From a virus (Duplodnaviria; Heunggongvirae; Uroviricota; Caudoviricetes): DNA of 64,000 bases. How positions within the stretch are numbered: the stretch's first letter is position 1; each line of letters starts with the position of its first letter. A program made the translations under genes and the position numbers. Below, one piece after another: positions 1 through 64,000 of this stretch. The notes below the pieces were generated by a model, which worked only from the letters and a program-made list of their open reading frames with translations, ran no database searches and was not told the origin of the DNA. The stretch is taken from IMG/VR virus record IMGVR_UViG_3300006155_000234; one strand, given 5' to 3'.

Positions 1-719
1 AAGAGTTTAAAAAACCTTATGATGCTGTATATTCATCTGCAATGGTTCAGACTGTGAGAACATTATGTAGAGAATTACCAGGTTGTACATTAGGGTATTA
101 TAGTCATAATGAAATAGATTTAATATTTGTACCTATAAATGGAAATGGTACACTATCTCTGTTAAAGGGAAGTAAAACAATAAGCTATATATCAAGTGTA
201 GTTGCAAGTAAAGCTGTAAGTATATTCAACGATGCTTTGCAAGATGAAATTAAACAACAGGAATATAAAAATAAAAATAGACATTTAGAACATATATTAG
301 ATACATCTGTTTATAAACAAAAATTATTAAAATCAATATTTGAGGTAAAAGCATTTAATTTACCAAAAGAAAGACTATACGATTATATTTATTTAAAACA
401 TTTATATTCAAGAAGAGATGCACTTGTATATGCAGCATCTACATTTATAAATAAAAATGATGCAAATAGTAAGTCTTGCGAAGAACTTATAAAAATACTA
501 AAAGAACAATATAATTATGATTTTGAAAATAACAGTGTTCTTTCTGCTAGATTTAAGAATGGTATAATATGTAATAGAGTTGTAGAATCTAAAAATACAA
601 GTTGTATATTAATAGAAATAACTAAACCATTAAAGAAAAATAAAGATAGAAAGATTATTGAAAGAATGATGTTTTCAAACAATGTAGATGCTTGTGTTAA
701 ATGTCAATATGAAATATAG
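1..719 (+). CDS. Thg1-like protein (tRNA-His guanylyltransferase family, 3'-5' polymerase), 5'-partial; divergent paralog of the 38225 gene
   Basis: Reading frame is open to the window edge. Aligns segment-by-segment with ORF 38225 (KPYDAVYSSAMVQ...YSHNEIDLIF vs KPFDEILSQVMQ...TQSDEISLLL; FEVKAFNLPKERLYDY vs FDARAFNIPKEDVCNY). The SDE carboxylate motif is replaced by HNE. Confidence 0.55.
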   Translation, partial: EFKKPYDAVYSSAMVQTVRTLCRELPGCTLGYYSHNEIDLIFVPINGNGTLSLLKGSKTISYISSVVASKAVSIFNDALQDEIKQQEYKNKNRHLEHILDTSVYKQKLLKSIFEVKAFNLPKERLYDYIYLKHLYSRRDALVYAASTFINKNDANSKSCEELIKILKEQYNYDFENNSVLSARFKNGIICNRVVESKNTSCILIEITKPLKKNKDRKIIERMMFSNNVDACVKCQYEI

Positions 720-730
720 GAGGTATAGAT

Positions 731-961
731 ATGGCAGATAGGGAAGTATATGGATATACAAAATACTATACAGGAAGTTGTTTAGTAAAATTTGAAAAAT
801 CTTTTGATGATTATTATTTAACAGAAATAAAAGTACACAACGGAAGAGCAAAAATAGTGACAACTAAAAATCATGAAGAAATTATAGAAGAACATGAACT
901 AGGAATTATTGATGTAAGTCCATTAAATGTGAGTATAGGAAAATATGGAAAGGACAAATAA
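731..961 (+). CDS. hypothetical protein
   Basis: ORF with AGGAGG RBS (tagg-aggtatagat-ATG). Confidence 0.5.
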   Translation: MADREVYGYTKYYTGSCLVKFEKSFDDYYLTEIKVHNGRAKIVTTKNHEEIIEEHELGIIDVSPLNVSIGKYGKDK

Positions 962-1148
962 GATGGAAAAAGAAGATATTAAAAATGTTACATTTTATGC
1001 AAATCAACTAATAAATATTTTAGGAGATTGTCCAGAAGATGTTATAGATTATGTATTAAATGCAGTTACAGGAAATTATTATGTATCTGAAGATGAAATA
1101 GAAGAAATATTAATAAGTAATATAACAGATGAAGGAGGTGTATATTAA
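945..1148 (+). CDS. hypothetical acidic protein
   Basis: ORF overlapping the upstream stop, RBS AGGACA. Confidence 0.45.
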   Translation: MERTNKMEKEDIKNVTFYANQLINILGDCPEDVIDYVLNAVTGNYYVSEDEIEEILISNITDEGGVY

Positions 1149-1414
1149 TGGAATTTTCAAAGACAACAGAAGAAACAAAAAATTATACATCAGGATATAT
1201 GCAACTAGGAGCACAACAAGGTTGGCAATGTCCTATATGTAAGAGAGTGTTAGCACCCTTTATCACAGAATGCCCTTGTAATGGTCAAGGTATGCAAACA
1301 GTAATTACAACAAAAATTGCAGATTTATTAAAAAGACCTAATTTAACTGAAATAAATGTTAAAGATTATGAAGACACTACAATAACATATAGTCAATGTA
1401 GGGAAGGAGAATAG
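1148..1414 (+). CDS. hypothetical protein with CxxC...CPC zinc-ribbon-like motif
   Basis: ORF, RBS GAAGGAGG; CPICKRV...CPCNGQG. Confidence 0.5.
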   Translation: MEFSKTTEETKNYTSGYMQLGAQQGWQCPICKRVLAPFITECPCNGQGMQTVITTKIADLLKRPNLTEINVKDYEDTTITYSQCREGE

Positions 1415-1416
1415 AG

Positions 1417-1959
1417 ATGAAAAAGAGTTTGATAATGTTAGGCATAGCATTTGGATTATTGATACTAATTATAGGAATGTTTGCAGGTATAAATAATACT
1501 GCAATAAGTTTAAGTGAACAAATTAAAGAAAGTAAATCAAGTATTAATATACAAGAAAAGAGAAGAGAAGATTTAATTTATAATTTAGTAGATACAGTTG
1601 AAAGTTATAATAAATATGAGCAGGATACTATGACCAAAATAGTGGAAGCAAGAACAAAAGCAAGTAACGGACAAGTAGAAGAAGCACAGGTATTAATAAA
1701 TGCAGTTGCAGAAAAATATCCAGAATTAAAGTCAAATGAAAATTATAAAACATTGATGACAGAATTATCTACAACCGAAAATTTAATTGCAGAGCATAGA
1801 AATAATTATAATATTCAAGTTAAGAAATATAATAAGTATATTAAGAAATTTCCAAATAATATGATATTAAATATGATGGGGTTTGAAAAAATAGATACAG
1901 ATTATCTTGAATATGATGCATCAGAAGATGCTCCAAGAAATCTATTTAAAGATAATTAG
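1417..1959 (+). CDS. lemA: LemA family membrane protein
   Basis: N-terminal TM helix plus LemA-type body (..YNKYEQDTMTKIVEARTKA...NYNIQVKKYNKYIKKFPNNMILNMMGF). Confidence 0.7.
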   Translation: MKKSLIMLGIAFGLLILIIGMFAGINNTAISLSEQIKESKSSINIQEKRREDLIYNLVDTVESYNKYEQDTMTKIVEARTKASNGQVEEAQVLINAVAEKYPELKSNENYKTLMTELSTTENLIAEHRNNYNIQVKKYNKYIKKFPNNMILNMMGFEKIDTDYLEYDASEDAPRNLFKDN

Positions 1960-1971
1960 AGGTAATTTAAA

Positions 1972-2727
1972 ATGGAATTTAAAGTTACTAAGAGAGAAAT
2001 AATGATTACTATTGCATTAACTTTATTTTTAATTGGTATTGGATTTTTTATTGCAAGTTCAATTAGAAATAGTATAGATGAATCAAATGATAAATATTAT
2101 AAATCATTAAAGGTAGATAATGATATGGATATGTTTAGTTATGCTTTAAAAACAAATATAGGATATGTATTAGCGTCAGGAATTGTTGAGGGAATAGATG
2201 GTGTTTCCTATGATGGAATTAATGGAAAATATTTTTATATAAAGAAGGTTAAAGAAGAATATACTAAACATACAAGACAAGTAGAACATACAAGAACAGT
2301 TCCAGATGGTAATGGTGGTACTAAAACAGAAACATATTATACAACAGAAACATACTGGGAATGGGATTATGTGTCTAGTGAAATTAAACACGTAAATCAA
2401 TTTAAGTTTTTAAATTCTATATTTGATTATAATACAATTAAATTCAACAATGATAAATATATAGATACTGTAAAGGAAAGTTATTATATTAGATATAAAT
2501 ATTATGCAATACCAATATCTTTTAATGGTGTGTTGTTTACACATATAGAAAATAATACAATAGTAGATAATGAATTTTATTATAATAGTAGTATTGATGA
2601 AGTCATAAGAAATAGACAAACAAGTGTTACTGGTGCTGTAACTGGATTTTGGTTATTATGGATTATATTAATAGTATTATTAGATTTTGGATATGTGTAT
2701 TTAGAAAATAATTATTTAGAAGATTAG
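1972..2727 (+). CDS. membrane protein with N- and C-terminal TM helices (LemA-associated partner type)
   Basis: ORF directly after lemA; hydrophobic termini. Confidence 0.5.
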   Translation: MEFKVTKREIMITIALTLFLIGIGFFIASSIRNSIDESNDKYYKSLKVDNDMDMFSYALKTNIGYVLASGIVEGIDGVSYDGINGKYFYIKKVKEEYTKHTRQVEHTRTVPDGNGGTKTETYYTTETYWEWDYVSSEIKHVNQFKFLNSIFDYNTIKFNNDKYIDTVKESYYIRYKYYAIPISFNGVLFTHIENNTIVDNEFYYNSSIDEVIRNRQTSVTGAVTGFWLLWIILIVLLDFGYVYLENNYLED

Positions 2728-2737
2728 GAGGTATATT

Positions 2738-3139
2738 ATGCACTTAGGAGATATTTATAAAAGGTTGACATCAAACCATTTTGTACTGATACAGGGGTTT
2801 GCAACATACATAGATGAAGATAAAAATAAAAAAGAATTAGACGATGATATTTTAGTAGTTATAAGTAATTTAATAGTTGTAGATGGTATGCTTGTTTCTG
2901 ACCCAGTGGGTTGTCATATAGGTACTCAAAAAGAAGTAGAGGATAAATATTGTTTATACAAAAGACAGGATGAGATAAATGATATGGAATTAGAACTAAT
3001 AAGTCTAAAAGTACAACAACAAAATGAAATAGATGATAGAGAAATTGATGATATGTTTGCTAAACTAGAACCAGAAGTAATAGAAAACTTAAAAAGAGAT
3101 ATAGACGAGTTAATAAAAGAACATAAGGAGGGTAAGTAA
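2738..3139 (+). CDS. hypothetical protein
   Basis: ORF with AGGAGG RBS. Confidence 0.5.
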   Translation: MHLGDIYKRLTSNHFVLIQGFATYIDEDKNKKELDDDILVVISNLIVVDGMLVSDPVGCHIGTQKEVEDKYCLYKRQDEINDMELELISLKVQQQNEIDDREIDDMFAKLEPEVIENLKRDIDELIKEHKEGK

Positions 3140-3384
3140 TGATTATACCTAAAAGAAAAGAAACAGAAAGAGAAACTTTTGACAGATTATTCCATCTAAC
3201 TGATATGAAGGACTATGGTATGTTTCCTTCCCTAATGACAGCACAAACAGCAGTAGATGAATTATGTAGGTTCTTTTTAGGAGAAGATTGGTACACAGTC
3301 AATCCTATAAGTACAGAACAAATTAATACAGAAATTGTATATGAAATAGAAAGAAAATTAAATAGATACAGAAAGGATAGATAA
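3139..3384 (+). CDS. hypothetical protein
   Basis: ORF with RBS AAGGAGGG, overlapping stop/start. Confidence 0.5.
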   Translation: MIIPKRKETERETFDRLFHLTDMKDYGMFPSLMTAQTAVDELCRFFLGEDWYTVNPISTEQINTEIVYEIERKLNRYRKDR

Positions 3385-3385
3385 T

Positions 3386-3919
3386 ATGTCAACAACTTAT
3401 TATATGAGATTAAAAGATGATAAAGAATTAAATACTATAAGAAAAACAATAAAAGGTACTGAAAGTATAATAAATAAAGCATTAGAAATTATTGCAGAGG
3501 ATTTATATACTAAAGTTACTAATATTACTCAAAATATTATAAATGAAGATAATTTTAATAAGCAATTTTGTAATGCAGCAAGTTGGTATGGTGGTTATCC
3601 AGATGAACCTGAAGACTATCATTTAAAGAAAGTGTACCTATCAGAAATAGAAGATATTAAAATAGAAATAGGTACATATTCAGGTGGTGGTTTTCATTGG
3701 AAGTTAAATTCAGTACCAGACGGATATTATGATATTGAACAAATAAATGAAGAAAAATCTTATGATGGTTGGTTGGAATTAAAAGAGTACAGTTTCCCAA
3801 GAAGTAAAGAACAATTTAAAGAATTTATGAAAAAGTATAAAGATAAAGTTGAAATTGTAGATGAATATGGCGAGATTTATACAGTAACCAAATTTTTGAA
3901 AAAAGTAGATGAATACTAA
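3386..3919 (+). CDS. hypothetical protein
   Basis: ORF, RBS-like AAGGATAGA. Confidence 0.5.
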   Translation: MSTTYYMRLKDDKELNTIRKTIKGTESIINKALEIIAEDLYTKVTNITQNIINEDNFNKQFCNAASWYGGYPDEPEDYHLKKVYLSEIEDIKIEIGTYSGGGFHWKLNSVPDGYYDIEQINEEKSYDGWLELKEYSFPRSKEQFKEFMKKYKDKVEIVDEYGEIYTVTKFLKKVDEY

Positions 3920-3944
3920 ATCTATGAATATTTAATTTTGTTCT

Positions 3945-3959
3945 GTAAAATATTAATGA
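3945..3959 (+). promoter_or_regulatory. late-promoter-like motif GTAAAATATTAATGA (copy L1)
   Basis: Exact 15-mer shared with 8 other sites. Confidence 0.4.
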
Positions 3960-3998
3960 TGAAAAAGTTTAGGAAATTTTAAAAATTTTAAAAAATGC

Positions 3999-4027
3999 TT
4001 GACATATTTTAAAACTTATAGTATTAT
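3999..4027 (+). promoter_or_regulatory. sigma-A-type promoter TTGACA-17-TATTAT (early family copy P1)
   Basis: aaaaatgcTTGACAtattttaaaacttatagTATTAT, near-identical to 10 other copies. Confidence 0.6.
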
Positions 4028-4061
4028 AAGTATAGATTAAAATTGAATTGGAGGATTTAAT

Positions 4062-4664
4062 ATGGAAAAGAAAGAACAAGAATTAAGAGATTTAATACAA
4101 AATTGGTGTGAGTTAGATGATGATATGAGATACAGAGATGTGGATGATGCAACAGATGAATTTACTGATACATTTATATCATCTGAAGATTTAGAAAATT
4201 TTGGTTATACAAATGGTGATTATGATGAAATAAGAGAAATAGTATTTGAAGTAGTAGACACATATATTACTGAAAATAGCAATATTTATGAAATGGCAGA
4301 AGAATGGAATGGAAATGGATACACAAATTATTTAGATGAGGGAGAATGGGAAGAAATATTCCATAATGCACCAGAAGTTTATAAAAGTGCTCTAGATGCA
4401 AGAGCAGGATGGGTAAAAGAATCATGGGGAGAAGTACCAGATTTAGTATGGGATGAACTAATGGAAATTATTGATGAGCAATTAGGATTTATCAATTATA
4501 ATCCAATGGCAGTAATAGATAATGTATTAGTAAATGGTTCTTATGGTGACTTTGACGATTTTAAAGATGAAGAAGAATCTGATGAAGATTTTATAGCAAG
4601 AGAAGAAGATAATTGTTATAGAATATTCCCAGAAGAAAGATTTATTATATATACTTTAGGTTAA
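4062..4664 (+). CDS. hypothetical highly acidic protein
   Basis: ORF downstream of promoter P1, RBS TGGAGGA. Confidence 0.55.
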   Translation: MEKKEQELRDLIQNWCELDDDMRYRDVDDATDEFTDTFISSEDLENFGYTNGDYDEIREIVFEVVDTYITENSNIYEMAEEWNGNGYTNYLDEGEWEEIFHNAPEVYKSALDARAGWVKESWGEVPDLVWDELMEIIDEQLGFINYNPMAVIDNVLVNGSYGDFDDFKDEEESDEDFIAREEDNCYRIFPEERFIIYTLG

Positions 4665-4682
4665 TGGAAGGAGGTAATATCA

Positions 4683-4853
4683 ATGAATGAAGAACAATTA
4701 TTTGAAAAATTTGTAGATTTTCTAATGAATTTACCAGAGGATTTAGAATTATCTAATATACTAAATGTTATAGAAGATTCATTAGGGCAAATACCACCAA
4801 CAGAAAATATAAGTACAGTAAGAGAATTATTAGATTATTGGGACGTAGTATAA
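4683..4853 (+). CDS. small hypothetical protein (56 aa)
   Basis: ATG preceded by GGAAGGAGG; below the ORF-track length cutoff. Confidence 0.45.
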   Translation: MNEEQLFEKFVDFLMNLPEDLELSNILNVIEDSLGQIPPTENISTVRELLDYWDVV

Positions 4854-4871
4854 TTAGAGATTGAGATTTAA

Positions 4872-4901
4872 AAGAAACTCAAATAGGAGTTTCTTTTTTT
4901 G
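4872..4901 (+). terminator. rho-independent terminator
   Basis: 9-bp stem aagaaactc/gagtttctt followed by T7. Confidence 0.65.
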
Positions 4902-4905
4902 TTCT

Positions 4906-4920
4906 GTAAAATATTAATGA
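4906..4920 (+). promoter_or_regulatory. late-promoter-like motif GTAAAATATTAATGA (L2)
   Basis: Exact motif 5 nt after the terminator T-run. Confidence 0.45.
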
Positions 4921-4946
4921 GATATTCTATGAGGAGGTAGAAGAAT

Positions 4947-5096
4947 ATGGAAGAAAAGAATTGGTTAGAACCTAATGAGATTATTGAGTACAATGAGGAA
5001 TTGGGACAACAATGTATGAATGACCCTGCTAATGATTGGTCTGAAAAGATTGAAGATGGCATTGGTGTTGAAAGTGAAGAAGAAGCACAAGGTTAA
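4947..5096 (+). CDS. small hypothetical acidic protein (49 aa)
   Basis: ATG preceded by GAGGAGG. Confidence 0.4.
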   Translation: MEEKNWLEPNEIIEYNEELGQQCMNDPANDWSEKIEDGIGVESEEEAQG

Positions 5097-5121
5097 TCAA
5101 TAACAAAGGTGGTAATCTACA

Positions 5122-5388
5122 ATGAGGTTAAGTAATGATGTTGAGTTTGAAATTCATAAAACATGGTATCAAAAAACTAAAGTACAGGAAGATGGTATTA
5201 CACACATTGTTGATACAGAACATACCTATCCAGCTTATCAATTTGGAATGGCAAAGAATTATTTAGATATAGGAGATAGGTCAGAGGTTGTTAGAATGAT
5301 AATAAATGATTTACAAACTACAATTCAAGAACTTACAAAGGTTTTAGAAAAAGAAAAAAGTAAAGGTGAGAAAGAGGAGGAAAAGTAA
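5122..5388 (+). CDS. hypothetical protein
   Basis: ORF with RBS AAAGGTGG. Confidence 0.5.
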   Translation: MRLSNDVEFEIHKTWYQKTKVQEDGITHIVDTEHTYPAYQFGMAKNYLDIGDRSEVVRMIINDLQTTIQELTKVLEKEKSKGEKEEEK

Positions 5389-5389
5389 A

Positions 5390-6571
5390 ATGGAAATAGT
5401 AAAAATGTTATGCCCATCAAGTAAATATTGGTGTAAAGCACCCTATGAAATGAATCCACAAGGAATCACCATTCATAATACAGCTAATGATGCTTCTGCA
5501 AAAAATGAAGTATCATATATGATTACAAATAATAATAAAGTATCATACCACTGGGCAGTAGATGATGTAAGAGCTGTTCAAGCAATAGAACATAATAGAA
5601 ATGCTTGGCATGCTGGTGATGGTGGTGGATTTGGAAATAGACAAACAATAGGAATAGAAATATGTTATAGTAAATCAGGAGGAGCAAGATTTGAAGCAGC
5701 CGAAAGAAATGCTGCTGAATTAACTGCAAGAATTATGCTTCAATATGGATGGGGTGTAGATACAATAGGAACAAAAGTTGTAAATACACATCAAAGTAGA
5801 AGTGGTAAATATTGTCCTCATAGAACACTTGATATGGGACTAGAAAGATTTTGGAATATAGTTAGACAAAAGTATGCAGAATTATCTGGTACATCTGTTG
5901 CACCTATACCAACACCAGCTCCTGCTCCAGCAGTAAATGGTGACAGTTATTTAGTACAAATAACAACAAGAGCATTAAATATTAGGAGTGGAGCTGGAAC
6001 AGGAAATGCGATAACAGGTTGTATAAGAGATAGAGGTGTTTATACAATAGTTGAAACTCAAGGTAATTGGGGTAGACTAAAATCTGGAACAGGGTGGATT
6101 TGTTTAGATTTTACAAAGAGAGTTGGTGGAAGTTCAACACCATCTGCACCAACACAACCTAAAGGACACTATGTAGGTGAAAATGTTTCAATAAATGGTG
6201 TATTCACATCATCAATGTCAACAAAGAAATTAAATCCAGCTGTTAAATCAGGTACTATTACAAAAATAGTAAATGGTGCAAATAATCCATATCTATTAAA
6301 CAATGGTAATATTGGATGGGTAAATGATAGTTGTATTGTAGGTGGAAATTCAGCACCAACACCTCAACCATCAGCACCTGCAGGATTTAGTAAAGGACAA
6401 AGAGTAACATTAAAGACATCAGCAGGTAGATATTGTACAGGACAAACAATTCCAAGTTCAATCAAGGGAAAATCTTATACTATAATGCAAGTAGGAAGTG
6501 GTAATACACATCCAGATGGAATACTATTAAAAGAGATTATGTCTTGGGTATATAAGAAAGATGTTCAATAA
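5390..6571 (+). CDS. endolysin: N-acetylmuramoyl-L-alanine amidase (amidase_2/PGRP fold) with C-terminal SH3-type cell-wall-binding repeats
   Basis: ITIHNTAND...YHWAVDD...AWHAGDGGG...IGIEICY...YCPHRTL is the amidase_2 zinc-site pattern; three SH3-like repeats follow (YLVQITTRALNIRSGAG...GNWGRLKSGTGWI). Start moved to the ATG at 5390 behind GAGGAGG. Confidence 0.8.
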   Translation: MEIVKMLCPSSKYWCKAPYEMNPQGITIHNTANDASAKNEVSYMITNNNKVSYHWAVDDVRAVQAIEHNRNAWHAGDGGGFGNRQTIGIEICYSKSGGARFEAAERNAAELTARIMLQYGWGVDTIGTKVVNTHQSRSGKYCPHRTLDMGLERFWNIVRQKYAELSGTSVAPIPTPAPAPAVNGDSYLVQITTRALNIRSGAGTGNAITGCIRDRGVYTIVETQGNWGRLKSGTGWICLDFTKRVGGSSTPSAPTQPKGHYVGENVSINGVFTSSMSTKKLNPAVKSGTITKIVNGANNPYLLNNGNIGWVNDSCIVGGNSAPTPQPSAPAGFSKGQRVTLKTSAGRYCTGQTIPSSIKGKSYTIMQVGSGNTHPDGILLKEIMSWVYKKDVQ

Positions 6572-6600
6572 TCATATTTAGAGAGGTAGGAAATATAATT

Positions 6601-6933
6601 ATGAAACAAGCAAGTGTACCAGTATATATTAGATTTGGCGAAATACCTGAAAATGGTAAAAGTAAAATCCATTTGGGGGATGAAATTGTAGGTGAGGAAG
6701 CTGGGGTATCTGTATATGAAGCAATTTATGCCGATGGATACTACTACCCTAAGCTTCCAGATAATCCTAATAGTAGTACATTGTTAGATTATTTTGAATT
6801 TTTAATGTATTCAAATTCAAGGGTATATCTAGTAATAGGAGATAGAATAAGATTAAATGGGCATGATAATGAACCCTTATTGGGAAATGTAAAGGTTATT
6901 AAAGAAATAACAAGTTATTTTAATAGGAGGTAG
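6601..6933 (+). CDS. hypothetical protein
   Basis: ORF with RBS GAGAGGTAGG. Confidence 0.5.
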   Translation: MKQASVPVYIRFGEIPENGKSKIHLGDEIVGEEAGVSVYEAIYADGYYYPKLPDNPNSSTLLDYFEFLMYSNSRVYLVIGDRIRLNGHDNEPLLGNVKVIKEITSYFNRR

Positions 6934-6938
6934 TTTAT

Positions 6939-7307
6939 ATGGAACAAGTAAATCAAATCATAACAGCTTTAATGCCTTATGTAGTTACAATAGTTACAGC
7001 TATTGCAGGTTATGTAGCATTAAAGATAAAAAATAAATTTGAAGAAAAAATCAATACAGATACTAAAAAAGAAGTTGTGGAAGCAACAGTTAAGTATGTA
7101 CAACAAGTGTATGAAGCATTAGATGGAAAAGAGAAATTACAAAAAGCTCTTGAAACATCTGTTGAATGGTTAGAAGAAAAAGGAATAACTATTACAGAAG
7201 CAGAAGCAACAATTTTAATAGAAGCTGCAATAAAAGGATTTAAAGCAAGCTGGTACACACCAGTAACACCTGAATTAGAAGAAGCTAAAACAGAAGAAAC
7301 AAAATAA
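6939..7307 (+). CDS. holin (LL-H/phage_holin_6-like, single TM)
   Basis: N-terminal TM (ITALMPYVVTIVTAIAGYVAL) and LL-H-like C-terminal region (VEWLEEKGITITEAEATILIEAAIKGF); sits beside the endolysin. Confidence 0.6.
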   Translation: MEQVNQIITALMPYVVTIVTAIAGYVALKIKNKFEEKINTDTKKEVVEATVKYVQQVYEALDGKEKLQKALETSVEWLEEKGITITEAEATILIEAAIKGFKASWYTPVTPELEEAKTEETK

Positions 7308-7318
7308 TTTGTAGAATT

Positions 7319-7357
7319 GTGGTATTACTTTCAAAAGATTGTAATACCACTTTTGTT
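7319..7357 (+). terminator. rho-independent terminator
   Basis: 10-bp stem gtggtattac/gtaataccac followed by TTTTGTT. Confidence 0.65.
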
Positions 7358-7361
7358 ATTG

Positions 7362-7376
7362 GTAAAATATTAATGA
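7362..7376 (+). promoter_or_regulatory. late-promoter-like motif GTAAAATATTAATGA (L3)
   Basis: Exact motif. Confidence 0.45.
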
Positions 7377-7405
7377 TGATAGTTTTAAATATTTTATAAA
7401 ATTGC

Positions 7406-7434
7406 TTGACATATTTTAAAACTTGTATTATAAT
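7406..7434 (+). promoter_or_regulatory. sigma-A-type promoter TTGACA-17-TATAAT (P2)
   Basis: attgcTTGACAtattttaaaacttgtatTATAAT. Confidence 0.6.
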
Positions 7435-7465
7435 ACATAGTATATTAAGATTAGGAGGATTTGAA

Positions 7466-9985
7466 ATGGATGTAGGAAACGGAAAATCATTACATGAACT
7501 TATGGCTCAAATGTTAGGAAAAACACAAAAAGTAGAAGAAGATAATGTAATAGGAAAACAAGATACAGAAATAAAAATAGATAAAAATGTTAAAGATGCA
7601 AACCAAGAAGCAATAGATACTGCAAATATAATTAAATCTGCACCAACAAGAGAAGACCCAAATAAACCAGAAACAGAGAAAGATGAGGAAAATGTTGATG
7701 GAATTGCAGATGGAATATTAGTAGTAACAGACCCTGAAATAACAAGTGAGGAATTTGAAGAAGTAGCTGACGAATTACAGGGTATAGTTGATAATACAGA
7801 TGTAGGAGAATTACCATTTACAGATAAATATGAGGGAGATTATATTTTATCATGCCCTATATGTGGAGGAACATTTGTAAATGATACATTATTAGATAGT
7901 GGAGAAGATACATGCCCTATATGTTGTAAAGTACCAGATAGTTTTGTTGTGAATGGTAGAGTTGAAAATACAAATGCTGTGACAGATAAAGAAGAAGTAC
8001 AGGATAATATAGAACACGAAGAAAATCTTGAAGAACCAGAAGATATAGAAAATCAAGAAAGTTTAGAAGAACCTGAAATGGTTGAAGATGAGGAGGAAAA
8101 TCCATTGAGAAAAGAAAGTAAACAAATAGAAGGAAAGAAACTACAAGAAGATGCTTATGGTGACTATGTAGAAAATGAAAAATCATTAGCAAAAGATTAT
8201 AGTGAAAGAGTAAAGAAAAATATACCACAAGAGGCTAGAGATGCTTTCAAAGATTTAAAAGATATGTTAGATGAAGGAGATAATAAAACATTAGTTGATG
8301 GTTTCTATTTTCCAAAGAAAGCTGTTGATATTTTAAATAATTCTGATAAATCTCATCATCTAAATTCATATATGGATTTAACTATATCTAATATTTTAAA
8401 TCTAATAGAAGATAATAATACTATTGAAGAAGCAATAGATGAACTATTTAATGATTATAAAGCTGATAGTGCATTTAGTTGGGCTGATAACTTTGTTACA
8501 GTGTTAAGTAAAGTAGATACAAGTTATGTAGAAGATGATGAATTATATGAGTATGATGACGAAGAAGAATTTGAAGAAAGTAAAAAATTGACAGAAGGAG
8601 ATACCTATGATAAAGGTATATTTTATGAAATAGAACAAGCACTTGAAGATGCAGGTTTGAATCCTTCAAGATTTACAGATGATGGTGTTTTGACAAGAAA
8701 TATAGGATGGACAGTAACATCATCTGAAACAGGTGAAAGTCAACAAATAACATGTGATGGTAGTTGGTATAATGAAGAACTTGAAGAGAGTAAAAAAGTT
8801 GAAGGTGACTTATCTAAAGACTTATATGGAAATGAGGCAGACAGAAGAATAAATAATAGATTACAAAATTTAGATATTTATTTAGAAGAATTACAAGATG
8901 CAATAAAAGATAATGATGAAGATTTAATAACTGCTAATAAATCAAAAATAATGGGAAATATAGGATACTTAATACCAGCATTAAATATAAAAGGTGGTTC
9001 AAAAGGTTTAGTAGAATATATTAAAAATACTGATTTCGATTTTGAGAATAGATTTAAAGAAACAATAAATATACTAGAAGATGTGGCAGGTGAATATAGA
9101 AAAGAATATGAAGAAAATAAGAAAATAACAGAAAATTTAGAAGAACCAAATTATAAAGATATGTCAACAGAAGATTTAGATGCATATATGACAGATATAA
9201 TTAATAAAAGAGAAGGAACAGAAGATAATACAGAAGTAGCTGATTATTTAGACCAGTTATATATGGATGTTGATAATGAAATTCAGAGAAGAAAAGAAAC
9301 AGAAAGTAAAAAGATAGTTGAAGGAACAAAAGTATGGAGTTCTGAAAGTGAGTATGTTGACCAGAATGACCCTGACTTTAAAGAGTGGTTAGCGGAGTTT
9401 CATGATGTAAATGCAGAAGCACAAGAAGAAGCAGAAAATTTAGGAATAGACCCAAATAACCAAGAAGAGATGGACAATATTTATGATGGCTTAATTCAAG
9501 ACTATTTAGAAATGTACAATGAAAATGATAATGAAGCAATATCAGAAGATTGGAACGAGAATATACTACCTATGATAGAAAGACAATTAGATGATAATGA
9601 TTTAGTTATAATGTTAGGTACAGCACAAACTTGGAGAGGAACTGGTAATGCAGGAAAAGTATTAAGAGGAATGGACGATTTTAAATCATTAGTTGCAGAT
9701 TATGATATAATAGAGTTTGAAACAAGTGATGACGAAAGTCTATCAATAAATTTAATACATCATGATGGTACTCATAGAATGGCATTATATACATTTAATG
9801 GAGATGTTGAGGGAATTTATAATAAGCTAATTGAATTAGGTGTAAATGAATTTACTGGTGATGATTATGAGGACTTTGATGATGCATATTCATATTATGA
9901 TGCAGGTGACTTCATAGATTATATGTTAGATGGACATCAAGCAGAATTACAAGAATTTTTAATTCCAATAAGATGGGATATATAA
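7466..9985 (+). CDS. very large highly acidic protein with paired CPICGG/CPICC zinc-ribbon motif
   Basis: ORF behind AGGAGG RBS; the 7406 track start falls inside the promoter so the start was moved to ATG 7466. Long D/E-rich low-complexity stretches. Confidence 0.6.
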   Translation: MDVGNGKSLHELMAQMLGKTQKVEEDNVIGKQDTEIKIDKNVKDANQEAIDTANIIKSAPTREDPNKPETEKDEENVDGIADGILVVTDPEITSEEFEEVADELQGIVDNTDVGELPFTDKYEGDYILSCPICGGTFVNDTLLDSGEDTCPICCKVPDSFVVNGRVENTNAVTDKEEVQDNIEHEENLEEPEDIENQESLEEPEMVEDEEENPLRKESKQIEGKKLQEDAYGDYVENEKSLAKDYSERVKKNIPQEARDAFKDLKDMLDEGDNKTLVDGFYFPKKAVDILNNSDKSHHLNSYMDLTISNILNLIEDNNTIEEAIDELFNDYKADSAFSWADNFVTVLSKVDTSYVEDDELYEYDDEEEFEESKKLTEGDTYDKGIFYEIEQALEDAGLNPSRFTDDGVLTRNIGWTVTSSETGESQQITCDGSWYNEELEESKKVEGDLSKDLYGNEADRRINNRLQNLDIYLEELQDAIKDNDEDLITANKSKIMGNIGYLIPALNIKGGSKGLVEYIKNTDFDFENRFKETINILEDVAGEYRKEYEENKKITENLEEPNYKDMSTEDLDAYMTDIINKREGTEDNTEVADYLDQLYMDVDNEIQRRKETESKKIVEGTKVWSSESEYVDQNDPDFKEWLAEFHDVNAEAQEEAENLGIDPNNQEEMDNIYDGLIQDYLEMYNENDNEAISEDWNENILPMIERQLDDNDLVIMLGTAQTWRGTGNAGKVLRGMDDFKSLVADYDIIEFETSDDESLSINLIHHDGTHRMALYTFNGDVEGIYNKLIELGVNEFTGDDYEDFDDAYSYYDAGDFIDYMLDGHQAELQEFLIPIRWDI

Positions 9986-10079
9986 GATGTTATAATATTA
10001 AGAGGTGATAATAATGTTAAAAAGAATGAGTGTTTTCTAGGCAGGTTATTGAAACCCTGCCAGAAAGCAGGTGACAGAT

Positions 10080-10382
10080 ATGTCTAGGAGTTATAGGAAA
10101 TTTCCTGGAAGAAAGTTCAACTCTCCAGGAATGAAAAACATTGCAAATAGGAAAGTAAGACGATATAAAGGTGAAATTGCAAATGGAAAAGGCTACAAGA
10201 AATTATTTGATAGTTGGGATATATGTGATTTTAGCTGGTATCAACCAAGAGAAGATGCTATAGCAAGTTGGTATAAAGACCAAGCAGAAATAGCTAATGG
10301 TGTAAATAGTTGGAAGGTAAAATATCAAAATACTTTAGACGAAGAGTTAGCGATGTGGAAAAAAGATTATTATTGCAAATAA
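10080..10382 (+). CDS. small basic hypothetical protein
   Basis: ORF, RBS AGGTGA; K/R rich. Confidence 0.45.
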   Translation: MSRSYRKFPGRKFNSPGMKNIANRKVRRYKGEIANGKGYKKLFDSWDICDFSWYQPREDAIASWYKDQAEIANGVNSWKVKYQNTLDEELAMWKKDYYCK

Positions 10383-10414
10383 AGAAGGGTAACTAATACC
10401 CTTCTTTAATTTTG
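10382..10414 (+). terminator. rho-independent terminator
   Basis: 10-bp stem aagaagggta/tacccttctt followed by T-rich run. Confidence 0.65.
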
Positions 10415-10429
10415 GTAAAATATTAATAG
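10415..10429 (+). promoter_or_regulatory. late-promoter-like motif GTAAAATATTAATAG (L4, 1 mismatch)
   Basis: Motif immediately before the RBS of the terminase gene. Confidence 0.45.
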
Positions 10430-10444
10430 GGAGGTAGGTATTTT

Positions 10445-12559
10445 ATGTTAGAAGAACAATTTTCATCATTAACACCAGATGAATTAGAAGCAGTTAAATC
10501 AATACTAAATGATATATCAGAAACAGGTACATCTGAAATGTATGATGCAATAAATTTAGCAGATTATGAAGAAATACCTGTTGACTTATGGACATTTTTA
10601 TCAAGAGATGACTTATTAGGACCTTATACAAATGGTGGTAAGGATATATATGAAACATGGTTAAAAGAATTAAAATATGTACATAATCCAGCAAATTTTA
10701 TAGACCAATGGGCTATAACAGGAAGTACAGGAACAGGTAAATCAACAGTTGCTACATATTCATTATGTTATGAGTTATATAAATTAATGTGTTTAAAAAA
10801 TCCTAATAGATTTTATTTAGGTGCAAATGAAACTATTTGGTTCTTATTTTTTAACCTTAATTTAAAACTTGCAGAAAAAACAATGTGGGGTAAATTTCAA
10901 AAAGCATTACAGATGTCTCCGTGGTTTAGAGAAAGAGGAACTATATCAGGAAAAACAAATTTAGTATATCAGCCAAATAAGGATATAAAATTAGATATTG
11001 GTTCAACAGAGGAACATGCTTTATCTGTTGCAGTTATGTTCGCAGCCATGGATGAGATGTCATTTGGAAGTAATGATAATGTTGAATATCTACAAACAGG
11101 AATGATGGCAATATATAATCAGTTATATCTTCGTTTATCATCTCGTTTCTTATCTGCTGGACGTATTCAAGGTAGAATGTATCTAATATCCTCAGCAAAG
11201 TCTACAAATGCAGTTTTAGAATCATTTATTAAAGATAATGAAGGGCAACCAGGAATGCATGTAAGTAGATACAAGCAATGGGAAGTATTACCTGCATCTA
11301 AATTCTCTGGTGAGTGGTTTAAGTTAGCAGTTGGTAATGATACATTAGAAAGCTATATAATGTCTTTAGATGTTACAAGTGAACAGATAAAAGAGGCAGA
11401 AAAACAAGGTTATGAAGTAATAGATATACCTTTAGAGATGTTACATAGATTTGAAATGGATTTGAACAGAACATTAATAGATACTTGTGGTATTGCAGTA
11501 CAAAGTAGCTACAAATATATAACACATAGAATAATAGAACCTTGTTTAGGAGATGGAATAAATCCATTCAAACAAGAAATAGTCAAAACAGGTTTAAAGG
11601 ATAATATTAAAATAAAAGATTTCTTTATGCCAGAAGTAGTACCTGAATTATTATATACTAAGAAAATATATGTGCATTGTGACTTATCAAAATCTGGGGA
11701 TATGACAGGTATAAGTGCAGTTGCAGTATTAGGATATAAAAATCAAGAAAGATTTAGCGATGAAGGTGCTGTTAATACTATGAAAGAGATGGTATTCAGG
11801 CATGTATTTAGTGTAGGATTAAAATGCCCTCCTAATGACGAGCTTTCAATGATTAAAGTAAAAGATTTCATACATTATTTAAAATATGATTTAGGTTGGA
11901 ATATTGCTGGGGTATCATGTGATGGTTACCAATCATTAATGTTATTACAGAGTTTAAAATTAGATGGATTTGAAGTAAAAGAAGTATCTATGGATATTGT
12001 AGATACAAAGAAAAAAGAATGTGTTGGATATACATCGTTTAGAAATACATTAATCGAAAAAAGACTATATTTGCTAGATTTGTATGAATTACAAAGAGAA
12101 TTAACATCATTAGAGAAGAACGAAAGTACTGGTAAAGTAGACCATCCTAAGCAATCTGTTAAAATGGTAAATGGTGAGATGATAAAATCAGTGGGTAAGG
12201 ATATTGCAGATAGTTTAGGTGGAGCTGTATATAATGCTGTACTATCTGTAAATTTAGATGAATTAGATTATCTAGACCAGAAAATATTAACTAAAGATGG
12301 AACAGGAAATACATTTATAAGAGATTTATCAAATGTAAATGCAATAAATAAAAGATTTGGGTTTACAGTAGATACAAGAGGTGTAGTACATTTAGCAGAT
12401 ACATCTCAAGGAAATAATAAAGATAAAGACGAAGATATAAATACTATGATAAGTGAAGAGATGCAAAAGTTAAAAACAGAAGTAGTAAATCAACCAGTTA
12501 AAAAAGAACCAGATATAAATGAGATATGGGGAAATAGAGATGGTATGATTATTATATAA
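10445..12559 (+). CDS. terL: terminase large subunit
   Basis: Walker A ITGSTGTGKSTVA, Walker B AAMDEMSF, and a C-terminal RNaseH-like nuclease region (VHCDLSKSGDMTGISAV...SCDGYQ). Confidence 0.75.
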   Translation: MLEEQFSSLTPDELEAVKSILNDISETGTSEMYDAINLADYEEIPVDLWTFLSRDDLLGPYTNGGKDIYETWLKELKYVHNPANFIDQWAITGSTGTGKSTVATYSLCYELYKLMCLKNPNRFYLGANETIWFLFFNLNLKLAEKTMWGKFQKALQMSPWFRERGTISGKTNLVYQPNKDIKLDIGSTEEHALSVAVMFAAMDEMSFGSNDNVEYLQTGMMAIYNQLYLRLSSRFLSAGRIQGRMYLISSAKSTNAVLESFIKDNEGQPGMHVSRYKQWEVLPASKFSGEWFKLAVGNDTLESYIMSLDVTSEQIKEAEKQGYEVIDIPLEMLHRFEMDLNRTLIDTCGIAVQSSYKYITHRIIEPCLGDGINPFKQEIVKTGLKDNIKIKDFFMPEVVPELLYTKKIYVHCDLSKSGDMTGISAVAVLGYKNQERFSDEGAVNTMKEMVFRHVFSVGLKCPPNDELSMIKVKDFIHYLKYDLGWNIAGVSCDGYQSLMLLQSLKLDGFEVKEVSMDIVDTKKKECVGYTSFRNTLIEKRLYLLDLYELQRELTSLEKNESTGKVDHPKQSVKMVNGEMIKSVGKDIADSLGGAVYNAVLSVNLDELDYLDQKILTKDGTGNTFIRDLSNVNAINKRFGFTVDTRGVVHLADTSQGNNKDKDEDINTMISEEMQKLKTEVVNQPVKKEPDINEIWGNRDGMIII

Positions 12560-12597
12560 TAAAGTGCAAATATTACACTTTAAATTGCACTTAAAAC

Positions 12598-12627
12598 AGG
12601 GTGTATATAATACACCCTATTATTATT
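12598..12627 (+). terminator. rho-independent terminator
   Basis: 8-bp stem agggtgta/tacaccct followed by attattatt. Confidence 0.55.
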
Positions 12628-12629
12628 CG

Positions 12630-12644
12630 GTAAAATATTAATGA
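12630..12644 (+). promoter_or_regulatory. late-promoter-like motif GTAAAATATTAATGA (L5)
   Basis: Exact motif. Confidence 0.45.
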
Positions 12645-12662
12645 TGGAGGTGTTAATAAGAT

Positions 12663-13268
12663 ATGGGAATGCTTATTAGAAATGAAGCACTATTACAAAG
12701 AAGATACTTTAAGGAAATGTGTAAGTTAGTTGGTATAAGTTGTGCTTATCAATGGGTTACAGATAAAGAATATACAATACATTCCGAAAAGAATTTCAAA
12801 TATTCTCAACCTATTAGAATGAATATAATACTAAATGAAAATCCTACAATAGAAACATTAAATACTTATGGATGGTTATCTGAATTAGGAGATACATTGC
12901 CAATAATTGCACATATACCATTTGACACTCCAAATTTAATGGTTGGGTGCAGAATAATGTTAGCAACTATTAAAGGTACAGACAGACCTAGACTTTTTGA
13001 TATAACTAGAATAGGAAGTAATTTAGAATATCCTGATAGTTATACAGTAGCCTTAGCACCAGTACTAGACCAATTCCCACAAAGAAATCAATATACATTA
13101 GTAAATAATGAAAAGGTTAGTCAAGAAAAAAGTGAGGTTACATCTAAAGAACAAAATTCACTATATACAACTAATACAGAAGTAATAGATACAACACCAG
13201 AGAAGTTTAAAGAATGGGAAAATAATTATACATTTATTAATGATGAGGACAGTCCATTTAGCGGATAG
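12663..13268 (+). CDS. hypothetical protein
   Basis: ORF, RBS GGAGG. Confidence 0.5.
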   Translation: MGMLIRNEALLQRRYFKEMCKLVGISCAYQWVTDKEYTIHSEKNFKYSQPIRMNIILNENPTIETLNTYGWLSELGDTLPIIAHIPFDTPNLMVGCRIMLATIKGTDRPRLFDITRIGSNLEYPDSYTVALAPVLDQFPQRNQYTLVNNEKVSQEKSEVTSKEQNSLYTTNTEVIDTTPEKFKEWENNYTFINDEDSPFSG

Positions 13269-13278
13269 GAGATGGGAT

Positions 13279-13752
13279 ATGTTAGTAAGAATGCAGTTCG
13301 AAAATTTAACAGATGACGAACGAGATAGAATTAGAGATTTTTTGAATTGGTTGTGTGAGAAAATATTTATTTATATGAATAGAGATGCAAACAAAAGAAG
13401 AATTGATGCTAGATTAAATTATATAAAAAGAGCTAGATGGATAGAATGGATAAGTTCAAAAGATATTACAACAGATATGATTATGGCTAGTATAAAAAAG
13501 TGTTTTAAAATAAGAAAAAGAAAAGAAACATGGGAGATATATTTTGATAATAGGGTTTTAATTCCTAACACAAGAACACCAATAACTAAATTCTTAAAAT
13601 TTATTGATAATGGGGATAATATTGTAAAGGGAACTGGAATGATACAATTTATAAGAAGAAAGTTCAATCATGTTCAATTAAATAAATGGTGGAAGGCTTA
13701 TATAATGTTGAAAACATCTAGTATAACAAAAGGAAAAATAATATCAGATTAA
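13279..13752 (+). CDS. hypothetical basic protein
   Basis: ORF; start moved to the ATG behind GGATAGGAGATGGG. Confidence 0.45.
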   Translation: MLVRMQFENLTDDERDRIRDFLNWLCEKIFIYMNRDANKRRIDARLNYIKRARWIEWISSKDITTDMIMASIKKCFKIRKRKETWEIYFDNRVLIPNTRTPITKFLKFIDNGDNIVKGTGMIQFIRRKFNHVQLNKWWKAYIMLKTSSITKGKIISD

Positions 13753-13768
13753 TGGAGGTAGATAATAA

Positions 13769-14539
13769 ATGTCAGAAGCAAATATAGATAATAAAAATTT
13801 GCAACAACCTAATATAAAAGAGAGTGATGTGTCAGTTTATGCTTATGATATTGCACTTGTAAATGATTTTAGAGCAAGATTTAAACAACCACCTATAACA
13901 GAAAGTGATATAAACAGTAAAGTTATAATGGCTTCCCCTGACCAAGCATTTAATATATTAGGGCAGATGGATAATGATAAAATTGTAATGCCATTTATAA
14001 GTTTACAGAGATTGAGTTGGCAATTAAATCTTGATAGACAAATGAGCCAAACTTTCGTAGGTGATAAAATTCTTATGCAAAATCCTGATAACCCTAAAGA
14101 AAGATTAGAAGTAAGAGCTCAAGTAATTCCAATAACAGTAAATTGGCAATTAGATGTATGGACTAGAGATAGAATAACTAACGATGCATTAGTTAGAGAG
14201 ATATTATGGTATTATCATTTAAGACCAACACTTTTGGTTAAAGTATTACATGGATTAAATATGTATCATACATTTAATATAATGTTTAATAGTGAAATTG
14301 AAGATAATAGTGATATTCATAATATGAATAATAAAGGAAATATAGTAAGGTCAACTCTTACATTCTATTCAGAAGACTGTTACTTATGGAAAGCACACCA
14401 CGAACCTATTGTATCAATAGATGTTAATACTAGTTTCTATTATGATGTTAATAATGATGGTACACAAGGTTTCTATGGAAAATTTGTAAATAAAGATGAT
14501 AGTGTACAACATATAACAGGGCTTGATACAGTATTATAG
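13769..14539 (+). CDS. hypothetical protein
   Basis: ORF, RBS TGGAGG. Confidence 0.5.
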   Translation: MSEANIDNKNLQQPNIKESDVSVYAYDIALVNDFRARFKQPPITESDINSKVIMASPDQAFNILGQMDNDKIVMPFISLQRLSWQLNLDRQMSQTFVGDKILMQNPDNPKERLEVRAQVIPITVNWQLDVWTRDRITNDALVREILWYYHLRPTLLVKVLHGLNMYHTFNIMFNSEIEDNSDIHNMNNKGNIVRSTLTFYSEDCYLWKAHHEPIVSIDVNTSFYYDVNNDGTQGFYGKFVNKDDSVQHITGLDTVL

Positions 14540-14549
14540 GAGGTAGTAT

Positions 14550-15296
14550 ATGAAGGTTTTATTTGTAGGGGATGTACATAATCATCAATATATATTTGAT
14601 GATGTAAGAAGATTAGATAAAGAATATAATTTAGACAGAGTAATCTTTTTAGGAGATTATGTAGATGATTGGAATACAACTAATGTTGAATCTATACAAA
14701 CATTAAATAAGGTTATAGAATTAAAGAAATCTAATCCAGATAAATATACTTTTTGTATTGGAAATCATGAATTGAGTTATTTACAATTTCCTTGTTCAGG
14801 ACATCAGTATGAAAGAGAAGAGGAAGTAAATGGATTATTAGAAAATAATATAAATTTATTTGATTTATATACAGAATTTGAAATAGATGAAAATACTACT
14901 TATGTATGTTCTCACGCAGGATTTACAAATGATTATATATGTCAAGTGTTGGATACTTATGGAGATTGGAAACCAGTTATAGATAAGTTACAAGAAGATA
15001 AATTAAATAATTTAGTATATTATAAATATTGTTCATACATGAGAGGTGGTAATGATTTATGTAGTTCTCCTGTATGGACAGATAAAAGAGAGTTGTTTCA
15101 ATCTGCATTAAGAGAGAAAATGTTAATACCAAATCAAATAGTAGGGCATTCTCCTGTAGAAACAATAACAGAAAGAAAAGAAGAAGGTTTTAGATTATTC
15201 TTTACAGATACACATTCTACATATAGAGGTGGTTCTAAATATGGGGATAAGTCATATTTATTATATGATGGAAGTGATTTTAAAAAAGTATTTTAA
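14550..15296 (+). CDS. calcineurin-like metallophosphoesterase (Ser/Thr phosphatase / ApaH-like)
   Basis: VLFVGDVHNH, FLGDYVDDW and IGNHE motifs. Confidence 0.65.
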   Translation: MKVLFVGDVHNHQYIFDDVRRLDKEYNLDRVIFLGDYVDDWNTTNVESIQTLNKVIELKKSNPDKYTFCIGNHELSYLQFPCSGHQYEREEEVNGLLENNINLFDLYTEFEIDENTTYVCSHAGFTNDYICQVLDTYGDWKPVIDKLQEDKLNNLVYYKYCSYMRGGNDLCSSPVWTDKRELFQSALREKMLIPNQIVGHSPVETITERKEEGFRLFFTDTHSTYRGGSKYGDKSYLLYDGSDFKKVF

Positions 15297-15313
15297 ATTA
15301 GGAGGTAATATAA

Positions 15314-15772
15314 ATGTTTACAATTTTTAACAGAAGTAATAAGGTTATTAATGTATGTGGTGTTTCATTAGCAAAAGGAGAAACATCTGAACCAATAATG
15401 GATTCATATTATGATATGGAAAGACAGAGAGTAAATAAGTTAATTTCATTAGGATTAATATCCAAAACAAATATTGAGGGTATTGATGATAATGAAGTTA
15501 GACAAAGAAAACAAGAAGAATTTCAAAGAAAAATGGAAGAGCAAGAAGCAGAAAATAGAAGAATAATGGAAGAGCAAGAAAGAATGATGAAAGAAATGCA
15601 AAAGGCAGAAGAGGAAGCAAAAGCTCAGGCTCAAGCTCAATCTCAATCCAAGGCAGATGAAGAAGCAAAAAAAGAAGAAAAGAAAACAGTTAAAAAGAAA
15701 ACAGATAGTAAAAAAGATGAAGTAAAAGAAGAGAGTAAGGAAGATGAAGAGGTAAAAACAGAAAATAAATAA
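15314..15772 (+). CDS. hypothetical protein with charged coiled-coil/low-complexity tail
   Basis: ORF, RBS AGGAGG; EEQ/KAEEEAKAQAQAQ repeats. Confidence 0.5.
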   Translation: MFTIFNRSNKVINVCGVSLAKGETSEPIMDSYYDMERQRVNKLISLGLISKTNIEGIDDNEVRQRKQEEFQRKMEEQEAENRRIMEEQERMMKEMQKAEEEAKAQAQAQSQSKADEEAKKEEKKTVKKKTDSKKDEVKEESKEDEEVKTENK

Positions 15773-15792
15773 TATAATTAGGAGGTTATATA

Positions 15793-17748
15793 ATGGGAAA
15801 TATTACATTATATCATAATACCTCTAATCAAAATGCTGTAAAAATAAACACAGAAGGCATTAAAGGTGGAATGAGATTATCTGTTTATGGTAAGGGTAGT
15901 GAGGCTGAAGGTGCTGGTATCTGGTGTAGTACAGTAAGAGGATATGGATATGGTGGTGCAACTATAACATTTGAAATAGATGAAAATGATGAAAATTTAG
16001 TTGAACAAAATGATACAGAATATATCGTATATAGAAATATAAAACCAGAAGAGATTATTGATATTGATTTAATGGTATCTTCTATATCAAGTGTTCAAGG
16101 TCATACAAATACAGTTGAATCTGATATACCAAGTATAATAAATAAGTTTGGAAAAGATAAGTTACTAAATGTGTTTAAGAAAAATGAAGGTAAATTTGTA
16201 TCTCCATATAATTATGATACTCTTATAAATTTAATTGAAACAGAAAATAAATACTGTAAGGGTAAAATACAAATATTAGAAAGTAAAAGAATAACAGAAG
16301 GAATACATCTATATGGATATGTTACAGATGAAGATGGTAATTCTAAAGTTATAGAAGATAGTGATTATCCAGATAAGAAATCATTTGAAAATGATTTAAG
16401 ATGTAATGGATATAAGGTAAGAAAAATAAAAGATAATAGAGATATGTATTTAGTAGATAATTCTGATTTTGTTAGTGTGGATGCTGTGAAAAAAAGAATA
16501 AAAGAGCTACAAAAAGATATAGATAATGGGTTTAGTGCATTAGGGCAGAAAAATGAAATTGCAAAATTAAAAGAATTATTAGATAATGCAAATAAAATAT
16601 CTTTGACAGAAAGTAGAAAGTTGAAAGAGAGTATAGGAAATGAATGGGTACAAGCACAATATGATAATTTAGAAAGATTACAAGATAGACTTAAACAGAC
16701 ATTAAAGATAGATTCTAGGTTAGAGTATGCAAAAACAGGAAAACCAAAATTAGAATTTGAATATGCAGACAGACAGTTTAGAACAATATTTATTAGAAGT
16801 GCTATTAGTAAAAATAGAAATGGAACATTCTATTTATTGTATCCTGATAATAAAAAGTTTGAAAATACAGATAGTTTTGAAAGATATATAGATGAAATTG
16901 GAATAGCATATAGAAATAATAAAAAGAAAGTAGAAAGTAAAAAGTTAGAAGAAGCATCAAGAAATGAATTATTAGCAAAATCAAAAGCAGAAACAATAAC
17001 TAGATATAATAAATCAGCAGGTTATAAAGGTTTTAGTTTAGTTGATATAGATACAACATCAATTAAAACAAGAGATGCAATAGTAATAACTAATAGAGTA
17101 GGAGACTATTTTGATACAATAGAATTAGATGATATTTTATATTGGGTAGGTTTAGAAGTAGATGAGGCAAGAGATAAGAAAATGTCATTAGAAACAGTAA
17201 GAAAAGCTTTACTAGGTGCAATGGATGGTATGAATATAAAAGTTGATTGTAATTGTGGAGATTTTGTGTATAGATTTGCTTATATGGCTTCTGTATTAGA
17301 ATATAAATATGGGAAACCAGAAAACAGACCTTCTAATATAACAAATCCAAATGGTTATGGTGCTATGTGTAAACATCTTATTTCACTACTTTCAAATAAG
17401 TCTTGGGTAAAACAAGTTGCATCAACATTACAACAATGGATAGTAGATGAGATAGACTGGGTTAGAGATTTCTTAAAAGTATCAGAGGAAGATTTCCAAT
17501 TACCAGATGAATATGCAAGACAATTAGGAAAACATGGTGCTATGAAGAAATTCTGGGATAAGACACCTGATGTTGATGAAGCAGATAGTGAAGAAGATAT
17601 AGATGATTCAAACGAGGATGCACCAGAGACAGAAGAAAATAATGAAGAAACAAATGATACACCTGATACGAATAATTTGAATAATCAATCAAATATGCCA
17701 AAAGCATTTAGAGATAATAATTCAAATGAGGAATTAGAAGAGAAATAA
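15793..17748 (+). CDS. large hypothetical protein (CxC..CxH cysteine cluster; acidic tail)
   Basis: ORF, RBS AGGAGG. Portal-size (651 aa) but no motif recognised. Confidence 0.5.
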   Translation: MGNITLYHNTSNQNAVKINTEGIKGGMRLSVYGKGSEAEGAGIWCSTVRGYGYGGATITFEIDENDENLVEQNDTEYIVYRNIKPEEIIDIDLMVSSISSVQGHTNTVESDIPSIINKFGKDKLLNVFKKNEGKFVSPYNYDTLINLIETENKYCKGKIQILESKRITEGIHLYGYVTDEDGNSKVIEDSDYPDKKSFENDLRCNGYKVRKIKDNRDMYLVDNSDFVSVDAVKKRIKELQKDIDNGFSALGQKNEIAKLKELLDNANKISLTESRKLKESIGNEWVQAQYDNLERLQDRLKQTLKIDSRLEYAKTGKPKLEFEYADRQFRTIFIRSAISKNRNGTFYLLYPDNKKFENTDSFERYIDEIGIAYRNNKKKVESKKLEEASRNELLAKSKAETITRYNKSAGYKGFSLVDIDTTSIKTRDAIVITNRVGDYFDTIELDDILYWVGLEVDEARDKKMSLETVRKALLGAMDGMNIKVDCNCGDFVYRFAYMASVLEYKYGKPENRPSNITNPNGYGAMCKHLISLLSNKSWVKQVASTLQQWIVDEIDWVRDFLKVSEEDFQLPDEYARQLGKHGAMKKFWDKTPDVDEADSEEDIDDSNEDAPETEENNEETNDTPDTNNLNNQSNMPKAFRDNNSNEELEEK

Positions 17749-17763
17749 TATAAATAATAAATT

Positions 17764-17793
17764 GATAGCATATAGATTTATGCTATCTTTTTG
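17764..17793 (+). terminator. rho-independent terminator
   Basis: 9-bp stem gatagcata/tatgctatc followed by TTTTT. Confidence 0.65.
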
Positions 17794-17835
17794 GTCTCTA
17801 GGTTTAAACAAATTTAATAAATTTTGAAAAAACCC

Positions 17836-17864
17836 TTGACATATTTTAAAACTTATAGTATAAT
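17836..17864 (+). promoter_or_regulatory. sigma-A-type promoter TTGACA-17-TATAAT (P3) with upstream A/T UP-like box
   Basis: ttttgaaaaaacccTTGACAtattttaaaacttatagTATAAT. Confidence 0.6.
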
Positions 17865-17963
17865 AACAGATGTAAAAGGAAATAATAATTTTAAATGTTG
17901 ACAATTTTTAAAATTATTATCATACAATATAAAAGAATTATTTAAGAAAGGTGGTAAATCAAA

Positions 17964-18290
17964 ATGGATTTATTAAAATTAGAAGACCAAACATTGACAA
18001 ACTTATATGAGGCTTTTAAGGACAATGACGAATTTATAGTAAAAGAGGATGTAAAATATACAAAGGCAGTAGATGAAATACTAAAATTATCTAAAATAAA
18101 TAATATAAAAACTTTATCGGATTTAAGAAATAGTTTTGTATATGCTGTATCAGATTTAATGACAGCATCAAGAGAATTAGCTAATATAGATAAAACATTG
18201 GGAAAAATTTATAATGTATATTCAAATATGATGCAATATGTTACAACAGAAATAGATGAAAGATTATATAGATTAGGAGCTGAGATATAG
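17964..18290 (+). CDS. hypothetical protein
   Basis: ORF, RBS AAAGGTGG. Confidence 0.5.
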   Translation: MDLLKLEDQTLTNLYEAFKDNDEFIVKEDVKYTKAVDEILKLSKINNIKTLSDLRNSFVYAVSDLMTASRELANIDKTLGKIYNVYSNMMQYVTTEIDERLYRLGAEI

Positions 18291-18733
18291 TGAAAGTAGT
18301 ATATAGTGATGGTGGTAGAAGTAAATATTTTAAAGGTAGTGCTGGAGATTGTGTATGTAGAGCAATATGCAATGCAACAGGAAAAGATTACAAAGAGGTG
18401 TATGAAGATTTAGATAAATTTATTAAATATCACATGGAACATAGTAAAAGAAGAAAGCATAAATTTAAAGAAAGTAGTAGTGTTAGAAATGGTGTACCAA
18501 AACCGTTATCAAGAAAATATATAGAAGAAAGATTAAAATGGAAATGGCATCCTTTAATGACAATAGGAAGTGGATGTAAAGTACATCTAAATGAGAATGA
18601 ATTACCAAAAGGAATTTTAATAATTAAAGCTAGTAAACATTTAACTTGTGTAAAAGATGGTGTATTATACGATACATACGATTGCACTAGAGAAGGAACA
18701 AGATGTGTTTATGGGTATTGGAGTAAAGATTAG
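18290..18733 (+). CDS. hypothetical Cys-rich protein
   Basis: ORF overlapping the upstream stop. Confidence 0.5.
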   Translation: MKVVYSDGGRSKYFKGSAGDCVCRAICNATGKDYKEVYEDLDKFIKYHMEHSKRRKHKFKESSSVRNGVPKPLSRKYIEERLKWKWHPLMTIGSGCKVHLNENELPKGILIIKASKHLTCVKDGVLYDTYDCTREGTRCVYGYWSKD

Positions 18734-18930
18734 AGACGATAGATATGAGAAATAATAAACAAGATTTATTAACACAAATAAGAATAATAAGCTTACTTAA
18801 ATATACAGATGAAGATTTGATTAGGTTATTTGGAAAGAACTACAAGCAAATATTGGTATTAAACTATAATAATGTTAAATAAATAAAGAATACTTTAAAT
18901 AGAATATATAAAGATTTATAAAGAAAGGAA

Positions 18931-19401
18931 GTGATTATTATGAATACCTATATACACTATGGGCATAGACATTTTGACGGACAGAATAGTTTTAAAGAAG
19001 TAGAAAATAAATATGGTTGGAATAAACCATTAGGAGGTTTATGGGCTAGTAATATTAATTGTAGATATGGCTGGAAAGAATGGGTAGATGATAATGACTT
19101 CCATTTTGATAAATATACAGATAATAGATGGTTTAAATTTACATTGAAAGACGACGCTAAAGTATTAACTATTACAGATGTATCTCAATTAAAAGATTTA
19201 CCACAACAAGCAGATAAACCTAAATTTGCAGCAGAAGATGATTATTTTCTTGATTTTGAGAAACTTAAAGATGATTATGATGCAATAGAACTTATAATTA
19301 ATGATAATTTATATTTTGCATTATATGGTTGGGACTGTGATTGTATTCTAATATTAAATAAGGATATTGTAGTTGAAACAAAATCTAGTGATAATTCATA
19401 A
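18931..19401 (+). CDS. hypothetical protein
   Basis: ORF, RBS AGGAAG. Confidence 0.5.
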   Translation: MIIMNTYIHYGHRHFDGQNSFKEVENKYGWNKPLGGLWASNINCRYGWKEWVDDNDFHFDKYTDNRWFKFTLKDDAKVLTITDVSQLKDLPQQADKPKFAAEDDYFLDFEKLKDDYDAIELIINDNLYFALYGWDCDCILILNKDIVVETKSSDNS

Positions 19402-19418
19402 GATTTATTAAAAAATGC

Positions 19419-19447
19419 TTGACATATTTTAAAACTTATAGTACAAT
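19419..19447 (+). promoter_or_regulatory. sigma-A-type promoter TTGACA-17-TACAAT (P4)
   Basis: aaaaatgcTTGACAtattttaaaacttatagTACAAT. Confidence 0.55.
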
Positions 19448-19559
19448 AAGAGTATAAGGATGTTTTAACAGAATATAGTGAAATAGATAATTATATAATA
19501 AATGAAATAGTATTAGAGAATACTAGAATGTTAGATAAGTTAAGGGAGGTAGAATAATT

Positions 19560-19961
19560 ATGAAAAAGTTAGAGGTAAATACAATTAAAATGTTTTTGAG
19601 AGAACCAGTAGTTGAGTTTAATAGACCAGATGGAGGCAGAAGTATAAAAACAATATCATTATTAGATGATGAAGAAAAAGATTTAACCAAAGATGTTGTT
19701 ATAACTAGGTTACTTCCTAAATTATATTCAAATACAGACAAAGTAATTAGAAAATCAAATAAGGAAGAAAGTTTTGCAGATAAATTAAATAGGATAATAT
19801 CACAAAGAGAATATATGTCTAGTAAACAAATTGCTGTTAAAGCAGGAATGACTGTTAGATATTTAGATATGTTAAGAAGTGGAGATAGAGATAACCCAAC
19901 TTTAAAAACAATAAAGAAACTTGCAGAAGTACTAGAGTGTGATATTGCAGAATTAGTATAG
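19560..19961 (+). CDS. XRE-family helix-turn-helix DNA-binding protein
   Basis: C-terminal HTH SSKQIAVKAGMTVRYLDMLRSG...LKTIKKLAEVLECDIAELV. Confidence 0.65.
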   Translation: MKKLEVNTIKMFLREPVVEFNRPDGGRSIKTISLLDDEEKDLTKDVVITRLLPKLYSNTDKVIRKSNKEESFADKLNRIISQREYMSSKQIAVKAGMTVRYLDMLRSGDRDNPTLKTIKKLAEVLECDIAELV

Positions 19962-20115
19962 GAGGTATTTATGACATATAAAGATAAATCATTACAAGAA
20001 GCAGATAGAATAGATAAAGAATTTCTAAATAAGGGTGTAGGTAAACTAACTCATATTGATGAAAATTTTGGGTGGTATAAAGAAGATACTAAATGAAATT
20101 TAAAGGAGAACCTAA

Positions 20116-20409
20116 ATGGAAGTAATAAGAACATTTAATAGTACAGAAGAGTATATTAATTTTATAAATCAAAGTAGGATAGATGATGTATATAAAGAAG
20201 CTATAGATACTGCAATAGATAAACAAGTTACAGAAGAGATGATATTAGAAGGAATAACTAAAGTTGCAGATTTAGAAGCAGAAGTATCTATATTAGAAGA
20301 TTTATTTATACAGAATAAAGTTGATAAAAAAGAAGTAACACAGGCAAAAAGAAGATATACAAAAGCAGTAAATGAACTAGAAGGATTATATGGCAGAAAA
20401 GAGGTGTAG
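20116..20409 (+). CDS. hypothetical protein
   Basis: ORF, RBS AAAGGAG. Confidence 0.5.
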   Translation: MEVIRTFNSTEEYINFINQSRIDDVYKEAIDTAIDKQVTEEMILEGITKVADLEAEVSILEDLFIQNKVDKKEVTQAKRRYTKAVNELEGLYGRKEV

Positions 20410-20412
20410 ACA

Positions 20413-20652
20413 TTGAGATTAGAAACAATAACTGGAATATTATTTTATATAGTAGTTGGAATTATTGTATATAAAATTTTACAATTTATGTTAGTAAGTG
20501 AATTAGATATAGATAATAATGAAGATAGAGAATTGATAGGAGATAAGAAAACAATATTTATATGTACTTTTCTTGCTTCTGCAATTTGGATTTTATATAT
20601 ACCATACATATTTATAAGCACTTTTAAGGATGTAATAAAAGAAAACAGGTAA
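20413..20652 (+). CDS. small membrane protein
   Basis: Two hydrophobic segments. Confidence 0.45.
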   Translation: MRLETITGILFYIVVGIIVYKILQFMLVSELDIDNNEDRELIGDKKTIFICTFLASAIWILYIPYIFISTFKDVIKENR

Positions 20653-20713
20653 TGAAGATATATTGGTTATTCTATAAAATTCCCTAGAAATCAATTCTTG
20701 TAAGGAGGTTTTT

Positions 20714-21286
20714 ATGAATAAATGTATAGTTTGTGGAAAAGAGTTTGAACCTAAACCAGAATATAAAGAAAGAAAAACTTGTAGCTATTGGTGTTATTGT
20801 CAATGGGCTAGAGAACATATATCCCAAGGATTTAAAGATAATCAATTTATAAAAGGACAACCTTCATTTAATAAAGGAAAACCTCAAAAAGAATGGATGT
20901 CAAAGGAAAGTCAAGAAAAATGTAGTAAGACATATATACAATATCAAAATACAGCAGCATCTCCTTTGTCTAGTGAAGAAGGAGTGTTTTTACCTTATAA
21001 TACATTAAGAAAAGGAACAGTAGTAAAAAGGAAAAGCACTCATAGAAAAGGAAAAAATAAAGGAAAAGTTGAATGGAATTATTATATAAATATAGATTGG
21101 AGAGGAAATAGAAAACCTAATAATTTATATAAAAAGTATTTATGGGAATTGCATAATCAAAAGGATTTGCCTAAAGGTTATGTAGTTGTAACTAAAGATG
21201 GAAATCCAGATAACTTAGTAATTGAAAATCTTATGTTAATATCTAGAGCAGAATTATTAAGAAGAAATAATAGAGGTAGGAGGTGA
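20714..21286 (+). CDS. HNH_3-like homing-endonuclease-family protein with N-terminal zinc ribbon
   Basis: CIVCGKEF...CSYWCYC; C-terminal VVVTKDGNPDNLVIENLMLIS resembles the HNH_3 motif but with His replaced. Confidence 0.5.
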   Translation: MNKCIVCGKEFEPKPEYKERKTCSYWCYCQWAREHISQGFKDNQFIKGQPSFNKGKPQKEWMSKESQEKCSKTYIQYQNTAASPLSSEEGVFLPYNTLRKGTVVKRKSTHRKGKNKGKVEWNYYINIDWRGNRKPNNLYKKYLWELHNQKDLPKGYVVVTKDGNPDNLVIENLMLISRAELLRRNNRGRR

Positions 21287-21290
21287 TTAG

Positions 21291-21998
21291 ATGTTTTTAA
21301 CTAAGGAATTATCAAAATTGTTTGATAAGGATGAATGGAATACATCATTAAAAGTAGTACAAAAAAGTGTTGAGTTTAGTTTAACAGAAAAAGAACATAC
21401 TTGCGAAATAATTACACCATATTCAGATAATAAAATAGGGTATATAGAGTGTGGACATGTATTTGATTTAACTGAAATGGGTGTTAGTGAAAGGATAACT
21501 AATACAGATGCATTTTCTAAAGAATTTGAAGAATTTTGTATTAAAATAATAGATAAAAATTTTAAAATGTTTAGAAGTGAATACACAGTTAATGATTGGT
21601 TTAAATGTTTTATAAAAGAAGAGCATGGTAGTGGTGTTACATCATTATTCTGGTTATATTATAATCTATATGTATTTAGTTTAAGTGGAATAAGACATTT
21701 TGTAATTTCAAATATTGATGGTTTATTACATCCTGTATCTATGGTTCAGCTTGAAAAGGTACTTAAAGGATTTAAAAAAGATATATATTATAAAGACTAT
21801 AAAGTTATTTTATTAATGAATAATGATATTTTATTTTCTAACTGGACTATGGAAATTGAAAATCTTTATGTAATGCTTGAAGATAAAATATGTAATATTA
21901 GAAATTGTGTAGATAGAGAACTAAGTGAGGTACATGACTTGCAAAAGATGTTAAGACAAGGAGAGTTTACAAAAGAAAGGAAGATGGTTAATAAATGA
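21291..21998 (+). CDS. hypothetical protein
   Basis: ORF, RBS GGTAGGAGG. Confidence 0.5.
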   Translation: MFLTKELSKLFDKDEWNTSLKVVQKSVEFSLTEKEHTCEIITPYSDNKIGYIECGHVFDLTEMGVSERITNTDAFSKEFEEFCIKIIDKNFKMFRSEYTVNDWFKCFIKEEHGSGVTSLFWLYYNLYVFSLSGIRHFVISNIDGLLHPVSMVQLEKVLKGFKKDIYYKDYKVILLMNNDILFSNWTMEIENLYVMLEDKICNIRNCVDRELSEVHDLQKMLRQGEFTKERKMVNK

Positions 21999-22164
21999 CA
22001 GCAGAAGGAATATTTAGAAAATATGCAGATAAAAATGGACTAGTAAGTGCAAAAGATTTATTAAAAGAAGGATGGAGTGTTTCAAAAGCAGAGAATGAAG
22101 GAATTATAATAAAAGAAACATTTTATGATTTAAAAGAAAAATAAAATTAAAGGAGAGATTTAAA

Positions 22165-22605
22165 ATGAACAAAGAATGTAGTAATTGTAAAGGAAATTGT
22201 AGCAATGAAGTAGAGTACACAGATGTACATAAGGGTATGCAGAAAATGTTAGTTGAGGCTGTTACGTCATATTTATTTTCAGAAGAGGCAAATTTATTTG
22301 GTGTAAATAAGTTAGTATTTGAAAAGATTGTAACTGAAGATAGTATTAGAATAGAATCTTCGTTTTTAGTAAAAGAATCTGATAATTGTTTAGAATGTGA
22401 AGATGAGAGCGAAGATTATGAAGACGAAGATTATGAAGATGAGGAAGATGAAGATACTTTAAATTCAAAGAAAGATTTTGCAGAATTTTTAATTGATTTT
22501 TATAAATTTTTAGAAGCTCATAATGGGGAGGATTTTATAGGTGGAAAAACAGAATCAAAACCAAAATCAAAAAGAGGTAGAAAAAAGAAATCAACAGAAG
22601 AATAA
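22165..22605 (+). CDS. hypothetical acidic protein with CxxC pairs
   Basis: ORF, RBS AAAGGAGAG. Confidence 0.5.
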   Translation: MNKECSNCKGNCSNEVEYTDVHKGMQKMLVEAVTSYLFSEEANLFGVNKLVFEKIVTEDSIRIESSFLVKESDNCLECEDESEDYEDEDYEDEEDEDTLNSKKDFAEFLIDFYKFLEAHNGEDFIGGKTESKPKSKRGRKKKSTEE

Positions 22606-22906
22606 TATTATAGATATAACTAAAGCAAGAAAGATTGTTAATGCTAATAAAAATAATATGAAAAAAGAAGTAGTTGAAGAAATTCCAATAGGAAGTAAAC
22701 CTATAACACCAGATGAATTATTAGAAGAAATACTAGAATCATTTGCTATGGGAAGCTTAGATATAGTACAAAGTATAATAACATTATTTTTAGCTTCTGA
22801 AAATGCAATAAGACTTAATATTATTGGTGTTGTAGTAATGGTTGAAAATGGTAAAGTTATATTTGATTGGAAATTTGGTGAAAGGAGTATTCCTTATGGA
22901 AAATAA
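22541..22906 (+). CDS. hypothetical protein (start uncertain; overlaps upstream gene by 65 nt in another frame)
   Basis: ORF track; the true start may be an internal ATG near 22658. Confidence 0.35.
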   Translation: MEKQNQNQNQKEVEKRNQQKNNIIDITKARKIVNANKNNMKKEVVEEIPIGSKPITPDELLEEILESFAMGSLDIVQSIITLFLASENAIRLNIIGVVVMVENGKVIFDWKFGERSIPYGK

Positions 22907-23231
22907 TGAAATTAAAGATAGTGGAATATTAGGGTATTCTAAGTTAGATGAAATAGAAGATTTAAGAAAACAATTAGAAGAAAAGGATGAAAAGATTAAA
23001 GAATTACAAGAAGAAATAGATGAATTAAAAGATGCAAATAATGATTATGAAAGAGAACTATTAGATGCAGAAAATATTATATCAAAATATGAAGAAGATT
23101 TTGATAAAGATATGATAGTAAATGATACATTAGTTTGTTTAGCAAAACACATGACTAAGGATGGTATATTGACACCAGAATTAGAAGAATGGTTAGATAA
23201 TTTTGGTAGATTTTATGCAGATGAAATCTAA
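22896..23231 (+). CDS. hypothetical coiled-coil protein
   Basis: Start moved to the ATG behind GAAAGGAG; EEKDEKIKELQEEIDELK heptads. Confidence 0.5.
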   Translation: MENNEIKDSGILGYSKLDEIEDLRKQLEEKDEKIKELQEEIDELKDANNDYERELLDAENIISKYEEDFDKDMIVNDTLVCLAKHMTKDGILTPELEEWLDNFGRFYADEI

Positions 23232-23246
23232 GAAAGGATTAAAATT

Positions 23247-23615
23247 ATGGTTAAATTAGGTTATGCAAGAACAAGTGAAGGTGGATTTTATGGTGTAGAC
23301 TTATCAAGTGGAGAACCAATACTATTATGTTGTAATAAAAGTATATATGAAGATGTTTCAGGAGATGAGAAAGTTATTAAAGTTGTAGAAGCAGAAGATA
23401 TATGTGAAATATTACAAGTAGATGATTTTGTAAATGGTTATCCAATAGATGATATTAATGTTCAAGGTAGAATAATATATTGTGGTGATTATCAACATGA
23501 ATTTACACCAGAGCAAGTAGTAGATGTCATGACTAAAGAAAGATTTATTAGTAATAGATTTGTAGTTGCAAATGCAATAAACAGAGCGAAACAAATAGAT
23601 AGTGAAGGTTGGTAA
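23247..23615 (+). CDS. hypothetical protein
   Basis: ORF, RBS AAAGGA. Confidence 0.5.
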   Translation: MVKLGYARTSEGGFYGVDLSSGEPILLCCNKSIYEDVSGDEKVIKVVEAEDICEILQVDDFVNGYPIDDINVQGRIIYCGDYQHEFTPEQVVDVMTKERFISNRFVVANAINRAKQIDSEGW

Positions 23616-23616
23616 A

Positions 23617-24279
23617 ATGAAATTTAAGGATTTATCAAATGAAGAATTACAGAAAGATTTTAAGAAATTATTAAGTAGATATACACCAGATGAATTAGTG
23701 AAATCATTAGAGCCATATAAAATAGAAACAGATGAAAAATATAAGTTTATACTATATTTAGATATGGATGGTGTAACTGCAGGTAGTAATTATATAATAA
23801 AAATCCATAATGCTTTAGTTCATAAAGAAGATGAAAATAAAGATTTTGAATATAGAAATTTTATGCAACAATGGTGTTTTCAAAAGGAAGCAGTTGAATT
23901 TTTAAATAAGTTATATGATGTTGCACCATATACAATTATATTAACAACTACAAGAAGATATGAATTGACACCAACAGAATGGAATACAGTTTTTAAGATA
24001 AATAAAGTTAAAGCCTATATAGGTGGTAGGACTAATAGAATACCAAAAGAAAATTATATATCTTGGAGAGAAGATGAAATAGAAGATTATCATTTTAAAG
24101 GAAGTGGAATGTTTACATTTAAAAATATACCTTTTCTAATTATAGATGATGATATATTTGATTTATATAAGTATGGAGATAATTTAATACATGTAGATAC
24201 AGAAACAGGTTTAACTATGGATTATTTTCAAGAGGCATTAGATAAATTAAAAGCACAAGATGTTAAAATAAATATATAG
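23617..24279 (+). CDS. HAD-superfamily hydrolase (5'(3')-nucleotidase/phosphatase-like)
   Basis: HAD motif I LYLDMDGVT, motif II IILTTTR, motif IV FLIIDDD. Confidence 0.5.
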   Translation: MKFKDLSNEELQKDFKKLLSRYTPDELVKSLEPYKIETDEKYKFILYLDMDGVTAGSNYIIKIHNALVHKEDENKDFEYRNFMQQWCFQKEAVEFLNKLYDVAPYTIILTTTRRYELTPTEWNTVFKINKVKAYIGGRTNRIPKENYISWREDEIEDYHFKGSGMFTFKNIPFLIIDDDIFDLYKYGDNLIHVDTETGLTMDYFQEALDKLKAQDVKINI

Positions 24280-24291
24280 GAGAATAGTAAT

Positions 24292-24582
24292 ATGGAAGAT
24301 GTGAATAAGATAAAAGAAATCTTAAATGATATAATTAATAATATTACATCAGGAGAAAGAAACGAGCAAAAGCTTATTGATTTTATTATTGATACTGAAA
24401 GTGATATGTTAGATGGTACAGATAGTAATGGACAACATATTATAATTGGAATACAAAAGGGAGTAGGACTACAAATATCCACATATCAAGATAATGGTTG
24501 GATTAGAATACACAGATTTGAAATAATTGAAAATGAGGAAGGAAATCCAGAAATACAAGAATCTGAAACTTATGAAAAATAA
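24292..24582 (+). CDS. hypothetical protein
   Basis: ORF, RBS TAGGAGAA. Confidence 0.5.
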   Translation: MEDVNKIKEILNDIINNITSGERNEQKLIDFIIDTESDMLDGTDSNGQHIIIGIQKGVGLQISTYQDNGWIRIHRFEIIENEEGNPEIQESETYEK

Positions 24583-24603
24583 ATAATTTATACAAGAAGG
24601 AAG

Positions 24604-25194
24604 GTGATTAAAATAGACTTTGATACTATTTCACATGTAAGATTAGGTGATATTGCAGATGTATTTAAAGGACAGCAGATATTGGAATCAGATACTGGAA
24701 CAGAGGCACGATTGATTTCATATAATGATTTATTTACAACATTTATAGGTGGAAAAATAGATACACCTGTTAAAACTTATAACTTTAGTAAGAAGCGTAA
24801 AGATTGTATGGTGAAAGCAACAGACATAGTATTTCCAGTATTTCCAAATAGATACTGTACACTTATTGTTAAATCAAACCCTTTTATAAAACCTTATTTT
24901 TTAAACGATGTATATGATAGTTCAAATATAATTGTAAGAGTAAATAGAGATATAGTTTATGAGGATTATGTATATCAAGTACTTACATCTACAAAGATGT
25001 TTGAGAAAATACATAGATTGTCTAAGAATAAAAAACAAAAAAGACTTACTGTAGCAGATATATCAAATATTACTATTCCTTTAATTTCATTAGAAGAACA
25101 ACGAATTATAATGAATTCTTTTAGAAGAATGAAAGATGCATCTGATTATTATTATGAATTAATAGATACATTATTTAAGCAAGAAGGTGATTAA
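24604..25194 (+). CDS. orphan half HsdS-like protein (single target-recognition domain of a type I R-M specificity subunit)
   Basis: VRLGDIADVFKGQQI...VFPVFP...ITIPLISLEEQRIIMNSF matches the HsdS TRD plus conserved-helix pattern. GTG start; no HsdM/HsdR nearby. Confidence 0.5.
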   Translation: MIKIDFDTISHVRLGDIADVFKGQQILESDTGTEARLISYNDLFTTFIGGKIDTPVKTYNFSKKRKDCMVKATDIVFPVFPNRYCTLIVKSNPFIKPYFLNDVYDSSNIIVRVNRDIVYEDYVYQVLTSTKMFEKIHRLSKNKKQKRLTVADISNITIPLISLEEQRIIMNSFRRMKDASDYYYELIDTLFKQEGD

Positions 25195-25196
25195 AA

Positions 25197-26741
25197 ATGG
25201 CAGATATAGATAAACAAAGAAAAAATAATATATTTAAAGGTATAAAGTACCATGTAAATGAATTAAAAAGATTGAGACCACAATATGAGTTTTTAATGGT
25301 AGCCTTACAAGGAAGTCAAAATTATAATTTAGATTTATATACAGATGAGTATAAATCTGATATAGATACAGTAGCTATTGTATTACCTACCTTTGAAAAC
25401 TTAATAAATAAGGATGAATATATATCTGAAACAATAATATTAGATAATAATGAACATATAGATGTTAAAGATATTAGGTTAATAACAGAATTATTTAGAA
25501 AACAAAATATAAAATATCTTGAAATATTACATACAGAATTTAGAATATTAAACCCATTATTTAAAAATGATATGTTAGAAATATTAGATAATGCTGATAT
25601 GATTTCTAGTGCAAATCCAGTAAAATTAATAGTTTGTACTTATGGTATGGCTTTAAATAAATTAGAAGCATTAGAACATCCTTATGAAGGGTTGAGAGAT
25701 AAGATAGAAAAATATGGATATGATGGAAAACAATTACATCATATACTAAGATTAAATTTATTTGCAGAAAAATATATAGAAACATTTGATTTTAAAAAAT
25801 CTATGAATTCCCATAATTATATGGAAGATAATATTGAAGTTTTAACTAATGCTAAATTAAGCAAATATTCATTAGAAGAAGCAAGAGATTTGGCAAATGA
25901 TAGTATAAATCAATTAAAGTCACATAGAAATATGTTTTTTAATGAAGTAAATAGTGAAGACATGGTTAAAGAATTTTTAAGTAAAATCTCTGTTAAAATA
26001 TTTGAAAAATATTTAAGAAATATTTTTACACCAAAAAGAAATAAATGGAGAAGAAAAAGCGGTCTATCGTTACCAACCTCAGATAAAATATTTTTTACAT
26101 CTGACTTACATTTTGGACATGAAAATATATTAGACTTTGAACCAAAAAGATGGGAGTTATGTGGAATAACCCAACATCAAGCAATAGTAAATAAATTAAA
26201 AGATGAAGGTTTGACAAATGAAGAAATTTATAATATACCAGATGACCTTTGGGATAAATATAAAATGGAGGTTAATAAGGAATATATAAAAATTCATGAT
26301 GAAGAACTTATAAGAAGATGGAATAGTACAGTAAAACATGATGATGATTTAGTGTTCATATTAGGTGATTTATCATTTAGAAATAGTAAAGAAACTAATG
26401 AAATTGTTAAGAGATTACGAGGTAGAAAGATACTTATATTAGGAAATCATGATAATATATGTATTGGAAAAGATTTTGACCAGTCTTTATTTGAGGAGAT
26501 AGTTGATTATAAAGAAATAACAGTCAATAATAAGAAATACATATTATTTCATTTTCCAATATCTTCATGGAAACAAAAAGAATATGGTAGCACTCATCTA
26601 TATGGGCATATTCATAGCAATAGCCATATTATAAAAAAGATTAAAAATTCATATAATGTTGGTGTAGATGTTAATAATTTTAAGCCAGTATGTTTAAGTG
26701 AATATGAGGCATTTAGTAGAATTTATAAAAAAATTAAATAA
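25197..26741 (+). CDS. fusion protein: N-terminal Pol-beta-superfamily nucleotidyltransferase + C-terminal calcineurin-like metallophosphoesterase
   Basis: N-terminal GSQNYNLDLYTDEYKSDIDTVAIV (GS...[DE]hDh NTase signature); C-terminal FFTSDLHFGHENI, FILGDLSF, ILGNHD, GHIHS. Confidence 0.6.
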   Translation: MADIDKQRKNNIFKGIKYHVNELKRLRPQYEFLMVALQGSQNYNLDLYTDEYKSDIDTVAIVLPTFENLINKDEYISETIILDNNEHIDVKDIRLITELFRKQNIKYLEILHTEFRILNPLFKNDMLEILDNADMISSANPVKLIVCTYGMALNKLEALEHPYEGLRDKIEKYGYDGKQLHHILRLNLFAEKYIETFDFKKSMNSHNYMEDNIEVLTNAKLSKYSLEEARDLANDSINQLKSHRNMFFNEVNSEDMVKEFLSKISVKIFEKYLRNIFTPKRNKWRRKSGLSLPTSDKIFFTSDLHFGHENILDFEPKRWELCGITQHQAIVNKLKDEGLTNEEIYNIPDDLWDKYKMEVNKEYIKIHDEELIRRWNSTVKHDDDLVFILGDLSFRNSKETNEIVKRLRGRKILILGNHDNICIGKDFDQSLFEEIVDYKEITVNNKKYILFHFPISSWKQKEYGSTHLYGHIHSNSHIIKKIKNSYNVGVDVNNFKPVCLSEYEAFSRIYKKIK

Positions 26742-26757
26742 AAAATTTAAAAAATGC

Positions 26758-26789
26758 TTGACATATATTTAAACTTGTGGTAATATAAT
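26758..26789 (+). promoter_or_regulatory. sigma-A-type promoter (P5) driving the tRNA/ncRNA array
   Basis: aaaaatgcTTGACAtatatttaaacttgtggTAATATAAT. Confidence 0.55.
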
Positions 26790-27306
26790 CATGACGGAGA
26801 AAGTTGTAGCCTCTAGTGAACAAAGCTGACTGTTTGAAATGTAGAGTGATGGTTCTACTGCATAAGAAAACCAGCTCAAAAATCTTATGTATCGTTTAAT
26901 AACAAGAGTAATCTTGTAGGACACAAACACTGGATTAAATATAATAGGGTGACAAGTACCAATTTTGCAAGTTGGGAGGGTTTCAATTCCCTAGAGAGTG
27001 ATTAGGCTCTCACAGATATATGGGTTGATAGTTTAAATGGTAAAACAATCTGCTATTGCAGAGAGTTAAGGTTCGAGTCCTGCAATACCCTGAAAAAGTA
27101 CCAAAGTGTATGTGGTACTAAACAGAGTTGTACACAAATCAACTAAAATAAAACTAGATATTAGTATGTATGGAATATCTGGACTAAAACTTTGTAGATA
27201 TGTATTGCTATGACCATACACAAGAGAATTGCAATATGAAGGTAATATCCGTTCTACTGGGACTAAAGTTAGTTGTTTATGAATCTCACCAATTTAAAAA
27301 TATAAT

Positions 27307-27399
27307 GGTAAGGTGGGTGAGTAGGTTTAAACCATCTCTCTGCTAAGGAGACATACATTTAATTATGTATCGAGGGTTCGAATCCCTCCCTTATCGCCA
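27307..27399 (+). tRNA. tRNA-Ser (anticodon GCT), long variable arm, CCA encoded
   Basis: Acceptor ggtaagg/ccttatc (one G-U); anticodon stem tctct/ggaga, loop ctGCTaa; variable-arm hairpin atacat/atgtat; T arm gaggg-ttcgaat-ccctc. Confidence 0.65.
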
Positions 27400-27574
27400 T
27401 AAAGATGTTATATATTATGTATAAGTAATATATAATCTATTTCATAGGGTTCTCAAAGGTGAACAAAATAGAGCATGAGATGAAATAGATTAATCATAGT
27501 TTAGTCTATGAAAAATAAATAATGCTCGATGTGTGGTTGATGATATACCTTAAATCATTTGTATATATATATAT

Positions 27575-27657
27575 CGAGTATGGTGTATGGTGCACGGCAT
27601 CCAACAGGTGGATGATGGAATTGGTTTGAATCCAATGTACTCGACCAGCCTTTAATT
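27575..27657 (+). tRNA. tRNA-like gene (type uncertain; candidate anticodon loop aaCAGgt)
   Basis: Acceptor cgagtat/gtactcg, discriminator a, CCA; T arm attgg-tttgaat-ccaat. The D region is irregular. Confidence 0.35.
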
Positions 27658-27680
27658 AGGTAATGCTAATAATTTAATAC

Positions 27681-27756
27681 TGCGAGGTGGAGAAGTTGGC
27701 ATCTCACTAGCCTCATAAGCTAGAGTTCGCTGGTTCGAATCCAGCCCTCGCACCCA
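27681..27756 (+). tRNA. tRNA-Met/Ile2 type (anticodon CAT), CCA encoded
   Basis: Acceptor tgcgagg/cctcgca; anticodon stem ctagc/gctag, loop ctCATaa; T arm gctgg-ttcgaat-ccagc. Confidence 0.75.
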
Positions 27757-27761
27757 ATATA

Positions 27762-27836
27762 GCAGGGTGGTGTAATATAGCATAGCTGAGCCCATATTTC
27801 GGACGATGTTGGTTCAAATCCAACCCCTGCGACCAA
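27762..27836 (+). tRNA. tRNA-like gene, possibly degenerate (anticodon arm not foldable by eye)
   Basis: T arm gttgg-ttcaaat-ccaac, then 3' acceptor ccctgcg, a, CCA pairing with 5' (a)gcaggg. Confidence 0.3.
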
Positions 27837-27996
27837 ATAACACCTGCTGCATGTATGAAAATATATGTATAGGAGAAAGTGGTTCGAATCCATAACAGGT
27901 GATATGCAAAAATAAAGTAGGTTAATATAGTATCTCGCATTAGATATAAAATTTATATTTGACGTCAATATAATTTACTCCTACTTTACATTATAC

Positions 27997-28067
27997 CCTT
28001 TGATAGTTTAGTGGGAAAATCCCCTGTATGCGACAGGGAGTCAATGGTTCGAATCCATTTCAAAGGC
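27997..28067 (+). tRNA. tRNA (anticodon probably TGC; identity uncertain), no encoded CCA
   Basis: Acceptor cctttga/tcaaagg; D stem gttt/aaat; anticodon stem ccctg/caggg, loop taTGCga; T arm aatgg-ttcgaat-ccatt. Confidence 0.55.
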
Positions 28068-28155
28068 AAGTCTAAAATATATAGGCAGAATTCACTATAT
28101 AGAGATTAGGCAAAAAGATGCTGAGAGCTGCAGAAATCAAGCATCTTTTTAATAT

Positions 28156-28227
28156 AGTCATTTAGTTTAGTAGGAAAAATTACTTTACTAATGTAAGGAG
28201 AGGTTGGTTCGAATCCAACAATGGCTG
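28156..28227 (+). tRNA. tRNA-like gene (anticodon uncertain)
   Basis: Acceptor agtcatt/aatggct (one U-G); D stem gttt/aaat; T arm gttgg-ttcgaat-ccaac. Anticodon stem imperfect. Confidence 0.4.
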
Positions 28228-28250
28228 TAAATAAAAATAGGGCATAGTGG

Positions 28251-28342
28251 CAGAGTTTGGTTTAATGCACCAGTCTTGAAAACTGGCAATCCAGAAATGG
28301 GTTCCTAGGTTCAAATCCTAGCTATGTCGCCATAACAGGTTC
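28251..28342 (+). tRNA. tRNA-Ser (anticodon TGA), long variable arm, CCA encoded
   Basis: Acceptor ggcatag/ctatgtc; anticodon stem ccagt/actgg, loop ctTGAaa; T arm ctagg-ttcaaat-cctag. Confidence 0.7.
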
Positions 28343-28471
28343 AACTTGGTGGGAATAGCACTTCAAGAGCCTAAAGAAAGCCAATCCCACAGGATAATAA
28401 CCTATCTAAATAACAAATATATGAGTAGTGGTTTAAAGAAAGTATATTTGTTACTTGGGTAAATAATTATA

Positions 28472-28506
28472 AATAAGTAGGTTTATTCCTACTTATTTTT
28501 ATTTTC
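28472..28506 (+). terminator. rho-independent terminator closing the tRNA array
   Basis: 10-bp stem aataagtagg/cctacttatt followed by T-rich run. Confidence 0.65.
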
Positions 28507-28514
28507 AAAAATGC

Positions 28515-28543
28515 TTGACATATTTTAAAACTTATAGTATAAT
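28515..28543 (+). promoter_or_regulatory. sigma-A-type promoter TTGACA-17-TATAAT (P6)
   Basis: aaaaatgcTTGACAtattttaaaacttatagTATAAT. Confidence 0.6.
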
Positions 28544-28586
28544 AGATATAAGAAGATGTTATAATATTTGTAGGAAGGTGTTATAA

Positions 28587-29075
28587 ATGGCAAATGAATT
28601 AATAATTAAAAATATAAACAATATAGATATAGATTTATTATCAACAGAAGATTTAGTAGAATTAAAAGATTGTGTAGTAAATACTATAAATTTAAGTAAA
28701 TTGAATGAGGATATTGCGAAAGCATGTATGAATTTAAGTCAGGTAGGACCACCATCATTTATGGCAGATGTTGTATATATTGCAATGGACAATCAAAAAA
28801 GATTAGATATAATCTATATGCTAATGAATAATTTTAATTTATTTAAAAATGATGTTAAAAACTTCAAAAGAAATAAAAATGATTGTAATGATAATATAGA
28901 ATATGTATATAGTTTTCTTGGTAGAACACAAAGTCTAATAAAATCAATTATAGATTTTGGAGATTTCAAAAAGAATGAATATGAAGAAAATCAAAAGCAA
29001 GTAAAATTAAATGCAGAAAGAGTTGAAAAATTACAAAAAGAACAACAGAAAAGATTAAAGAAAGGAGATAATTAA
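28587..29075 (+). CDS. hypothetical protein
   Basis: ORF, RBS GGAAGGTG. Confidence 0.5.
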   Translation: MANELIIKNINNIDIDLLSTEDLVELKDCVVNTINLSKLNEDIAKACMNLSQVGPPSFMADVVYIAMDNQKRLDIIYMLMNNFNLFKNDVKNFKRNKNDCNDNIEYVYSFLGRTQSLIKSIIDFGDFKKNEYEENQKQVKLNAERVEKLQKEQQKRLKKGDN

Positions 29076-29208
29076 TGGAACCTGATTTACAACATATTAA
29101 TTATGAGTATCAAGAAAGACAGAGAAAGAAAAATGTAAAAGAATATCAAGATAGATTTTTTAAAAATCTAAGTAAAAGAAGCAATAAAAAGAAAAGGAAG
29201 TGATTAAA

Positions 29209-29610
29209 ATGATTATAAGAACAAGTTTTAGTGATAATGATTATACAGAAGATTTAAAGAACTATTGGGATAGATTTTGGTTTAAAAATTATTATAGTGC
29301 TTCCGATAAATATAAATATTTAGATGATTATGATAGTTTATTAAAATATAGAGAACTCTATATTGAAGCACATGATTTATTAGATAAAGTATTTTTAGAT
29401 AAAGATAAATTAACTAATGCAGATATTGAAAAGTTTATTGAAGTTATTAGAAAAAGTATATTAGCATATATAGAAAAAGAACATTTAGATAGTATTAAAT
29501 ATTTAACTACATCTCTTTCAATAGATATAGTTGATGGAGTAGAAGATAAATGTGAAAATGGAGAAGTTATTTACTACTTTTTAGAAACTAAGCAAATGGT
29601 TATATTATAG
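29209..29610 (+). CDS. hypothetical protein
   Basis: ORF; ATG behind AGGAAG (the track's GTG start at 29200 is also possible). Confidence 0.5.
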   Translation: MIIRTSFSDNDYTEDLKNYWDRFWFKNYYSASDKYKYLDDYDSLLKYRELYIEAHDLLDKVFLDKDKLTNADIEKFIEVIRKSILAYIEKEHLDSIKYLTTSLSIDIVDGVEDKCENGEVIYYFLETKQMVIL

Positions 29611-29622
29611 GAGGAACAAAAC

Positions 29623-29961
29623 ATGGCATATTATGATGGTATTTCAGATATAATTAAAAATTATATAGATATAGGAAGTTATGAAAACTTAAAATATAGT
29701 AGAACTAATCTAAACAAAATAATAAAATGGACATCATCAAAGTATAATGAATTTACAAAAGATGAAGTAATCCAAGATTTAGTTGCTAGGATAAATTTAT
29801 ATGCAAGTGTTATTTGGAGATATAGATGTGGTTCCTATGCAGAAGGAAATCATAATAGAGGTAAATCTTATGTATTATATATAAAGGATTATGATAATAT
29901 TTTTATAATATGTATATATGAACCAAAAAATATAAAAGTATATAAGTTGGAGGTAGATTAA
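29623..29961 (+). CDS. hypothetical protein
   Basis: ORF, RBS TAGGAGGA. Confidence 0.5.
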   Translation: MAYYDGISDIIKNYIDIGSYENLKYSRTNLNKIIKWTSSKYNEFTKDEVIQDLVARINLYASVIWRYRCGSYAEGNHNRGKSYVLYIKDYDNIFIICIYEPKNIKVYKLEVD

Positions 29962-29962
29962 T

Positions 29963-30178
29963 ATGAAATTACCAAAATATAGAAAAGAACAAATAAAAAA
30001 ATTAGGTAAGCATGCAGAGATAGTACATAAATTATATTGGGAACTTAAAGATTATTTAATTGATGATTTAGAGTTAGATATTAACTTTGTTATAGATAAT
30101 ATAAATGGATTAGTAAATTGTGATATGAATTCAGATGATTTTATAAAATTTTTAAAAGAAGAAATGGAGGGTAGATAA
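29963..30178 (+). CDS. hypothetical protein
   Basis: ORF, RBS TGGAGG. Confidence 0.45.
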   Translation: MKLPKYRKEQIKKLGKHAEIVHKLYWELKDYLIDDLELDINFVIDNINGLVNCDMNSDDFIKFLKEEMEGR

Positions 30179-30179
30179 T

Positions 30180-30485
30180 ATGTTAGAACAAGAAAGAAAA
30201 GAAGAAATGTTAAATTATTTTAATGAAACCATATTTGAACCAGCAATACAATATGGTACAGAAAATAATATACCTGAAATGTCACAAGGTGCAAGATATA
30301 CTAGAATGAGAATGCAACAAAGAAACCCAGAAGGAATATTACATTATTTCTGGAGTGCTATAGTTAGTACAGAAAAAAGTATCTCATTTTCAAAATTACT
30401 AAAAAGACATAATGTGGTAAGGTTTGAAGATATAATAGATGATGTAAGAGATAGATTTGGTAATGGTTATATTGATAGTGTATGA
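30180..30485 (+). CDS. hypothetical protein
   Basis: ORF, RBS GGAGGG. Confidence 0.5.
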   Translation: MLEQERKEEMLNYFNETIFEPAIQYGTENNIPEMSQGARYTRMRMQQRNPEGILHYFWSAIVSTEKSISFSKLLKRHNVVRFEDIIDDVRDRFGNGYIDSV

Positions 30486-30518
30486 TATTATCAGGGTACT
30501 TCATTAGTAACATATTTA

Positions 30519-30533
30519 GTAAAATATTAATGA
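30519..30533 (+). promoter_or_regulatory. late-promoter-like motif GTAAAATATTAATGA (L6)
   Basis: Exact motif overlapping the RBS region of the homing-endonuclease gene. Confidence 0.4.
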
Positions 30534-30546
30534 GGTGAAATATTAT

Positions 30547-31428
30547 ATGAAAAAGTATCATTTTGTTTATATCACAAGAAGGATTGGAACACCTTATTAT
30601 TACTATGGTGTTCATAGTACAAATAACATAAATGATGGTTATATTGGTTCTGGGTATCATTTTTTAAATGCAGTTAGAAAGTATGGGAAAGAAAGTTTTA
30701 GTAGAGAAATCATAAAATTTTTTGAAAGTCATGATGAAGCTTTGAAATTTGAAAATGAAATCATAACCAAAGAAGTTCTAGAAGATGAATATTGTTATAA
30801 TATTCAACATGGTGGAAAAGGTTCAAAAGATGAACATACTCTATCAACAAAAGAAAAAATGTCTTTAAGTGCAAAAGAAAGAAAAATACCACAAGAAACA
30901 AGAAATAAGTTAAAAGAATCTATGAAAAGAAAAATAGAGTTATATGGATATTATCACAGTGAAGAAACCAGAAAAAGAATATCAGAAACATTGAAGAGTA
31001 AAGATATGGGTAAGTATAATAAAGGAAGAATACAAACAGAAAGTGAAAGAAATAAAAGAAGTATATCTTTAAAATTGGCATACAAGGAGGGAAGGCATAA
31101 AAAATCTGATTTATCAGGAGATAAAAATCCGATGTATGGTAAACATTTTACAGATAGTATGAAACAAAATTTATCAAATGCACAGAAAGAAAGATTTAGT
31201 AATGTACTGGAAAGAGAAAAAACATCTATATCTACTAAAAATGGCATGATAAAATCAGAAAAGTGGAATACATATAAAGCAGAGCTTAAATCTGGTATTA
31301 GAGATGGTTCTATGAAAGGTAAATCTAATCCAAATTTTGGTAAGAGTATGAAATTGGCTATGCACATAAGACATCATATAAAAAAAGGAATATTTAATAA
31401 GGAGTGTGACTATTGTGTTATTCGGTGA
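30547..31428 (+). CDS. GIY-YIG homing endonuclease with NUMOD3 repeats (free-standing HEG)
   Basis: YHFVYITRRIGTPYYYYGVHS...YIGSG...FENEII is the GIY-YIG core; repeated NUMOD3-like units (NPMYGKHFTDSMK, NPNFGKSMK). Start moved to ATG 30547. Confidence 0.75.
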   Translation: MKKYHFVYITRRIGTPYYYYGVHSTNNINDGYIGSGYHFLNAVRKYGKESFSREIIKFFESHDEALKFENEIITKEVLEDEYCYNIQHGGKGSKDEHTLSTKEKMSLSAKERKIPQETRNKLKESMKRKIELYGYYHSEETRKRISETLKSKDMGKYNKGRIQTESERNKRSISLKLAYKEGRHKKSDLSGDKNPMYGKHFTDSMKQNLSNAQKERFSNVLEREKTSISTKNGMIKSEKWNTYKAELKSGIRDGSMKGKSNPNFGKSMKLAMHIRHHIKKGIFNKECDYCVIR

Positions 31429-33395
31429 TTATGAAAAAGAAGAAATTGAAAAATTAGAAAGAATTATAAAGGAACAGTCTGAGAAGTATTATACAGATGG
31501 TACACAAACATTGACAGATGTAGAGTTTGATAATTTGGTTGATAGACTAAGATTATTAAATCCTACTTCTAAAATATTGCAAGTTCCTCGGATGGGGTTA
31601 CAAACAAACAGGGCATAAAGTAAAACATAAGTATCAATTAGTAAAAAGTCTTGATAAATGTAGAACTTATGATGAAGTTCCTGAAAGATTTAAAAATGGG
31701 TTTGTATCTTTATCTCCTAAACTAGATGGTTTAACTGGTGTATTTTATTATGAAGGTGGTAAATTGATTAAAGCAGTTACAAGAGGTAATGGTCAAGAGG
31801 GAAAAGATATTACAGATAAGGCGAGAATAATTGTAGGTAATGAAATAGAAGATAAGAATTTTACAGGTGGTGTAAGAGGAGAATTAGAAATATCTGTTGA
31901 AAACTGGGAAAAGGTTAAATATAAATATCCCGAAGCTAAAAATGCAAGAAATTTATGTGCTGGTTGGATAAACTCTAAAGATTATTCAATAGATGATATA
32001 AAATTAATTGATTTTATAACTTATAAAATAACAGGACAAGAAAGGGATATGAATAATATTGTTACAGATAGTGTATGTAGTAGAAGAAATCCAGCCAAAG
32101 AAGACATTAAAGATTGGTTGAAGTGGAATTTTAAGAATGTTATTGAAACTGTTACCACTATATTAGATAGAAAAGATAAATTTGAAGAATATATGAAAGA
32201 TACATTTGAAAGTTTTAAATATACGATGGGATACGAATTAGATGGTGTTGTAATCTCAAATACAGAAGTTATATATCATGAAGATGCAAAATCATATATT
32301 TATGATGAGTGTGCTTTTAAATTTGCAGCAGAAGAAAAAGAAACTACAATAAATAATATTAAATGGGAATTATCAAGAACACAAAGATATATACCAGTAT
32401 TAGAAATTGAGCCAATAGAATTGTCTGGTGCAGTAGTGCATAATGTAACTGGAAATAATGCTCAATATTTATTAGATAATGGTTTAGGTGTTGGTGCTAC
32501 AATTTCTGTATGCAGAAGTGGTGAGGTTATTCCAAAGCACATGGACACATTAGAAGCAGCAGATGTAGATTTACCAGAAAAATGCTCAATATGTGGACAT
32601 ACTTTAATTTGGGATGGTGTAGATTTAAAATGTGCATTTAAAGATTGTCCAAATATAGAATATAGTGATTTAAGACAATGGTGTGAAACAATAGGCGAAA
32701 CAGATGGTATGGCTTGGACACTTATGGAACAATATTTAGTAAAATTTAGAATCATGAGTATATCAGATTTATATTGTTTAGAAACTAAAGAAAAAATTGA
32801 TAGCTGGGCTTACTTATCTAATTTAAGTATAACAGATAGAAAGGCTGTAGAATTTTTTGGAAAACTATATAATAATAAGGTAGATGTAGAAAAAGCTTTA
32901 ATTGCTTTAAATATCCCAAGATTAGGTGATAAAACTGCAAAAGATTTAGCAAAAGAAACAAATACAGTAAAGCAGCTAATAAATGATATAAAAGGTTTAG
33001 GATATATAGATAATATTCTAAGTGACAAGTTATTAAAAATTGTCAAAGAAGCTACAACTAAATCTATAATAGAAAATCAAACAACTAAATTAAAAAATAT
33101 ATTATATATAGGAAATAGAATAAAGTATAAAGAAGTATCTAATAAAGAAATAATTAAAGTTGCTGTAACAGGTGCATTAAATACAATGAAAAGAAGTGCA
33201 TTTGAAAAGTATATTGAAAGTTATGGATATGAACTATCAAGTGCTATAAAGTCTTGTAAGTATTTAATAACAAATACTCCAGATAGTGGTTCAAGCAAAA
33301 ATAAAGATGCCCAAAAATATGGTGTTGAAATAATTACAGAACAAGCATTTTTAGATTTAATAGGTGGAAATACTAAAAATAATAGTTTATTTTAA
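31406..33395 (+). CDS. ligA: NAD-dependent DNA ligase (LigA), reading frame broken by a 1-nt frame change at about 31594-31618
   Basis: Frame +2 (31406-31618) encodes the Ia domain (YYTDGTQTLTDVEFDNLVDRLRLL). Frame +0 continues from 31602 with the KxDG adenylation motif (SPKLDGLTG), TRGNGQEGKDIT, a Cys4 zinc finger (CSICGH..CAFKDC), HhH and BRCT domains. The two frames abut at a GGGG run. Confidence 0.7.
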
Positions 33396-33433
33396 AGAAG
33401 AGGGTTTTTACTAAAAATAATTTAATAAATTTA

Positions 33434-33462
33434 GTAAAAACCCTTGACAAATTTTAAAACTT
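33434..33462 (+). promoter_or_regulatory. sigma-A-type promoter TTGACA-17-TAATAT (P7) with UP-like box
   Basis: tttagtaaaaacccTTGACAaattttaaaacttatagTAATAT. Confidence 0.55.
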
Positions 33463-33502
33463 ATAGTAATATAATTACAGATATTAAAAAGGAGGTGTAT
33501 CT

Positions 33503-36349
33503 ATGGCAGGTTTATATTCGATATTTGAAAGCAATGCTGACATAAAGAATTATATTTTAGGAATATCTAAATCAATGAATATTGAAAATTGTAAAGTATT
33601 AGTTAATACTTACACATCATCTAAATATACAATAAATAGTTTAAAGCAGTATTGTAAAGAAAATGGAATACCTTATTTTGAAAGAGGTGAGTTTGATATA
33701 TTCTCATTAGAAGAAATAGAATTTATCTATGAATGTTTAAACAGTAATAATGAGATAAAAGAGGTATTTGAAGAATTTAGAAATAAATATCCAAAAAGCC
33801 ATATAGATTTAACAGAAAAAGAATTTGAAGAAAAGTTATTAAAATTAAACTTAATAGGAACAGGAAAGGAGATGGGCAACATGCGATATACAAATGATAT
33901 AGTAGAGTATGTAAAAGAATTAGGTAATAAATATACAATAGAAGAAAGTTTAGAAAAGATACAAAACAAATATACATATTTAGGAATGACAATGCCTAAA
34001 CTAGAGGAAATGTGTAATAAATATTTAATTAAATTCAAAAACAATTCAAGTATTTTTACAAATGAAGAGGCTAGAGAAATAGAAAGACTAATAAAAAGTT
34101 GTAGTGGGTTAAAAGAAGTATATAATATATTTATTGGTATGTTTCCTAATAAATGTGATTTAAAAACATTTATACAAGAGATTAGTAATTTAGATATGGT
34201 TAAAGCATTCAATACAAAAGAATCTATTGGTAAATTCTCATTTTTAGAAGAAATTTATATAGAAGAGTTATTAAAGGAAGATACAGATAATGCATCTATA
34301 TTTGCTAAATTTAATTTAGTGTTTCCAAATAAATATCCTTATATACAATTTATTACTAAACTAAATGATTTAAAAGTATCTAAAGCTCCAAAACCTAAAA
34401 GGGGAAGAGAAACTGACCCTATATCCATAAAATTAGAGGAATATTTAAGAACATTTAATGGGGATAAAACAATAAATGAATTATTAGAAATAGTAAATAG
34501 TAATGATGAATTTAAAAATTACAATTATAAAGGATTACATAATTTTATACATAGAAAAGAAATACCATTTAAAAAAGAATCTGTAAGAGGTGGAAGAGCA
34601 AGTGCATTAACTGATAATGATTGGGAACTAATTAAAAGTTATGTAGATAAAGGTTATACATCAGCAGAAATATTAGAAAAAGTTAGAAATAAAATAGATG
34701 TACTTAAAGATATAACAATAGTAGCATTTAGACAAAGATTATCTAAAAAAGGTATTAAAACAAGTAGAGTATCAAAAGTTACAGATAATCAATCTAAGCT
34801 TATAAAACAATCTATATATTCTAGCATATATGATGATGTTGCTAAAGCAGTAAATGGTAATACAATAAGAGAAGCATTAAGAATATTACAATCTAAATTT
34901 CCTGAATTACAATCTAAAATGACTTATAACAACTTAATATATTTTGCAAAAAGTAGAAAATTAAATTACAGAACAGAAACAAAAGAAGAAATAGGTAATA
35001 GAATGGCTAATTCAAGAAGTTATAAAAATACAACTAAATCTAATAAAGGAATAGCAGATGAAGTATATGAATTTGTAAAAACAATATGTAGTAACCATAC
35101 AAAATCAGAATGTATGGATATAGTAAACAAGAAATTTAATGTTTCCTATAATTCTACATATCTTGATACTTTAACAAACAGAAGAGGTAAATTAGAATTT
35201 AAGAAATATAACCAATTTACAGATGAGATGAAAGAAAGTGTACTTGAATTATTAAAAAATTGTAAAACAAAAAGAGAAGTATATATTCAATTTTGTAAAA
35301 AATATCAAGGTGTATTTGGTGCAAATGTATTCTACAAACTTTTAAGAGATTTAGAGTTAAAAGAAAATGGAAAAATAATTATACATAAGACAGGTGATAT
35401 ACCTGAAGAACTTGAAAATATTACTGAACAAAATGCAGATAATACAAAAATAATAGAAAGTGGCTTTACAGATGAGCAATTAACAGATATAGTAAAAGTA
35501 ATAACAGAAGAATCAGAAGATAGATACCAACCCATTATAGATGAAGTTAATAATACATTTGAAAGAAAATGTAATCAAATGGGAATTTCTGGGGATACAT
35601 ATTCTCATCTTGATGAAATTATATATGCTTTAGAAGTATTAACTAATTATGCAAAAAACAAAAATAAATTAGTTAGATTAACAAACGACCATGAAGATAT
35701 ATTAGAGCAATATAGAAGAGAAGTTGAACATGAAATTGAGTTACAACCATTTCAATCAACAGATACATATTGTCAAAATAAATTAAAAGCAATAGGAATG
35801 AGAAGAAGAGAAGTTAAATATACTAGAGATGACCTAAATTTAATGAGTATATTACTTAAAAATATAAATGATAATAGCGATGTGTATGATAAAACATTAG
35901 AATCATTAAAACATAGAAAGAAATTAAGAGAAAATTCTATTTTTATGCCATTAGTAGATACAGATATGATAGATAGACTTGATTGGTGTAAACAAGCACA
36001 ATTAAATAATAAAAGAGCATATACACCTATATTAAAAACAAATGCAAGAATAGATAGAATAAATAAAAGTAAAGCACAAGGAAGAGATTTTTGGACAGAG
36101 AAAGGACCTGTTACAGCTCCTGATGTAAAACAAGGTAATTCTAAAGATGTACATAGAATATCAACATATAGAGTTAAAGCAGAGTTTTTATCATTAAAGG
36201 GTAATCCCTTTGTAAATAAATATTATGATGTTAAAGCAACAAGTGAAGATGCAGCAAAAGAAAAAGGTGTAGAGTATTTTGATTTAATAAGTGCAAATAA
36301 TGATAATGCAATATATCAAATTTTAGATATTACTAGACTAAATAGATAA
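33503..36349 (+). CDS. large hypothetical protein with internal ~60-aa repeat modules
   Basis: ORF, RBS AAGGAGG. Recurring units (EVFEEFRNKYPKSH..., EVYNIFIGMFPNKCDL..., ASIFAKFNLVFPNKYPYI..., ALRILQSKFPELQSK..., EVYIQFCKKYQGVFG...). Confidence 0.55.
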   Translation: MAGLYSIFESNADIKNYILGISKSMNIENCKVLVNTYTSSKYTINSLKQYCKENGIPYFERGEFDIFSLEEIEFIYECLNSNNEIKEVFEEFRNKYPKSHIDLTEKEFEEKLLKLNLIGTGKEMGNMRYTNDIVEYVKELGNKYTIEESLEKIQNKYTYLGMTMPKLEEMCNKYLIKFKNNSSIFTNEEAREIERLIKSCSGLKEVYNIFIGMFPNKCDLKTFIQEISNLDMVKAFNTKESIGKFSFLEEIYIEELLKEDTDNASIFAKFNLVFPNKYPYIQFITKLNDLKVSKAPKPKRGRETDPISIKLEEYLRTFNGDKTINELLEIVNSNDEFKNYNYKGLHNFIHRKEIPFKKESVRGGRASALTDNDWELIKSYVDKGYTSAEILEKVRNKIDVLKDITIVAFRQRLSKKGIKTSRVSKVTDNQSKLIKQSIYSSIYDDVAKAVNGNTIREALRILQSKFPELQSKMTYNNLIYFAKSRKLNYRTETKEEIGNRMANSRSYKNTTKSNKGIADEVYEFVKTICSNHTKSECMDIVNKKFNVSYNSTYLDTLTNRRGKLEFKKYNQFTDEMKESVLELLKNCKTKREVYIQFCKKYQGVFGANVFYKLLRDLELKENGKIIIHKTGDIPEELENITEQNADNTKIIESGFTDEQLTDIVKVITEESEDRYQPIIDEVNNTFERKCNQMGISGDTYSHLDEIIYALEVLTNYAKNKNKLVRLTNDHEDILEQYRREVEHEIELQPFQSTDTYCQNKLKAIGMRRREVKYTRDDLNLMSILLKNINDNSDVYDKTLESLKHRKKLRENSIFMPLVDTDMIDRLDWCKQAQLNNKRAYTPILKTNARIDRINKSKAQGRDFWTEKGPVTAPDVKQGNSKDVHRISTYRVKAEFLSLKGNPFVNKYYDVKATSEDAAKEKGVEYFDLISANNDNAIYQILDITRLNR

Positions 36350-36361
36350 GATGTTATTAAT

Positions 36362-36400
36362 GTTGACAGAGTTGTTTTAAAAATTCTGTCAACAAAATTT
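36362..36400 (+). terminator. hairpin terminator candidate
   Basis: 10-bp stem gttgacagag/ttctgtcaac, then aaaattt. Confidence 0.4.
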
Positions 36401-36420
36401 AATTTGGAGGTAGATGTTAA

Positions 36421-37227
36421 ATGGAAAACAGAAAGACAATTAAATGGATTGTATTAGGTATAATTTTAATAGTTGCAGTAATAGTATTATTTAATTCATT
36501 TAAAACAATTCCAACAGGATGTGTTGGTGTAAAGACCCAATTTGGGAAAGTACAGAACGATGTATTACAAGAAGGACTAAATGGTAAAATACCATTTATA
36601 GAAAAAATTGTATTAGTAGATTGCAAAACAAAGAAAATAGATGCTACATCTGAAAGTAGCACCAAAGATTTACAAACAGTATCAGTAACAATAGCATTAA
36701 ATTATAATGTAAGAAAAGACACAGCAAATAAATTATATAGAGAGGTTGGTACAGACTTTGAAAATATAGTTATAAATCCTGCTATATTAGAGAGTGTTAA
36801 GAGTGTAATGGCACAATATACAGCAGAAGAGTTAATAACAAAAAGAGCAGAAGTATCTTCAATGATTAGAGAATCATTAACAAATAAAATAGATAGTAGA
36901 GGAATTACTATAACAGAATTTAATACAACAAATATAGATTTTAGTGATGCTTTTAACGCAGCAATAGAAGCAAAAGCAGTTAAACAACAAGAGGTAGTAA
37001 CTGCACAAGCAGAATTAGAAAAACAAAAAATTCAAAATGAAAAGGAAATAAGTATTGCAGAAAAAGATGCAAAAGTAATGGAACTACAAAATAATCAAAT
37101 AACAGATAAGACATTACAATTAAAAGAATTAGAAATTAAACAAAAAATGATTGAAAAATGGAATGGACAATTCCCTACTACTATGATGGGTGAGAATACT
37201 TCAGCTTTATTCAATATAAGTAAATAG
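36421..37227 (+). CDS. SPFH/band-7 (stomatin-prohibitin-like) membrane protein
   Basis: N-terminal TM followed by an SPFH body (PTGCVGVKTQFGKV...VSVTIALNYNV...AEVSSMIRESL). Confidence 0.65.
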   Translation: MENRKTIKWIVLGIILIVAVIVLFNSFKTIPTGCVGVKTQFGKVQNDVLQEGLNGKIPFIEKIVLVDCKTKKIDATSESSTKDLQTVSVTIALNYNVRKDTANKLYREVGTDFENIVINPAILESVKSVMAQYTAEELITKRAEVSSMIRESLTNKIDSRGITITEFNTTNIDFSDAFNAAIEAKAVKQQEVVTAQAELEKQKIQNEKEISIAEKDAKVMELQNNQITDKTLQLKELEIKQKMIEKWNGQFPTTMMGENTSALFNISK

Positions 37228-37238
37228 AGGTGATATAA

Positions 37239-38042
37239 ATGGCAAAAGTTAGTTTTAAAGATATAGAACATGTTCTACCAGATAATATGATGTGGTTGGA
37301 AGACAGAACAATATTATTAACTAAAGCAGGTTCAGTTATATATGGAACAAATGTAGAAACATCTGATACTGATTATAAGGGTGTATGTATTCCACCAAAA
37401 GAATATTATTTAGGATTAAAATCTATAAATGAATATAATAAGTCTGGTGGTAAAAATTTTGGAGAACATAATACAAAAGAAGATATTGATATAGTAATAT
37501 GCCATATAAATAAATTTGTTAGAGACGCTATGCAAGGTGTACCAAATAATATTGATATACTATTTTGTAGAGATGAAGATATAATTCATATAGATGATTT
37601 TGGAAAAGAGTTAAGAAGTATAAGAAAAGAATTTTTATCTAAGGAAATATATAAAAAGTTTTGTGGATTTGCAATGTCACAAAGGTATAAACTAGATATA
37701 AAGAAGCAAAATGGAACTGGCAGACAAGATTTAGTTGAAAAATTTGGTTATGATACTAAATTTGCTTATCATGCTATAAGATTACTATATTGTGCAAAAC
37801 AAATATTATTAACACATGATTATTGTTCTTACAGACCAGAAGAAGAGAGAAAATTATTATTAGATATAAGAGCAGGAAAATATACATTAGAAGAAATATT
37901 TGATATGTTTGACAGATTAGATAAAGAGATACACCAATACTATGATGAAAGTACATTACAAAAGACACCAGATTATCATAAAATAAATAAATGGTTGATA
38001 GATATAAATGAGAAAGCTTTAAATTATGATTTTACAATATAG
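37239..38042 (+). CDS. Pol-beta-superfamily nucleotidyltransferase
   Basis: GSVIYGTNVETSDTDYKGVCI matches the GS-x(9-13)-DxD NTase signature; helical C-terminal domain. Confidence 0.55.
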   Translation: MAKVSFKDIEHVLPDNMMWLEDRTILLTKAGSVIYGTNVETSDTDYKGVCIPPKEYYLGLKSINEYNKSGGKNFGEHNTKEDIDIVICHINKFVRDAMQGVPNNIDILFCRDEDIIHIDDFGKELRSIRKEFLSKEIYKKFCGFAMSQRYKLDIKKQNGTGRQDLVEKFGYDTKFAYHAIRLLYCAKQILLTHDYCSYRPEEERKLLLDIRAGKYTLEEIFDMFDRLDKEIHQYYDESTLQKTPDYHKINKWLIDINEKALNYDFTI

Positions 38043-38080
38043 TTCTTCTTTATCAGGTTTCCCTAGAAACTATTTTAGAT

Positions 38081-38133
38081 AGACAGTTGATATAAGTTTA
38101 TAAGTATAAATTTCAACTGTCTTAAATTTTTTA
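38081..38133 (+). terminator. hairpin terminator candidate
   Basis: 10-bp stem agacagttga/tcaactgtct, then taaatttttt. Confidence 0.45.
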
Positions 38134-38152
38134 ATAAATTTTGAAAAAACCC

Positions 38153-38181
38153 TTGACATATTTTAAAACTTATAGTATAAT
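38153..38181 (+). promoter_or_regulatory. sigma-A-type promoter TTGACA-17-TATAAT (P8) with UP-like box
   Basis: ttttgaaaaaacccTTGACAtattttaaaacttatagTATAAT. Confidence 0.6.
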
Positions 38182-38224
38182 ATAGGTATAATAAGTAAAT
38201 AATAGTTTTAAGGAGGAGTATATA

Positions 38225-39013
38225 ATGTCAAATTCAAAGATAAAAACATTAAGTGATAGAATGAAAGATTATGAATCTGTATCAGATGTTAAACTTACAA
38301 AAAGAACACCTGTTATAGTAAGAATAGATGGTAAAGCATTCCACACATTTACAAGAGGTTTAGATAAACCATTTGATGAAATACTATCACAAGTAATGCA
38401 ATATGTTTGTGAAAATCTTATATTGAGTGTTCAAGGGTGCAAGTTAGCATATACACAGTCTGATGAGATAAGTTTATTATTAACAGACTGGGATAAATTA
38501 ACTACTGATAGTTATTTTGATTATAGATTACAAAAGGTATGTTCAGTAATAGCATCAGCAGCAACAATGTATTTTAATAAGTTTGTAACACAAAAGGTAT
38601 TAGCTTGGTCTGGTTATGCAAATTCAGATGAACCAGAGAATTTAGACTTATTTAATAAATGGCAAAAGAAAATGGGTATAGCAATGTTTGATGCAAGAGC
38701 ATTTAATATACCAAAGGAAGATGTATGTAATTACTTTTTATGGAGGCAACAAGATGCATCAAGAAACTCAATACAATCACTAGGACAATCAAAGTTTAGT
38801 CAAAAACAACTTGATAAGAAAAATACAAGTGATATACAAGATATGTTAATGGAAAAGTACAATATAAATTGGAATAATTTAGAAACTAAATGGAAAAGAG
38901 GATTTTGTGTATATAGAAAAGATGAGGGAATATTCTGTGATACAGAAATACCATTATTTAATAAAGATAGAGATTTTATAGATAAATTTTTATTAGTACC
39001 AGAAGAAGAGTAG
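38225..39013 (+). CDS. Thg1 family tRNA-His guanylyltransferase-like 3'-5' nucleotidyltransferase
   Basis: PVIVRIDGKAFHTFTRG (Thg1 RxDGxxFxxFT motif) and QSDEISLLL (catalytic carboxylates); a KDYESV.. start typical of the family. Confidence 0.75.
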   Translation: MSNSKIKTLSDRMKDYESVSDVKLTKRTPVIVRIDGKAFHTFTRGLDKPFDEILSQVMQYVCENLILSVQGCKLAYTQSDEISLLLTDWDKLTTDSYFDYRLQKVCSVIASAATMYFNKFVTQKVLAWSGYANSDEPENLDLFNKWQKKMGIAMFDARAFNIPKEDVCNYFLWRQQDASRNSIQSLGQSKFSQKQLDKKNTSDIQDMLMEKYNINWNNLETKWKRGFCVYRKDEGIFCDTEIPLFNKDRDFIDKFLLVPEEE

Positions 39014-39037
39014 TGGGCTTAACCCACCAAATTATAT

Positions 39038-39113
39038 GCTTCATTAGCCAAGTTGGTTAAGGCAACAGATTGCAAATCTGTGACCATTGGTTCGAATCCA
39101 ATATGAAGCTCCA
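39038..39113 (+). tRNA. tRNA-Cys (anticodon GCA), CCA encoded
   Basis: Acceptor gcttcat/atgaagc; anticodon stem acaga/tctgt, loop ttGCAaa; T arm attgg-ttcgaat-ccaat. Confidence 0.8.
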
Positions 39114-39122
39114 ACCCTATAT

Positions 39123-39197
39123 AGGAGTGTAGTGTTAATGGTAGCACAGCAGTCTCCAAAACTGTTTGTCTGGGTTCAAATCCTAGCACTCCTGCCA
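39123..39197 (+). tRNA. tRNA-Trp (anticodon CCA), CCA encoded
   Basis: Acceptor aggagtg/cactcct; anticodon loop ctCCAaa; T arm ctggg-ttcaaat-cctag. Confidence 0.8.
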
Positions 39198-39223
39198 AAT
39201 ATATAAGATTATAATATAAGAAG

Positions 39224-40129
39224 GTGAGGTTTATGATAGAGTGGAAAACAATCGAAAACAACCAAGATTATGAAGTATCTAATATGAGTATAGTTAGAGA
39301 AAAATCAACAGGTAAATATTTAAAACATTATACTTTATCTACATCGGGAGGTTCTAGAACAAAAGTATATTTGAGAACAGGTACTCGAAAAGGTTTTAGA
39401 TTAATAGACCTTGCTAATTTAGTTGCAGAATATTTTGTAGATAATAAAGATGGTTTAGATGTTGTTGATTTTAAAGATGGTGATTCTTCTAATTGTTTAG
39501 CATCTAACTTATATTATAGAAATAAAATTACAGATAGAGGTTACTTTCATAAAGTATATGAAAGTAAAACAGACGAAGAATATATAAAGGAAGCAATAGC
39601 AGATTATAGAAAAAAGTATCCTAATGATTATTTTATGGAAGATAAAGATTTGGAAATTGAATATCAAATGAGAATGTTAGATAATAGAAATAAAGGTTTT
39701 GCAAGAACAATGCACTTGTTTGACCATGCAAAAATAATACATAATCAAAATTCAAGTAAAATAGAAGAATATATAGATGATACATATAGTAATACTACTG
39801 TAGATATAATAAATGATGAATTTATACTTAATGAGATAGATAAAATAGAAAATAATTCTAGAATAGTACAAAAGTTAATATATCATTTGAATAATACACT
39901 TACAACAAGAGAATCTTTTGTATTAAAGTACAGGTATGGTCTATTACCAGATATATATTATAAAGATATACCAAAAATAAAAGATGGAACAAGTTTAAAT
40001 AATGCACCATATACATTAGAAGATACAGGAAGGCAACTAGGTGTAACAAAAGAAAGAATAAGACAAATAGAAGCAAGGGCATTTAGGAAATTAAGACACC
40101 CATCAAGATTAGGAGGTAGCTATGAGTAA
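39224..40129 (+). CDS. chimeric protein: N-terminal NUMOD4/HNH_3-like homing-endonuclease domain (catalytic His substituted) + C-terminal sigma-70 region-4 HTH
   Basis: N-terminal [30 protein letters not shown]...[19 protein letters not shown]; C-terminal [29 protein letters not shown] (region 4.2 signature). Confidence 0.6.
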
Positions 40130-40304
40130 TTTTATATGTAATAAGTGCAGAACTTGTAGTAAATTTCCATTTTGTAATGTAACTGAAAGTAAGGATGGAA
40201 ATTGTGGAGATTATATACAAAGAGATAGATATAAGTTTATTAAGAATAGATTGAAAAGCATAGATTATGATACATATTTAAAGGAGTTGTGTAGATATGA
40301 GTAA
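40122..40304 (+). CDS. small Cys-rich protein
   Basis: CNKCRTC...CNV...NCGD; RBS GGAGG. Confidence 0.4.
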
Positions 40305-41202
40305 TAAAGCACAATTTAATAAAAATTTAAAAATAGATTATAATTTACCTATAATAAGTATTCCAAGTAATAAGACAATACCATTTTTAAAGTGGTATTG
40401 TGAAGATATTTCAAATACTAGATTAAGTGATATTCCAAAAGTATTTGAAGAAGGATATATAACTATTTCTAATATACCTTGTGAATTTATAAATAATTGT
40501 AAAAGTGAATTTATAAAGAAGATGGCTAAGGAATGCAAAACAACATATAGAGTAATTGAAGAAGAATTAGAACGTGATGTATATTCAGTTATGTTAAATG
40601 ATATAGTTATAAGTTACAAGTTTATAGATAATCTTCCAAACATAACTATATTTTCAAGTATAACAGAACAGCAAATAATAAATATTCCATTGCAGAAATA
40701 TAGAGATGTTGATTATAAGTTGTTATCATCTTTGGGAGATATTAGTGGGATTGGCAATACAATTATTATAGAAAATGCTTCATGTGCAATAGATGGAGAA
40801 CATGAGTTCCAAAATTCAATGATGATGATATATACAGGTTTATTTATTAGTGCAATGTGGTATATGACTTTATATAAAAATAAATATAGATATGAACAAC
40901 AGTTGTCTAAAGAAGAAGTAAAAGATACTATTTTAAATAGAAAAAGACCTAAAAAAGTATCAAATACTAAGATTATTACAACAAGTTTTTATGATTTATC
41001 TAAAGCACCTCAATCAAAAGTACAAACTATGATTAAAAGAAGGGAAGGATTTGAATATTCTCATCAATTTGATGTTAAAGGGCATTATAGACATTACAAA
41101 GATGGTAAAATTGTATTTATTGAAAGTTATGTAAAGGCAAAGGATAAGCCAAAATTACAAAGGAATATAATATTAAATCCAGAAGAAAAAGGAGGAAAAT
41201 AA
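40297..41202 (+). CDS. hypothetical protein
   Basis: ORF overlapping the upstream stop. Confidence 0.5.
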   Translation: MSNKAQFNKNLKIDYNLPIISIPSNKTIPFLKWYCEDISNTRLSDIPKVFEEGYITISNIPCEFINNCKSEFIKKMAKECKTTYRVIEEELERDVYSVMLNDIVISYKFIDNLPNITIFSSITEQQIINIPLQKYRDVDYKLLSSLGDISGIGNTIIIENASCAIDGEHEFQNSMMMIYTGLFISAMWYMTLYKNKYRYEQQLSKEEVKDTILNRKRPKKVSNTKIITTSFYDLSKAPQSKVQTMIKRREGFEYSHQFDVKGHYRHYKDGKIVFIESYVKAKDKPKLQRNIILNPEEKGGK

Positions 41203-41203
41203 G

Positions 41204-41374
41204 ATGAATAGAGTATTAGGAATAATTATATGTATTATAATATTTATAATAGGAAATGGAATATTATATAAATATAAAGACGATGTTGCTGCAGGTATGG
41301 AAGATTTTGCTGGAATATCTGCAATAGTGATAAGTATTATAGGAATTTTAGCATGTATAGGAGGCAGTTTTTAA
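41204..41374 (+). CDS. small two-TM membrane protein (56 aa)
   Basis: ATG behind AAGGAGGAAAA; strongly hydrophobic. Confidence 0.4.
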   Translation: MNRVLGIIICIIIFIIGNGILYKYKDDVAAGMEDFAGISAIVISIIGILACIGGSF

Positions 41375-41985
41375 TGATAAAGTTTAAATTAGAGGGTAAA
41401 TGTTATAATGTAAAAGATATTGAAATAAATTCAGGGGTAACTGTTTTAACAGGACCTAATGGTAGTGGAAAGACTTATGCTTGTACCCAAATTTGTGATT
41501 ATTTAGATGAGCAGAAAAAGAAATATATAAATGTAAATGTGTATGAAGAAGGAAAACATAAAGCAGATAGTTTTACATTATCAGGTGATATGCAGTCATT
41601 AGCAAAACATATAGTAAGTTCTGAGGGGCAAAGAGTATTTGATACACTTGTAGATATAAATGTTCCAAAGATAGGTGATTATGTAAGACAATTAGTTGAT
41701 GGTAATATTAAAGAAGGATATATTTTAATTGATGGTTGTGATAGTGGTGTTAGTATAGATTTAATGCTTACTTATAGGTCATTATTCAGGTTGATATTAG
41801 ATGATTGTAAAGAAAAAAATATTGATATACATATTATAATAACTTCTAATAGTTATGAATTAGTATATGATTATGATTGTATTTGGATACCAACGATGGG
41901 ACATTATAAACGAGGTGGAGAAGCAGATGGTTACAATTTGTGGAGAAAGATGTATGAAGATGTTTATAAGGATAGAAATAAATAA
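41374..41985 (+). CDS. small P-loop ATPase (AAA_15/ABC-like N-terminal)
   Basis: VLTGPNGSGKTYACTQI Walker A behind a beta-strand lead; YILIDGCDSG Walker-B-like. Start moved to ATG 41374. Confidence 0.5.
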   Translation: MIKFKLEGKCYNVKDIEINSGVTVLTGPNGSGKTYACTQICDYLDEQKKKYINVNVYEEGKHKADSFTLSGDMQSLAKHIVSSEGQRVFDTLVDINVPKIGDYVRQLVDGNIKEGYILIDGCDSGVSIDLMLTYRSLFRLILDDCKEKNIDIHIIITSNSYELVYDYDCIWIPTMGHYKRGGEADGYNLWRKMYEDVYKDRNK

Positions 41986-41990
41986 AGGTG

Positions 41991-42218
41991 ATGATAATGA
42001 AGATACCAAAAAGAATACTAGATTTGATTACAGAGATAGAGGAAATAGGAAGTAAATTAACATTATTGGAAAGTGAGTTATATTCATGGTTAGATAATAG
42101 TAATATAGATACAGAGTTATTTGATTCTAATAAAGAAATATGTATTGACCATGATTTAGATGCACTATTTCATAGTAATAATGGAACTGATTTAATAGAA
42201 GATTTAAAAAAGTTATAA
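41991..42218 (+). CDS. hypothetical protein
   Basis: ORF, RBS AAAGGTG. Confidence 0.45.
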   Translation: MIMKIPKRILDLITEIEEIGSKLTLLESELYSWLDNSNIDTELFDSNKEICIDHDLDALFHSNNGTDLIEDLKKL

Positions 42219-42224
42219 AAATAC

Positions 42225-42253
42225 TTGACATATTTTAAAACTTATTATATAAT
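42225..42253 (+). promoter_or_regulatory. sigma-A-type promoter TTGACA-17-TATAAT (P9)
   Basis: atacTTGACAtattttaaaacttattaTATAAT. Confidence 0.6.
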
Positions 42254-42281
42254 AAACAAAAACAGAGAGGTAGGAAATTTT

Positions 42282-44738
42282 ATGAGAAATTTAGTGGTTT
42301 TAAGGGGATGCCCAGGTTCAGGTAAATCAACCTGGATAAAAGAAAATGGTTTAGAGCAATATACAATAAGCCCAGATAATATAAGAATGATGGCATCTGC
42401 ACCAATATTGACAGAAAATGGAACAGATGCAACTATATCACAAGAAAATGAATCTTATATATGGTCATTATTATATGAATTATTAGAGAAAAGAATGAAA
42501 AATGGAGATTTTACTATAATAGATGCAACACATAGCCGTTCAACAGATTTTAGTAGATATAATTCATTATGTGAATCATATAGATATAGAAAGTATGTAG
42601 TATCATTTACAGATGTACCAAAAGAAGTATGTATAGAAAGAAATCATCAAAGAAATGCCTATAAAAGAGTTCCTGATGAAGTAATTGATAAAATGTATGC
42701 AAGATTTGAAACTCAAGAAAAGACAAGTGGTTGGGTAGATATTCCTAGAGATAAGTTTTGGGAAACATTTAGTAATAAAGAATTTGATTTTAATGAGTAT
42801 AAAAGAATACATATTATAGGAGATATTCATGGTTGTTTTAACCCATTAAAAGAATATATACTAAAACAAACATATACAGAATATCAAGAAGAAGTAAATT
42901 CTCAAAATTTACATCAATTTTTAAATGATGAAGATGCTTATATATTTGTAGGGGACTATTTAGATAGAGGACTACAAAATAAGGAAGTATTAGAATTTAT
43001 TATTAGTATATGTCAAAAAAGTAATGTACTTTTATTAGAAGGAAATCATGAAAGATTTATTTGGTATTGGGCAAATGAACTGGATAGCGAGATTAAAAGT
43101 AAAGAATTTATGAACTTTACATTACCACAAATTAAATCAATAGACCCATCAAGTATGAGAAAGTTTTATAGAAAACTAGGACAAATGGCTTATATAAACT
43201 TTAAAGGACAAACATATTTTGTATGTCATGGGGGATTGAATACTATCCCAAATAATTTACCTTTAATATCAACAAGTCAAATGATACATGGTGTTGGAGC
43301 TTTCAAATTCCCTATTGACGAATCATATACAGAAAACATGAAAAATAAATCAATAATACAAATACACGGACATAGATATATTGCACCAGAAAAACCAATG
43401 AGAGATTTACCTTTATCATTCTCATTAGAGGATGGTGTTGAATTTGGTGGAAATCTAAAAGTAGCAGAATTAACAAATAAGGGTATATTTTTCCATAGTA
43501 TAAAAAATGACTTATATAGGGATACATCTTGGGAAGAACACCAACAAATAGTAAATACACAAGAAATAAATATAGAAAATATTGTAGATAGATTAAGAAA
43601 TAATAGAAATATAAGAGAAAGTGTATTAGAAGGTGGAATATCATCATTCAACTTTACACGTAAAGCATTTGAAAAAGATAAATGGGATAAGGAAACTGTT
43701 AAAGCAAGAGGTTTATTTATAGATACTGTAAATAATAAAATAGTAGCAAGAGGTTATGAAAAGTTCTTTAATATAAACGAACAAGAATCATGTAGATTAT
43801 TTAATTTAAAGAGATTATTTGATACAGATGAAGAAGTTGTTGCTTATAAAAAATATAATGGTTTCTTGGGCATTTTAAGTTATTATAATGATAATTTACA
43901 ATTTCATAGTAAATCTTCAAATTGTGGAGAATATGCAATGTATTTTAAAAATTTATTTTATAATACATTTACAGAAGAACAAATAGACAATATTACAGTA
44001 TTTCTAAAAAATAATAATATGTCAATGACATTTGAAGTTATAGATTTAGAAAATGACCCTCATATTATAGATGAAAAAGAAAGTAGAGTTGTCTTATTAG
44101 ATATAATTCATAATAAAGTAGATTTTGAGAAGATACCTTATGATGGATTAATGCAAATTGCTAAATCGTTAAAATTAAAAGATACAGATTATAAGCAAGT
44201 ATATATTAAATTTGATACATATAGGCAATTAACTGAATTTTATGAACAACATAAAAATCAAAATGAATTAATAGACACAGATATAGAAGGCGTTGTAATT
44301 GAATGTGGAACATTTATGACAAAGCTTAAATTTAGTTATTATTCTTTTTGGAAGTCTATGAGGACTGTTTATGAAATGACTATGAATGGTAAAAATGTAG
44401 AATTAAGAAAACTATATAATGCAACTGCGAATTATTTTTATAAATTTATTAAAGATAAATATGATGATAAATGTGTTGAGTATATGAAAATATTAGATAA
44501 TATAAATAATGATTTTGTAAAATTATCTGATTTAAAACAATGTGAACTAGCAGAAGATGGTGAAAGTATAATTATGCAAAAACAAATAAAAACTAGAACA
44601 GAAACAGGTTATACTTGTGAAAATATAAAAGAAAATATTAATATTGGTAAAGAAAATATCAGTAAGATAGTTGAACTAAGGAAAAAAGATAATATTATTT
44701 CATTAAGAAATGAATATTATGCAAATGGAGGAGTATAA
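42282..44738 (+). CDS. pnkp: bacterial-type polynucleotide kinase-phosphatase (Pnkp): 5'-OH kinase + metallophosphoesterase + ligase-like adenylyltransferase
   Basis: Kinase P-loop LRGCPGSGKSTW with IIDATH. MPE motifs IIGDIHGC, FVGDYLDRG, LEGNHE, CHGG. C-terminal nucleotidyltransferase motif I KKYNGFLG, motif IV EGVVIE, and motif V lysines. Confidence 0.75.
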   Translation: MRNLVVLRGCPGSGKSTWIKENGLEQYTISPDNIRMMASAPILTENGTDATISQENESYIWSLLYELLEKRMKNGDFTIIDATHSRSTDFSRYNSLCESYRYRKYVVSFTDVPKEVCIERNHQRNAYKRVPDEVIDKMYARFETQEKTSGWVDIPRDKFWETFSNKEFDFNEYKRIHIIGDIHGCFNPLKEYILKQTYTEYQEEVNSQNLHQFLNDEDAYIFVGDYLDRGLQNKEVLEFIISICQKSNVLLLEGNHERFIWYWANELDSEIKSKEFMNFTLPQIKSIDPSSMRKFYRKLGQMAYINFKGQTYFVCHGGLNTIPNNLPLISTSQMIHGVGAFKFPIDESYTENMKNKSIIQIHGHRYIAPEKPMRDLPLSFSLEDGVEFGGNLKVAELTNKGIFFHSIKNDLYRDTSWEEHQQIVNTQEINIENIVDRLRNNRNIRESVLEGGISSFNFTRKAFEKDKWDKETVKARGLFIDTVNNKIVARGYEKFFNINEQESCRLFNLKRLFDTDEEVVAYKKYNGFLGILSYYNDNLQFHSKSSNCGEYAMYFKNLFYNTFTEEQIDNITVFLKNNNMSMTFEVIDLENDPHIIDEKESRVVLLDIIHNKVDFEKIPYDGLMQIAKSLKLKDTDYKQVYIKFDTYRQLTEFYEQHKNQNELIDTDIEGVVIECGTFMTKLKFSYYSFWKSMRTVYEMTMNGKNVELRKLYNATANYFYKFIKDKYDDKCVEYMKILDNINNDFVKLSDLKQCELAEDGESIIMQKQIKTRTETGYTCENIKENINIGKENISKIVELRKKDNIISLRNEYYANGGV

Positions 44739-44911
44739 TGTTACTAATTAGAAGAATTGGAAATAAAAATAGGTTAGCAATACCTCAGGATGTAATGGAA
44801 CAAATGAATCTAAAAGAAGGAGATGCCATTAATATTGATATACAAAATATTAATGGTAATCCTACCATTTTAATTAGAAAAGGAGTAATATATGGAGAAT
44901 ATAAGTCTTAA
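44738..44911 (+). CDS. AbrB/MazE/SpoVT-type swapped-hairpin DNA-binding protein (57 aa)
   Basis: GNKNRLAIPQDVMEQMNLKEGDAINIDI; start overlaps the pnkp stop (TAATG). Confidence 0.5.
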   Translation: MLLIRRIGNKNRLAIPQDVMEQMNLKEGDAINIDIQNINGNPTILIRKGVIYGEYKS

Positions 44912-45119
44912 AGATTATTTTATAAATTTATTGTGTAATATTATAATCATCTTATTATTACTAGCTTTTATAATAATATCAATACCTACATTTATTTTAA
45001 TTGTTATATGTCATATAATGGCTCTTATTGGTAAATTCCTGAATAATAGATATATAGATTTAGCTGATGCAATTAGTACATTTATTAATTTACTGAAAGG
45101 AGATTGTGTAGATGAGTAG
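44892..45119 (+). CDS. small membrane protein
   Basis: Two TM segments. Confidence 0.45.
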   Translation: MENISLKDYFINLLCNIIIILLLLAFIIISIPTFILIVICHIMALIGKFLNNRYIDLADAISTFINLLKGDCVDE

Positions 45120-45312
45120 TGATTGGTTAGATAGAATTGTAAAATGTCCTAATTGTAAAAATGATGTTAGGGATGGTGATAGAATATGGTTAGATGGAGA
45201 ATGTTTATGCCCAGATTGTTATCAGCATAAAAGAAATAAATATGATGACTTAAAAAGGCAAGGGTACAATGAAGCATTAAGGAATAATAAAAGATATTTG
45301 GAGGAAGACTAG
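45112..45312 (+). CDS. zinc-ribbon protein
   Basis: CPNCKN...CLCPDC. Confidence 0.45.
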   Translation: MSSDWLDRIVKCPNCKNDVRDGDRIWLDGECLCPDCYQHKRNKYDDLKRQGYNEALRNNKRYLEED

Positions 45313-45314
45313 AT

Positions 45315-45785
45315 ATGTTTTTAAGAAAGGATATAGTAAAGGTTAAAACTGGTAATGTAGTAGTACCTTTTTGTAAAGATTGTAATTCTCAAGAAATAGA
45401 AACAATACAAATTTGTAAAAAATGTGGTTCACATAATATTACTGCTGATTGGATGGATGATAGAAGTATAAAACAAGAATATGCAGAAAAGGAAGTACAT
45501 ATTTATAAATGTGATTGTTGTGGTAAAGAGTTTGATGGGTTTAAAACAGATAAATTTATTAGTTATTCAGAAGGTGAATTTATTTGTGGTAAGTATGATT
45601 ATAATGAAGATTATGATTATGAGTATCCTGAAAATTGGAATTTAGAAGATGACCTATGTAATAATTGTAAACAAAAGTTAGTTGATGAACTTAATTATGA
45701 AGTTAGCAAAATAATTAATATTAAGCATATCGATGAAACATACAAAAGAATTTTAAAAGGGGATGATTATATTGAAAGAAAATGA
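45315..45785 (+). CDS. Cys-rich hypothetical protein
   Basis: Multiple CxxC pairs. Confidence 0.5.
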   Translation: MFLRKDIVKVKTGNVVVPFCKDCNSQEIETIQICKKCGSHNITADWMDDRSIKQEYAEKEVHIYKCDCCGKEFDGFKTDKFISYSEGEFICGKYDYNEDYDYEYPENWNLEDDLCNNCKQKLVDELNYEVSKIINIKHIDETYKRILKGDDYIERK

Positions 45786-45877
45786 ACAATGTAAAACTTG
45801 CTTGAATTATGAATATTGTATTATGAGAAAAGATAAAGAATTTTGTTTAGAATATAACCCAGAGGAGGTAGATTAAT

Positions 45878-46279
45878 ATGAGTTTTGCATATCCAGGAAT
45901 AACACATTGTGCAAAATGTCATACATCATTAGATATGAATGAACATTATTATTGTAAATCATGCCAAGAAGAGGAAGATAGAGAAAGAGAAAGATTTGAG
46001 CAAGAAAAGAAAGAAAAAGAATTAAAAAATCAAATTAAAGGAGAAATGGTAGATATTATGAAAGAATTTTCAAGTGTAATGGCTGAGAGTAAATCTATAT
46101 CTACTGAAGAATCTAATCAATTTGCAACTCAAACAAATATAGAACCAAATAAACCTAAAAATACTACATATAATGATTGGTATCAAGATATAGGTTATAA
46201 AATAATATCTTTATATAATGCAGGGTATAAAAATATTAGAATAAATTTTACAGAAGAGGAAAGTGATGATAATGAATAA
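45878..46279 (+). CDS. hypothetical protein with N-terminal zinc ribbon
   Basis: CAKCH...CKSC; RBS GAGGAGG. Confidence 0.5.
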   Translation: MSFAYPGITHCAKCHTSLDMNEHYYCKSCQEEEDRERERFEQEKKEKELKNQIKGEMVDIMKEFSSVMAESKSISTEESNQFATQTNIEPNKPKNTTYNDWYQDIGYKIISLYNAGYKNIRINFTEEESDDNE

Positions 46280-46445
46280 TATTTTTAAAGTAGTTATAAT
46301 CTGTTTAATGATAATTATAATATATACATCATTGGCTGTTACAAATTCAAATCCATTCATATTATTATTTGGATTTGTAATGGGTTATATTATAGGATAT
46401 TTAATTGCAGTATATGTAAATAAGAAAGATGAGGATAAAGACTAA
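46263..46445 (+). CDS. small membrane protein
   Basis: Hydrophobic 60-aa ORF. Confidence 0.4.
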   Translation: MMIMNNIFKVVIICLMIIIIYTSLAVTNSNPFILLFGFVMGYIIGYLIAVYVNKKDEDKD

Positions 46446-46544
46446 TGAAATGGTATGAATTACTATTATTAATATTATTGTTATCTCCTGCACCAATAGG
46501 ATATATGCTAATACTTATATATGAAATAAAAAGAAGAAAGGAAG

Positions 46545-46997
46545 ATGAGAAACTTGAAAGAGAGATTATTAGACGATTTAAAGGAAGCAATGAGAAATAA
46601 GGATATAATAGTTAAGAATACAATACAAAGTGTTAGAGCTTCCGTATTACAAGAAGAAAAAGATATACAAAAAGAATTAAATGATGTTGATATTGAGAAT
46701 ATTATAATGAAAGAAAAGAAGAAAAGACAAGATGCATTAGAACAATTTAAGAAAGCAAATAGAGAAGACCTTATAATGCAAACAGAAAGAGAAATACAAG
46801 TATTAGAAGGTTATTTACCAGAACAAATATCAATAGAAGATTTAGAAATAGAAGTTGCAAAAATAATAAATCAAGTAGATGCCCATTCAATAAAAGATAT
46901 GGGTATTGTAATGAGAGCAGCAAAAGAACAATTTGGAAATCAGGTTGATGGGAAAGAGTTAAGTGAAATGGTAAAAAGAAAGTTAGGTGAATTATAA
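46545..46997 (+). CDS. GatB/YqeY-domain protein (tRNA-associated domain family)
   Basis: LKEAMRNKD...SVRASVLQ...EKKKRQDALEQFKKANREDLIMQTEREIQVLEGYLPEQISIEDLE...MGIVMRAAKEQFGNQVDGKELSEMVKRKL follows the YqeY consensus end to end. Confidence 0.7.
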   Translation: MRNLKERLLDDLKEAMRNKDIIVKNTIQSVRASVLQEEKDIQKELNDVDIENIIMKEKKKRQDALEQFKKANREDLIMQTEREIQVLEGYLPEQISIEDLEIEVAKIINQVDAHSIKDMGIVMRAAKEQFGNQVDGKELSEMVKRKLGEL

Positions 46998-47443
46998 TGA
47001 AAGTCGAATTAGATTTAAGTACAGAGCAATTAAATGAATTAGATAAGGGTTTAGCAAATTTAATTGAAACATTATCTGATGAGCAGAAAACAGAAATAGT
47101 AAAAAGTTACTTAAATGATAAAATGGATAAAGGTTTTTATAGAGAAGTTAGTGGTTGGAGTCACAATTCATATACTGAATTAACAGAGTTTGGTAAAAAA
47201 GTAATAGATGGGTTAAAAGAAAAAGTTTCTGAAAATATAACTAATGATTTATTACAGAATAAGGTACTTGTTGAAAAAATAGAAGATGTATCTAATTATG
47301 TAGAAGAACATATATCTGAAATTGTTGTAAAATCATTAGTAACTTATATATCTACAAATTTATTTTATAATAGATTTGATGTGAATAATCAAATACAAGA
47401 AACTACAAATAGATTATTGAATGAAAGAGGTATAAATAGATGA
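46997..47443 (+). CDS. hypothetical protein
   Basis: ORF overlapping the upstream stop. Confidence 0.5.
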   Translation: MKVELDLSTEQLNELDKGLANLIETLSDEQKTEIVKSYLNDKMDKGFYREVSGWSHNSYTELTEFGKKVIDGLKEKVSENITNDLLQNKVLVEKIEDVSNYVEEHISEIVVKSLVTYISTNLFYNRFDVNNQIQETTNRLLNERGINR

Positions 47444-47646
47444 TAAAAGAAACTAGATATAAACCTAAATGTTATGTTGAAAGAACACCTTATTGTGATG
47501 ATTGTGATATACCATTAAATAGAGATAGTTTTGTTTTAACAACAAATCCTATACAATTAGTTTATAAATGTCCTAAATGTAATAGAGAATATTGTTATAC
47601 AGAAAATGAGGTAGGAGGTTATTGGGAATGGCAGAACTTGACCTAA
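47440..47646 (+). CDS. zinc-ribbon protein
   Basis: CYVERTPYCDDCD...CPKCN. Confidence 0.45.
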   Translation: MIKETRYKPKCYVERTPYCDDCDIPLNRDSFVLTTNPIQLVYKCPKCNREYCYTENEVGGYWEWQNLT

Positions 47647-48545
47647 AAGATTTAGAAAAGATAATGTTGAGAGAAAGGCAAAAATATACATCAGAATATT
47701 TTAAGGAATTAGCTAAAAAGTCATATAATGATGATAGGGAATATCCAGAAAACTTTTCAAATTGGTATCCTCATATTAAAGATTTTGGTAAATTTAGTCA
47801 TGCAGAAGTTATATCAAATCAGATATTTACATTTGAAGAAACAGAAATAATGCAAGAAACAGATGATATAGATAAGGTTGATTGGAATAAAATAAATAAG
47901 ATATTAAAACCTACATTTGAAAAGATGGAAAGAAATAAATTATATAATATTAAAAATGGATGCTTTTCTAATAAGTTTGATTTTAGTACCTGTATAACTA
48001 ATGAGCAAAATTTAGCAAAACAACTATGGAATATAAACTATGCATCTTGTATGTATAGTACAGGTGGTTATACAGAATTAGTTGTTAGAGAGTTAATACC
48101 ATATAACAACCATAATACATTAACAATATATAATGGTATGCCTTTAAGAACAGAGATTAGAGTTTTCTATAATATGGAAACAAAGAAGATAGAATATATT
48201 AAAGACTATTGGGATTATTTTTATTGTGCAGATAATTTAAGTAATAAAAATGATAGAATAATATTTGATGTTTTTCATAATCAATTACACAGCAATACTA
48301 TAAAAGCAGATGTACACTTTGTTGAATATAATGATGTTGCTGATATAATATTTGATTGGATAGATACATTAGAATTTGATGATAAATTAAAAGGTATTTG
48401 GAGTATTGATTTCATGTATGTAAAAGAAACTAATGAAATCTACTTAATAGATATGGCTAGAGGTTTTCGTTCTGCATATTGGGATTTTAATAAATTATCT
48501 AAAGAAACACAAGAAAAATTAAGGGAGGAATCAAATAGTGACTAA
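47622..48545 (+). CDS. hypothetical protein (possible ATP-grasp-like fold)
   Basis: ORF; weak ATP-grasp-like C-terminal pattern (IWSIDFMYVKETNEIYLIDMA). Confidence 0.45.
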   Translation: MGMAELDLKDLEKIMLRERQKYTSEYFKELAKKSYNDDREYPENFSNWYPHIKDFGKFSHAEVISNQIFTFEETEIMQETDDIDKVDWNKINKILKPTFEKMERNKLYNIKNGCFSNKFDFSTCITNEQNLAKQLWNINYASCMYSTGGYTELVVRELIPYNNHNTLTIYNGMPLRTEIRVFYNMETKKIEYIKDYWDYFYCADNLSNKNDRIIFDVFHNQLHSNTIKADVHFVEYNDVADIIFDWIDTLEFDDKLKGIWSIDFMYVKETNEIYLIDMARGFRSAYWDFNKLSKETQEKLREESNSD

Positions 48546-48807
48546 ATATAGAATTGGTAATAAGTATAAAATAGGTGATAAATTTTATAAACTAAATAAA
48601 ACAACGAAAGAAATTGAAGAAATACAAATAAAAGATATACAATATGTATTTAGTAAAAAGATTTCTTCAAAATTAAATTATACAGAAGAAGAAATAGAAG
48701 AATTAATTGATAAAGGTGTAATAACAGATGATAAAGATGATATTAAAAATAAAGCGATAGCAGATTTAGAAAAGAGGTTTGGTATTAAATTGCAAGAAAT
48801 TAAATAG
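48538..48807 (+). CDS. hypothetical protein
   Basis: ORF. Confidence 0.45.
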   Translation: MTKYRIGNKYKIGDKFYKLNKTTKEIEEIQIKDIQYVFSKKISSKLNYTEEEIEELIDKGVITDDKDDIKNKAIADLEKRFGIKLQEIK

Positions 48808-48818
48808 GAGGTTTTATT

Positions 48819-49025
48819 ATGATTAAAATAATACATAAAATAAACCCAGATGCATTTGAAAAAGAAGTAAACTCATTTATAGAAGCAAATAATATTAATG
48901 TAATAAGTGTACAATATAGTACAGAATTACATCATTTAAGAAGTGTTAATGGATTTTCAAATGTAACGAATACAGAGTGTGTTACTGAACATTATGCAAT
49001 GATAGTTTATGATAAAATAAATTAA
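48819..49025 (+). CDS. hypothetical protein
   Basis: ORF, RBS TAGGAGG. Confidence 0.45.
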   Translation: MIKIIHKINPDAFEKEVNSFIEANNINVISVQYSTELHHLRSVNGFSNVTNTECVTEHYAMIVYDKIN

Positions 49026-49045
49026 ATGAAAGAAGGTGAATTATA

Positions 49046-49267
49046 ATGAGTAGCAAAATATGGTTAAAATTGGATGATGTATTAGAAATGGAAGATACAA
49101 GTCCTAATCAAAAAATATGGTGTTTAACAGAAGATGGAACTATTGATTTTTTAACAACAGTATCTGAAATATGTAATGTTGTTAAAGAAAATGGTAAAGA
49201 TAAAGTAAATGCAGATATTTTATATGGTTTAGTTTCTGAAAGTAAAAGTGAACAGGAGGTAAAATAA
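49046..49267 (+). CDS. hypothetical protein
   Basis: ORF, RBS GAAGGTG. Confidence 0.45.
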   Translation: MSSKIWLKLDDVLEMEDTSPNQKIWCLTEDGTIDFLTTVSEICNVVKENGKDKVNADILYGLVSESKSEQEVK

Positions 49268-49268
49268 T

Positions 49269-49748
49269 ATGGGTATGTTTGATGAAATGAGTAAAACAGT
49301 TACAGATAGAATAATAAAAGAATGTCCATTTTGCAAAAAGATTTTAGTTCCAGACATAGAAGAAGCAACTCTTTGGCAAACAAAATCATTTAAAAATTTG
49401 TTATATATTATAGATTTAAAAGATATTAATAAAGATGTATTTGAAATGCATCATATTTGTCCAAATTGTAATAAATATATGAGTGTTAATATAGATATGA
49501 TAAGTGGAGATATTAATATATTCGATAGCAACTATAATTTTTCTGTTTGTAGTAAGTTTATTGATATGAGTTTAAGAGATGATTGGAAAAATGTACAATT
49601 ATCTAAATTTGAATTAAAGAATAATACTACTTCTTTTAATCTTAAAAATTGGTTAGAATCTAATAATGTTGGGTATAATAAAATAGAAGGCAATTTATCA
49701 AAGGATTTCTATATTATACCTAAAGAAGTCTTGGAAGATTTTACATAA
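49269..49748 (+). CDS. hypothetical protein with CxxC pairs
   Basis: CPFCKK...CPNCNK. Confidence 0.5.
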   Translation: MGMFDEMSKTVTDRIIKECPFCKKILVPDIEEATLWQTKSFKNLLYIIDLKDINKDVFEMHHICPNCNKYMSVNIDMISGDINIFDSNYNFSVCSKFIDMSLRDDWKNVQLSKFELKNNTTSFNLKNWLESNNVGYNKIEGNLSKDFYIIPKEVLEDFT

Positions 49749-49767
49749 ACACTTGACAAATAAATAC

Positions 49768-49796
49768 TTGACATAATTGCAAAATTATTGTATAAT
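49768..49796 (+). promoter_or_regulatory. sigma-A-type promoter TTGACA-17-TATAAT (P10), with a second TTGACA 15 nt upstream (49753-49758)
   Basis: acTTGACAaataaatacTTGACAtaattgcaaaattattgTATAAT. Confidence 0.55.
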
Positions 49797-49837
49797 ATAG
49801 TTAGGAAAAATAGACTTATAAGGAGGTGTAATGTAAA

Positions 49838-50353
49838 ATGGCAAGAAAAGCTGGAAGACCAAAGAAAGGTGAAATAGTTAAACCAGATGACCAATATTCA
49901 AATGCAAGAACTAAAGTAGCTCACTTTGTAAGAAGAAGTGGAATAGTAAAGAAATGTGTTGTCTGTGGAAATCCAGGAGCAATTCTTCATAATAGAGAAA
50001 ATCCATATATGATAGCATTTATTTGTGATGAATGTAGAAAAGACCCTGAAAAAGAAAAGAAGGCTGAAAGTTTAAGATTTGATATTAGAAATAAAGTACC
50101 AAAAAGAGGTACACATATATTAAGAACAAGTTCAAATGAATATATTACAAAAACAGTTGAAAATTATTTAAAAGATACATTACCTATTAGGGAGTATTGT
50201 AGAAAGATTGGAATATCAAATAAACAATTTCATTCTGTTGTTGATAGATATAAAGAATTATATCCAGACCAACCTATTGATGCATTTATTAAAAGTCATA
50301 GGGACACAATACACAGACACAGAATTAAAGAAAGTAAATCAGTAGATGTATAA
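49838..50353 (+). CDS. DNA-binding protein with AT-hook (GRPKKG) and CxxC..CxxC zinc finger
   Basis: MARKAGRPKKGE...CVVCGN...CDEC; RBS AAGGAGGTG. Confidence 0.5.
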   Translation: MARKAGRPKKGEIVKPDDQYSNARTKVAHFVRRSGIVKKCVVCGNPGAILHNRENPYMIAFICDECRKDPEKEKKAESLRFDIRNKVPKRGTHILRTSSNEYITKTVENYLKDTLPIREYCRKIGISNKQFHSVVDRYKELYPDQPIDAFIKSHRDTIHRHRIKESKSVDV

Positions 50354-50364
50354 TTTAAGATAAA

Positions 50365-50400
50365 AATTGCATGATAAAAATATTATGCAATTTTTTATTT
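50365..50400 (+). terminator. rho-independent terminator
   Basis: 8-bp stem aattgcat/atgcaatt followed by T6. Confidence 0.6.
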
Positions 50401-50405
50401 TACTA

Positions 50406-50434
50406 TTGACAGATAAAAATATCTATGATAAAAT
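50406..50434 (+). promoter_or_regulatory. sigma-A-type promoter candidate TTGACA-17-TAAAAT (P11)
   Basis: tactaTTGACAgataaaaatatctatgaTAAAAT. Confidence 0.4.
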
Positions 50435-50461
50435 AGCACCATAGTAAAAATACCATATATT

Positions 50462-51310
50462 ATGGTAAAAATATTTAAGGGGAGGAATACTATTATGGAA
50501 AATAGTAAATTTTTAATAATTAGACCAAATGAGTTTAATTTTGATATTGAAGGTTATAATTATACAAAGGTGTTGGGATTAAAATGTTTTTGTGGAAATA
50601 AACAAAAATTAGTTAGACGACAACCAACAACTTGGGCATCATTAGCAAGAGAAGTTATTAACTCATTTAGCTATGAGATTGAACAAGCAACTGAAAATAA
50701 TTGGGAGGCATTCGAAACAAAATTTAATATAGCATTAGGAAATATGATATTAAGCTGGGGAGGTAAAACAAATACAAGTTTTTCAGAGAAACTATTTACG
50801 GAACCAATTCATATAAGAAGTAATGTGTATAAAAATAACCAGAATAGTATGTTAGAGATATTTAGAACACCTATGGGAGAACCAAAATATATAACAGCAG
50901 TATATAGTGGTGAGGTTGTATGGGTATTAAATGCTTTGATAACTGCATTAGAAGATTATGATGTTAGTATTGAGATAGAATATATACACAGAGAGGATTT
51001 AGCAAGGGAACTTAATATAGAGGAAGAAACAGAAAAACAATTAAGCATAGATGATATATCTAGTACAAACAAGAATACACCAGAAACAGACGAAGATATA
51101 GAAGAGATACAAGGTAATGCTACAATATATATAAGTCTTTTAAAATTAAAATTGGATGATATGTATAGACAGTATGGAATACCAGATGAAGAATATAATA
51201 AAATGAAAAGTTGGTTAGACCATATTGCAATATCAATATTAGACATGAAGGCTACTATAAGTCTGATAACAGATTTATCTTCTAAAATGAATGAAAAGTT
51301 AGGTAATTAG
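50462..51310 (+). CDS. hypothetical protein
   Basis: ORF, RBS GGGGAGG (the internal ATG at 50496 is also possible). Confidence 0.5.
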   Translation: MVKIFKGRNTIMENSKFLIIRPNEFNFDIEGYNYTKVLGLKCFCGNKQKLVRRQPTTWASLAREVINSFSYEIEQATENNWEAFETKFNIALGNMILSWGGKTNTSFSEKLFTEPIHIRSNVYKNNQNSMLEIFRTPMGEPKYITAVYSGEVVWVLNALITALEDYDVSIEIEYIHREDLARELNIEEETEKQLSIDDISSTNKNTPETDEDIEEIQGNATIYISLLKLKLDDMYRQYGIPDEEYNKMKSWLDHIAISILDMKATISLITDLSSKMNEKLGN

Positions 51311-51327
51311 TTGAATATACAAAATTG

Positions 51328-51342
51328 GTAAAATATTAATGA
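51328..51342 (+). promoter_or_regulatory. late-promoter-like motif GTAAAATATTAATGA (L7), embedded in a terminator hairpin (51333-51371)
   Basis: Exact motif; atattaatgagg/cctcattaatat stem followed by T6. Confidence 0.45.
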
Positions 51343-51393
51343 GGAAATGTAAAACCTCATTAATATTTTTTATTATGTAAAGGAGAGTGTAGA

Positions 51394-54219
51394 ATGGCAT
51401 CAGTTACAACACCAACAATAAATAAAATAATTAGATTGAATAATTATGATTTGCTAGGAACTAAATGTAATAAGTATAATATGTATATGTGCCTAGATAC
51501 ACTACAACTATGGTATGATGAATCTGATTCAAAAAGAACATTATATGGATATGTTGGAGTAGATACAGTTAATGATTTACAAAATAATATAATACCAGAA
51601 ATGGGTATTACATATTATTGTTGGGAGAGTAATTCATTGTGGCTATGGATGAATAGGTGGATTTGTATATATTCTGATAATAAGTATCCAAGTGCATACA
51701 GAACAGACCATGATTTCATAGAAGAAGTATATTTAGATGACCAAAATCCGACAATAGTAGATAATAATGGATTACTACGAGATGGTTCAGTAGTAATAAG
51801 AGATGCAAACAGAATAATCAAAGGTAGATTATATGTAAGTGATAAACATGATAATCTTGTGCTATCTTCTTATTTAGGTGGAGGGGTAAGAATACTTCCA
51901 AATGGTTCTTTTTCATCTGAAGGTGAGTTATATATAGATGACCAATCTACTGCATATATAAGAGGAGAATGGAATGTACTAAATAATGAAATATTTGTAG
52001 ATTATAATGAACGACCTTCATTAGATAATAATCCATATAAGACAGATGCACATAGATATAAAGTATGGCATGAAGGAAATTTACAATTAGAAAATTTACA
52101 ATTATCTGGAGAAGCAATATATAATAAACTTGTGCAAGGACAAGCAGATGGTACACTACCAGCTACATTTAATTTTAATGTAGATAAATTAGATGGATTA
52201 CATGCTACAGATTTTGCACTAAAATCACATGTTCATAAAGCAGCAGATATATCAGATTTTAGTACAGTTGCTAAATCAAATGCTTTACAAGAAATGATTG
52301 ATAAATTAACTAATATGGAATATAAAGGTGCAAAGATAATATGGTCAGCATCTAAAAAGAAATTTACATTGAGTACAGATAATTTTATATTAGCATTTAC
52401 AGGAGGAGCAACAGGACAAGGAACAGTTATCAATAATACAAATACAACAATACCTTTAACAATAGACCCAGATAAGCATAAGCATAAAGATATAACAGAT
52501 AGATTAGATGCATTAGAAGGAGCTGCAGGTAAAGATTTATCAAATTACTACAATAAGAAAGAAACAGAAGATTTATTAAATGATATGTTTACAACATCTC
52601 CAACTCCAGGAAAAGCATTACTTGTAGATAGTGATAAGAATTTGCCAGGAAATGCTTTAACAGCAAGTGATTTAGACCACGATACTAAACTTAAATTAGA
52701 AGGAGATATTACTGGAGAAGTTTTATTCGGTTATGATAAATTATCTTTAACAATGTCAACAGATGCTTCTAATATAGTATCAGATACACCAACTTCAGGA
52801 AAAGCATTGAAATTAGATACAGATGGAAATTTACCAACAACTGCTTATAATGCAAAAGAATTAGACCATGAGATTGCATTTGAAATAACAGGTGCAGTAA
52901 AAGGAAATGCAAAATTAGATACATCTAAAAATAGTTTTAAAATAACAACTACACTTGACGGTTCTGCAGCAGTATTAACTCCTAGTGATATTGGTGTTAA
53001 AATACCAAGTTTAGTAAACGGAATAGTTCCAGAATCTCAATTACCAGAAGGATTGACAAAAGCAGTAAGGATAATGGGAAATTGGGATGGTGGAGGAGCT
53101 CCATCAGCAACACCTAAAGAATCACAGGCATGGTTAGTTACAACAGCAAATACTTTTGGTGGAAAGAATTATAAAGTAGGAGATTGGATTTATTATTATA
53201 ATTCGAGTTGGAATAGAGCTGATTTAGGTGTAAGTGTAAAATCTGTAAATGGTAAGTCAGGAGAAAGTATTACATTAACACCTGCAGATGTAAAAGCAAT
53301 ATCAGAAGATTATATAGATTATACAATAGGTGCAGATATTCCACAAAATAAAATAGTAGTTACAGATAAAGTAGGACATATTGCAGGAGCAACAGTTGAT
53401 AAATTAACAAAAGAATTTACAGTAGGAAGTACTGATGGAGATGTTTCAATAAATGCAACAAAAAGTACAAATCTAAAAACAGATGGTACAAAGAATTTTG
53501 ATTTGACTATGGAATTTACACAAGATGGTTATGATAACATAGCAACTAAATTAAGAAGAGATATAAAAAACAATAATTCAAATGTAGCATTTAGAAAGAA
53601 TTTGAACTTTGTTGACTTTGCTATAGCAGATGATAGTGGAACGAATACAGTTACAATTAAACCTGATTATACTAAAGTTGATGAAATATTATATTTTAAT
53701 GGAACGCTTACAGATGATTTTAAGAAAAGATTAACTAATAACTATTATAATAAAAATGACAGACCTTTTTATATAGCATATAGAGATGCTAACAATAGAA
53801 TACAATTAGTTGGAATAAATGGAAGTATTGCAGACGCAGCAGATAATACAACTATTTCTATACCAACAGGAGAATATTCAACAACATTAGAAAATAGTAA
53901 AGTAGTTACTAAAACAGCAGTAGCAAGTGTAACTTTTGACGGAACAGGTAATATATCTAATTTTGCTATTACTAGAAGTACAGGAACAGAAGCCTTACCT
54001 ATTTCTGGGGGAACAATGACAGGAACAATTACTTCAAGAGCATTAACACCATCTGCAAATAATACTTATGCAATAGGAACATCTGCTGCAAGATATAGTA
54101 CTGGATATTTTACAACTACAAATACAACAAATCTGACTGTAAATGGTAGAAAAGTATTTATACAGAGTAGTACACCATCAGGAGCAGCAAATGGTGATAT
54201 ATGGATAGTAACAAAGTAG
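51394..54219 (+). CDS. tail fibre protein (large, repeat-containing)
   Basis: 941 aa, RBS AAAGGAGAG. Reiterated fibre-type segments (..SDLDHDTKLKLEGDITGEV.. / ..KELDHEIAFEITGAVKGNAKLD..); Gly/Thr/Asn-rich. Confidence 0.6.
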   Translation: MASVTTPTINKIIRLNNYDLLGTKCNKYNMYMCLDTLQLWYDESDSKRTLYGYVGVDTVNDLQNNIIPEMGITYYCWESNSLWLWMNRWICIYSDNKYPSAYRTDHDFIEEVYLDDQNPTIVDNNGLLRDGSVVIRDANRIIKGRLYVSDKHDNLVLSSYLGGGVRILPNGSFSSEGELYIDDQSTAYIRGEWNVLNNEIFVDYNERPSLDNNPYKTDAHRYKVWHEGNLQLENLQLSGEAIYNKLVQGQADGTLPATFNFNVDKLDGLHATDFALKSHVHKAADISDFSTVAKSNALQEMIDKLTNMEYKGAKIIWSASKKKFTLSTDNFILAFTGGATGQGTVINNTNTTIPLTIDPDKHKHKDITDRLDALEGAAGKDLSNYYNKKETEDLLNDMFTTSPTPGKALLVDSDKNLPGNALTASDLDHDTKLKLEGDITGEVLFGYDKLSLTMSTDASNIVSDTPTSGKALKLDTDGNLPTTAYNAKELDHEIAFEITGAVKGNAKLDTSKNSFKITTTLDGSAAVLTPSDIGVKIPSLVNGIVPESQLPEGLTKAVRIMGNWDGGGAPSATPKESQAWLVTTANTFGGKNYKVGDWIYYYNSSWNRADLGVSVKSVNGKSGESITLTPADVKAISEDYIDYTIGADIPQNKIVVTDKVGHIAGATVDKLTKEFTVGSTDGDVSINATKSTNLKTDGTKNFDLTMEFTQDGYDNIATKLRRDIKNNNSNVAFRKNLNFVDFAIADDSGTNTVTIKPDYTKVDEILYFNGTLTDDFKKRLTNNYYNKNDRPFYIAYRDANNRIQLVGINGSIADAADNTTISIPTGEYSTTLENSKVVTKTAVASVTFDGTGNISNFAITRSTGTEALPISGGTMTGTITSRALTPSANNTYAIGTSAARYSTGYFTTTNTTNLTVNGRKVFIQSSTPSGAANGDIWIVTK

Positions 54220-54231
54220 GAGGTAGATAAT

Positions 54232-54984
54232 ATGGCTTTAGAAGAGGTAACAAGTTTTGGAGCAACAGGTTATACACATTATCATAATCATGCGTCTACA
54301 ACTACTTATGATGTATCAAGTATATTAAGAATTAGAAACGGACCAGGAACTGGGTATGCTAAAGTAGGACGACACCAACCATCTGATTGGTGGTGGGTTG
54401 CTGAAAACTATGGTGGATGGTGTAGAGAGCCTAGTGCAAATAGGTGGACATCAAATGCTTTTATGTCTAATCCTAATCCAGCACAACCATCTCCAGGAGA
54501 ATTTAGAGTAAATTCATTTAAAGTAACAGCAACTAGAAGTGCTGCAAATGATAAAACTTTATCTGTAAAGTATGAGTGGTGGTGGAACAATGTAGGTGGT
54601 ACAACAGAAACTTATTATCATTGGAGAGTATATTGTTATGCAGCTAAAAATGGTGGGGAAGCACAATATAATATTCACGGAGATGCTCAAAATATAGGCA
54701 GAGATGGAAGTGGATATTTTACAGAAACATGGACTATGCAGGAAACATCAGGAAATACTACATTACATTTTGGTAACTATGGTGTATGGTACACTAGCTG
54801 GGGTGGTTATTGGAATCCTGGAGGTGGTGTAGGAAATGGATTTACATTTAATATACCAAAATATCAACCAAGCCCAGTAAAACAATTAGTAAATGGTACT
54901 TGGGAAACCATAGGATTAAAAAGTGGAAATGGACAAGATATAACAGTAAAACAATACAATGGCTCAAGTTGGATAGATTTATAG
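54232..54984 (+). CDS. tail-associated structural protein (Trp/Gly-rich)
   Basis: ORF, RBS AGGAGG, between tail genes. Confidence 0.5.
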   Translation: MALEEVTSFGATGYTHYHNHASTTTYDVSSILRIRNGPGTGYAKVGRHQPSDWWWVAENYGGWCREPSANRWTSNAFMSNPNPAQPSPGEFRVNSFKVTATRSAANDKTLSVKYEWWWNNVGGTTETYYHWRVYCYAAKNGGEAQYNIHGDAQNIGRDGSGYFTETWTMQETSGNTTLHFGNYGVWYTSWGGYWNPGGGVGNGFTFNIPKYQPSPVKQLVNGTWETIGLKSGNGQDITVKQYNGSSWIDL

Positions 54985-54991
54985 AATATGA

Positions 54992-55024
54992 AAAAGACTA
55001 CAAATAATGTAGTCTTTATTTTTG
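54992..55024 (+). terminator. rho-independent terminator
   Basis: 10-bp stem aaagactaca/tgtagtcttt followed by ATTTTT. Confidence 0.65.
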
Positions 55025-55039
55025 GTAAAATATTAATGA
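55025..55039 (+). promoter_or_regulatory. late-promoter-like motif GTAAAATATTAATGA (L8)
   Basis: Exact motif directly after the terminator. Confidence 0.45.
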
Positions 55040-55071
55040 GTAATAAGTATTATAGAAAGGAGATTATATAT

Positions 55072-57270
55072 ATGGCAGATGTTTGGTGTGATAATGGTTG
55101 GCATACTGGTGGAGCACCTAGAAGAAAAGTATCTGGAACTTTAAGTGCTAATTATTCAGGTTTAACCATAAGTGCTTCTTTCAGTGGAAATCAAGTATTA
55201 ACTGCATCAGGTCACTCTTCAATGTCAGATACAGTAAGACTTTACATAGATGGTAACCAGGTTGGCAGTACAACAGTTGCAATGGTTGGTGGTGGAATAT
55301 CTATGTCAGGTTCTTTAAATGTAGGTGCTGGAAATCATACAATTTCAGTAACTATGGAATGTCCTGATATTACAAATGGAAGACATTGTTCTGCCAATCT
55401 AAGAGGACCTGTAACTATTGGCTCTTTAACATTATATGTACCAGACCCATATTCTCCTCCTGCCTATGATATATGGAGTGCTACTCAAATAGTAAAAGTA
55501 GATAGAGATAAAGTAGATGTAAACTATAAGATAAATGGTGGTACTAATGGACTTGGTTGGGTAATAGCAAGAGTAGATGGTGTAAGAGATTTTGGTTTTG
55601 GAAATGGTAAGGGAGATTCTTTATGGGGTAGTTTCTATCCAACTTGGGGTGATGGGTTTAGACATGGAAGTTCTTATAATGTTAGGATAAGGTTTAGTGA
55701 TGGTCATGCAGAATATCAAACAGGACATAAAACATTTTATACATATCAAGAACCTACTATAACAGGTGTATCTGCAAATCCTACTGCTGTAAATGCACAA
55801 AATCAAACAATAACATTTACACAATCAGGAATTAATGATAGAGCTTGGGCAGCACTAGAACAACAATTCTACACATTAGCACATTGTTCATATAGTGGTG
55901 TAAATATAGGAAATGCTTGGACACAAGTAGGAACAGCAGGTAATAATTCTACATTTACTTTAAGTGGAGCAAATTTAAGAGGATTTGTACCAAAAGCTTA
56001 TGATAATCAAATAATAACAATGCATGTTAAAAGAAGAAATAACTCAGCAAATTGGGAAAGTGCAGAAAAGACTTGCACCTTTAAAGTAATATATAAACCA
56101 TTAAAAGGTGTAACTTGTGGTAATCTTTCATATAGAAAAAATAACTCAAGTGGAAGTGGAATAGGTAAAGACGATTTAGTAATAAATGATACCAGTTTGA
56201 CAGGAATATATTTAAGTTGGGTATATGATACAACAACAGCAGATGCTGGTTATACACAAGGATATAGAATAAGATTATATAATCAAGCAGGAACAGTAGT
56301 AAAAACATATTATACAACAAGTAAGAGTTTTGTAATACCAAAAGCAGATATACCAAAAATGCAACATACTAAAGTAGATATAACACCTTATTTTGGAAAT
56401 GACCAAGCTCAATTAGCAAATCCAGCTTATGCAAGTAATTATTGGTATTTCACATCTCCTACTCAATGTGATTTTGTTGTAATGGCTGCTAGATTAGCAA
56501 AACCATCAATAACATATCCAATAGAAGGTTCTGATTGGATAAATACAAAATTTAGAGTATGTTTTCAATTACCAGCAGACCCAGATAAAGGTTCTGAATT
56601 AGAAACATATCATTATGATGATATAGAAATAGAAGTAAATAATAAAGTATTCAGATTAACATCTGACCCAGCAGGTAAGACAGCAACAGGTACACAAGCA
56701 GCATCTATATCAAGTGCATTAGCAAGTAATTTAACATATCAAAGGAAAATGATATTTGCACCATTTAAAGCATCAGGGTTTCCTATTGCAACAACATATA
56801 GATTGAGAGTAAGAGTTAAAAAGAAATATACAGGTGATAAAAATAATTGGAGTGAATGGAGTAATGTTAGAACATTTACAATAACACCAGCATCATTTAC
56901 ACCAGTTAGAGGAGATATAATATATGCAACACATTATAATAATTCTAAAGCATTAATAAATAGAGTAAGGAATACTTATGGTGTAGTATGGAATAATCAA
57001 CCAAATAATGTAGTAAGAGGAACAACTATATTAAGAACACAATACCCTTATGCTAATTGGTATGATAGAATAGTAGCAACAAAGAAACAGGTAAATGATT
57101 ATGGTTCATTTGATAATAATGATGTTAAGTTTGACCATACAAACAATATAGTAGAGAACTTTTCTCAATATATAGAATATGTAACAGCAGACAGCAATGA
57201 AGCTAAAAGTGATGGAAGTGGTAGAAATTATATGAGGATAGTTTATGATAGATGTAATAGATTAATTTAG
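55072..57270 (+). CDS. large tail/receptor-binding structural protein
   Basis: Start moved to the ATG behind AAAGGAG; beta-rich Gly/Thr/Asn composition. Confidence 0.55.
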   Translation: MADVWCDNGWHTGGAPRRKVSGTLSANYSGLTISASFSGNQVLTASGHSSMSDTVRLYIDGNQVGSTTVAMVGGGISMSGSLNVGAGNHTISVTMECPDITNGRHCSANLRGPVTIGSLTLYVPDPYSPPAYDIWSATQIVKVDRDKVDVNYKINGGTNGLGWVIARVDGVRDFGFGNGKGDSLWGSFYPTWGDGFRHGSSYNVRIRFSDGHAEYQTGHKTFYTYQEPTITGVSANPTAVNAQNQTITFTQSGINDRAWAALEQQFYTLAHCSYSGVNIGNAWTQVGTAGNNSTFTLSGANLRGFVPKAYDNQIITMHVKRRNNSANWESAEKTCTFKVIYKPLKGVTCGNLSYRKNNSSGSGIGKDDLVINDTSLTGIYLSWVYDTTTADAGYTQGYRIRLYNQAGTVVKTYYTTSKSFVIPKADIPKMQHTKVDITPYFGNDQAQLANPAYASNYWYFTSPTQCDFVVMAARLAKPSITYPIEGSDWINTKFRVCFQLPADPDKGSELETYHYDDIEIEVNNKVFRLTSDPAGKTATGTQAASISSALASNLTYQRKMIFAPFKASGFPIATTYRLRVRVKKKYTGDKNNWSEWSNVRTFTITPASFTPVRGDIIYATHYNNSKALINRVRNTYGVVWNNQPNNVVRGTTILRTQYPYANWYDRIVATKKQVNDYGSFDNNDVKFDHTNNIVENFSQYIEYVTADSNEAKSDGSGRNYMRIVYDRCNRLI

Positions 57271-57282
57271 GAGGTTATTGAG

Positions 57283-57723
57283 ATGATGCCATTTTGTAAA
57301 AGGAATATAAATCTATCAAAGGGAAATATAACTCAAGAAATATTATATTCTACTGGTGCTGCACCTGCACAAGAGGGAAGTATATTTGTATTAGATAAAC
57401 CTATGATTGATTATGATTTTATAAGATTTGATTGGTTAGCAGCAGTAGTAGGGGATATATCAAAATCAATAAATGTATCAACTTGGTATAACCCTAGTTG
57501 GCATAGTAATTCTTTATGGCAAGATAATGAGGTAGTATTAAATGTAACACAGTTAAGAAGTAATTATGTATATTTTGCTTGTATTCAAGGAAAATGGAAT
57601 GATGAAAAAGGAAAAACAATAACTATATTATTTAATAGAAGAAAAAGAGAAGGACAAGAAATAACAGATGAGGACTTAAATCTAAATAAAATACATGCTG
57701 TTTATGGATATAAAGTTTTATAG
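57283..57723 (+). CDS. small tail-associated protein, paralog 1 of an MPFCK-family triplet
   Basis: Starts MMPFCKRN; RBS AGGAGG. Confidence 0.5.
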   Translation: MMPFCKRNINLSKGNITQEILYSTGAAPAQEGSIFVLDKPMIDYDFIRFDWLAAVVGDISKSINVSTWYNPSWHSNSLWQDNEVVLNVTQLRSNYVYFACIQGKWNDEKGKTITILFNRRKREGQEITDEDLNLNKIHAVYGYKVL

Positions 57724-57755
57724 ATACAGCAAGTCAGAGGAGGATTATAATAACT

Positions 57756-58208
57756 ATGATACCATTTTGTAAGATAGGTGATAGCAATTCTTATGAAGAA
57801 ATAGTAAAAGAGTGGACAGAAGTTGATTCTAATGGTAAAGATTTAATTGAAAAACAAAGAGCTAGAAAATATGATAATGGAGATTTAATTATAAATTGTA
57901 AATGGAATGGGTGGATTACAACAGATATGGTAACTAATGTGGGGTATAGAAGTATGTCAATAGGATTCAAGAATTTTATAGTACCCTTTAAAAGTGATAT
58001 AGATGTATTTGATAGACCACAAATATTTTGGAATATATATAATTTTGATTATAATCCATCATCTGATTTAACATATATAACACAATACTTACCACAATTT
58101 AGAAGTACACCAGAAAATCCAGGAAGAGTTGTAGTACAAAGAAATGGTCCTTTAAGCGAATATGTAAGTTGTGCCATCGGATATATGGCAATAGGAAAAT
58201 GGAAATAA
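57756..58208 (+). CDS. small tail-associated protein, paralog 2 (MIPFCK)
   Basis: Starts MIPFCKIGD; RBS GGAGGA. Confidence 0.5.
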   Translation: MIPFCKIGDSNSYEEIVKEWTEVDSNGKDLIEKQRARKYDNGDLIINCKWNGWITTDMVTNVGYRSMSIGFKNFIVPFKSDIDVFDRPQIFWNIYNFDYNPSSDLTYITQYLPQFRSTPENPGRVVVQRNGPLSEYVSCAIGYMAIGKWK

Positions 58209-58224
58209 GGAGGAATATATAATT

Positions 58225-58689
58225 ATGATACCAAATTGTAAAAACAATAATTTAGAAGAAAAATATAATAAGTTAATTGACGATTTATATTATAAACCAA
58301 ATGACTATTTGATTTCAGATAGTTATTTTGTTTCAGGATATGTTACATCTTTGAGAAAGTCAATACATATATTTATTGTTGTAGATAAAAGTATGTATAA
58401 TATAAATAATATAATTATAGAAAAATTTGGTGGAAGTATTAGACATTCTTTAGGTGGTTATATATTTGAAACTGCATACGGAGGTGCTAATCATTCTATT
58501 CTAAAAGAATCTACATTTTCAGATTATACTGCACATAAAATGAATAATCATACAATACTTGCAAAGTTTAATTTCATTTCTGAAATACCAGTGTACTATG
58601 CAAATGGTTCTCAAGTAACTAATTCTGCAATAACAAATAATTATTTAATAGGAACAGTAATAGAAGATTTAAAAATAAGATTTGAATAA
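58225..58689 (+). CDS. small tail-associated protein, paralog 3 (MIPNCK)
   Basis: Starts MIPNCKNN; RBS AAGGAGGA. Confidence 0.5.
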   Translation: MIPNCKNNNLEEKYNKLIDDLYYKPNDYLISDSYFVSGYVTSLRKSIHIFIVVDKSMYNINNIIIEKFGGSIRHSLGGYIFETAYGGANHSILKESTFSDYTAHKMNNHTILAKFNFISEIPVYYANGSQVTNSAITNNYLIGTVIEDLKIRFE

Positions 58690-58715
58690 GGGCAAATAAG
58701 CCCTTATTTATTTTG
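58688..58715 (+). terminator. rho-independent terminator
   Basis: Stem aagggc/gccctt followed by ATTTATTTT. Confidence 0.55.
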
Positions 58716-58730
58716 GTAAAATATTAATGA
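58716..58730 (+). promoter_or_regulatory. late-promoter-like motif GTAAAATATTAATGA (L9)
   Basis: Exact motif directly after the terminator. Confidence 0.45.
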
Positions 58731-58776
58731 GGTAATAAAATACATAGATTGTATATAAATTAAAGGAGGTAATCAA

Positions 58777-61332
58777 ATGGCAAAGAACCCAGTATCATAT
58801 TATGATGGAGAAAATATAACTTGTTTTCCATCATCAAATGCTAAAGATTTTGGTAAATTACATACAGAATTTAATGAAGCAAGATTTGTAACCAGAGTTG
58901 CAAAAAAGAATTTCTGTATTAAAAATCCAAGTTTTGTATTGAGTGCTGAAAATGATATAAAAACAAATAAAACTGTATTACAAATATCAGAAGGCGAGGC
59001 ATCTATTAATGGTATGGATATTATAGCATCAGTACCAATTCAAATAGACCCTCCAGCAGAGGCAGGTAAATGGTATGTTGCTTTTAAATTAGGAAGAGAT
59101 AATCTAGGAAGAGATTTTACAGTTGGAAAATATAAATTAAAAGGAAATGTACTAGGAGATTTAACAGTAGGTGTACAAAAAACATTTGAAGGAATGTATT
59201 TAACTTATTATAATGAAAGATTAGATGAGGGAAATGAAGACCCAGATATGCTTTATTTAGGTAGTATAGAATGGGATGGTAATGATTTTACAAATATAGA
59301 GGAAGACCCTCAAAAGTATTCCAGAATAGAAGCAGAAGATGTTGGATGTTATATAAAAGACCCAAAACATGCTGATGTTTATTATATGGATTTACAAAGT
59401 TGGTTATATAAAGTTCCAGACTGGTATTTCTCTAAAGAAGGGGATGTTTGTTATGGTGAAATCAATGTAGTTCCAGGAAGAGGAGCACATCCATCTCCAT
59501 ATCAAGACCCAATGCCTGGATTTATATTAAGAGCTTATGATAAGAATACTACTAAAATGGTGTTAAAAGCATCATCATTAGAAAATGCTACATTAATGAG
59601 ATATGGTGATATAAATAATGATGGTGAGATAAATGACGCTGACTTAGCATTATTGACTGATTTTGTAAATGGTGTAAAAACACCAACACCATTAGAAAAA
59701 GAACTAGCCTGTGTTAGTGGAAATAGACAAGGTGATTTAACAGAAAAAGATATAGAATTATTAAGAAATTATGTACAAGGTTCTAGACCAGATTTAGTAA
59801 AAGGCGAGAAGAAATTAGTAGGAAAAACTGGAGTTATATATGGTATAGGTGATGTAACAGAAGCAATCGAAATATATGCATCAAATTCTAAAGTAGAAAT
59901 TGATATGAACCATGCTCAAATATATTCTAATTTTCAAGATGATATATTCCATATTCATAACCCAGAAGGTATATGTATTGAATCAGGTAGTGGGGATATT
60001 AAGTTAGAAGCATATAATGATGTTTATATGAAAAGATTTGATAGTAATGCTCCAACATTAAGATTAACAGGTAATGTTTTAAGAATGACAGACCCTAATA
60101 CACCAGACTTAAAACATGAGTGGGAATTGATAAAAGATGGTACAAATCAAAAGGCACATACAACAACAGGAAAAACAATACAAGAATATGACCTAAATAA
60201 TAAATTCTATAATATACTTGCAAATGATACAATTAGGATGAATGTATATCCTCAATTCTATATGCAAAATGCAAGGAATAGATGTATAGGTACATTGTAT
60301 TTTGGACCTGATGATGGAAATGATGATAATTATTTTAAAAGAAATGAAATACAATTAGACAGTAATCAAGATGATAATGTAGATTTAAAACTAACAGATA
60401 GGACAATTTTCCTAAGAGATGAGAATGGTGGTAGTACAAATAGTTATATTAAAGTTGGTGGAACTAATGGTAATAATGGTGTAACAGCTTATTCTAATGG
60501 AAATATGGAATTGAAGAATACAACAGGAATATCTGAAATTAAGTTTACAGGAAATAGTGCAGCAAATACAGCAAGAATATGGCATGAACATAATAATAAC
60601 ATATTACACATTGATACAAACCTTCATATAAAAAATAATATAACAGCAGATGGAGATGGATATTTTAATGGTGGAGATGTTTATATCAAAAATCAGGGTG
60701 GAACATCAAACCTATATTTCACAGATGGTACTAAAACATATAAAATCTATCATTTGAATAATGAAGATAAATTACACATAAATACAAACTTAAATATGGA
60801 TAACAATAATATAGAAAATGTAAACAATATCTATGCTAATACAAGTATAAATGTAGGACCAAAAGGCTCTGACAACAAGTATCCAATAACACTAGATAAA
60901 AATGGTAATATAGATGCAAAAGGAGATATAACAGGAAAGAGAGTTTTTGGTGCTGTTTATAATGACTATGGTGAAATATTTAGAAAAGATAAGGATGAAA
61001 TTATTGAATATGGGGATATAGTTTGTTTAAGAGAAGATGGATTAGTACACAAAGTAGAAACACAAGAAGATTTATTTAATCTAATTGGAATATGTTCAAA
61101 TACAATAGGTATGTGTTTAGGTGGTGCAGAATTAGAAGAAGATGAAAAATGCCCAGTTGGTATAGTAGGTAAGATATGGGTTAAAACAGATGATATGGAT
61201 TTAAAGCCAGGAGACCATGTAAGAGCTACAAGTAATGGAACAGTAGTAAAGAATAAAGAAAAGGCATTTGAAAAGTTTGGTATAGTAATGCAAAAATATG
61301 AAAATGGAAAAGTTTTAATATTTGTTAAATAA
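58777..61332 (+). CDS. tail fibre / host-adhesion protein containing an internal dockerin module (about 59605-59781)
   Basis: 851 aa, RBS AAAGGAGG. GDINNDGEINDADLALLTDFVNG...GNRQGDLTEKDIELLRNYVQG is a duplicated Ca-binding F-hand dockerin signature; beta-rich fibre flanks. Confidence 0.6.
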   Translation: MAKNPVSYYDGENITCFPSSNAKDFGKLHTEFNEARFVTRVAKKNFCIKNPSFVLSAENDIKTNKTVLQISEGEASINGMDIIASVPIQIDPPAEAGKWYVAFKLGRDNLGRDFTVGKYKLKGNVLGDLTVGVQKTFEGMYLTYYNERLDEGNEDPDMLYLGSIEWDGNDFTNIEEDPQKYSRIEAEDVGCYIKDPKHADVYYMDLQSWLYKVPDWYFSKEGDVCYGEINVVPGRGAHPSPYQDPMPGFILRAYDKNTTKMVLKASSLENATLMRYGDINNDGEINDADLALLTDFVNGVKTPTPLEKELACVSGNRQGDLTEKDIELLRNYVQGSRPDLVKGEKKLVGKTGVIYGIGDVTEAIEIYASNSKVEIDMNHAQIYSNFQDDIFHIHNPEGICIESGSGDIKLEAYNDVYMKRFDSNAPTLRLTGNVLRMTDPNTPDLKHEWELIKDGTNQKAHTTTGKTIQEYDLNNKFYNILANDTIRMNVYPQFYMQNARNRCIGTLYFGPDDGNDDNYFKRNEIQLDSNQDDNVDLKLTDRTIFLRDENGGSTNSYIKVGGTNGNNGVTAYSNGNMELKNTTGISEIKFTGNSAANTARIWHEHNNNILHIDTNLHIKNNITADGDGYFNGGDVYIKNQGGTSNLYFTDGTKTYKIYHLNNEDKLHINTNLNMDNNNIENVNNIYANTSINVGPKGSDNKYPITLDKNGNIDAKGDITGKRVFGAVYNDYGEIFRKDKDEIIEYGDIVCLREDGLVHKVETQEDLFNLIGICSNTIGMCLGGAELEEDEKCPVGIVGKIWVKTDDMDLKPGDHVRATSNGTVVKNKEKAFEKFGIVMQKYENGKVLIFVK

Positions 61333-61343
61333 GAGGTAATATT

Positions 61344-61586
61344 ATGAATAGTATAAAGAAATGGTTAAATAGAGAAGTTACTTGGGGAATACTAATTAAA
61401 CTAATAATATGTATAAATATAATTGTATTAGGATTTTGTATTGTATTAGCTAAATCATCTGACTTAAAAGATATGGAAAGACAAAAATATATTAAAAATC
61501 TTGAGTACAGAGTTGGTGTGCAATCAAAATTATTAGACTATTTTTATACCGAAATAATAAATAACAAGATAGTAGATAATAAATAA
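61344..61586 (+). CDS. small membrane protein
   Basis: TM segment WGILIKLIICINIIVLGFCIVLA. Confidence 0.45.
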   Translation: MNSIKKWLNREVTWGILIKLIICINIIVLGFCIVLAKSSDLKDMERQKYIKNLEYRVGVQSKLLDYFYTEIINNKIVDNK

Positions 61587-61680
61587 TAGATAATAAGTAG
61601 TGGGACAGCAGTTGACTGTTTCCAAGTAATCACCCCCTGATATAAATACTTGGATTACCACTACTTTTAGTATAGAGGTA

Positions 61681-62181
61681 ATGTATATGAGTGATAATAA
61701 ATCTGTTAGAAAAAGATTAGAAAAGATTTATGGTAGGATATGTATGATAGAAGAAGCAGGAATAAGATATATACCAATAGAGAAAAGAAAAACTATTAGA
61801 GGGTATAGAAGAGAACAGGATGAGATAACATATCACCATATAAAAGAAAAACATTTAGGAGGAAAAGCAACAATAGAGAATGGAGCATTGATAAAAAGAT
61901 ATAATCATGATTGGTTACATTCATTACCAGATGAACAAAAAGAAGCTGTAAATAAAGAATTAATACATTTTAAATTAAAGATGTTGAATACATCAGAAGA
62001 TGGTATAATAGAAATAGATATTGCAAATATACCATTAGAATTTAATTTAGATGATTGTATTATAATACCTGTATATGATAATCAAAAGAAACCTAAATTT
62101 AACAGGGCAAAAGTTAAAAGAGAATTTAAAAGAAAAGTAGACGAGTATTATAATGAATTAGAGGATGAGGAAGAAAGATAA
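61681..62181 (+). CDS. HNH endonuclease
   Basis: YHHIKEKHLGGKATIENGALIKRYNHDWLH is an HNH/His-Me finger motif. Confidence 0.6.
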   Translation: MYMSDNKSVRKRLEKIYGRICMIEEAGIRYIPIEKRKTIRGYRREQDEITYHHIKEKHLGGKATIENGALIKRYNHDWLHSLPDEQKEAVNKELIHFKLKMLNTSEDGIIEIDIANIPLEFNLDDCIIIPVYDNQKKPKFNRAKVKREFKRKVDEYYNELEDEEER

Positions 62182-62255
62182 TCAGGAATTACCAGAATTG
62201 ATTTCTAGGGAATTTAATTGTAAAAGTATATAAAGTTATATCTTGGAGGATTATA

Positions 62256-62483
62256 ATGGAAAATAATACACAGATAATTGTTAATGAAATATTATCTAAA
62301 TTAAAAGATAGTGCCACTAATATAAAATATGATACAACAATGTCAGAAGAACATAAATTAGAAAGAATGAATGTATTATTAGACGTAATGCACTATACAC
62401 AAAATATAAGAGAATATAGTCAGCTAATATTAGAACATGAGAGAAAGAAAAGAAGGATAAAAGAAAGGGGAAAGAAAGTATAA
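62256..62483 (+). CDS. hypothetical protein
   Basis: ORF, RBS TGGAGGA. Confidence 0.45.
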   Translation: MENNTQIIVNEILSKLKDSATNIKYDTTMSEEHKLERMNVLLDVMHYTQNIREYSQLILEHERKKRRIKERGKKV

Positions 62484-63043
62484 TGTTATTTAATGAAGTA
62501 TTAGTCAATAGAATAAATAAAGAAGATTTTCCTGATAATACAAATAGTATTGTAATACCTTTAGACCCAAATTCAGAGTTGGCATATAATACAATTCATT
62601 TTTTTAAAAAAGACCATAGAGATGAAGGAGATATAAGACATAATATATTGAAAGTATATCAGTTATATTTAGATACACCCTTATTTGATAGTAGTATTAT
62701 ATTAGATAGAATAAATATATGTATAAAAGATGCTTGGAAAAATTATAATGATATAGGAAATAATATATGGTCACCTAGTTATAAAATTGGAAGTACATTA
62801 GATATAGCAATAGTAGAATATGAAAAGTTAAAAATGATATATAGTCAAAATGAAGTAGATGATGATTATTTAAGAAGTTACAAATTAGACTATAAGGAAA
62901 CTTTAAAAGAGTATATAGGTAGTGCTATCTTTGAATTGGAATCTAAAACAGTAATAATTGAAATGAAATATACAAAGAAACCAGCAGAAAATAAATTTAT
63001 AAAAGATATAAAAAGTTTTTATAAAGTAAAAAAAAGACTATAA
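62483..63043 (+). CDS. hypothetical protein
   Basis: ORF overlapping the upstream stop. Confidence 0.5.
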   Translation: MLFNEVLVNRINKEDFPDNTNSIVIPLDPNSELAYNTIHFFKKDHRDEGDIRHNILKVYQLYLDTPLFDSSIILDRINICIKDAWKNYNDIGNNIWSPSYKIGSTLDIAIVEYEKLKMIYSQNEVDDDYLRSYKLDYKETLKEYIGSAIFELESKTVIIEMKYTKKPAENKFIKDIKSFYKVKKRL

Positions 63044-63117
63044 TTTAACTAATGTTTATAGATTATTTTTGTTTTATATGGTAAAATGTAGATAATAGGA
63101 TAATAGGAGTAAGGTGT

Positions 63118-64000
63118 ATGATTAGAGATTTATTCAGATATAACACATTAAAATTATTTTGTTTTTTTACAATGTTAGTTTTTGCTATGCCATTAAGTGC
63201 TAGTGCAGCAACACATGATTTTAGTTTAACTGCATTTGATTGGGATGTAACTGCTAATGACTGGGAAGGAGAAGGGACCGAAGATCAAATTGAAAATGGT
63301 GGCTATTTAGAACCAGGGCAAGTATTTAAGGTTGATATTAATTATGTGCCTGGAAGTCCTACCGTAGTTTCAATGCAAATAGGTATTAAATATGACCCAA
63401 GTGTTTTAGAGGTTATTCATGATTCAGGTGAGTTATACATAGAAAATGATATGTCTACTACCTATCAAGGCGGAATTTGGCCTGCTGTTGGGACATCTGC
63501 TGCTAATAAGAAAAAAACAAATTGGACAGTAGATTATAATGATGATGCCGAAGTAAGTATGATTAAATTGTTAATATACGATTCGCAAGATAAGTCCCCA
63601 TTAGAAAATGAGGGAGTACTTTCTTCTGTATATTTTAAAGTGAAAGATGATGCTCCTGCAGGGTCAACTGTAAAATTAGATTTTGATTCATCATATACTA
63701 AAGTAGTTGGAAATCATTCTAAAACTTTATCAGGATTAGAGTTTGTTGTCTTTGGACAAATGAGTAGTGATGTTAGTTTAGATACATTAACTTTGATTGG
63801 TAGTAATGGTTTATCATATTTATTAAATCCATTATTTACTTCAGGAACTTCTGAAAGAATATTTAATACAGTAGTTCCAAATAATGTTTCAAGTGTAACT
63901 ATAAATGCTACACCAAAAGATGAAACCGCTAAAGTTTTACCTGGTGGTCTTGGAAATAAAAATTTATCTGTAGGGGACAATAGTTTTAATGTTGTTGTTC
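63118..64000 (+). CDS. secreted cohesin-module protein followed by a cadherin-like beta-sandwich domain, 3'-partial (runs off the window)
   Basis: ATG behind TAGGAGTAAGG; signal peptide FCFFTMLVFAMPLSASA. Cohesin-like segments PGQVFKVDINYVPG..MQIGIKYDPSVLEVI and GVLSSVYFKVKDDAPAGSTVKLDFD. Not in the ORF track because there is no stop in the window. Confidence 0.6.
   Translation, partial: MIRDLFRYNTLKLFCFFTMLVFAMPLSASAATHDFSLTAFDWDVTANDWEGEGTEDQIENGGYLEPGQVFKVDINYVPGSPTVVSMQIGIKYDPSVLEVIHDSGELYIENDMSTTYQGGIWPAVGTSAANKKKTNWTVDYNDDAEVSMIKLLIYDSQDKSPLENEGVLSSVYFKVKDDAPAGSTVKLDFDSSYTKVVGNHSKTLSGLEFVVFGQMSSDVSLDTLTLIGSNGLSYLLNPLFTSGTSERIFNTVVPNNVSSVTINATPKDETAKVLPGGLGNKNLSVGDNSFNVVV

Follow-up and report, generated by a model that had tools for sequence, protein, structure and literature searches.

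A canonical Thg1-like protein in a phage RNA-repair block and a distant paralog that has lost catalytic residues

The question raised by this locus is what a phage would do with two Thg1-like proteins, a canonical copy (TLP-B) and a divergent paralog (TLP-A), encoded in separate operons 38 kb apart (Table 1). The window, that is, the whole 64,000-nucleotide stretch that was analysed, comes from an AT-rich (27% GC) uncultivated tailed phage with a genome of at least 159 kb, and an identical TLP-B is also found on a 159-kb contig and on contigs of 0.2-1 Mb. The phage origin assumed in the initial annotation is borne out by the presence of a large terminase, a tail-sheath stabiliser, a holin and an endolysin.

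Table 1. Coordinates of the genes, tRNAs and predicted signals discussed in the text.
Feature	Position	Strand	Remarks
TLP-A (C-terminal 238 of 282 aa)	3-719	+ (frame 3)	Degenerate Thg1-like paralog, cut by window edge
Remainder of TLP-A operon	731-3919	+	Small ORFs, LemA, 251-aa and 133-aa proteins, Tad8 homolog, 177-aa protein
LemA	1417-1959	+	Pfam LemA 9.5e-35
Tad8 type II Thoeris-inhibitor homolog	3139-3384	+	Pfam Tad8 2.1e-16
HAD_SAK_2 protein	23602-24279	+	HAD domain, 'Swiss Army Knife' RNA repair proteins; PF18143 E 8.9e-15
514-aa protein	25197-26741	+	N-terminal RlaP-like nucleotidyltransferase and C-terminal phosphoesterase regions; directly 5' of tRNA cluster
Main tRNA cluster	27307-28332	+	ARAGORN; Rfam tRNA matches and alignments
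tRNA-Ser(GCU)	27307-27399	+	Main cluster
Doubtful 'Leu(CAG)' tRNA	27575-27647	+	Main cluster
tRNA-Met(CAU)	27681-27756	+	Main cluster
CAU tRNA	27761-27832	+	Main cluster; A1.G72 mismatch
'Ala(UGC)'-like tRNA	27997-28067	+	Main cluster; A33
tRNA-like, type not assigned	28155-28228	+	Main cluster
tRNA-Ser(UGA)	28241-28332	+	Main cluster
RlaP-family Pol-beta nucleotidyltransferase	37239-38042	+	Pfam RlaP 1.7e-17; PHROG 388 2.7e-65; directly 5' of TLP-B
Predicted promoter, TLP-B/tRNA-Cys/tRNA-Trp unit	38153-38181	+	TTGACATATTTTAAAACTTATAGTATAAT; 44 nt ahead of ATG
Ribosome-binding site AAGGAGG	38210-38216	+	Ahead of TLP-B
TLP-B (262 aa)	38225-39013	+	Canonical bacterial-type Thg1-like protein, catalytic and NTP-binding residues intact
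tRNA-Cys(GCA)	39038-39113	+	Starts 25 nt past TLP-B stop codon; ARAGORN, Rfam
tRNA-Trp(CCA)	39123-39197	+	ARAGORN, Rfam
Sigma-70 region-4 protein (phage sigma-like factor)	39233-40129	+	Pfam Sigma70_r4 9.2e-13; gene call in L004
P-loop NTPase	41353-41985	+	Between TLP-B and Pnkp-like gene; Pfam NPHP3_N/AAA; kept in L011, L027
Predicted promoter, Pnkp-like gene	42225-42253	+	Same class; 2 mismatches to 29-mer
Pnkp-like trifunctional RNA repair enzyme (818 aa)	42282-44738	+	Polynucleotide kinase, metallophosphoesterase, Rnl1-type RNA ligase, in that order
YqeY/GatB-C-like protein	46545-46997	+	Same conserved block; Pfam YqeY 1.1e-38; kept in L011, L027

Both proteins belong to the family to which they had been assigned. 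Against Pfam Thg1 (PF04446; cut-off 29.2 bits) TLP-B scores 108.5 bits (E 3e-31) and TLP-A 33.8 bits (E 3.7e-8), and BLASTP aligns the two at 25% identity over 222 residues (E 4e-18). TLP-B contains both of the motifs by which it was recognised, VIVRIDGKAFHTF and QSDEISLL, can be aligned over its whole length with the structure of the Bacillus thuringiensis TLP (4KGK; phmmer, E 1.2e-61) and matches PHROG 4717 at 7.9e-83, while its Pfam match to Thg1C is sub-threshold; it is of the bacterial type, without the eukaryotic HINNLYN anticodon-recognition motif. Its nearest characterised counterparts are BtTLP (4KGK/4KGM) and the archaeal MaTLP (5AXK-5AXN). The roles of catalytic, NTP-binding and acceptor-end residues have been defined in the MaTLP-tRNA-GDPNP structure (PMC4820378), and TLP-B carries every one of them: our residue table gives R19, D21, G22, K36, S68, D69, E70, R83, K86, R114, R136 and N137 (MaTLP numbering, as throughout) as retained. 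The dN/dS of the gene is 0.30-0.34, and from its residues TLP-B is apparently active as a 3'-5' polymerase.

TLP-B differs from BtTLP and MaTLP in being phage-encoded and in lying within an RlaP/Pnkp repair block, in which the RlaP/TLP-B adjacency is kept in another contig (L027). RlaP family enzymes add 1-2 nt to RNA 3' ends (PMC12776372). Nearer the main tRNA cluster, the 514-aa protein matches a PHROG nucleotidyltransferase over residues 28-140 (PHROG 388, 1.5e-8), a phosphoesterase over residues 291-504 (PHROG 547, 1.7e-44), and PDB 1xm7 (2.5e-8). The Pnkp-like protein, whose start we take from the gene call in L004 (the ORF start called at 42225 is the TTG of its promoter), matches Pfam AAA_33 (1.4e-22), Metallophos (1e-15) and RNA_lig_T4_1 (9.4e-33), PHROG 8238 (1.2e-201) and, in the PDB, 4gp7/4jst (query residues 3-138), 4j6o (171-286), T4 polynucleotide kinase (1ly1/1ltq) and the tRNA ligase 9qw7. 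The structures 4gp7/4jst and 4j6o are the kinase and phosphatase domains of Clostridium thermocellum Pnkp, an enzyme that pairs with Hen1 in bacterial RNA repair. The phage protein shares its kinase, metallophosphoesterase and ligase regions, but its ligase domain falls in the Pfam T4 Rnl1 family, and no Hen1 methyltransferase was present among the part of the window's ORFs that was scanned. From this gene content we infer that the phage carries an RNA-repair tool kit.

TLP-B lies directly 5' of tRNA-Cys and tRNA-Trp, as first described; both tRNAs have fully paired acceptor stems and an encoded CCA, and the sequence separating them from TLP-B showed neither promoter nor terminator, which makes co-transcription of all three probable. 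The predicted promoter of this unit agrees with the sigma-70 consensus at 12 of 12 positions, with a 17-nt spacer, and belongs to a class defined by a 29-bp element present in eight copies in the window (none expected), all on the plus strand. The description of two paralogs flanking a tRNA-rich region holds only loosely: the main cluster is 9.9 kb from TLP-B, which has its own adjacent tRNAs, and 26.6 kb from TLP-A, which has none nearby. With regard to the G-1 addition suggested in the initial annotation, neither ARAGORN nor Rfam found a tRNA-His within the window, in agreement with inspection by eye. The proposed role in tRNA 5'-end maintenance fits TLP-B, with its RlaP, tRNA and Pnkp-like neighbours; TLP-A stands outside this neighbourhood in an operon of its own with SNF2, LemA and Tad8 genes.

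We propose that TLP-B is transcribed from the sigma-70-type promoter, probably along with tRNA-Cys and tRNA-Trp, and that the conserved block would bring together 3'-end nucleotide addition (RlaP), templated 5'-end nucleotide addition (TLP-B), a P-loop NTPase and the kinase, phosphatase and ligase activities of the Pnkp-like protein. TLP-B would restore lost 5'-strand nucleotides in tRNA acceptor stems, templated by the 3' strand, and this restoration may belong to the response of the phage when its host attacks tRNA. Iyer et al. 2021 (PMC7824862) read the combination of Thg1 with RlaP, RNA ligases and tRNAs in jumbo phages as RNA repair against such attack; according to PMC5041481, bacterial TLPs have no established physiological substrate.

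TLP-B is an already-known kind of phage gene in an already-known kind of RNA-repair module. Its homologs occur in 162 phage records at 30-49% identity, and phage genes of the same kind are annotated as 'tRNA-His guanylyltransferase', for example Bacillus phage Bc431v3 orf143, Bacillus phage G gp378, and genes of Xanthomonas phage XacN1 and the Lak phages. What sets the present phage apart is the second, divergent TLP, which is shown by none of the 162. Only XacN1 has two places matching TLP-B, and since one match lies at 62.3 kb and the phage is reported to have 66-kb terminal repeats, the second place is best explained as the terminal-repeat copy.

The N-terminal 44 aa of TLP-A fall outside the window, and the full-length protein (282 aa) was taken from P0001, L003 and L010, P0001 being 99% identical to the window copy (4 differences in 717 nt). 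The initial annotation presented TLP-A as a single-residue variant, HNE for SDE, with a possible altered specificity. The homology of the two positions is upheld, YSHNEIDLI aligning ungapped with TQSDEISLL in BLASTP and in the same register in the HMMER alignment to 4KGK; the single-residue description is not, for FDAR has also become FEVK, WRQQD has become LKHLY, and the N-terminal catalytic motif VRIDGKAFHTF has become VRVKQQEFKEF, with loss of the first metal-binding Asp (IDG to VKQ). In the metal centre D21 is replaced by K, R or T, G22 by Q or L and D69 by N; in the NTP clamp R83 (T or P), K86 (Y or V) and R114 are lost; S68 is lost too. These catalytic losses are common to all seven members of the TLP-A clade, while of the 150 other family representatives some 140 retain D, SDE, FDxR and WRQxD. 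Because the equivalents of D21, G22, D69, R83, K86 and R114 are absent, TLP-A fails the catalytic definition of the Thg1 family. It retains R19, E70 and the K-P-x-D motif; R136, which contacts the acceptor end, is kept by most members but is Ser in P0007, the most divergent of them; N137 is variable in the clade, N-E is invariant at the D-E position, and the pI is 8.3-9.3 across members, with a basic residue in place of a metal ligand.

Could TLP-A still be an enzyme, much like the altered-specificity variant first suggested, working by one-metal catalysis, by adenylylation only or on another nucleotidyl acceptor? The invariant N-E and the conserved K-P-x-D and R19 suggest a pocket under selection, the gene as a whole is under purifying selection, and, as Asn can ligate metal and the Glu is retained, some residual or different activity is formally possible. 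However, TLP-A has lost S68, the glycine of DG, two metal carboxylates out of three and three of the four ligands of the NTP triphosphate. A single Ala in place of the D76-equivalent carboxylate deprives ScThg1, BtTLP and other TLPs of all activity (PMC11404450), and human Thg1 is strongly compromised by mutation of D29 or D76 (PMC4820378). We therefore consider an altered enzyme quite improbable, and the residues of TLP-A make a non-catalytic protein much more likely.

Lost motifs, a patchy distribution and scarce homologs (of 1.84 billion representatives, five reach E<=1e-30) might instead describe a functionless duplicate in decay, or a spurious gene call in low-complexity, AT-rich sequence. 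We give this reading almost no credence: intact ORFs of 281-282 aa occupy a fixed syntenic position in at least six diverged lineages, dN/dS is 0.19-0.27 and so lower than for TLP-B, residues are invariant across the clade, and the AlphaFold (AF2) model is confident (pLDDT 90.7, pTM 0.90), all 32 significant Foldseek matches in the PDB being Thg1/TLP structures, with BtTLP 4kgm the best (E 8e-15). TLP-A is maintained despite its degeneration. It is also accessory and patchily distributed: its seven sequences are seen only in phage-like metagenomic contigs; a 213.7-kb relative with TLP-B, RlaP and Pnkp has no TLP-A in the SNF2-LemA interval; and the only phage-record match to TLP-A-type proteins is an unannotated 4-kb 'Bacteriophage sp.' record, where the matching protein is that record's canonical TLP.

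The operon of TLP-A comprises LysM, SNF2 helicase, TLP-A, LemA and Tad8 anti-Thoeris genes, is syntenic in L001, L003, L017, L020 and L023, and ends ahead of the next promoter copy at 3999. A further copy of the 29-bp element precedes LysM in the 99%-identical contig L010, which would place the TLP-A operon, TLP-B and the Pnkp-like gene under one promoter class, with co-expression predicted. On balance we think it probable that TLP-B is an active 3'-5' polymerase in an RNA-repair set and that TLP-A is a non-catalytic binder of RNA 5' ends or acceptor stems. TLP-A has kept the Thg1 fold and lost the two-metal centre and the clamp for the incoming NTP, and polymerisation by it is therefore extremely unlikely; RNA binding is most likely, judging by its retained residues, charge and predicted fold. 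Made alongside the repair enzymes, from a separate accessory operon that holds an anti-defence gene, it may bind RNA 5' ends or acceptor stems without metal, and so protect or sequester RNA ends, or pass them on, without extending them.

Pseudoenzyme partners are familiar among tRNA-modifying enzymes: in ADAT3/Tad3, Trm6 and Trm82 a catalytic residue is substituted, the protein is kept for RNA binding, and it is an obligate, co-evolving subunit. TLP-A might similarly supply tRNA binding or specificity to a hetero-oligomer in which TLP-B provides the active site, as in ADAT3/ADAT2 and Trm6/Trm61. The two proteins co-occur in the window genome behind one promoter class, TLP-A keeps the fold with a predicted beta-hairpin (residues 232-249), and Thg1/TLPs assemble as dimers of dimers, with one subunit taking the acceptor end and the chemistry and the other the tRNA elbow (PMC4820378). 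We nevertheless think such a complex unlikely. In MaTLP the incoming NTP is held in trans by R83 and K86 of the partner subunit, and without these residues TLP-A would weaken the TLP-B active site in a heterodimer; unlike the obligate subunits, it is dispensable in a close relative that has TLP-B, RlaP and Pnkp. The genes belong to separate operons that lie far from each other, the divergence of TLP-A far outpaces that of its neighbours in the same genomes (39-41% identity, against 69% for SNF2 and 78-88% for LemA), and the canonical TLPs of the 162 phage records do without such a partner.

Several Thg1-family paralogs per genome, with division of labour, are also described for Dictyostelium discoideum (PMC5041481); there, however, all four are 3'-5' RNA polymerases with distinct biological functions, whereas the phage TLP-A has lost its catalytic centre. 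TLP-A is a new and probably non-catalytic form of Thg1-like protein, the role of which we infer from its retained features.

The window encodes two members of the Thg1 family: a canonical Thg1-like protein, TLP-B, and a degenerate paralog, TLP-A, whose gene is cut by the 5' edge. To our knowledge, Thg1-like proteins are the only polymerases that work in the 3'-5' direction. TLP-B scores 108.5 bits against PF04446, for which the curated cut-off is 29.2 bits, over profile positions 2-130 of 130, that is, across the whole catalytic domain; Thg1C is an additional, sub-threshold Pfam match, and the protein also matches PHROG 4717 (E 7.9e-83). Its best PDB match is the TLP of Bacillus thuringiensis (BtTLP, 4KGK), which aligns end to end at E 1.2e-61, while matches to Candida Thg1 (E 5e-13) and to the yeast and human enzymes are weaker. 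The HINNLYN anticodon-recognition motif is absent, ASRNSIQS standing opposite the 'chinnlyn' stretch of Candida. Its closeness to BtTLP and its lack of HINNLYN class TLP-B, by sequence, as a TLP and not as a eukaryotic Thg1.

Residue roles are defined by the structure of an archaeal enzyme, MaTLP, with tRNA and GDPNP (Kimura et al. 2016, PMC4820378), in which D21, D69 and the carbonyl of G22 bind two Mg ions, the triphosphate of the incoming NTP is held by R19 and R114 of the catalytic subunit and in trans by R83 and K86 of the partner subunit, R136/N137 contact G2, C72 and the 5' phosphate, and a beta-hairpin of the partner subunit binds the tRNA elbow. Every position so defined is retained when mapped onto TLP-B (pI 6.0): the metal carboxylates are complete (D35, D80 and E81; D29, D76 and E77 in human Thg1; D21, D69 and E70 in MaTLP), as is the NTP-binding set (R33, R101, K104 and R158; R19, R83, K86 and R114 in MaTLP). 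Homologs of TLP-B are annotated as 'tRNA-His guanylyltransferase' in 162 phage records, and Iyer et al. 2021 (PMC7824862) interpret the joint presence of Thg1, RlaP, RNA ligases and tRNAs in genomes of large phages as serving to mend tRNAs that the host has damaged; TLP-B therefore belongs to an already known kind of phage gene. A pattern-based scan of bacterial and archaeal species genomes, from which distant copies could escape, found no close relatives.

The neighbourhood of TLP-B is an RNA-repair block. An RlaP-family gene precedes it, and tRNA-Cys(GCA), 25 nt after its stop codon, and tRNA-Trp(CCA), both identified by ARAGORN and Rfam, are followed by genes for a sigma-70 region-4 protein, a P-loop NTPase, a Pnkp-like protein and YqeY. 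Among the PDB matches of the Pnkp-like protein are 4gp7/4jst and 4j6o, which we take to be the kinase and phosphatase domains from the Pnkp of C. thermocellum; T4 Pnk and a tRNA ligase are matched too. The order RlaP, TLP-B, NTPase, Pnkp, YqeY is conserved in two related contigs, L027 and L011 (TLP-B 68-74% identical), and the RlaP and Pnkp-like genes, 4.2 kb apart, are likewise linked in L027. RlaP proteins extend damaged RNAs at the 3' end by one or two nucleotides (preprint, PMC12776372). In the parts of the literature relayed by PMC7824862 (Burroughs & Aravind 2016, Iyer et al. 2021), phage RNA-repair modules comprise RlaP, an RNA ligase or Pnkp, and end-healing enzymes. The window links RlaP to an RNA ligase with kinase and phosphatase end-healing domains, and phage tRNAs accompany the repair genes, two of them directly after TLP-B; such a block is ordinary for large phages. 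An SPFH/Band-7 protein, of a membrane-associated family and conserved in relatives, is encoded directly upstream of RlaP. An unrelated jumbo-phage contig (L028, IMGVR_UViG_3300028048_000038, 409.5 kb) encodes, in region 10001-11497, a TLP 48% identical to TLP-B, and immediately after it a stretch that weakly matches RlaP (29% identity over 129 residues); if this match is real, RlaP-TLP adjacency recurs beyond the lineage of the window.

Features of the window and of L010, a contig encoding a near-identical TLP-A, each in its own coordinates
Feature	Position	Strand	Description
TLP-A	3-719	+	frame 3, 238 uninterrupted codons, runs off 5' window edge; Pfam Thg1
LemA protein	1417-1959		downstream of TLP-A
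Tad8 homolog (type II Thoeris inhibitor)	3139-3384		81 aa; Pfam PF25189, E 2.1e-16; TLP-A operon
TTGACATATTTTAAAACTTATAGTATAAT copies	3999-4027, 7406-7434, 17836-17864, 19419-19447	+	
TTGACATATTTTAAAACTTATAGTATAAT copies	28515-28543, 33444-33472, 38153-38181, 42225-42253	+	
HAD_SAK_2 ('Swiss Army Knife' RNA repair) domain protein	23602-24279		just upstream of tRNA cluster
RlaP-like nucleotidyltransferase + phosphoesterase fusion	25197-26741		514 aa; PHROG 388 + PHROG 547; just upstream of tRNA cluster
tRNA cluster	27307-28332		six to seven tRNA or tRNA-like genes
'Leu(CAG)'	27575-27647		tRNA-like
CAU tRNA	27761-27832		Rfam only, 33.9 bits
'Ala(UGC)'	27997-28067		tRNA-like
tRNA-like gene	28155-28228		no amino acid from ARAGORN
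GIY-YIG homing endonuclease	30535-31428		
NAD-dependent DNA ligase, split	31406-33395		Ia domain 31430-31597; rest 31590-33392 in another frame
SPFH/Band-7 protein	36421-37227		
RlaP-family nucleotidyltransferase	37239-38042		directly before TLP-B; Pfam 1.7e-17
TLP-B	38225-39013	+	262 aa; Pfam Thg1 PF04446, E 3e-31
Pnkp-like protein	42282-44738		818 aa; polynucleotide-kinase, metallophosphoesterase and Rnl1-ligase domains
851-aa protein	58777-61332		type I dockerin (Pfam 1.1e-5) + Peptidase_G2 domain
TTGACATATTTTAAAACTTATAGTATAAT copies in L010	2642-2670, 9239-9267		

The initial annotation had the two paralogs flanking a tRNA-rich region, which suits TLP-B, directly before two tRNA genes, but goes too far for TLP-A, from which the nearest tRNA is more than 26 kb away. 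The cluster holds most of the 8-9 tRNA or tRNA-like genes of the window. No tRNA-His had been identified by eye in the array, and ARAGORN and Rfam find none within the 64-kb window, so that a tRNA-His substrate encoded there is rejected. Mismatched acceptor 5' ends are edited in amoebozoan mitochondria; a general need of the phage tRNAs for 5' editing was also rejected, since a 1:72 mismatch occurs in one low-scoring CAU tRNA only and the others are fully paired. This CAU tRNA lies directly after a normal tRNA-Met(CAU), has C33 instead of U33, and carries an A1.G72 mismatch atop the acceptor stem that recalls the C1xA72 of bacterial initiator tRNAs, whose three anticodon-stem G-C pairs it lacks; it may be a pseudo-tRNA or else a candidate substrate for a TLP. 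Three further genes appear doubtful as decoders: 'Leu(CAG)', called by ARAGORN but not matched by Rfam, and lacking a long variable arm; 'Ala(UGC)', which has A33, pairs C1 with G72 and is without G3:U70; and the tRNA-like gene that follows, in which either the anticodon stem is closed by a U.U pair or the loop measures 9 nt.

TLP-A is the less conventional of the pair. The fragment in the window exceeds the PF04446 cut-off at 33.8 bits. In its alignment with TLP-B (25% identity over 222 residues, E 4e-18) the region of the motif in which HNE replaces SDE is ungapped, so that the substitution originally noticed does concern homologous positions. Only four relatives emerged when the fragment was searched against 5.8 billion proteins, including P0001, a full-length protein of 282 aa, 99% identical and encoded on contigs L003 and L010 (4 differences from the window in 717 bases). 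P0001 matches PHROG 4717 (E 4.5e-21, residues 8-268) and has a precomputed PF04446 assignment. The N-terminal stretch outside the window, taken from P0001, is PYIVRVKQQEFKEF, against PVIVRIDGKAFHTF in TLP-B, and therefore the first catalytic Asp and the following Gly of TLP-A are also replaced. An AlphaFold2 model from a 42-sequence alignment (mean pLDDT 90.7, pTM 0.90) finds Thg1/TLP chains in all 32 of its Foldseek matches to the PDB at E<=1e-3, the best being BtTLP 4kgm (E 8e-15, target-normalised TM 0.83), and the predicted fold is accordingly that of Thg1.

This fold has lost most of its catalytic equipment. Only E81 is retained among the three carboxylates, with K35 in place of D21 and N80 in place of D69, and the same K/R/T, N, E pattern is present in all full-length members of the TLP-A clade. 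R19 alone is kept among the NTP triphosphate ligands, R83 being changed to T/P, K86 to Y/V and R114 to K/N/S; across the clade D21 is K/R/T and D69 invariably N, and G22 (Q/L) and S68 are lost as well. What is retained comprises R19, K36-P-x-D39, E70, R136 (6/7 members) and a basic residue at 188, and the clade is uniformly basic (pI 8.3-9.3). Given these losses, and given that changing the D76-equivalent carboxylate to Ala is alone sufficient to leave ScThg1, BtTLP, MxTLP and DdiTLP4 completely inactive (PMC11404450), 3'-5' polymerisation by TLP-A is very unlikely and predicted to be absent. Some residual or altered enzymatic activity, drawing on the positions that persist, seems to us highly improbable.

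An exhaustive HMMER scan of 1.84 billion cluster representatives separates the clade sharply, with five proteins at E<=1e-53 (P0002, P0004-P0007), after which scores jump to ordinary TLPs at about 1e-28. Among the 150 best representatives, when aligned, every TLP-A clade member carries K/R/T at the first Asp and N-E at the D-E position and is without FDxR and WRQxD, while about 140 others keep all four catalytic motifs. Scattered and unrelated among the representatives are further degenerate proteins (P0008, P0012, P0024, P0049, P0072, P0127 and P0136) without the first catalytic Asp or SDE, for example ITGKSF/ADE, IKGKAF/ADE and VGMVSF/RNE; degenerate TLPs may have several independent origins. 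By pairwise Nei-Gojobori estimates, dN/dS is 0.19-0.27 for three TLP-A orthologs that are 64-70% identical, and 0.30-0.34 for TLP-B orthologs. TLP-A is a folded, maintained protein and not a wreck, and we find it scarcely credible that it is a functionless relic, whatever its catalytic losses. In the literature we covered, which is incomplete, we found no biochemical account of a phage TLP or of a naturally inactive member of the Thg1 family.

Contigs carrying P0001, P0002, P0003, P0005 and P0007 (the last a 222-kb NCBI contig, CAPVUW010000005.1) share a common gene order: LysM, an SNF2 helicase, one to four small ORFs, TLP-A, small ORFs, LemA, two proteins without Pfam matches, in some cases Tad8, a 177-aa protein, an amidase/holin lysis cassette and the large terminase. 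Tad8 is present in the related contigs L001, L017 and L023 and absent in L020 and L045; LemA, of a membrane-associated family, is conserved in relatives. In syntenic genomes TLP-A is only 39-41% identical to P0001, compared with 69% for SNF2, 78-88% for LemA and 91% for the terminase, and is therefore a fast-evolving gene of a conserved operon. It is also patchily distributed. A pattern-based scan, which distant copies could escape, found none in 185,579 bacterial and archaeal species genomes, and in IMG/VR a single 9-kb contig has it. A 213.7-kb IMG/VR contig (IMGVR_UViG_3300045988_082442) has SNF2 (66% identical) and TLP-B (68%) 42 kb apart, as in the window, and its SNF2-LemA interval lacks TLP-A, the 133-aa protein and Tad8 alike; in relatives further removed (SNF2 47-49%), no TLP gene lies closer than 10 kb to SNF2. 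TLP-A is thus phage-restricted and accessory, and TLP-B is independent of it. In a search for TLP-A and TLP-B together outside this genome, the sample names of relatives did not overlap and the contigs were short, and a 948-aa neighbour taken as a bridge had two homologs only. None of 50,697 phage records contains DNA nearly identical to the window, and the nearest isolates by large terminase are <=34% identical.

The two genes share a promoter class. TLP-B is preceded, 44 nt before its ATG, by a perfect sigma-70-type promoter (TTGACA, 17 nt, TATAAT), with the ribosome-binding site AAGGAGG between promoter and gene. This promoter represents a 29-bp element, TTGACATATTTTAAAACTTATAGTATAAT, which occurs eight times in the window at <=3 mismatches, always on the + strand, where zero copies are expected. 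The copy at 38153 precedes TLP-B and that at 42225 the Pnkp-like gene, while in L010 one copy (1 mismatch) lies after a terminator and before the LysM gene, at the head of the TLP-A operon; the mechanically called ORF starts at 7406 and 42225 are the TTG of such copies. The spacer is conserved in addition to the consensus -35 and -10 hexamers, which suggests a phage-specific promoter class. The TLP-A operon, TLP-B and Pnkp therefore have a common promoter class with perfect host-type hexamers, suggesting that all three may be expressed at the same time. Such timing would suit an obligate TLP-A/TLP-B hetero-oligomer, but the partner residues donated in trans, R83 and K86, are lost in TLP-A, the two genes lie in separate operons, and one relative keeps TLP-B without TLP-A; we consider this arrangement improbable.

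In proposing functions, we take as the observed set the family, fold, residue losses, selection, promoter class, synteny and patchy distribution. In tRNA acceptor stems, TLP-B would restore missing 5'-strand nucleotides with the 3' strand as its template, alongside RlaP acting on 3' ends and the Pnkp-like enzyme healing and sealing ends. The conserved, commonly promoted block of TLP, RlaP and Pnkp-like genes speaks for a rebuilding of both strands at damaged tRNA ends in the course of infection and offers a defined gene set for reconstituting the pathway. The initial annotation, whose observation of two paralogs is borne out, is thus partly supported in suggesting tRNA 5'-end maintenance. TLP-A would not polymerise, but it keeps residues that touch the RNA 5' end, with Lys or Arg at the former metal-ligand position, and the most economical role to propose is that it binds RNA without metal, at a 5' end or an acceptor stem. 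Judged from its residues, it is a new and probably non-catalytic variant of the Thg1 family and not a new kind of system.

A bolder proposal, which we offer tentatively and think rather unlikely, is that TLP-A is the first natural non-catalytic member of a 3'-5' polymerase family and a phage counter-defence clamp or decoy. Here the disarmed pocket, with Lys/Arg for a metal ligand, would grip tRNA 5' ends, acceptor stems or tRNA fragments, and so protect tRNAs of phage or host against a host nuclease or sequester a damage signal; alternatively, it might poison a host factor that belongs to the Thg1 family or is directed at tRNA. An arms race of this kind would be consistent with the gene's rapid divergence, its presence/absence polymorphism and its co-transcription with a Tad8 anti-Thoeris homolog. 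A nucleotide-sponge role, an idea based on the kinship of the Thg1 palm to GGDEF and Cas10 palms (PMC12657218), was rejected, as it has nothing in its favour beyond the fold and the Tad8 neighbour. A disarmed paralog under purifying selection would show the Thg1 scaffold reused as a binding module, in the manner of pseudokinases, and would supply a ready-made substrate-trap form of the enzyme. If TLP-A is anti-defence, it would point to an undescribed way in which hosts attack tRNAs at their 5' ends or acceptor stems; if it is merely a dispensable accessory, what remains is a routine phage TLP annotation and a curiosity.

Two other features of the window deserve mention. The NAD-dependent DNA ligase is split, its N-terminal Ia domain and the rest standing in different frames, with a break near 31590-31597 just downstream of the GIY-YIG homing endonuclease gene, while a relative, L026, has a single 669-aa enzyme. 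The same two ORFs are called in the independent assemblies L004 and L005, so the split probably does not stem from faulty sequencing; it would be explained by disruption of the gene or by a frameshift, perhaps a programmed one. Finally, the 851-aa protein combines its dockerin with an intramolecular-chaperone domain, Peptidase_G2, of a kind that typifies tail fibres or spikes, and the dockerin hints at a cellulosome-producing clostridial host, such as a Ruminococcus-like organism of the rumen or gut.

What the first reader, a model, noticed from the sequence alone, without database searches (positions are those of the whole stretch)
3945..63096. Dispersed GTAAAATATTAATGA element: candidate late promoter placed immediately after terminator hairpins
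The 15-mer occurs exactly at 3945, 4906, 7362, 12630, 30519, 51328, 55025 and 58716. One-mismatch or variant copies are at 10415 and 63081. Most copies lie 0-6 nt downstream of a GC-stem/T-run terminator and 10-40 nt upstream of an RBS. The genes served are overwhelmingly late or structural: lysis region, terminase, tail fibres, the cohesin ORF. The element has no -35 hexamer and resembles the lone extended -10-like late promoters of T4-type phages, so it probably needs a phage-encoded specificity factor. At 51333-51371 the motif is itself part of the terminator stem, so termination and re-initiation signals are physically fused.
Basis: seen in the sequence. Interest (0 to 1): 0.6.

Follow-up and report, generated by a model that had tools for sequence, protein, structure and literature searches.

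The report
Late-gene promoter motif of uncultured phage
A 13-15 base sequence repeated between genes of a large uncultured phage is most likely its late promoter, sitting after terminators and ahead of capsid, tail, packaging and lysis genes; this is a normal phage design with a new consensus and an unidentified reader protein.

Summary
GTAAAATATTAATGA occurs 8 times exactly (0.00 expected), and 10415 is a ninth true copy. The 63081 "variant" has 4 mismatches and is at chance level. All nine copies are intergenic and on the gene strand. Six follow a strong hairpin plus T-tract.

The 11-nt core GTAAAATATTA is the top repeated word in relatives whose terminase is only 65-74% identical. It sits at orthologous positions, for example before and after the terminase gene. 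In genome regions where gene orientation flips, the motif flips too.

Annotated genes downstream are lysis, terminase, portal, prohead protease/capsid and tail sheath/tube. A second dispersed element, a perfect TTGACA-17-TATAAT promoter with a fixed spacer, serves nucleic-acid-metabolism and tRNA genes.

There is no -35 element. The embedded TAAAAT, the short leaders and a purine at motif position 14 fit a -10-only promoter with T4-late-like geometry. No sigma factor, gp55 or RNA polymerase was found in about 130 kb examined, so the reader of the motif is unknown.

Verdict: a real late-class promoter and a new member of a known kind. Timing and start sites are inferred, not shown. Interest is moderate to low.

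The parts
3945..3959 (+). Motif B copy (exact). It lies 39 nt upstream of a sigma-70-type promoter (3999-4027) and serves the 200-aa ORF 4062-4664. There is no strong hairpin upstream.
4906..4920 (+). Motif B copy (exact). It heads the lysis cassette: small ORFs, the Amidase_2/SH3 endolysin 5390-6571 and the holin 6939-7307.
4870..4897 (+). Terminator-like hairpin plus T-tract that ends just before the 4906 copy.
7362..7376 (+). Motif B copy (exact). It lies 29 nt upstream of the sigma-70-type promoter 7406-7434 and serves the 839-aa ORF 7466-9985.
7319..7350 (+). Hairpin (-16.3 kcal/mol for the upstream 50 nt) plus T-tract upstream of the 7362 copy.
10415..10429 (+). Motif B copy, variant GTAAAATATTAATAG (exact over the 13-mer). 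It lies 30 nt before the start of the large terminase gene 10445-12559. The orthologous copy is present in all relatives.
10380..10408 (+). Terminator-like hairpin (12 pairs) plus T-tract upstream of the 10415 copy.
12630..12644 (+). Motif B copy (exact), directly after the terminase gene. It heads the operon 12663-17748, which includes a tail-protein-like 651-aa ORF. Most relatives hold an orthologous copy.
12598..12618 (+). Terminator-like hairpin upstream of the 12630 copy.
30519..30533 (+). Motif B copy (exact) with no terminator upstream. It lies 28 nt before a GIY-YIG/NUMOD3 homing endonuclease gene (30547-31428) that sits next to the DNA ligase gene.
51328..51342 (+). Motif B copy (exact). 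It serves the 941-aa ORF 51394-54219 and forms the 5' arm of the hairpin listed next.
51330..51369 (+). 15-bp hairpin (-14.9 kcal/mol) followed by TTATTAT. Its 5' arm is the motif itself. It is conserved in relative L040.
55025..55039 (+). Motif B copy (exact). It serves the 732-aa ORF 55072-57270 and three small ORFs.
54993..55017 (+). Terminator-like hairpin, with T-tracts on both strands, upstream of the 55025 copy.
58716..58730 (+). Motif B copy (exact). It serves the 851-aa ORF 58777-61332, which carries Dockerin_1 and Peptidase_G2 domains and resembles a tail spike or fibre.
58683..58710 (+). Terminator-like hairpin upstream of the 58716 copy.

Best explanation
The element is the core promoter of the late (morphogenesis, packaging, lysis) gene class of a large uncultured myovirus-like phage. 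The phage has a 159-220 kb genome of about 27% G+C, T4-type head genes and a family-A DNA polymerase. Its RBS, promoter and endolysin features suggest a Gram-positive Firmicutes host.

Proposed geometry (inferred):
- G at -13.
- TAAAAT at -12 to -7, a -10-like hexamer.
- ATTA(A/T)T as an A/T-rich discriminator.
- The conserved purine at motif position 14 as +1.
- No -35 element.

Each late unit is insulated by an intrinsic terminator placed a few bases upstream. Upstream transcripts stop there, and a new transcript starts at the motif.

At 51328 the order is folded together. The motif is the 5' arm of the terminator hairpin. Read-through RNA from upstream contains both arms and can terminate. 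RNA started at the motif lacks most of the 5' arm and runs on into the gene.

Because 11-13 nt are invariant and a -35 is missing, recognition probably needs a phage-directed change of host RNA polymerase, such as a small gp55-like sigma or an appropriator. This step is inferred, and no such factor was identified.

A second promoter class, a canonical TTGACA-17-TATAAT with a fixed spacer, would be read by unmodified host sigma-A and drives early and metabolic genes.
For: Shown by computation:
1. Eight exact copies against 0.00 expected, plus one 13-mer copy. It is the top repeated word in the window.
2. Nine of nine copies are intergenic and on the gene strand.
3. In the window plus non-redundant relatives, all 42 copies of the 10-nt core GTAAAATATT are on the gene strand and none on the other. 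Of the 40 copies checked for coding context, 38-40 are intergenic. The median distance to an RBS-preceded start is 48 nt, range 28-167, so the distance is variable.
4. The core is conserved at orthologous sites, immediately before and after the terminase gene, in relatives with 65-74% terminase identity. The flanks and hairpin sequences differ there.
5. In regions of mixed gene orientation the motif flips with the genes. Seven of eight distinct sites directly precede a co-oriented gene, including back-to-back divergent pairs with the sigma-70-type promoter.
6. Five of six + strand terminator-like sites in the scanned regions are followed within 5-11 nt by the motif. Hairpin energies are -11 to -16 against -4.0 +/- 2.6 kcal/mol.
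7. There is no information at -35-equivalent positions, and the sigma-70 consensus scanner called only one copy, weakly (9 of 12 at 7362).
8. Annotated downstream genes are:
- endolysin and holin;
- TerL;
- T4-type portal;
- Peptidase_S77 prohead protease with a Gp23-type capsid gene;
- head-tail adaptor, tail sheath and tail tube;
- a spike-like protein.
The other promoter class serves helicases, tRNAs, Thg1, Pnkp/Rnl and a SAM-lyase protein. The split is 8/9 against 0/8, P = 4e-4.
9. At 10415, 12630 and 30519 the RBS abuts the motif. Any start site must therefore lie at or before about position 14, which places the promoter core inside the motif.
10. GTAAAATA aligns 5/8 with the T4 late consensus TATAAATA at -13 to -6 (PMC1524935).
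11. No Rfam family overlaps the motif and no consistent leader RNA structure is seen.
Against: - There are no transcript data. Start sites and late timing rest on analogy alone.
- No sigma region 2, gp55/gp33-like protein or RNA polymerase was detected by Pfam or PHROGs in the window. None was found in about 70 kb of further regions of the same or near-identical phages either. The required factor is therefore hypothetical.
- Many downstream genes have no annotation.
- One copy (L037:5988) lies between two terminators with no gene to serve.
- Sigma-70-type promoters also occur inside the structural region, so the two classes are not spatially exclusive.
- In this genome 5 of 9 copies carry TG at the extended -10 position. 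Plain sigma-A use is therefore not excluded for them.
Confidence: 0.62

Rival explanations
1. The element is a -35-independent promoter read by unmodified host RNA polymerase with its primary sigma-A, or with a host alternative sigma. It would be a TGnTAAAAT extended -10-type promoter, needing no phage factor and perhaps active throughout infection.
For: TAAAAT matches TATAAT at 5/6 positions, including the key A-11 and T-7. Five of nine window copies carry TG two bases upstream. The phage clearly uses host sigma-A for its other promoter class. No phage sigma or RNA polymerase was found.
Against: The TG is absent in 0 of 33 copies in relatives, while the core is invariant. So the conserved determinant is not the extended -10. 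A bare TAAAAT with no -35 and no TG is a poor sigma-A promoter. G at -13 and ATTA after the hexamer are invariant, which is not a sigma-A signature. The sharp split of gene classes between the two motifs suggests differential regulation.
Confidence: 0.15
2. The element is the promoter of a phage-encoded RNA polymerase, either single-subunit or a divergent multisubunit enzyme of the kind jumbo phages carry, that was not recognised in the sequences examined.
For: All-or-none, near-perfect conservation of a 13-15-nt block is typical of phage polymerase promoters. Several large ORFs of 700-1250 aa have no detectable family. Part of the genome was not examined.
Against: No RNA_pol or Rpb-like Pfam or PHROG hit in about 130 kb. 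The block is shorter than T7-type promoters. The embedded -10-like hexamer and T4-like geometry fit a sigma-type reader. The unannotated large ORFs in motif-headed units lie among structural genes.
Confidence: 0.08
3. The element is not a promoter. It would be a cis-acting site on RNA or DNA that lies in leaders of read-through transcripts. Candidates are an endoribonuclease processing site, a translational regulator site, or the binding or loading site of an antiterminator or activator.
For: Intergenic, strand-specific placement upstream of an RBS would also fit such sites. Because it sits just after terminators, it could be read as an antitermination-linked signal.
Against: The distance to the start codon varies from 28 to 167 nt. 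At 3945 and 7362 a complete sigma-70-type promoter lies between the motif and the gene, so that promoter's mRNA lacks the motif. In divergent pairs nothing transcribes into the motif from upstream. No conserved -10 follows it, and at three copies there is no room for one. No shared RNA structure and no Rfam match.
Confidence: 0.12
4. The element is a selfish or recombination-related dispersed repeat, such as a mobile terminator-motif cassette or a homing or recombination hot spot, with no transcriptional role.
For: The motif sits at module boundaries. One copy accompanies a homing endonuclease gene (30519). One orphan copy exists.
Against: Only the 13-15 nt are shared, and the adjacent hairpins and flanks are unrelated in sequence. 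It is therefore not a repeated cassette. Strict co-orientation with downstream genes and conservation at orthologous sites across 65-74% identity relatives point to selection for function.
Confidence: 0.03

Closest known systems
T4-type late promoters (TATAAATA at -13 to -6; gp55 sigma with gp33 and the gp45 clamp)
   Same: Both are short, highly conserved, A/T-rich -10-only elements with no -35, found 5' of head, tail, packaging and lysis genes. They share the AAATA core and the same predicted geometry (5/8 identity to TATAAATA; compare the Aeh1 variant CTAAATA; PMC1524935). The phage has T4-type portal, prohead protease and Gp23-type capsid genes. As in T4, a homing endonuclease gene carries its own late-type promoter (own knowledge for T4).
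   Different: The consensus differs (GTAAAATATTA[A/T]T) and is longer, with 11-13 invariant nt. No gp55, gp33 or gp45 homologue was detected. The DNA polymerase is family A, not T4-like. The host is apparently a low-G+C Gram-positive bacterium.
Extended -10 (TGnTATAAT) promoters, including the -35-less middle and late promoters of Thermus phage P23-45 read by host sigma-A holoenzyme remodelled by gp39/gp76 (own knowledge)
   Same: Both are -35-independent with a -10-like hexamer. Both fit a two-class scheme in which -35-dependent early promoters could be shut off while -35-less ones stay active.
   Different: The TG dinucleotide is present in only 5 of 9 copies here and in none of 33 copies in relatives. 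The conserved positions extend downstream of the hexamer instead.
Bacillus phage SPO1 middle and late promoters (gp28; gp33-gp34 sigma factors) (own knowledge)
   Same: Both involve a large Gram-positive myovirus with strong sigma-A early promoters, followed by phage-specified promoter classes with unusual consensus sequences.
   Different: SPO1 classes have both -35 and -10 elements (for example CGTTAGA / GATATT). Here no -35 exists and no sigma-70-family gene with region 2 was found.
Phage RNA polymerase promoters (T7-like; phiKZ/AR9 non-virion RNA polymerase)
   Same: Near-invariant short block, strictly strand-specific, and often placed after terminators.
   Different: No phage RNA polymerase was detected. 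The block is shorter than T7-type promoters and contains a sigma-type -10 hexamer.

Membership tests
T4-type (gp55-dependent) late promoter | Consensus TATAAATA at -13 to -6 | tested here: not met
   The motif is GTAAAATA at the aligned positions, 5/8 identical. The first three bases differ and are invariant here.
T4-type (gp55-dependent) late promoter | No -35 element | tested here: met
   Information content is about 0 at positions -30 to -15 relative to the motif over 42 copies. The sigma-70 scanner called only one copy, weakly (9 of 12 at 7362).
T4-type (gp55-dependent) late promoter | Located 5' of late (structural, packaging, lysis) genes | tested here: met
   Eight of nine annotated motif-headed units are structural, packaging or lysis units, against 0 of 8 for the sigma-70-type class.
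T4-type (gp55-dependent) late promoter | Phage encodes gp55 (and gp33, gp45) | tested here: inconclusive
   No PHROG or Pfam hit in about 130 kb of a genome of about 159 kb. Part of the genome and ORFs under 70 aa were not scanned, and such proteins diverge fast.
T4-type (gp55-dependent) late promoter | Transcription starts 6-7 nt after the element, late in infection | not testable with these tools
   No transcript data are available. The only support is the geometric constraint from RBSs that abut the motif.
Sigma-70/sigma-A extended -10 promoter | TG at -15/-14 upstream of the -10 hexamer | tested here: not met
   Five of nine copies in the window and 0 of 33 in relatives.
Sigma-70/sigma-A extended -10 promoter | -10 hexamer close to TATAAT | tested here: met
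   TAAAAT (5/6) is invariant in all copies.
Phage single-subunit RNA polymerase promoter (T7-like) | Cognate phage RNA polymerase gene present | tested here: inconclusive
   No RNA polymerase family was detected in the regions examined. The genome was not fully covered.
Phage single-subunit RNA polymerase promoter (T7-like) | About 20-bp conserved block spanning -17 to +6 | tested here: not met
   The conserved block is 13-15 nt in this genome and 11-13 nt across the lineage.
Intrinsic terminator (for the hairpins upstream of the motif) | G+C-containing stem-loop followed by a T-tract on the transcribed strand | tested here: met
   Five sites were called by the consensus scanner and a sixth by folding, with energies of -11 to -16 kcal/mol. 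Function was not tested.

The most novel reading that the evidence does not exclude
The late switch in this clade may use no conventional sigma factor. No sigma, gp55 or RNA polymerase gene was found. The only sigma-related gene is a conserved, syntenic chimera at 39233-40129. It joins a nuclease-dead I-HmuI-like HNH domain to a near-perfect copy of region 4 of a bacterial primary sigma factor.

Such a protein could act as a region-4 decoy. It could occupy the -35 TTGACA of the fixed-spacer early promoters, or the beta-flap of RNA polymerase. Either way it would shut off -35-dependent transcription and leave, or even target, polymerase to the -35-less GTAAAATATTA promoters. That would be a new way of re-programming host RNA polymerase.
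Probability: 0.08. Interest if true: 0.75.

Novelty: new member of a known kind. Interest (0 to 1): 0.36.

Why it matters
The result gives a working transcription map for a widespread but uncultured clade of 140-220 kb phages of A/T-rich Gram-positive hosts. The map has two promoter classes and insulated late units. It lets late genes be predicted among the many unannotated ORFs. It also supplies compact, portable promoter-terminator parts.

It poses a concrete question: what reads a 13-nt -35-less promoter when no sigma factor or polymerase is recognisable? The promoter-inside-terminator arrangement at 51328 is a tidy example of how a phage ends one transcript and starts the next within about 45 nt.

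None of this overturns current understanding. It extends the T4/SPO1-type early-late logic to a new lineage.

Tried and rejected
1. Megablast of 12 kb against GenBank phages found no match. By tblastn the closest terminase is 34% identical (Bacillus phage vB_BceM-HSE3), and that phage lacks the motif.
2. Literature search for the sequence returned only unrelated primers and genes. A search for dockerin-bearing rumen phages found nothing relevant.
3. Rfam (gathering threshold) on the whole window found only tRNAs.
4. Scans of genome contigs and metagenome contigs with a 26-mer of the sigma-70-type promoter gave 0 hits.
5. The same promoter's 19-mer in viral contigs also pulled two unrelated phages, L034 with an SPP1-type portal and L039 with a crAss capsid. 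These were discarded.
6. The hunt for a sigma factor, gp55 or RNA polymerase with Pfam and PHROGs over all accessible ORFs was negative.
7. The sigma-region-4 ORF was tested as a full sigma factor and rejected. hhalign homology to RpoD covers only residues 187-297. The AlphaFold model is poor (pLDDT 59). Foldseek finds only I-HmuI for the N-terminus and region 4 for the C-terminus. Peptide-pattern scanning found no close relative of it in IMG/VR.
8. Two apparent 'convergent' motif copies were re-examined. One serves a 65-aa ORF that the first gene call missed, and one is a true orphan.
9. The extended -10 reading was tested across relatives and rejected as the conserved determinant.
10. The 63081 'variant' was rejected as a copy.
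Full report
OBSERVATION

None of 100 dinucleotide-preserving shuffles produced a single copy.

The copy at 10415 (GTAAAATATTAATAG) is exact over the first 13 nt and is a true ninth member.

The 63081 'variant' has 4 mismatches. At <=3 mismatches the window already holds a chance number of hits (28 against 29.7 expected). The site also lies in a segment that differs between strains. I do not count it.

Copies are all-or-none. Beyond the nine exact 13-mers, the <=2-mismatch class is at chance.

An unbiased 11-mer survey ranks this word first in the window. A second dispersed word family ranks next.

All nine copies lie in the 9.2% of the window that is intergenic (P about 5e-10) and on the coding strand.

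WHAT THE GENOME IS

The window is 100% identical to part of a 159-kb metagenomic contig. Near-identical versions of 197-220 kb exist elsewhere.

It is a phage. The genes found are:
- a large terminase, <=34% identical to any deposited phage;
- an endolysin and a holin;
- a T4-type portal;
- a T4 gp21-type prohead protease;
- a Gp23-type capsid protein;
- a head-tail adaptor, tail sheath and tail tube;
- a family-A DNA polymerase and a DnaB-type helicase;
- tRNAs and RNA-repair genes.

G+C is about 27% with a strongly purine-loaded coding strand.

ANATOMY

Six of nine copies (4906, 7362, 10415, 12630, 55025, 58716) are preceded by a strong hairpin of -11 to -16 kcal/mol. Random 50-mers give -4.0 +/- 2.6 kcal/mol. 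Each hairpin is followed by a T-tract, and the motif starts 5-11 nt after the stem.

The independent consensus scanner finds six + strand terminator-like sites in the two motif-rich regions. Five of them are followed by the motif.

Copies 3945, 30519 and 51328 have no such hairpin upstream.

At 51328 the motif is itself the 5' arm of a 15-bp hairpin (51330-51369; z = -3.55) that is followed by TTATTAT. The same arrangement is kept upstream of the orthologous gene in a relative whose protein is 74% identical and whose upstream flank has diverged.

Downstream, an RBS-preceded start codon follows at 28-66 nt in seven window copies. At 10415, 12630 and 30519 the RBS abuts the motif.

At 3945 and 7362 a complete sigma-70-type promoter lies between the motif and the gene.

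COMPARATIVE EVIDENCE

Nine loci around terminase orthologues (65-74% aa identity; contigs of 73-209 kb) all have GTAAAATATT among their most repeated 10-mers. Counts are 2-6 copies per 7-22 kb on the gene strand and none on the other strand.

Copies sit at orthologous positions, just upstream and just downstream of the terminase gene. The flanking sequence and the terminator stems differ there.

Over 42 copies, the positions flanking the seeded 10-mer show that the conserved block is GTAAAATATTA[A/T]T[G/A]. The -35-equivalent region carries no information. The 3' TGA is specific to this genome.

The TG that would make an extended -10 is present in 5 of 9 window copies but in none of 33 copies in relatives.

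Of the 40 copies checked for coding context (window, relatives and the downstream extension), 38-40 are intergenic. The median distance to the next start is 48 nt.

ORIENTATION TEST

In the window every gene is on one strand. The motif's strand bias could therefore merely reflect genome-wide asymmetry.

Further fragments of the same or near-identical phages were pulled from viral contigs with the other promoter's 19-mer. They include regions of mixed orientation, and there the motif flips with the genes.

In four distinct sites the 600 nt downstream of the motif are purine-loaded in the motif's direction, while the upstream DNA has the opposite polarity. Several of these are back-to-back divergent pairs with the sigma-70-type promoter.

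Two apparent exceptions were examined. One serves a 65-aa ORF that ends at a bidirectional terminator. The other is an orphan copy between two terminators.

Seven of eight distinct sites thus directly precede a co-oriented gene.

TWO PROMOTER CLASSES

The second dispersed element is (GC)TTGACATATTTTAAAACTTATAG-TATAAT. It is a perfect or near-perfect sigma-70/sigma-A promoter with a fixed spacer. It is also conserved, spacer included, at orthologous positions in a more distant relative.

Units headed by the finding's motif, where annotated:
- the lysis cassette;
- TerL;
- a tail-like operon;
- the portal;
- prohead protease, scaffold and capsid;
- adaptor, sheath and tube;
- spike- or fibre-like proteins;
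- one homing endonuclease.

Units headed by the sigma-70-type promoter include helicases, the tRNA clusters, Thg1, Pnkp/RNA ligase, RlaP and a SAM-lyase-domain protein.

The split is 8/9 against 0/8, Fisher P = 4e-4.

The metabolic region of the window (31-50 kb) and its syntenic counterpart in the relative contain only the sigma-70-type class.

The classes are not spatially exclusive. Sigma-70-type promoters also occur among structural genes.

MECHANISM (INFERRED)

The motif contains TAAAAT, a 5/6 match to the -10 hexamer.

The RBS abuts the motif at three copies. Any start site must therefore lie at or before about motif position 14, which places the promoter core inside the motif. Taking TAAAAT as -12 to -7 puts the conserved purine at +1.

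In that register GTAAAATA aligns with the T4 late consensus TATAAATA (-13 to -6) at 5 of 8 positions. T4-like phages are known to vary this consensus, for example CTAAATA in Aeh1 (PMC1524935).

The lack of a -35, the invariance of G-13 and of ATTA after the hexamer, and the gene-class split argue for a reader other than plain sigma-A. No such reader was found.

Pfam and PHROGs scans covered all ORFs of the window, the 8 kb upstream and 9.5 kb downstream of it, and about 50-60 kb of other regions. They gave no sigma region 2, no gp55/gp33 and no RNA polymerase.

The hairpin at 51328 fits the promoter reading well. RNA arriving from upstream holds both arms and can terminate. RNA started near position 14 holds only four bases of the 5' arm and cannot form the hairpin.

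RIVALS

- An RNA-level signal is disfavoured. The distance to the start codon varies, two copies have an intervening promoter, some copies are divergent with nothing transcribing into them, no leader structure is shared, and there is no Rfam match.
- A mobile cassette is disfavoured because only the 13-15 nt are shared.
- Plain sigma-A use and an unrecognised phage polymerase remain possible at lower probability.

COMPARISON AND NOVELTY

The element works like the -35-less late promoters of T4-type phages. It is not a member of that family by sequence, and the defining factor gene was not found.

It differs from extended -10 promoters because the TG is not conserved. It differs from SPO1 late promoters because there is no -35. 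It differs from T7-type promoters because no polymerase was found and the block is short.

The nearest cultured phage does not share it, and the literature search found no description.

It is best filed as a new member, with a new consensus in a new clade, of a well-known kind of element.

LIMITS

- Timing, start sites and the reader protein are all inferred.
- Most downstream genes are unannotated.
- The regions used for the orientation test come from fragmentary contigs of the same sample series and from a 214-kb relative, not from one finished genome.

Noticed in passing
window 3999-4027, 7406-7434, 17836-17864, 19419-19447, 26758-26786, 28515-28543, 33444-33472, 38153-38181, 42225-42253 (also 49768-49796 and 50406-50434 with other spacers): A second dispersed element: a perfect or near-perfect TTGACA-17-TATAAT promoter with an almost invariant spacer (TATTTTAAAACTTATAG) and an A/T-rich upstream tract. 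It serves metabolism and tRNA genes. The spacer is conserved even in a relative whose marker protein is only 49% identical. Sigma-A does not need that much, which hints at an extra binding protein such as a shut-off factor.
   Followed up: partly
window 39233-40129 (+): A 298-aa chimera. The N-terminus resembles the HNH homing endonuclease I-HmuI, with the catalytic His replaced by Phe or Tyr in all homologues. The C-terminus is a close copy of region 4.1/4.2 of a bacterial primary sigma factor, and there is no region 2/3. It is rare (three clusters in 5.8 billion proteins) yet syntenically conserved in a relative. It may be a sigma-region-4 mimic.
   Followed up: partly
window 30547-33395: A GIY-YIG/NUMOD3 homing endonuclease gene with its own motif copy sits directly upstream of the NAD-dependent DNA ligase. 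The ligase appears split here into a 67-aa N-terminal piece (31415-31618) and 31764-33395. In relative L016 it is one 572-aa ORF. Rfam detected no intron.
   Followed up: partly
window 26758-28332 and 38153-44738: tRNA clusters, including one with an odd anticodon loop, lie alongside a full RNA-repair toolkit: two Thg1-like tRNA-His guanylyltransferases, Pnkp/RNA ligase, RlaP, HAD_SAK_2 and YqeY. This suggests a counter-defence against host tRNA-cleaving systems. A Tad8-like anti-Thoeris gene lies at 3139-3384.
   Followed up: no
window 63015-64000: The last kilobase of the window differs from otherwise 100% identical strains (L014, L015), which carry a sigma-70-type promoter and other genes there. 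It is a strain-variable insertion or replacement.
   Followed up: no
L037:5988-6002 (- strand; same site as L038:528): An orphan exact copy of the motif lies between a terminator and a bidirectional terminator with no gene to serve. It may be a remnant of a lost gene or the source of a short transcript.
   Followed up: partly
L027:3249-5631 and 7802-9282; L035:1114-2493: In the 214-kb relative the Gp23-type capsid gene region is interrupted or flanked by several homing-endonuclease-like ORFs (PHROG 3339/559). In L035 the capsid ORF is intact. Heavy homing endonuclease traffic seems to affect the structural genes.
   Followed up: no
L001:1488, L002:5320, L005:3852: In three relatives a motif copy is followed by about 150 nt with no ORF (GGGGTAGTAATATTAAAAAC...), which could be a small late non-coding RNA.
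   Followed up: no

Follow-up and report, generated by a model that had tools for sequence, protein, structure and literature searches.

The window, a 64,000-nucleotide stretch of IMG/VR virus record IMGVR_UViG_3300006155_000234, contains DNA of two origins. Its first 63,014 bases derive from an uncultured, low-GC gut phage of ~220 kb with a T4-type portal, and the final 986 bases are of a different origin. The phage part includes a tail-fibre gene with an internal dockerin module, and the final part is occupied by a bacterial-type intergenic region and the start of an open reading frame (ORF) encoding a cohesin.

Table 1. Features of the dockerin-fibre gene, the junction and the cohesin ORF (positions in the window)
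Feature	Position	Strand	Basis
Phage late-promoter motif GGTAAAATATTAATGA, exact match 5' of the fibre gene	58715..58730	+	motif search
Tail fibre / receptor-binding protein, 851 aa	58777..61332	+	Pfam Dockerin_1 and Peptidase_G2/IMC; homologues
N-terminal domain, aa 1-268, probably baseplate anchor	58777..59580	+	conservation, model
Inserted segment with dockerin, aa 269-363	59581..59865	+	missing from sister fibres
Dockerin module, aa 276-333	59602..59775	+	Pfam match, PDB sequence matches, fold match
F-hand 1, DINNDGEINDAD	59608-59643	+	loop coordinates
F-hand 2, degenerate, SGNRQGDLTEKD	59716-59751	+	loop coordinates
C-terminal intramolecular chaperone domain, aa 684-787	60826..61137	+	Pfam PF11962
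Phage ORF with last codons replaced at the junction (186 aa; 190 aa elsewhere)	62483..63043	+	compared assemblies
Breakpoint 63014/63015 at the centre of a perfect 8+8 inverted repeat, TATAAAAA-G-TTTTTATA	63007..63023	.	identity with L001-L005 and L012 ends at 63014
Bacterial-type intergenic region with own promoter and ribosome-binding site	63015..63117	+	conserved upstream of orthologues in gut Bacilli metagenome-assembled genomes (MAGs)
Extended -10 element TATGGTAAAAT	63077-63087	+	conservation with orthologue upstream regions
First 294 codons of a giant surface-protein gene	63118..64000	+	Pfam, fold, orthologues
Signal peptide	63118-63207	+	visible in sequence, ..MPLSASA/AT
Cohesin	63313-63696	+	Pfam, fold
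Start of first cadherin-like repeat	63829-63999	+	sub-threshold Pfam match and orthologues

The fibre gene is neighboured by large structural genes and lies behind a motif with nine sites in the window at two or fewer mismatches, compared with 0.7 expected by chance; these sites precede ORFs including those at 7406, 10445, 12663, 30535, 51394 and 58777. The C-terminal domain of the fibre matches Peptidase_G2/IMC (PF11962; 35.1 bits, cut-off 25) and is a chaperone of the kind typical for phage fibres. Many residues of the N-terminal domain are invariant in a comparison of 45 homologues, and its model weakly matches a phi812 baseplate protein and the N-terminal region of receptor-binding proteins from lactococcal and Leuconostoc phages, consistent with its probable role as a baseplate anchor. 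In its endosialidase-type C-terminal chaperone and, weakly, in its N-terminal domain, the protein resembles known phage tail fibres and spikes, from which it differs by holding a dockerin cassette at the hinge.

This cassette contains a genuine type-I-like dockerin. The Dockerin_1 profile scores 26.0 bits (E 1.1e-5; Pfam cut-off 22.9), and its match agrees with the position (59605-59781) at which a sequence-only reading of this DNA had placed such a module. In an AlphaFold model of residues 1-420, the dockerin forms three helices (pLDDT 86-97) that superimpose on 2ccl_B (TM 0.87, 2.3 Å) and 4uyp_B (1.5 Å) at 30-34% sequence identity, and its sequence matches in the PDB are cellulosomal dockerins. 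The module shares the duplicated F-hand calcium loops and three-helix fold of cellulosomal type I dockerins (PF00404), such as those of Clostridium thermocellum Xyn10B (1ohz/2ccl) and A. cellulolyticus ScaB (4uyp). In contrast to those dockerins, which are C-terminal on secreted enzymes, it is internal to a tail fibre with no enzyme attached, and in the clade of the window phage its second loop is degenerate, with S, Q and T replacing D, D/N and D. In a distant clade both loops are canonical (DVNRDGVIDxxD and DVNHDGVIDEKD), with a spacing of 34 residues.

About 107 homologues of the fibre were found, mostly on contigs of 200-227 kb, and the identical 851-residue protein is present on 10 contigs; none was found among 50,697 deposited phage genomes. 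About 75 homologue clusters, 34-100% identical and on contigs of about 200-227 kb, carry PF00404. Sister fibres of ~730 residues (e.g. P0057) align with residues 1-268 and 364-850 of the query and lack the segment between. The ~95-residue cassette thereby falls where the N-terminal anchoring domain meets the shaft and tip, with the chaperone following the tip. Its retention throughout a large phage family with contigs of 200-227 kb, together with its precise absence from sister fibres, marks it as a maintained functional module. Virions reportedly display accessory adhesion domains of other kinds (Ig-like, BACON and carbohydrate-binding modules), and the dockerin resembles these in being small, modular, dispensable and present only in some relatives. 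Dockerins also occur elsewhere among phages: a 362-residue hypothetical protein of Ruminococcus phage NatCom_28274 matches Pfam Dockerin_1 at 45.8 bits but, unlike the window fibre, is small, non-structural-looking and encoded near the genome end, and a protein of Myoviridae sp. ctCL221 in BFVD is automatically named 'Dockerin type 1'. We found no studies of either protein in the literature.

The ORF at 63118 remains open through the window end. Its cohesin (residues 66-193) scores 38.5 bits with the Pfam profile (E 1.6e-9; cut-off 24.1), so that the dockerin and the cohesin named in the sequence-only reading both exceed their Pfam thresholds, and both predicted structures agree with solved dockerins and cohesins. 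The cohesin model is moderately confident (mean pLDDT 63.9; 75-89 in the core), and its top 38 fold matches in the PDB are all cohesins (target TM up to 0.76), with a fold like that of the non-cellulosomal cohesins of the C. perfringens glycoside hydrolase complexes (2jh2, 2vo8 and 2w1n). The signal peptide proposed earlier is likewise evident at the N-terminus. The proposed cadherin-like module falls below threshold in the fragment itself (17 bits against a cut-off of 24.2), although the orthologues do contain such repeats.

These orthologues, 44-65% identical, come from MAGs labelled uncultured Firmicutes, Bacilli or Tenericutes and from Clostridium sp. CAG:433. They consist of a signal peptide, an N-terminal cohesin and then cadherin-like repeats (17-19 in one count, up to 25 in another), and of the three tested the two closer ones (L015 and L018), not L023, end in a Pfam dockerin. 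Every orthologue is 1,851-2,594 residues long, which does not fit a small secreted protein. The genes around them are of ordinary bacterial kinds, encoding an ABC permease, a PASTA kinase and more giant cadherin-like proteins, several of the last with dockerin-like ends. Like Gram-positive non-cellulosomal systems (C. perfringens; the surface scaffoldins of R. flavefaciens and R. bromii), the orthologues bear cohesins and dockerins on surface proteins free of cellulase domains; they differ in their giant size and their array of about 17 cadherin-like repeats, and in the closer orthologues a cohesin and a dockerin occupy opposite ends of the protein. We found no description in the literature of an architecture combining a cohesin, cadherin-like repeats and a dockerin.

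Sequence conservation extends into the promoter region of the cohesin gene. The region from TATGGTAAAAT to GATAATAG is conserved between the window and the sequence preceding the bacterial orthologues: positions 63052-63087 match L018 at 86% identity, and six sequences share an invariant TATGnTAAAAT. By contrast, the late-promoter variant reported previously for this ORF is not borne out, as none of the nine GGTAAAATATTAATGA sites lies upstream of 63118. The ORF is also an outlier in AT skew (-0.015, compared with +0.08 to +0.38 in 16 phage ORFs), and no relative was found in the 2.9 million viral contigs of IMG/VR. It is thus the 5' end of a host-type gene with its own promoter, and the gene is probably host-derived.

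The two parts meet at a sharp boundary. The window is 99.99-100% identical to other assemblies of the same phage over positions 445-22559, 23503-46349 and 48777-63014 (about 59 kb) and diverges from them completely from 63014/63015 onward, 103 nt upstream of the cohesin ORF, and the earlier assignment of that ORF to the phage is not confirmed. All six contigs that can be read across this position, representing six samples and three pipelines (NCBI, JGI and IMG/VR, Logan), run on into phage ORFs and the T4-type portal. One of the other assemblies is a 220,047-base NCBI contig; the coordinates imply that the window spans both of its ends with an overlap of 55 bases, as expected for a circular assembly, and within this implied closed circle there is no close relative of the window cohesin. 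The junction also replaces the end of the phage ORF at 62483. A 65%-related phage (L026) retains the canonical C-terminus KNKFYGEYNIDVES, whereas the KSFYKVKKRL ending in the window is not conserved, and the 186-residue product is itself on record nowhere.

We consider a chimeric contig a slightly better than even explanation of this junction. Several observations sit awkwardly with an artefact: foreign DNA that starts exactly at a cohesin gene beside a dockerin-bearing phage is a striking coincidence, the gene is oriented like all phage genes, and it falls between fibre and portal, an interval of differing content in relatives (L011 has an IS605 element there and L027 a methylase). In addition, the breakpoint lies at the centre of a perfect 8+8 inverted repeat, a kind of site of which the roughly 63,900 window positions include just 16 (about 1 in 4,000); random concatenation accounts for this less well than recombination or template switching does.

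The same observations would be explained if a phage subpopulation had very recently captured the host gene, in its 5' part or whole and with its native promoter, by illegitimate recombination, a scenario to which we give roughly a one-in-three standing. The inverted repeat is consistent with hairpin or short-homology joining, the site lies in a variable accessory region, and all 294 codons are open with the signal peptide, ribosome-binding site and promoter intact. Capture has to contend, however, with a backbone in which no difference from the canonical genomes was seen over 59 kb and yet a junction present in no other contig, the destruction of a conserved phage ORF end, the lack of compositional adaptation to the phage, the absence of a relative among IMG/VR phages, and the heavy load that a gene of about 6.5 kb, as in the orthologues, would impose on a phage. 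Were the cohesin-phage linkage real, as a decoy role requires, the product might, by conjecture, attach to free virions or change the cell surface during infection and so act as a decoy or in superinfection exclusion; it might alternatively stop progeny from sticking to debris.

The sequence-only proposal of a built-in cohesin-dockerin pair stands in its two domain identifications, but its assignment of both to one phage is not supported, given the junction, the bacterial orthology and the missing viral relatives. No cohesin was found up to 10 kb from the fibre gene in five lineages of related phages (L009, L011, L025, L026 and L027/L028). The dockerin family is conserved; a cohesin neighbour is not. 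Searches of the window, L001, L009, L011 and L013 with custom HMMs gave no additional cohesin or dockerin; for a divergent phage-encoded cohesin, inspection covered some 72 kb of the genome's 220 kb. We infer that the phage lineage lacks a cohesin and that the pair is therefore not a built-in coupling system. The variant in which a phage-encoded cohesin protein plugs onto the fibre as an exchangeable adaptor or decoration accordingly finds no support and is very improbable. Both domains are real, and sister phages have a fibre gene split immediately 5' of the dockerin, which would leave a free dockerin-shaft protein in need of a docking site on the virion; but the only cohesin seen forms the N-terminus of a giant host-type protein that is secreted, its Sec signal peptide is incompatible with cytoplasmic virion assembly, and it is missing from all other assemblies and every related phage examined.

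To our knowledge, the only ligands of dockerin domains are protein cohesins, which implies a protein-protein plug and not glycan binding. A dockerin that has no cohesin partner, and was recruited for mechanical reasons as a calcium-binding hinge or stabilising module or for a non-cohesin ligand, has perhaps one chance in four. Dockerin-like modules have reportedly been described outside cellulosomes with partners not identified, and the module sits at the anchor/shaft hinge. Its location near the virion-proximal end instead of the tip, and the degenerate second calcium loop in the clade of the window phage, fit such a role and also weigh against a mechanism based on host cohesins. On the other hand, the distant clade retains two canonical F-hands and the full three-helix fold down to 34% identity, and samples of the same kind contain a bacterial lineage with many surface proteins that bear matching cohesins and dockerins. 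Moreover, the positions of repeat 1 that touch cohesin in solved complexes look variable by eye in eight dockerin sequences, which would fit tracking of a partner.

As the best overall explanation we favour, with only moderate confidence, a genuine fibre dockerin that would plug into host cohesins and a host-type cohesin end that most likely reached the window through a chimeric join. The dockerin would mediate calcium-dependent adhesion: each trimeric fibre would display three copies close to the baseplate, and these may plug into the cohesins of host surface proteins like the one at the window end. Such docking could aid adsorption or positioning, while the distal tip would make the specific receptor contact. 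A dockerin within a phage tail fibre is genuinely unusual, and the docking of virions onto cohesin-bearing host surface proteins would be the most economical idea of what it is for.

The plus-strand ORF at 58777-61332 of the window encodes an 851-aa tail fibre carrying a dockerin, which is the solid finding of our analysis. Residues 276-333 score 26.0 bits against Pfam Dockerin_1 (PF00404; cut-off 22.9) in a profile-HMM comparison, the PF00404 assignment is precomputed for the fibre homologues, and a sequence search of the PDB returns cellulosomal dockerins. The AlphaFold model of residues 1-420 has a pLDDT of 86-97 across the module, places helices at residues 287-297, 305-311 and 323-333, and superimposes on the solved structures 2ccl_B, 4uyp_B and 4fl4 with TM-scores of 0.75-0.87 and rmsd of 1.5-3.5 Å. 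The fibre module thus shares with type I dockerins both an above-threshold HMM score and the three-helix fold. Type I dockerins are defined by two F-hand repeats of ~22 residues with Asp/Asn calcium ligands at loop positions 1, 3, 5, 9 and 12. Loop 1 of the fibre (DINNDGEINDAD) is a canonical calcium loop, and in loop 2 (SGNRQGDLTEKD) positions 1, 5 and 9 are occupied by S, Q and T. Both loops are canonical and lie 34 residues apart in a distant clade of the fibre family; the window's own clade has retained loop 1 and carries a degenerate loop 2. PF00404 is present in ~75 clusters of fibre homologues (34-100% identity), mostly on contigs of 196-227 kb. Sister fibres of ~730 aa align with query residues 1-268 and 364-850 and miss the stretch between; the dockerin is thus an inserted cassette, located at the hinge that joins a highly conserved N-terminal domain to the shaft.

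The remainder of the protein and its surroundings identify a phage tail fibre with a C-terminal intramolecular chaperone, encoded in a late structural gene. Residues 684-787 match the Peptidase_G2/IMC chaperone domain (PF11962) at 35.1 bits (cut-off 25), and the N-terminal domain bears a weak resemblance to the N-terminal portion of lactococcal and Leuconostoc phage receptor-binding proteins and to a phi812 baseplate protein. The gene is preceded by the phage late motif GGTAAAATATTAATGA, found at nine sites in the window, and lies among large structural ORFs in a row of plus-strand ORFs; a T4-type portal follows 6 kb downstream in other assemblies of the same phage. In three sister lineages (L025, L026 and L027) the fibre gene falls into two ORFs of 241-249 and 595-607 aa, with the break exactly at the hinge that precedes the dockerin. 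These sisters carry one additional C (CCA/CCT-C-GGA-AGA-GG, compared with CCA-GGA-AGA-GGA in the window), so that frame 0 passes through a CGG codon and meets a stop 9-10 codons further on. The +1 frame runs on into the dockerin, the downstream ORF lacks a ribosome-binding site, and the layout is common to ~12 protein clusters. The arrangement resembles a programmed +1 frameshift that has been conserved, or else a deliberate division; either would yield anchor-only and full-length products.

The three small paralogous ORFs preceding the fibre gene share the N-terminus M-[IM]-P-[FN]-C-K, match no family and are not kept in more distant relatives with a dockerin fibre. We considered them as hidden cohesins and rejected the idea, as they lack HMM support and are not conserved where the dockerin is. 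An HNH endonuclease homologue occupies the same place downstream of the fibre in relatives with 37-79% fibre identity (L009 13092-13667, L011 13545-14048 and L025 10355-10858); this conserved position suggests that the gene is fixed rather than a homing element on the move.

The window has ~27% G+C with all genes on one strand, and encodes an Amidase_2/SH3 endolysin, an RNA-repair-type fusion of kinase, phosphoesterase/phosphatase and T4-type RNA ligase domains, an NAD-dependent DNA ligase with a GIY-YIG/NUMOD3 homing-endonuclease-like ORF preceding, and a sigma-70 region-4 protein. Two Thg1-like genes occur nearby in related loci. One tRNA call, at 28155-28228, has an abnormal two-base anticodon loop assignment. 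The ORF listed mechanically as 54988-57270 has an exact late-promoter motif, at 55024-55039, within its 5' end, and its true start is probably the ATG at 55072 (MADVWC..., 732 aa, AGGAG before it), as called in L001, another assembly of the same phage. An early-promoter element of ~50-90 bases (..GAAAAAACCCTTGACATATTTTAAAACTTATAGTATAAT) is repeated across the genome.

Coordinates of features in the window and in loci compared with it
Feature	Location	Remark
RNA-repair fusion, NAD-dependent DNA ligase, GIY-YIG/NUMOD3 ORF, sigma-70 region-4 protein	together: 42225-44738, 31764-33395, 39224-40129, 30535-31428	
Eight tRNA genes, two clusters	window 27307-28332 and 39038-39197	
Repeated early-promoter element	upstream of window 4062, 28587, 33503, 38225; L001 ~14340-14400	
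Start-site region of ORF 54988-57270	window 54988-55074	
Three paralogous small ORFs, 146, 150, 154 aa	window 57283-58689	directly 5' of fibre gene
Late motif GGTAAAATATTAATGA before fibre	58715-58730	exact match
Split site in sister fibre genes	L025 7900-8003; L026 5955-6003; L027 10697-10745	window equivalent ~59470, fibre aa 232-235
HNH endonuclease ORF	window 61681-62181	just 3' of fibre
Giant surface-protein gene tandems	L015 21-15922; L018 7977-15926; L006 4349-13699	uncultured gut Bacilli MAGs

The proposed second partner lies in the ORF that starts at 63118 and is still open, after 294 codons, at the window end. Its residues 66-193 match Pfam Cohesin (PF00963) at 38.5 bits (cut-off 24.1), a sequence search of the PDB gives weak matches to scaffoldin cohesins, and a cadherin-like profile gives a sub-threshold, partial match at the window end. 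The predicted structure, a moderately confident model (mean pLDDT 63.9, core 75-89), has the nine-stranded beta-sandwich fold, and its top 38 PDB matches are all cohesins (probability 1.00, target TM up to 0.76). HMM scores, PDB sequence matches, models and fold matches therefore bear out the sequence-only reading in its calls of a dockerin in the fibre and a cohesin in this ORF, coordinates included.

The origin of the cohesin ORF is another matter. A single-sequence protein search returned only four cohesin homologues (44-47% identity), and an alignment-based genome scan was needed to reach orthologues at 58-65%. The scan yielded ten orthologues in total (44-65%), in metagenome-assembled genomes (MAGs) labelled uncultured Firmicutes, Bacilli or Tenericutes from human and mouse gut and in Clostridium sp. 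CAG:433. The ORF matches the N-terminus of each; the orthologues are 1,851-2,594 aa long and comprise a signal peptide and an N-terminal cohesin (25-31 bits) followed by 17-19 cadherin-like repeats, with a C-terminal Pfam dockerin in the two closer orthologues tested. They are flanked by unremarkable bacterial genes and by genes for additional giant cadherin-like proteins, several of which have dockerin-like sequence at the end. The homology extends upstream: the 103 bases that separate 63014/63015 from the start codon can be aligned with the regions preceding the bacterial genes. All six sequences share TATGnTAAAAT without change, and identity to the bacterial locus L018 is 86% over window 63052-63087. 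The ORF had been taken to sit behind a late-promoter variant, but GGTAAAATATTAATGA is absent before 63118 and only a TAAAAT core is common to the two; given this absence and the conservation with bacteria, the promoter is the bacterial gene's own. AT skew is -0.015 in the cohesin ORF versus +0.08 to +0.38 in 16 phage ORFs.

The same phage was located through exact look-ups of window proteins in many public assemblies, including contigs of 220,047 and 220,082 bases, and the window is 99.99-100% identical to other assemblies over 445-22559, 23503-46349 and 48777-63014. By its coordinates the window spans both termini of the NCBI contig, which overlap by 55 bases; this implies that the contig is a closed circle. 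Identity with every other assembly ends at 63014. All six contigs readable across this position (L001-L005 and L012; six samples, three pipelines) lack the cohesin and continue with one and the same sequence: the end of a 190-aa ORF, a terminator, a repeated early promoter, small ORFs and the portal. In the window the final 14 codons of that ORF are swapped for 10 unrelated ones, giving a 186-aa product; the canonical end is kept in a phage 65% related, so the window version is the disrupted one. The 186-aa product is absent from a collection of 153 billion gene positions, and exact-DNA searches of IMG/VR, JGI metagenomes and GTDB genomes found neither the cohesin ORF, nor the junction, nor a source for the last 986 bases. 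The phage side of the junction has no match in JGI metagenomes and matches one IMG/VR contig, which has the canonical junction.

The claim that one phage genome encodes both partners is thus not supported, the segment being orthologous, promoter included, to bacterial chromosomal genes and missing from the six other contigs readable across 63014. We consider it somewhat better than an even chance that the join is chimeric or otherwise artefactual. At least three other assemblies break at an early-promoter copy 85-176 bases past the canonical junction, which marks the spot as an assembly trouble zone. A genuine and very recent capture of the cohesin gene is a reading to which we give roughly one chance in three. 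It would spare us the coincidence of a cohesin landing beside a dockerin phage in the orientation of the phage genes and within an interval variable among relatives; moreover, the breakpoint is the exact centre of a perfect 8+8 inverted repeat, such centres occurring at 16 of ~63,900 positions, which resembles hairpin or short-homology joining rather than blind concatenation. Capture has to contend, however, with the absence of the junction from all other assemblies of an otherwise identical clone and with the destroyed end of a conserved ORF. IMG/VR holds no relative of the cohesin, no cohesin lies near the fibre in the related phages examined, the 226 kb relatives included, and custom HMMs, run on 72 kb of this phage and on the related loci read, yielded no additional cohesin or dockerin. 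Artefact or capture, the phage lineage probably carries no cohesin either way, and the proposed phage-borne cohesin-dockerin pair is unproven. A prophage or attachment-site reading of the junction was discarded because no integrase domain is recorded nearby, the other assemblies are circular, and a sigma-like factor and tRNAs are encoded by the phage itself. Nor does a cohesin gene between fibre and portal account for the extra ~6.5 kb of the 226 kb relatives.

The bacterial loci hold tandem genes for giant surface proteins of gut Bacilli with 17-25 cadherin-like repeats, some of which combine an N-terminal cohesin and a C-terminal dockerin in one chain, and small stand-alone cohesin proteins are encoded near them. 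Such chains could link head to tail into fibres. We found no description of a cohesin/cadherin-like-repeat/dockerin architecture in the literature; the closer bacterial proteins (cohesin, ~17 cadherin-like repeats, dockerin) are undescribed candidate self-linking surface fibres of uncultured gut Bacilli.

When the region, the fibre and the cohesin fragment were compared with 50,697 deposited phages, neither megablast nor tblastn gave a match; PHROGs has no family for the fibre, the cohesin or their neighbours, and full-text literature searches turned up no account of a phage fibre or receptor-binding protein that contains a dockerin. Phage records do include dockerins that have gone unnoticed. 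Ruminococcus phage NatCom_28274 (PV036439.1, deposited, human gut) encodes a 362-aa 'hypothetical protein' (L033 538-1626) with a strongly scoring C-terminal dockerin (45.8 bits) and a weak match to the starch-binding CBM26, which may plug into the host amylosome; BFVD lists a protein of Myoviridae sp. ctCL221 automatically named 'Dockerin type 1'.

To our knowledge, cohesins are the only ligands of dockerins. Since no phage cohesin was found and a gut bacterial lineage of matching base composition bears cohesins on giant surface proteins, we regard as most economical a model in which the fibre dockerins would plug, calcium-dependently, into cohesins on the host surface, presumably as an accessory adhesion or positioning step; binding, host and role in infection are all inferred. 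Rival accounts take the dockerin as a partner-less calcium-binding hinge module or as a device for coupling within the virion. The fuller scenario, in which gut phages of ~200-227 kb dock into the cohesin tips of giant cadherin-like surface fibrils of uncultured host Bacilli and one subpopulation has just captured a host cohesin gene with its promoter as a decoy or exclusion factor, seems to us unlikely. The apparent phage-borne pair hangs on a single junction, and the ORF should not be listed in databases as a phage cohesin until that junction has been verified.

Cohesin-dockerin pairs rank among the tightest known protein connectors and have so far been regarded as bacterial tools for assembling surface enzymes. 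The retention of a dockerin in the tail fibre across a family of large gut phages suggests a new adsorption principle; if the docking model is true, these phages have taken their protein-protein docking from the code by which the host assembles its surface. The principle would also offer a route to predicting the hosts of uncultured jumbo phages, which would be sought among genomes rich in matching cohesins.
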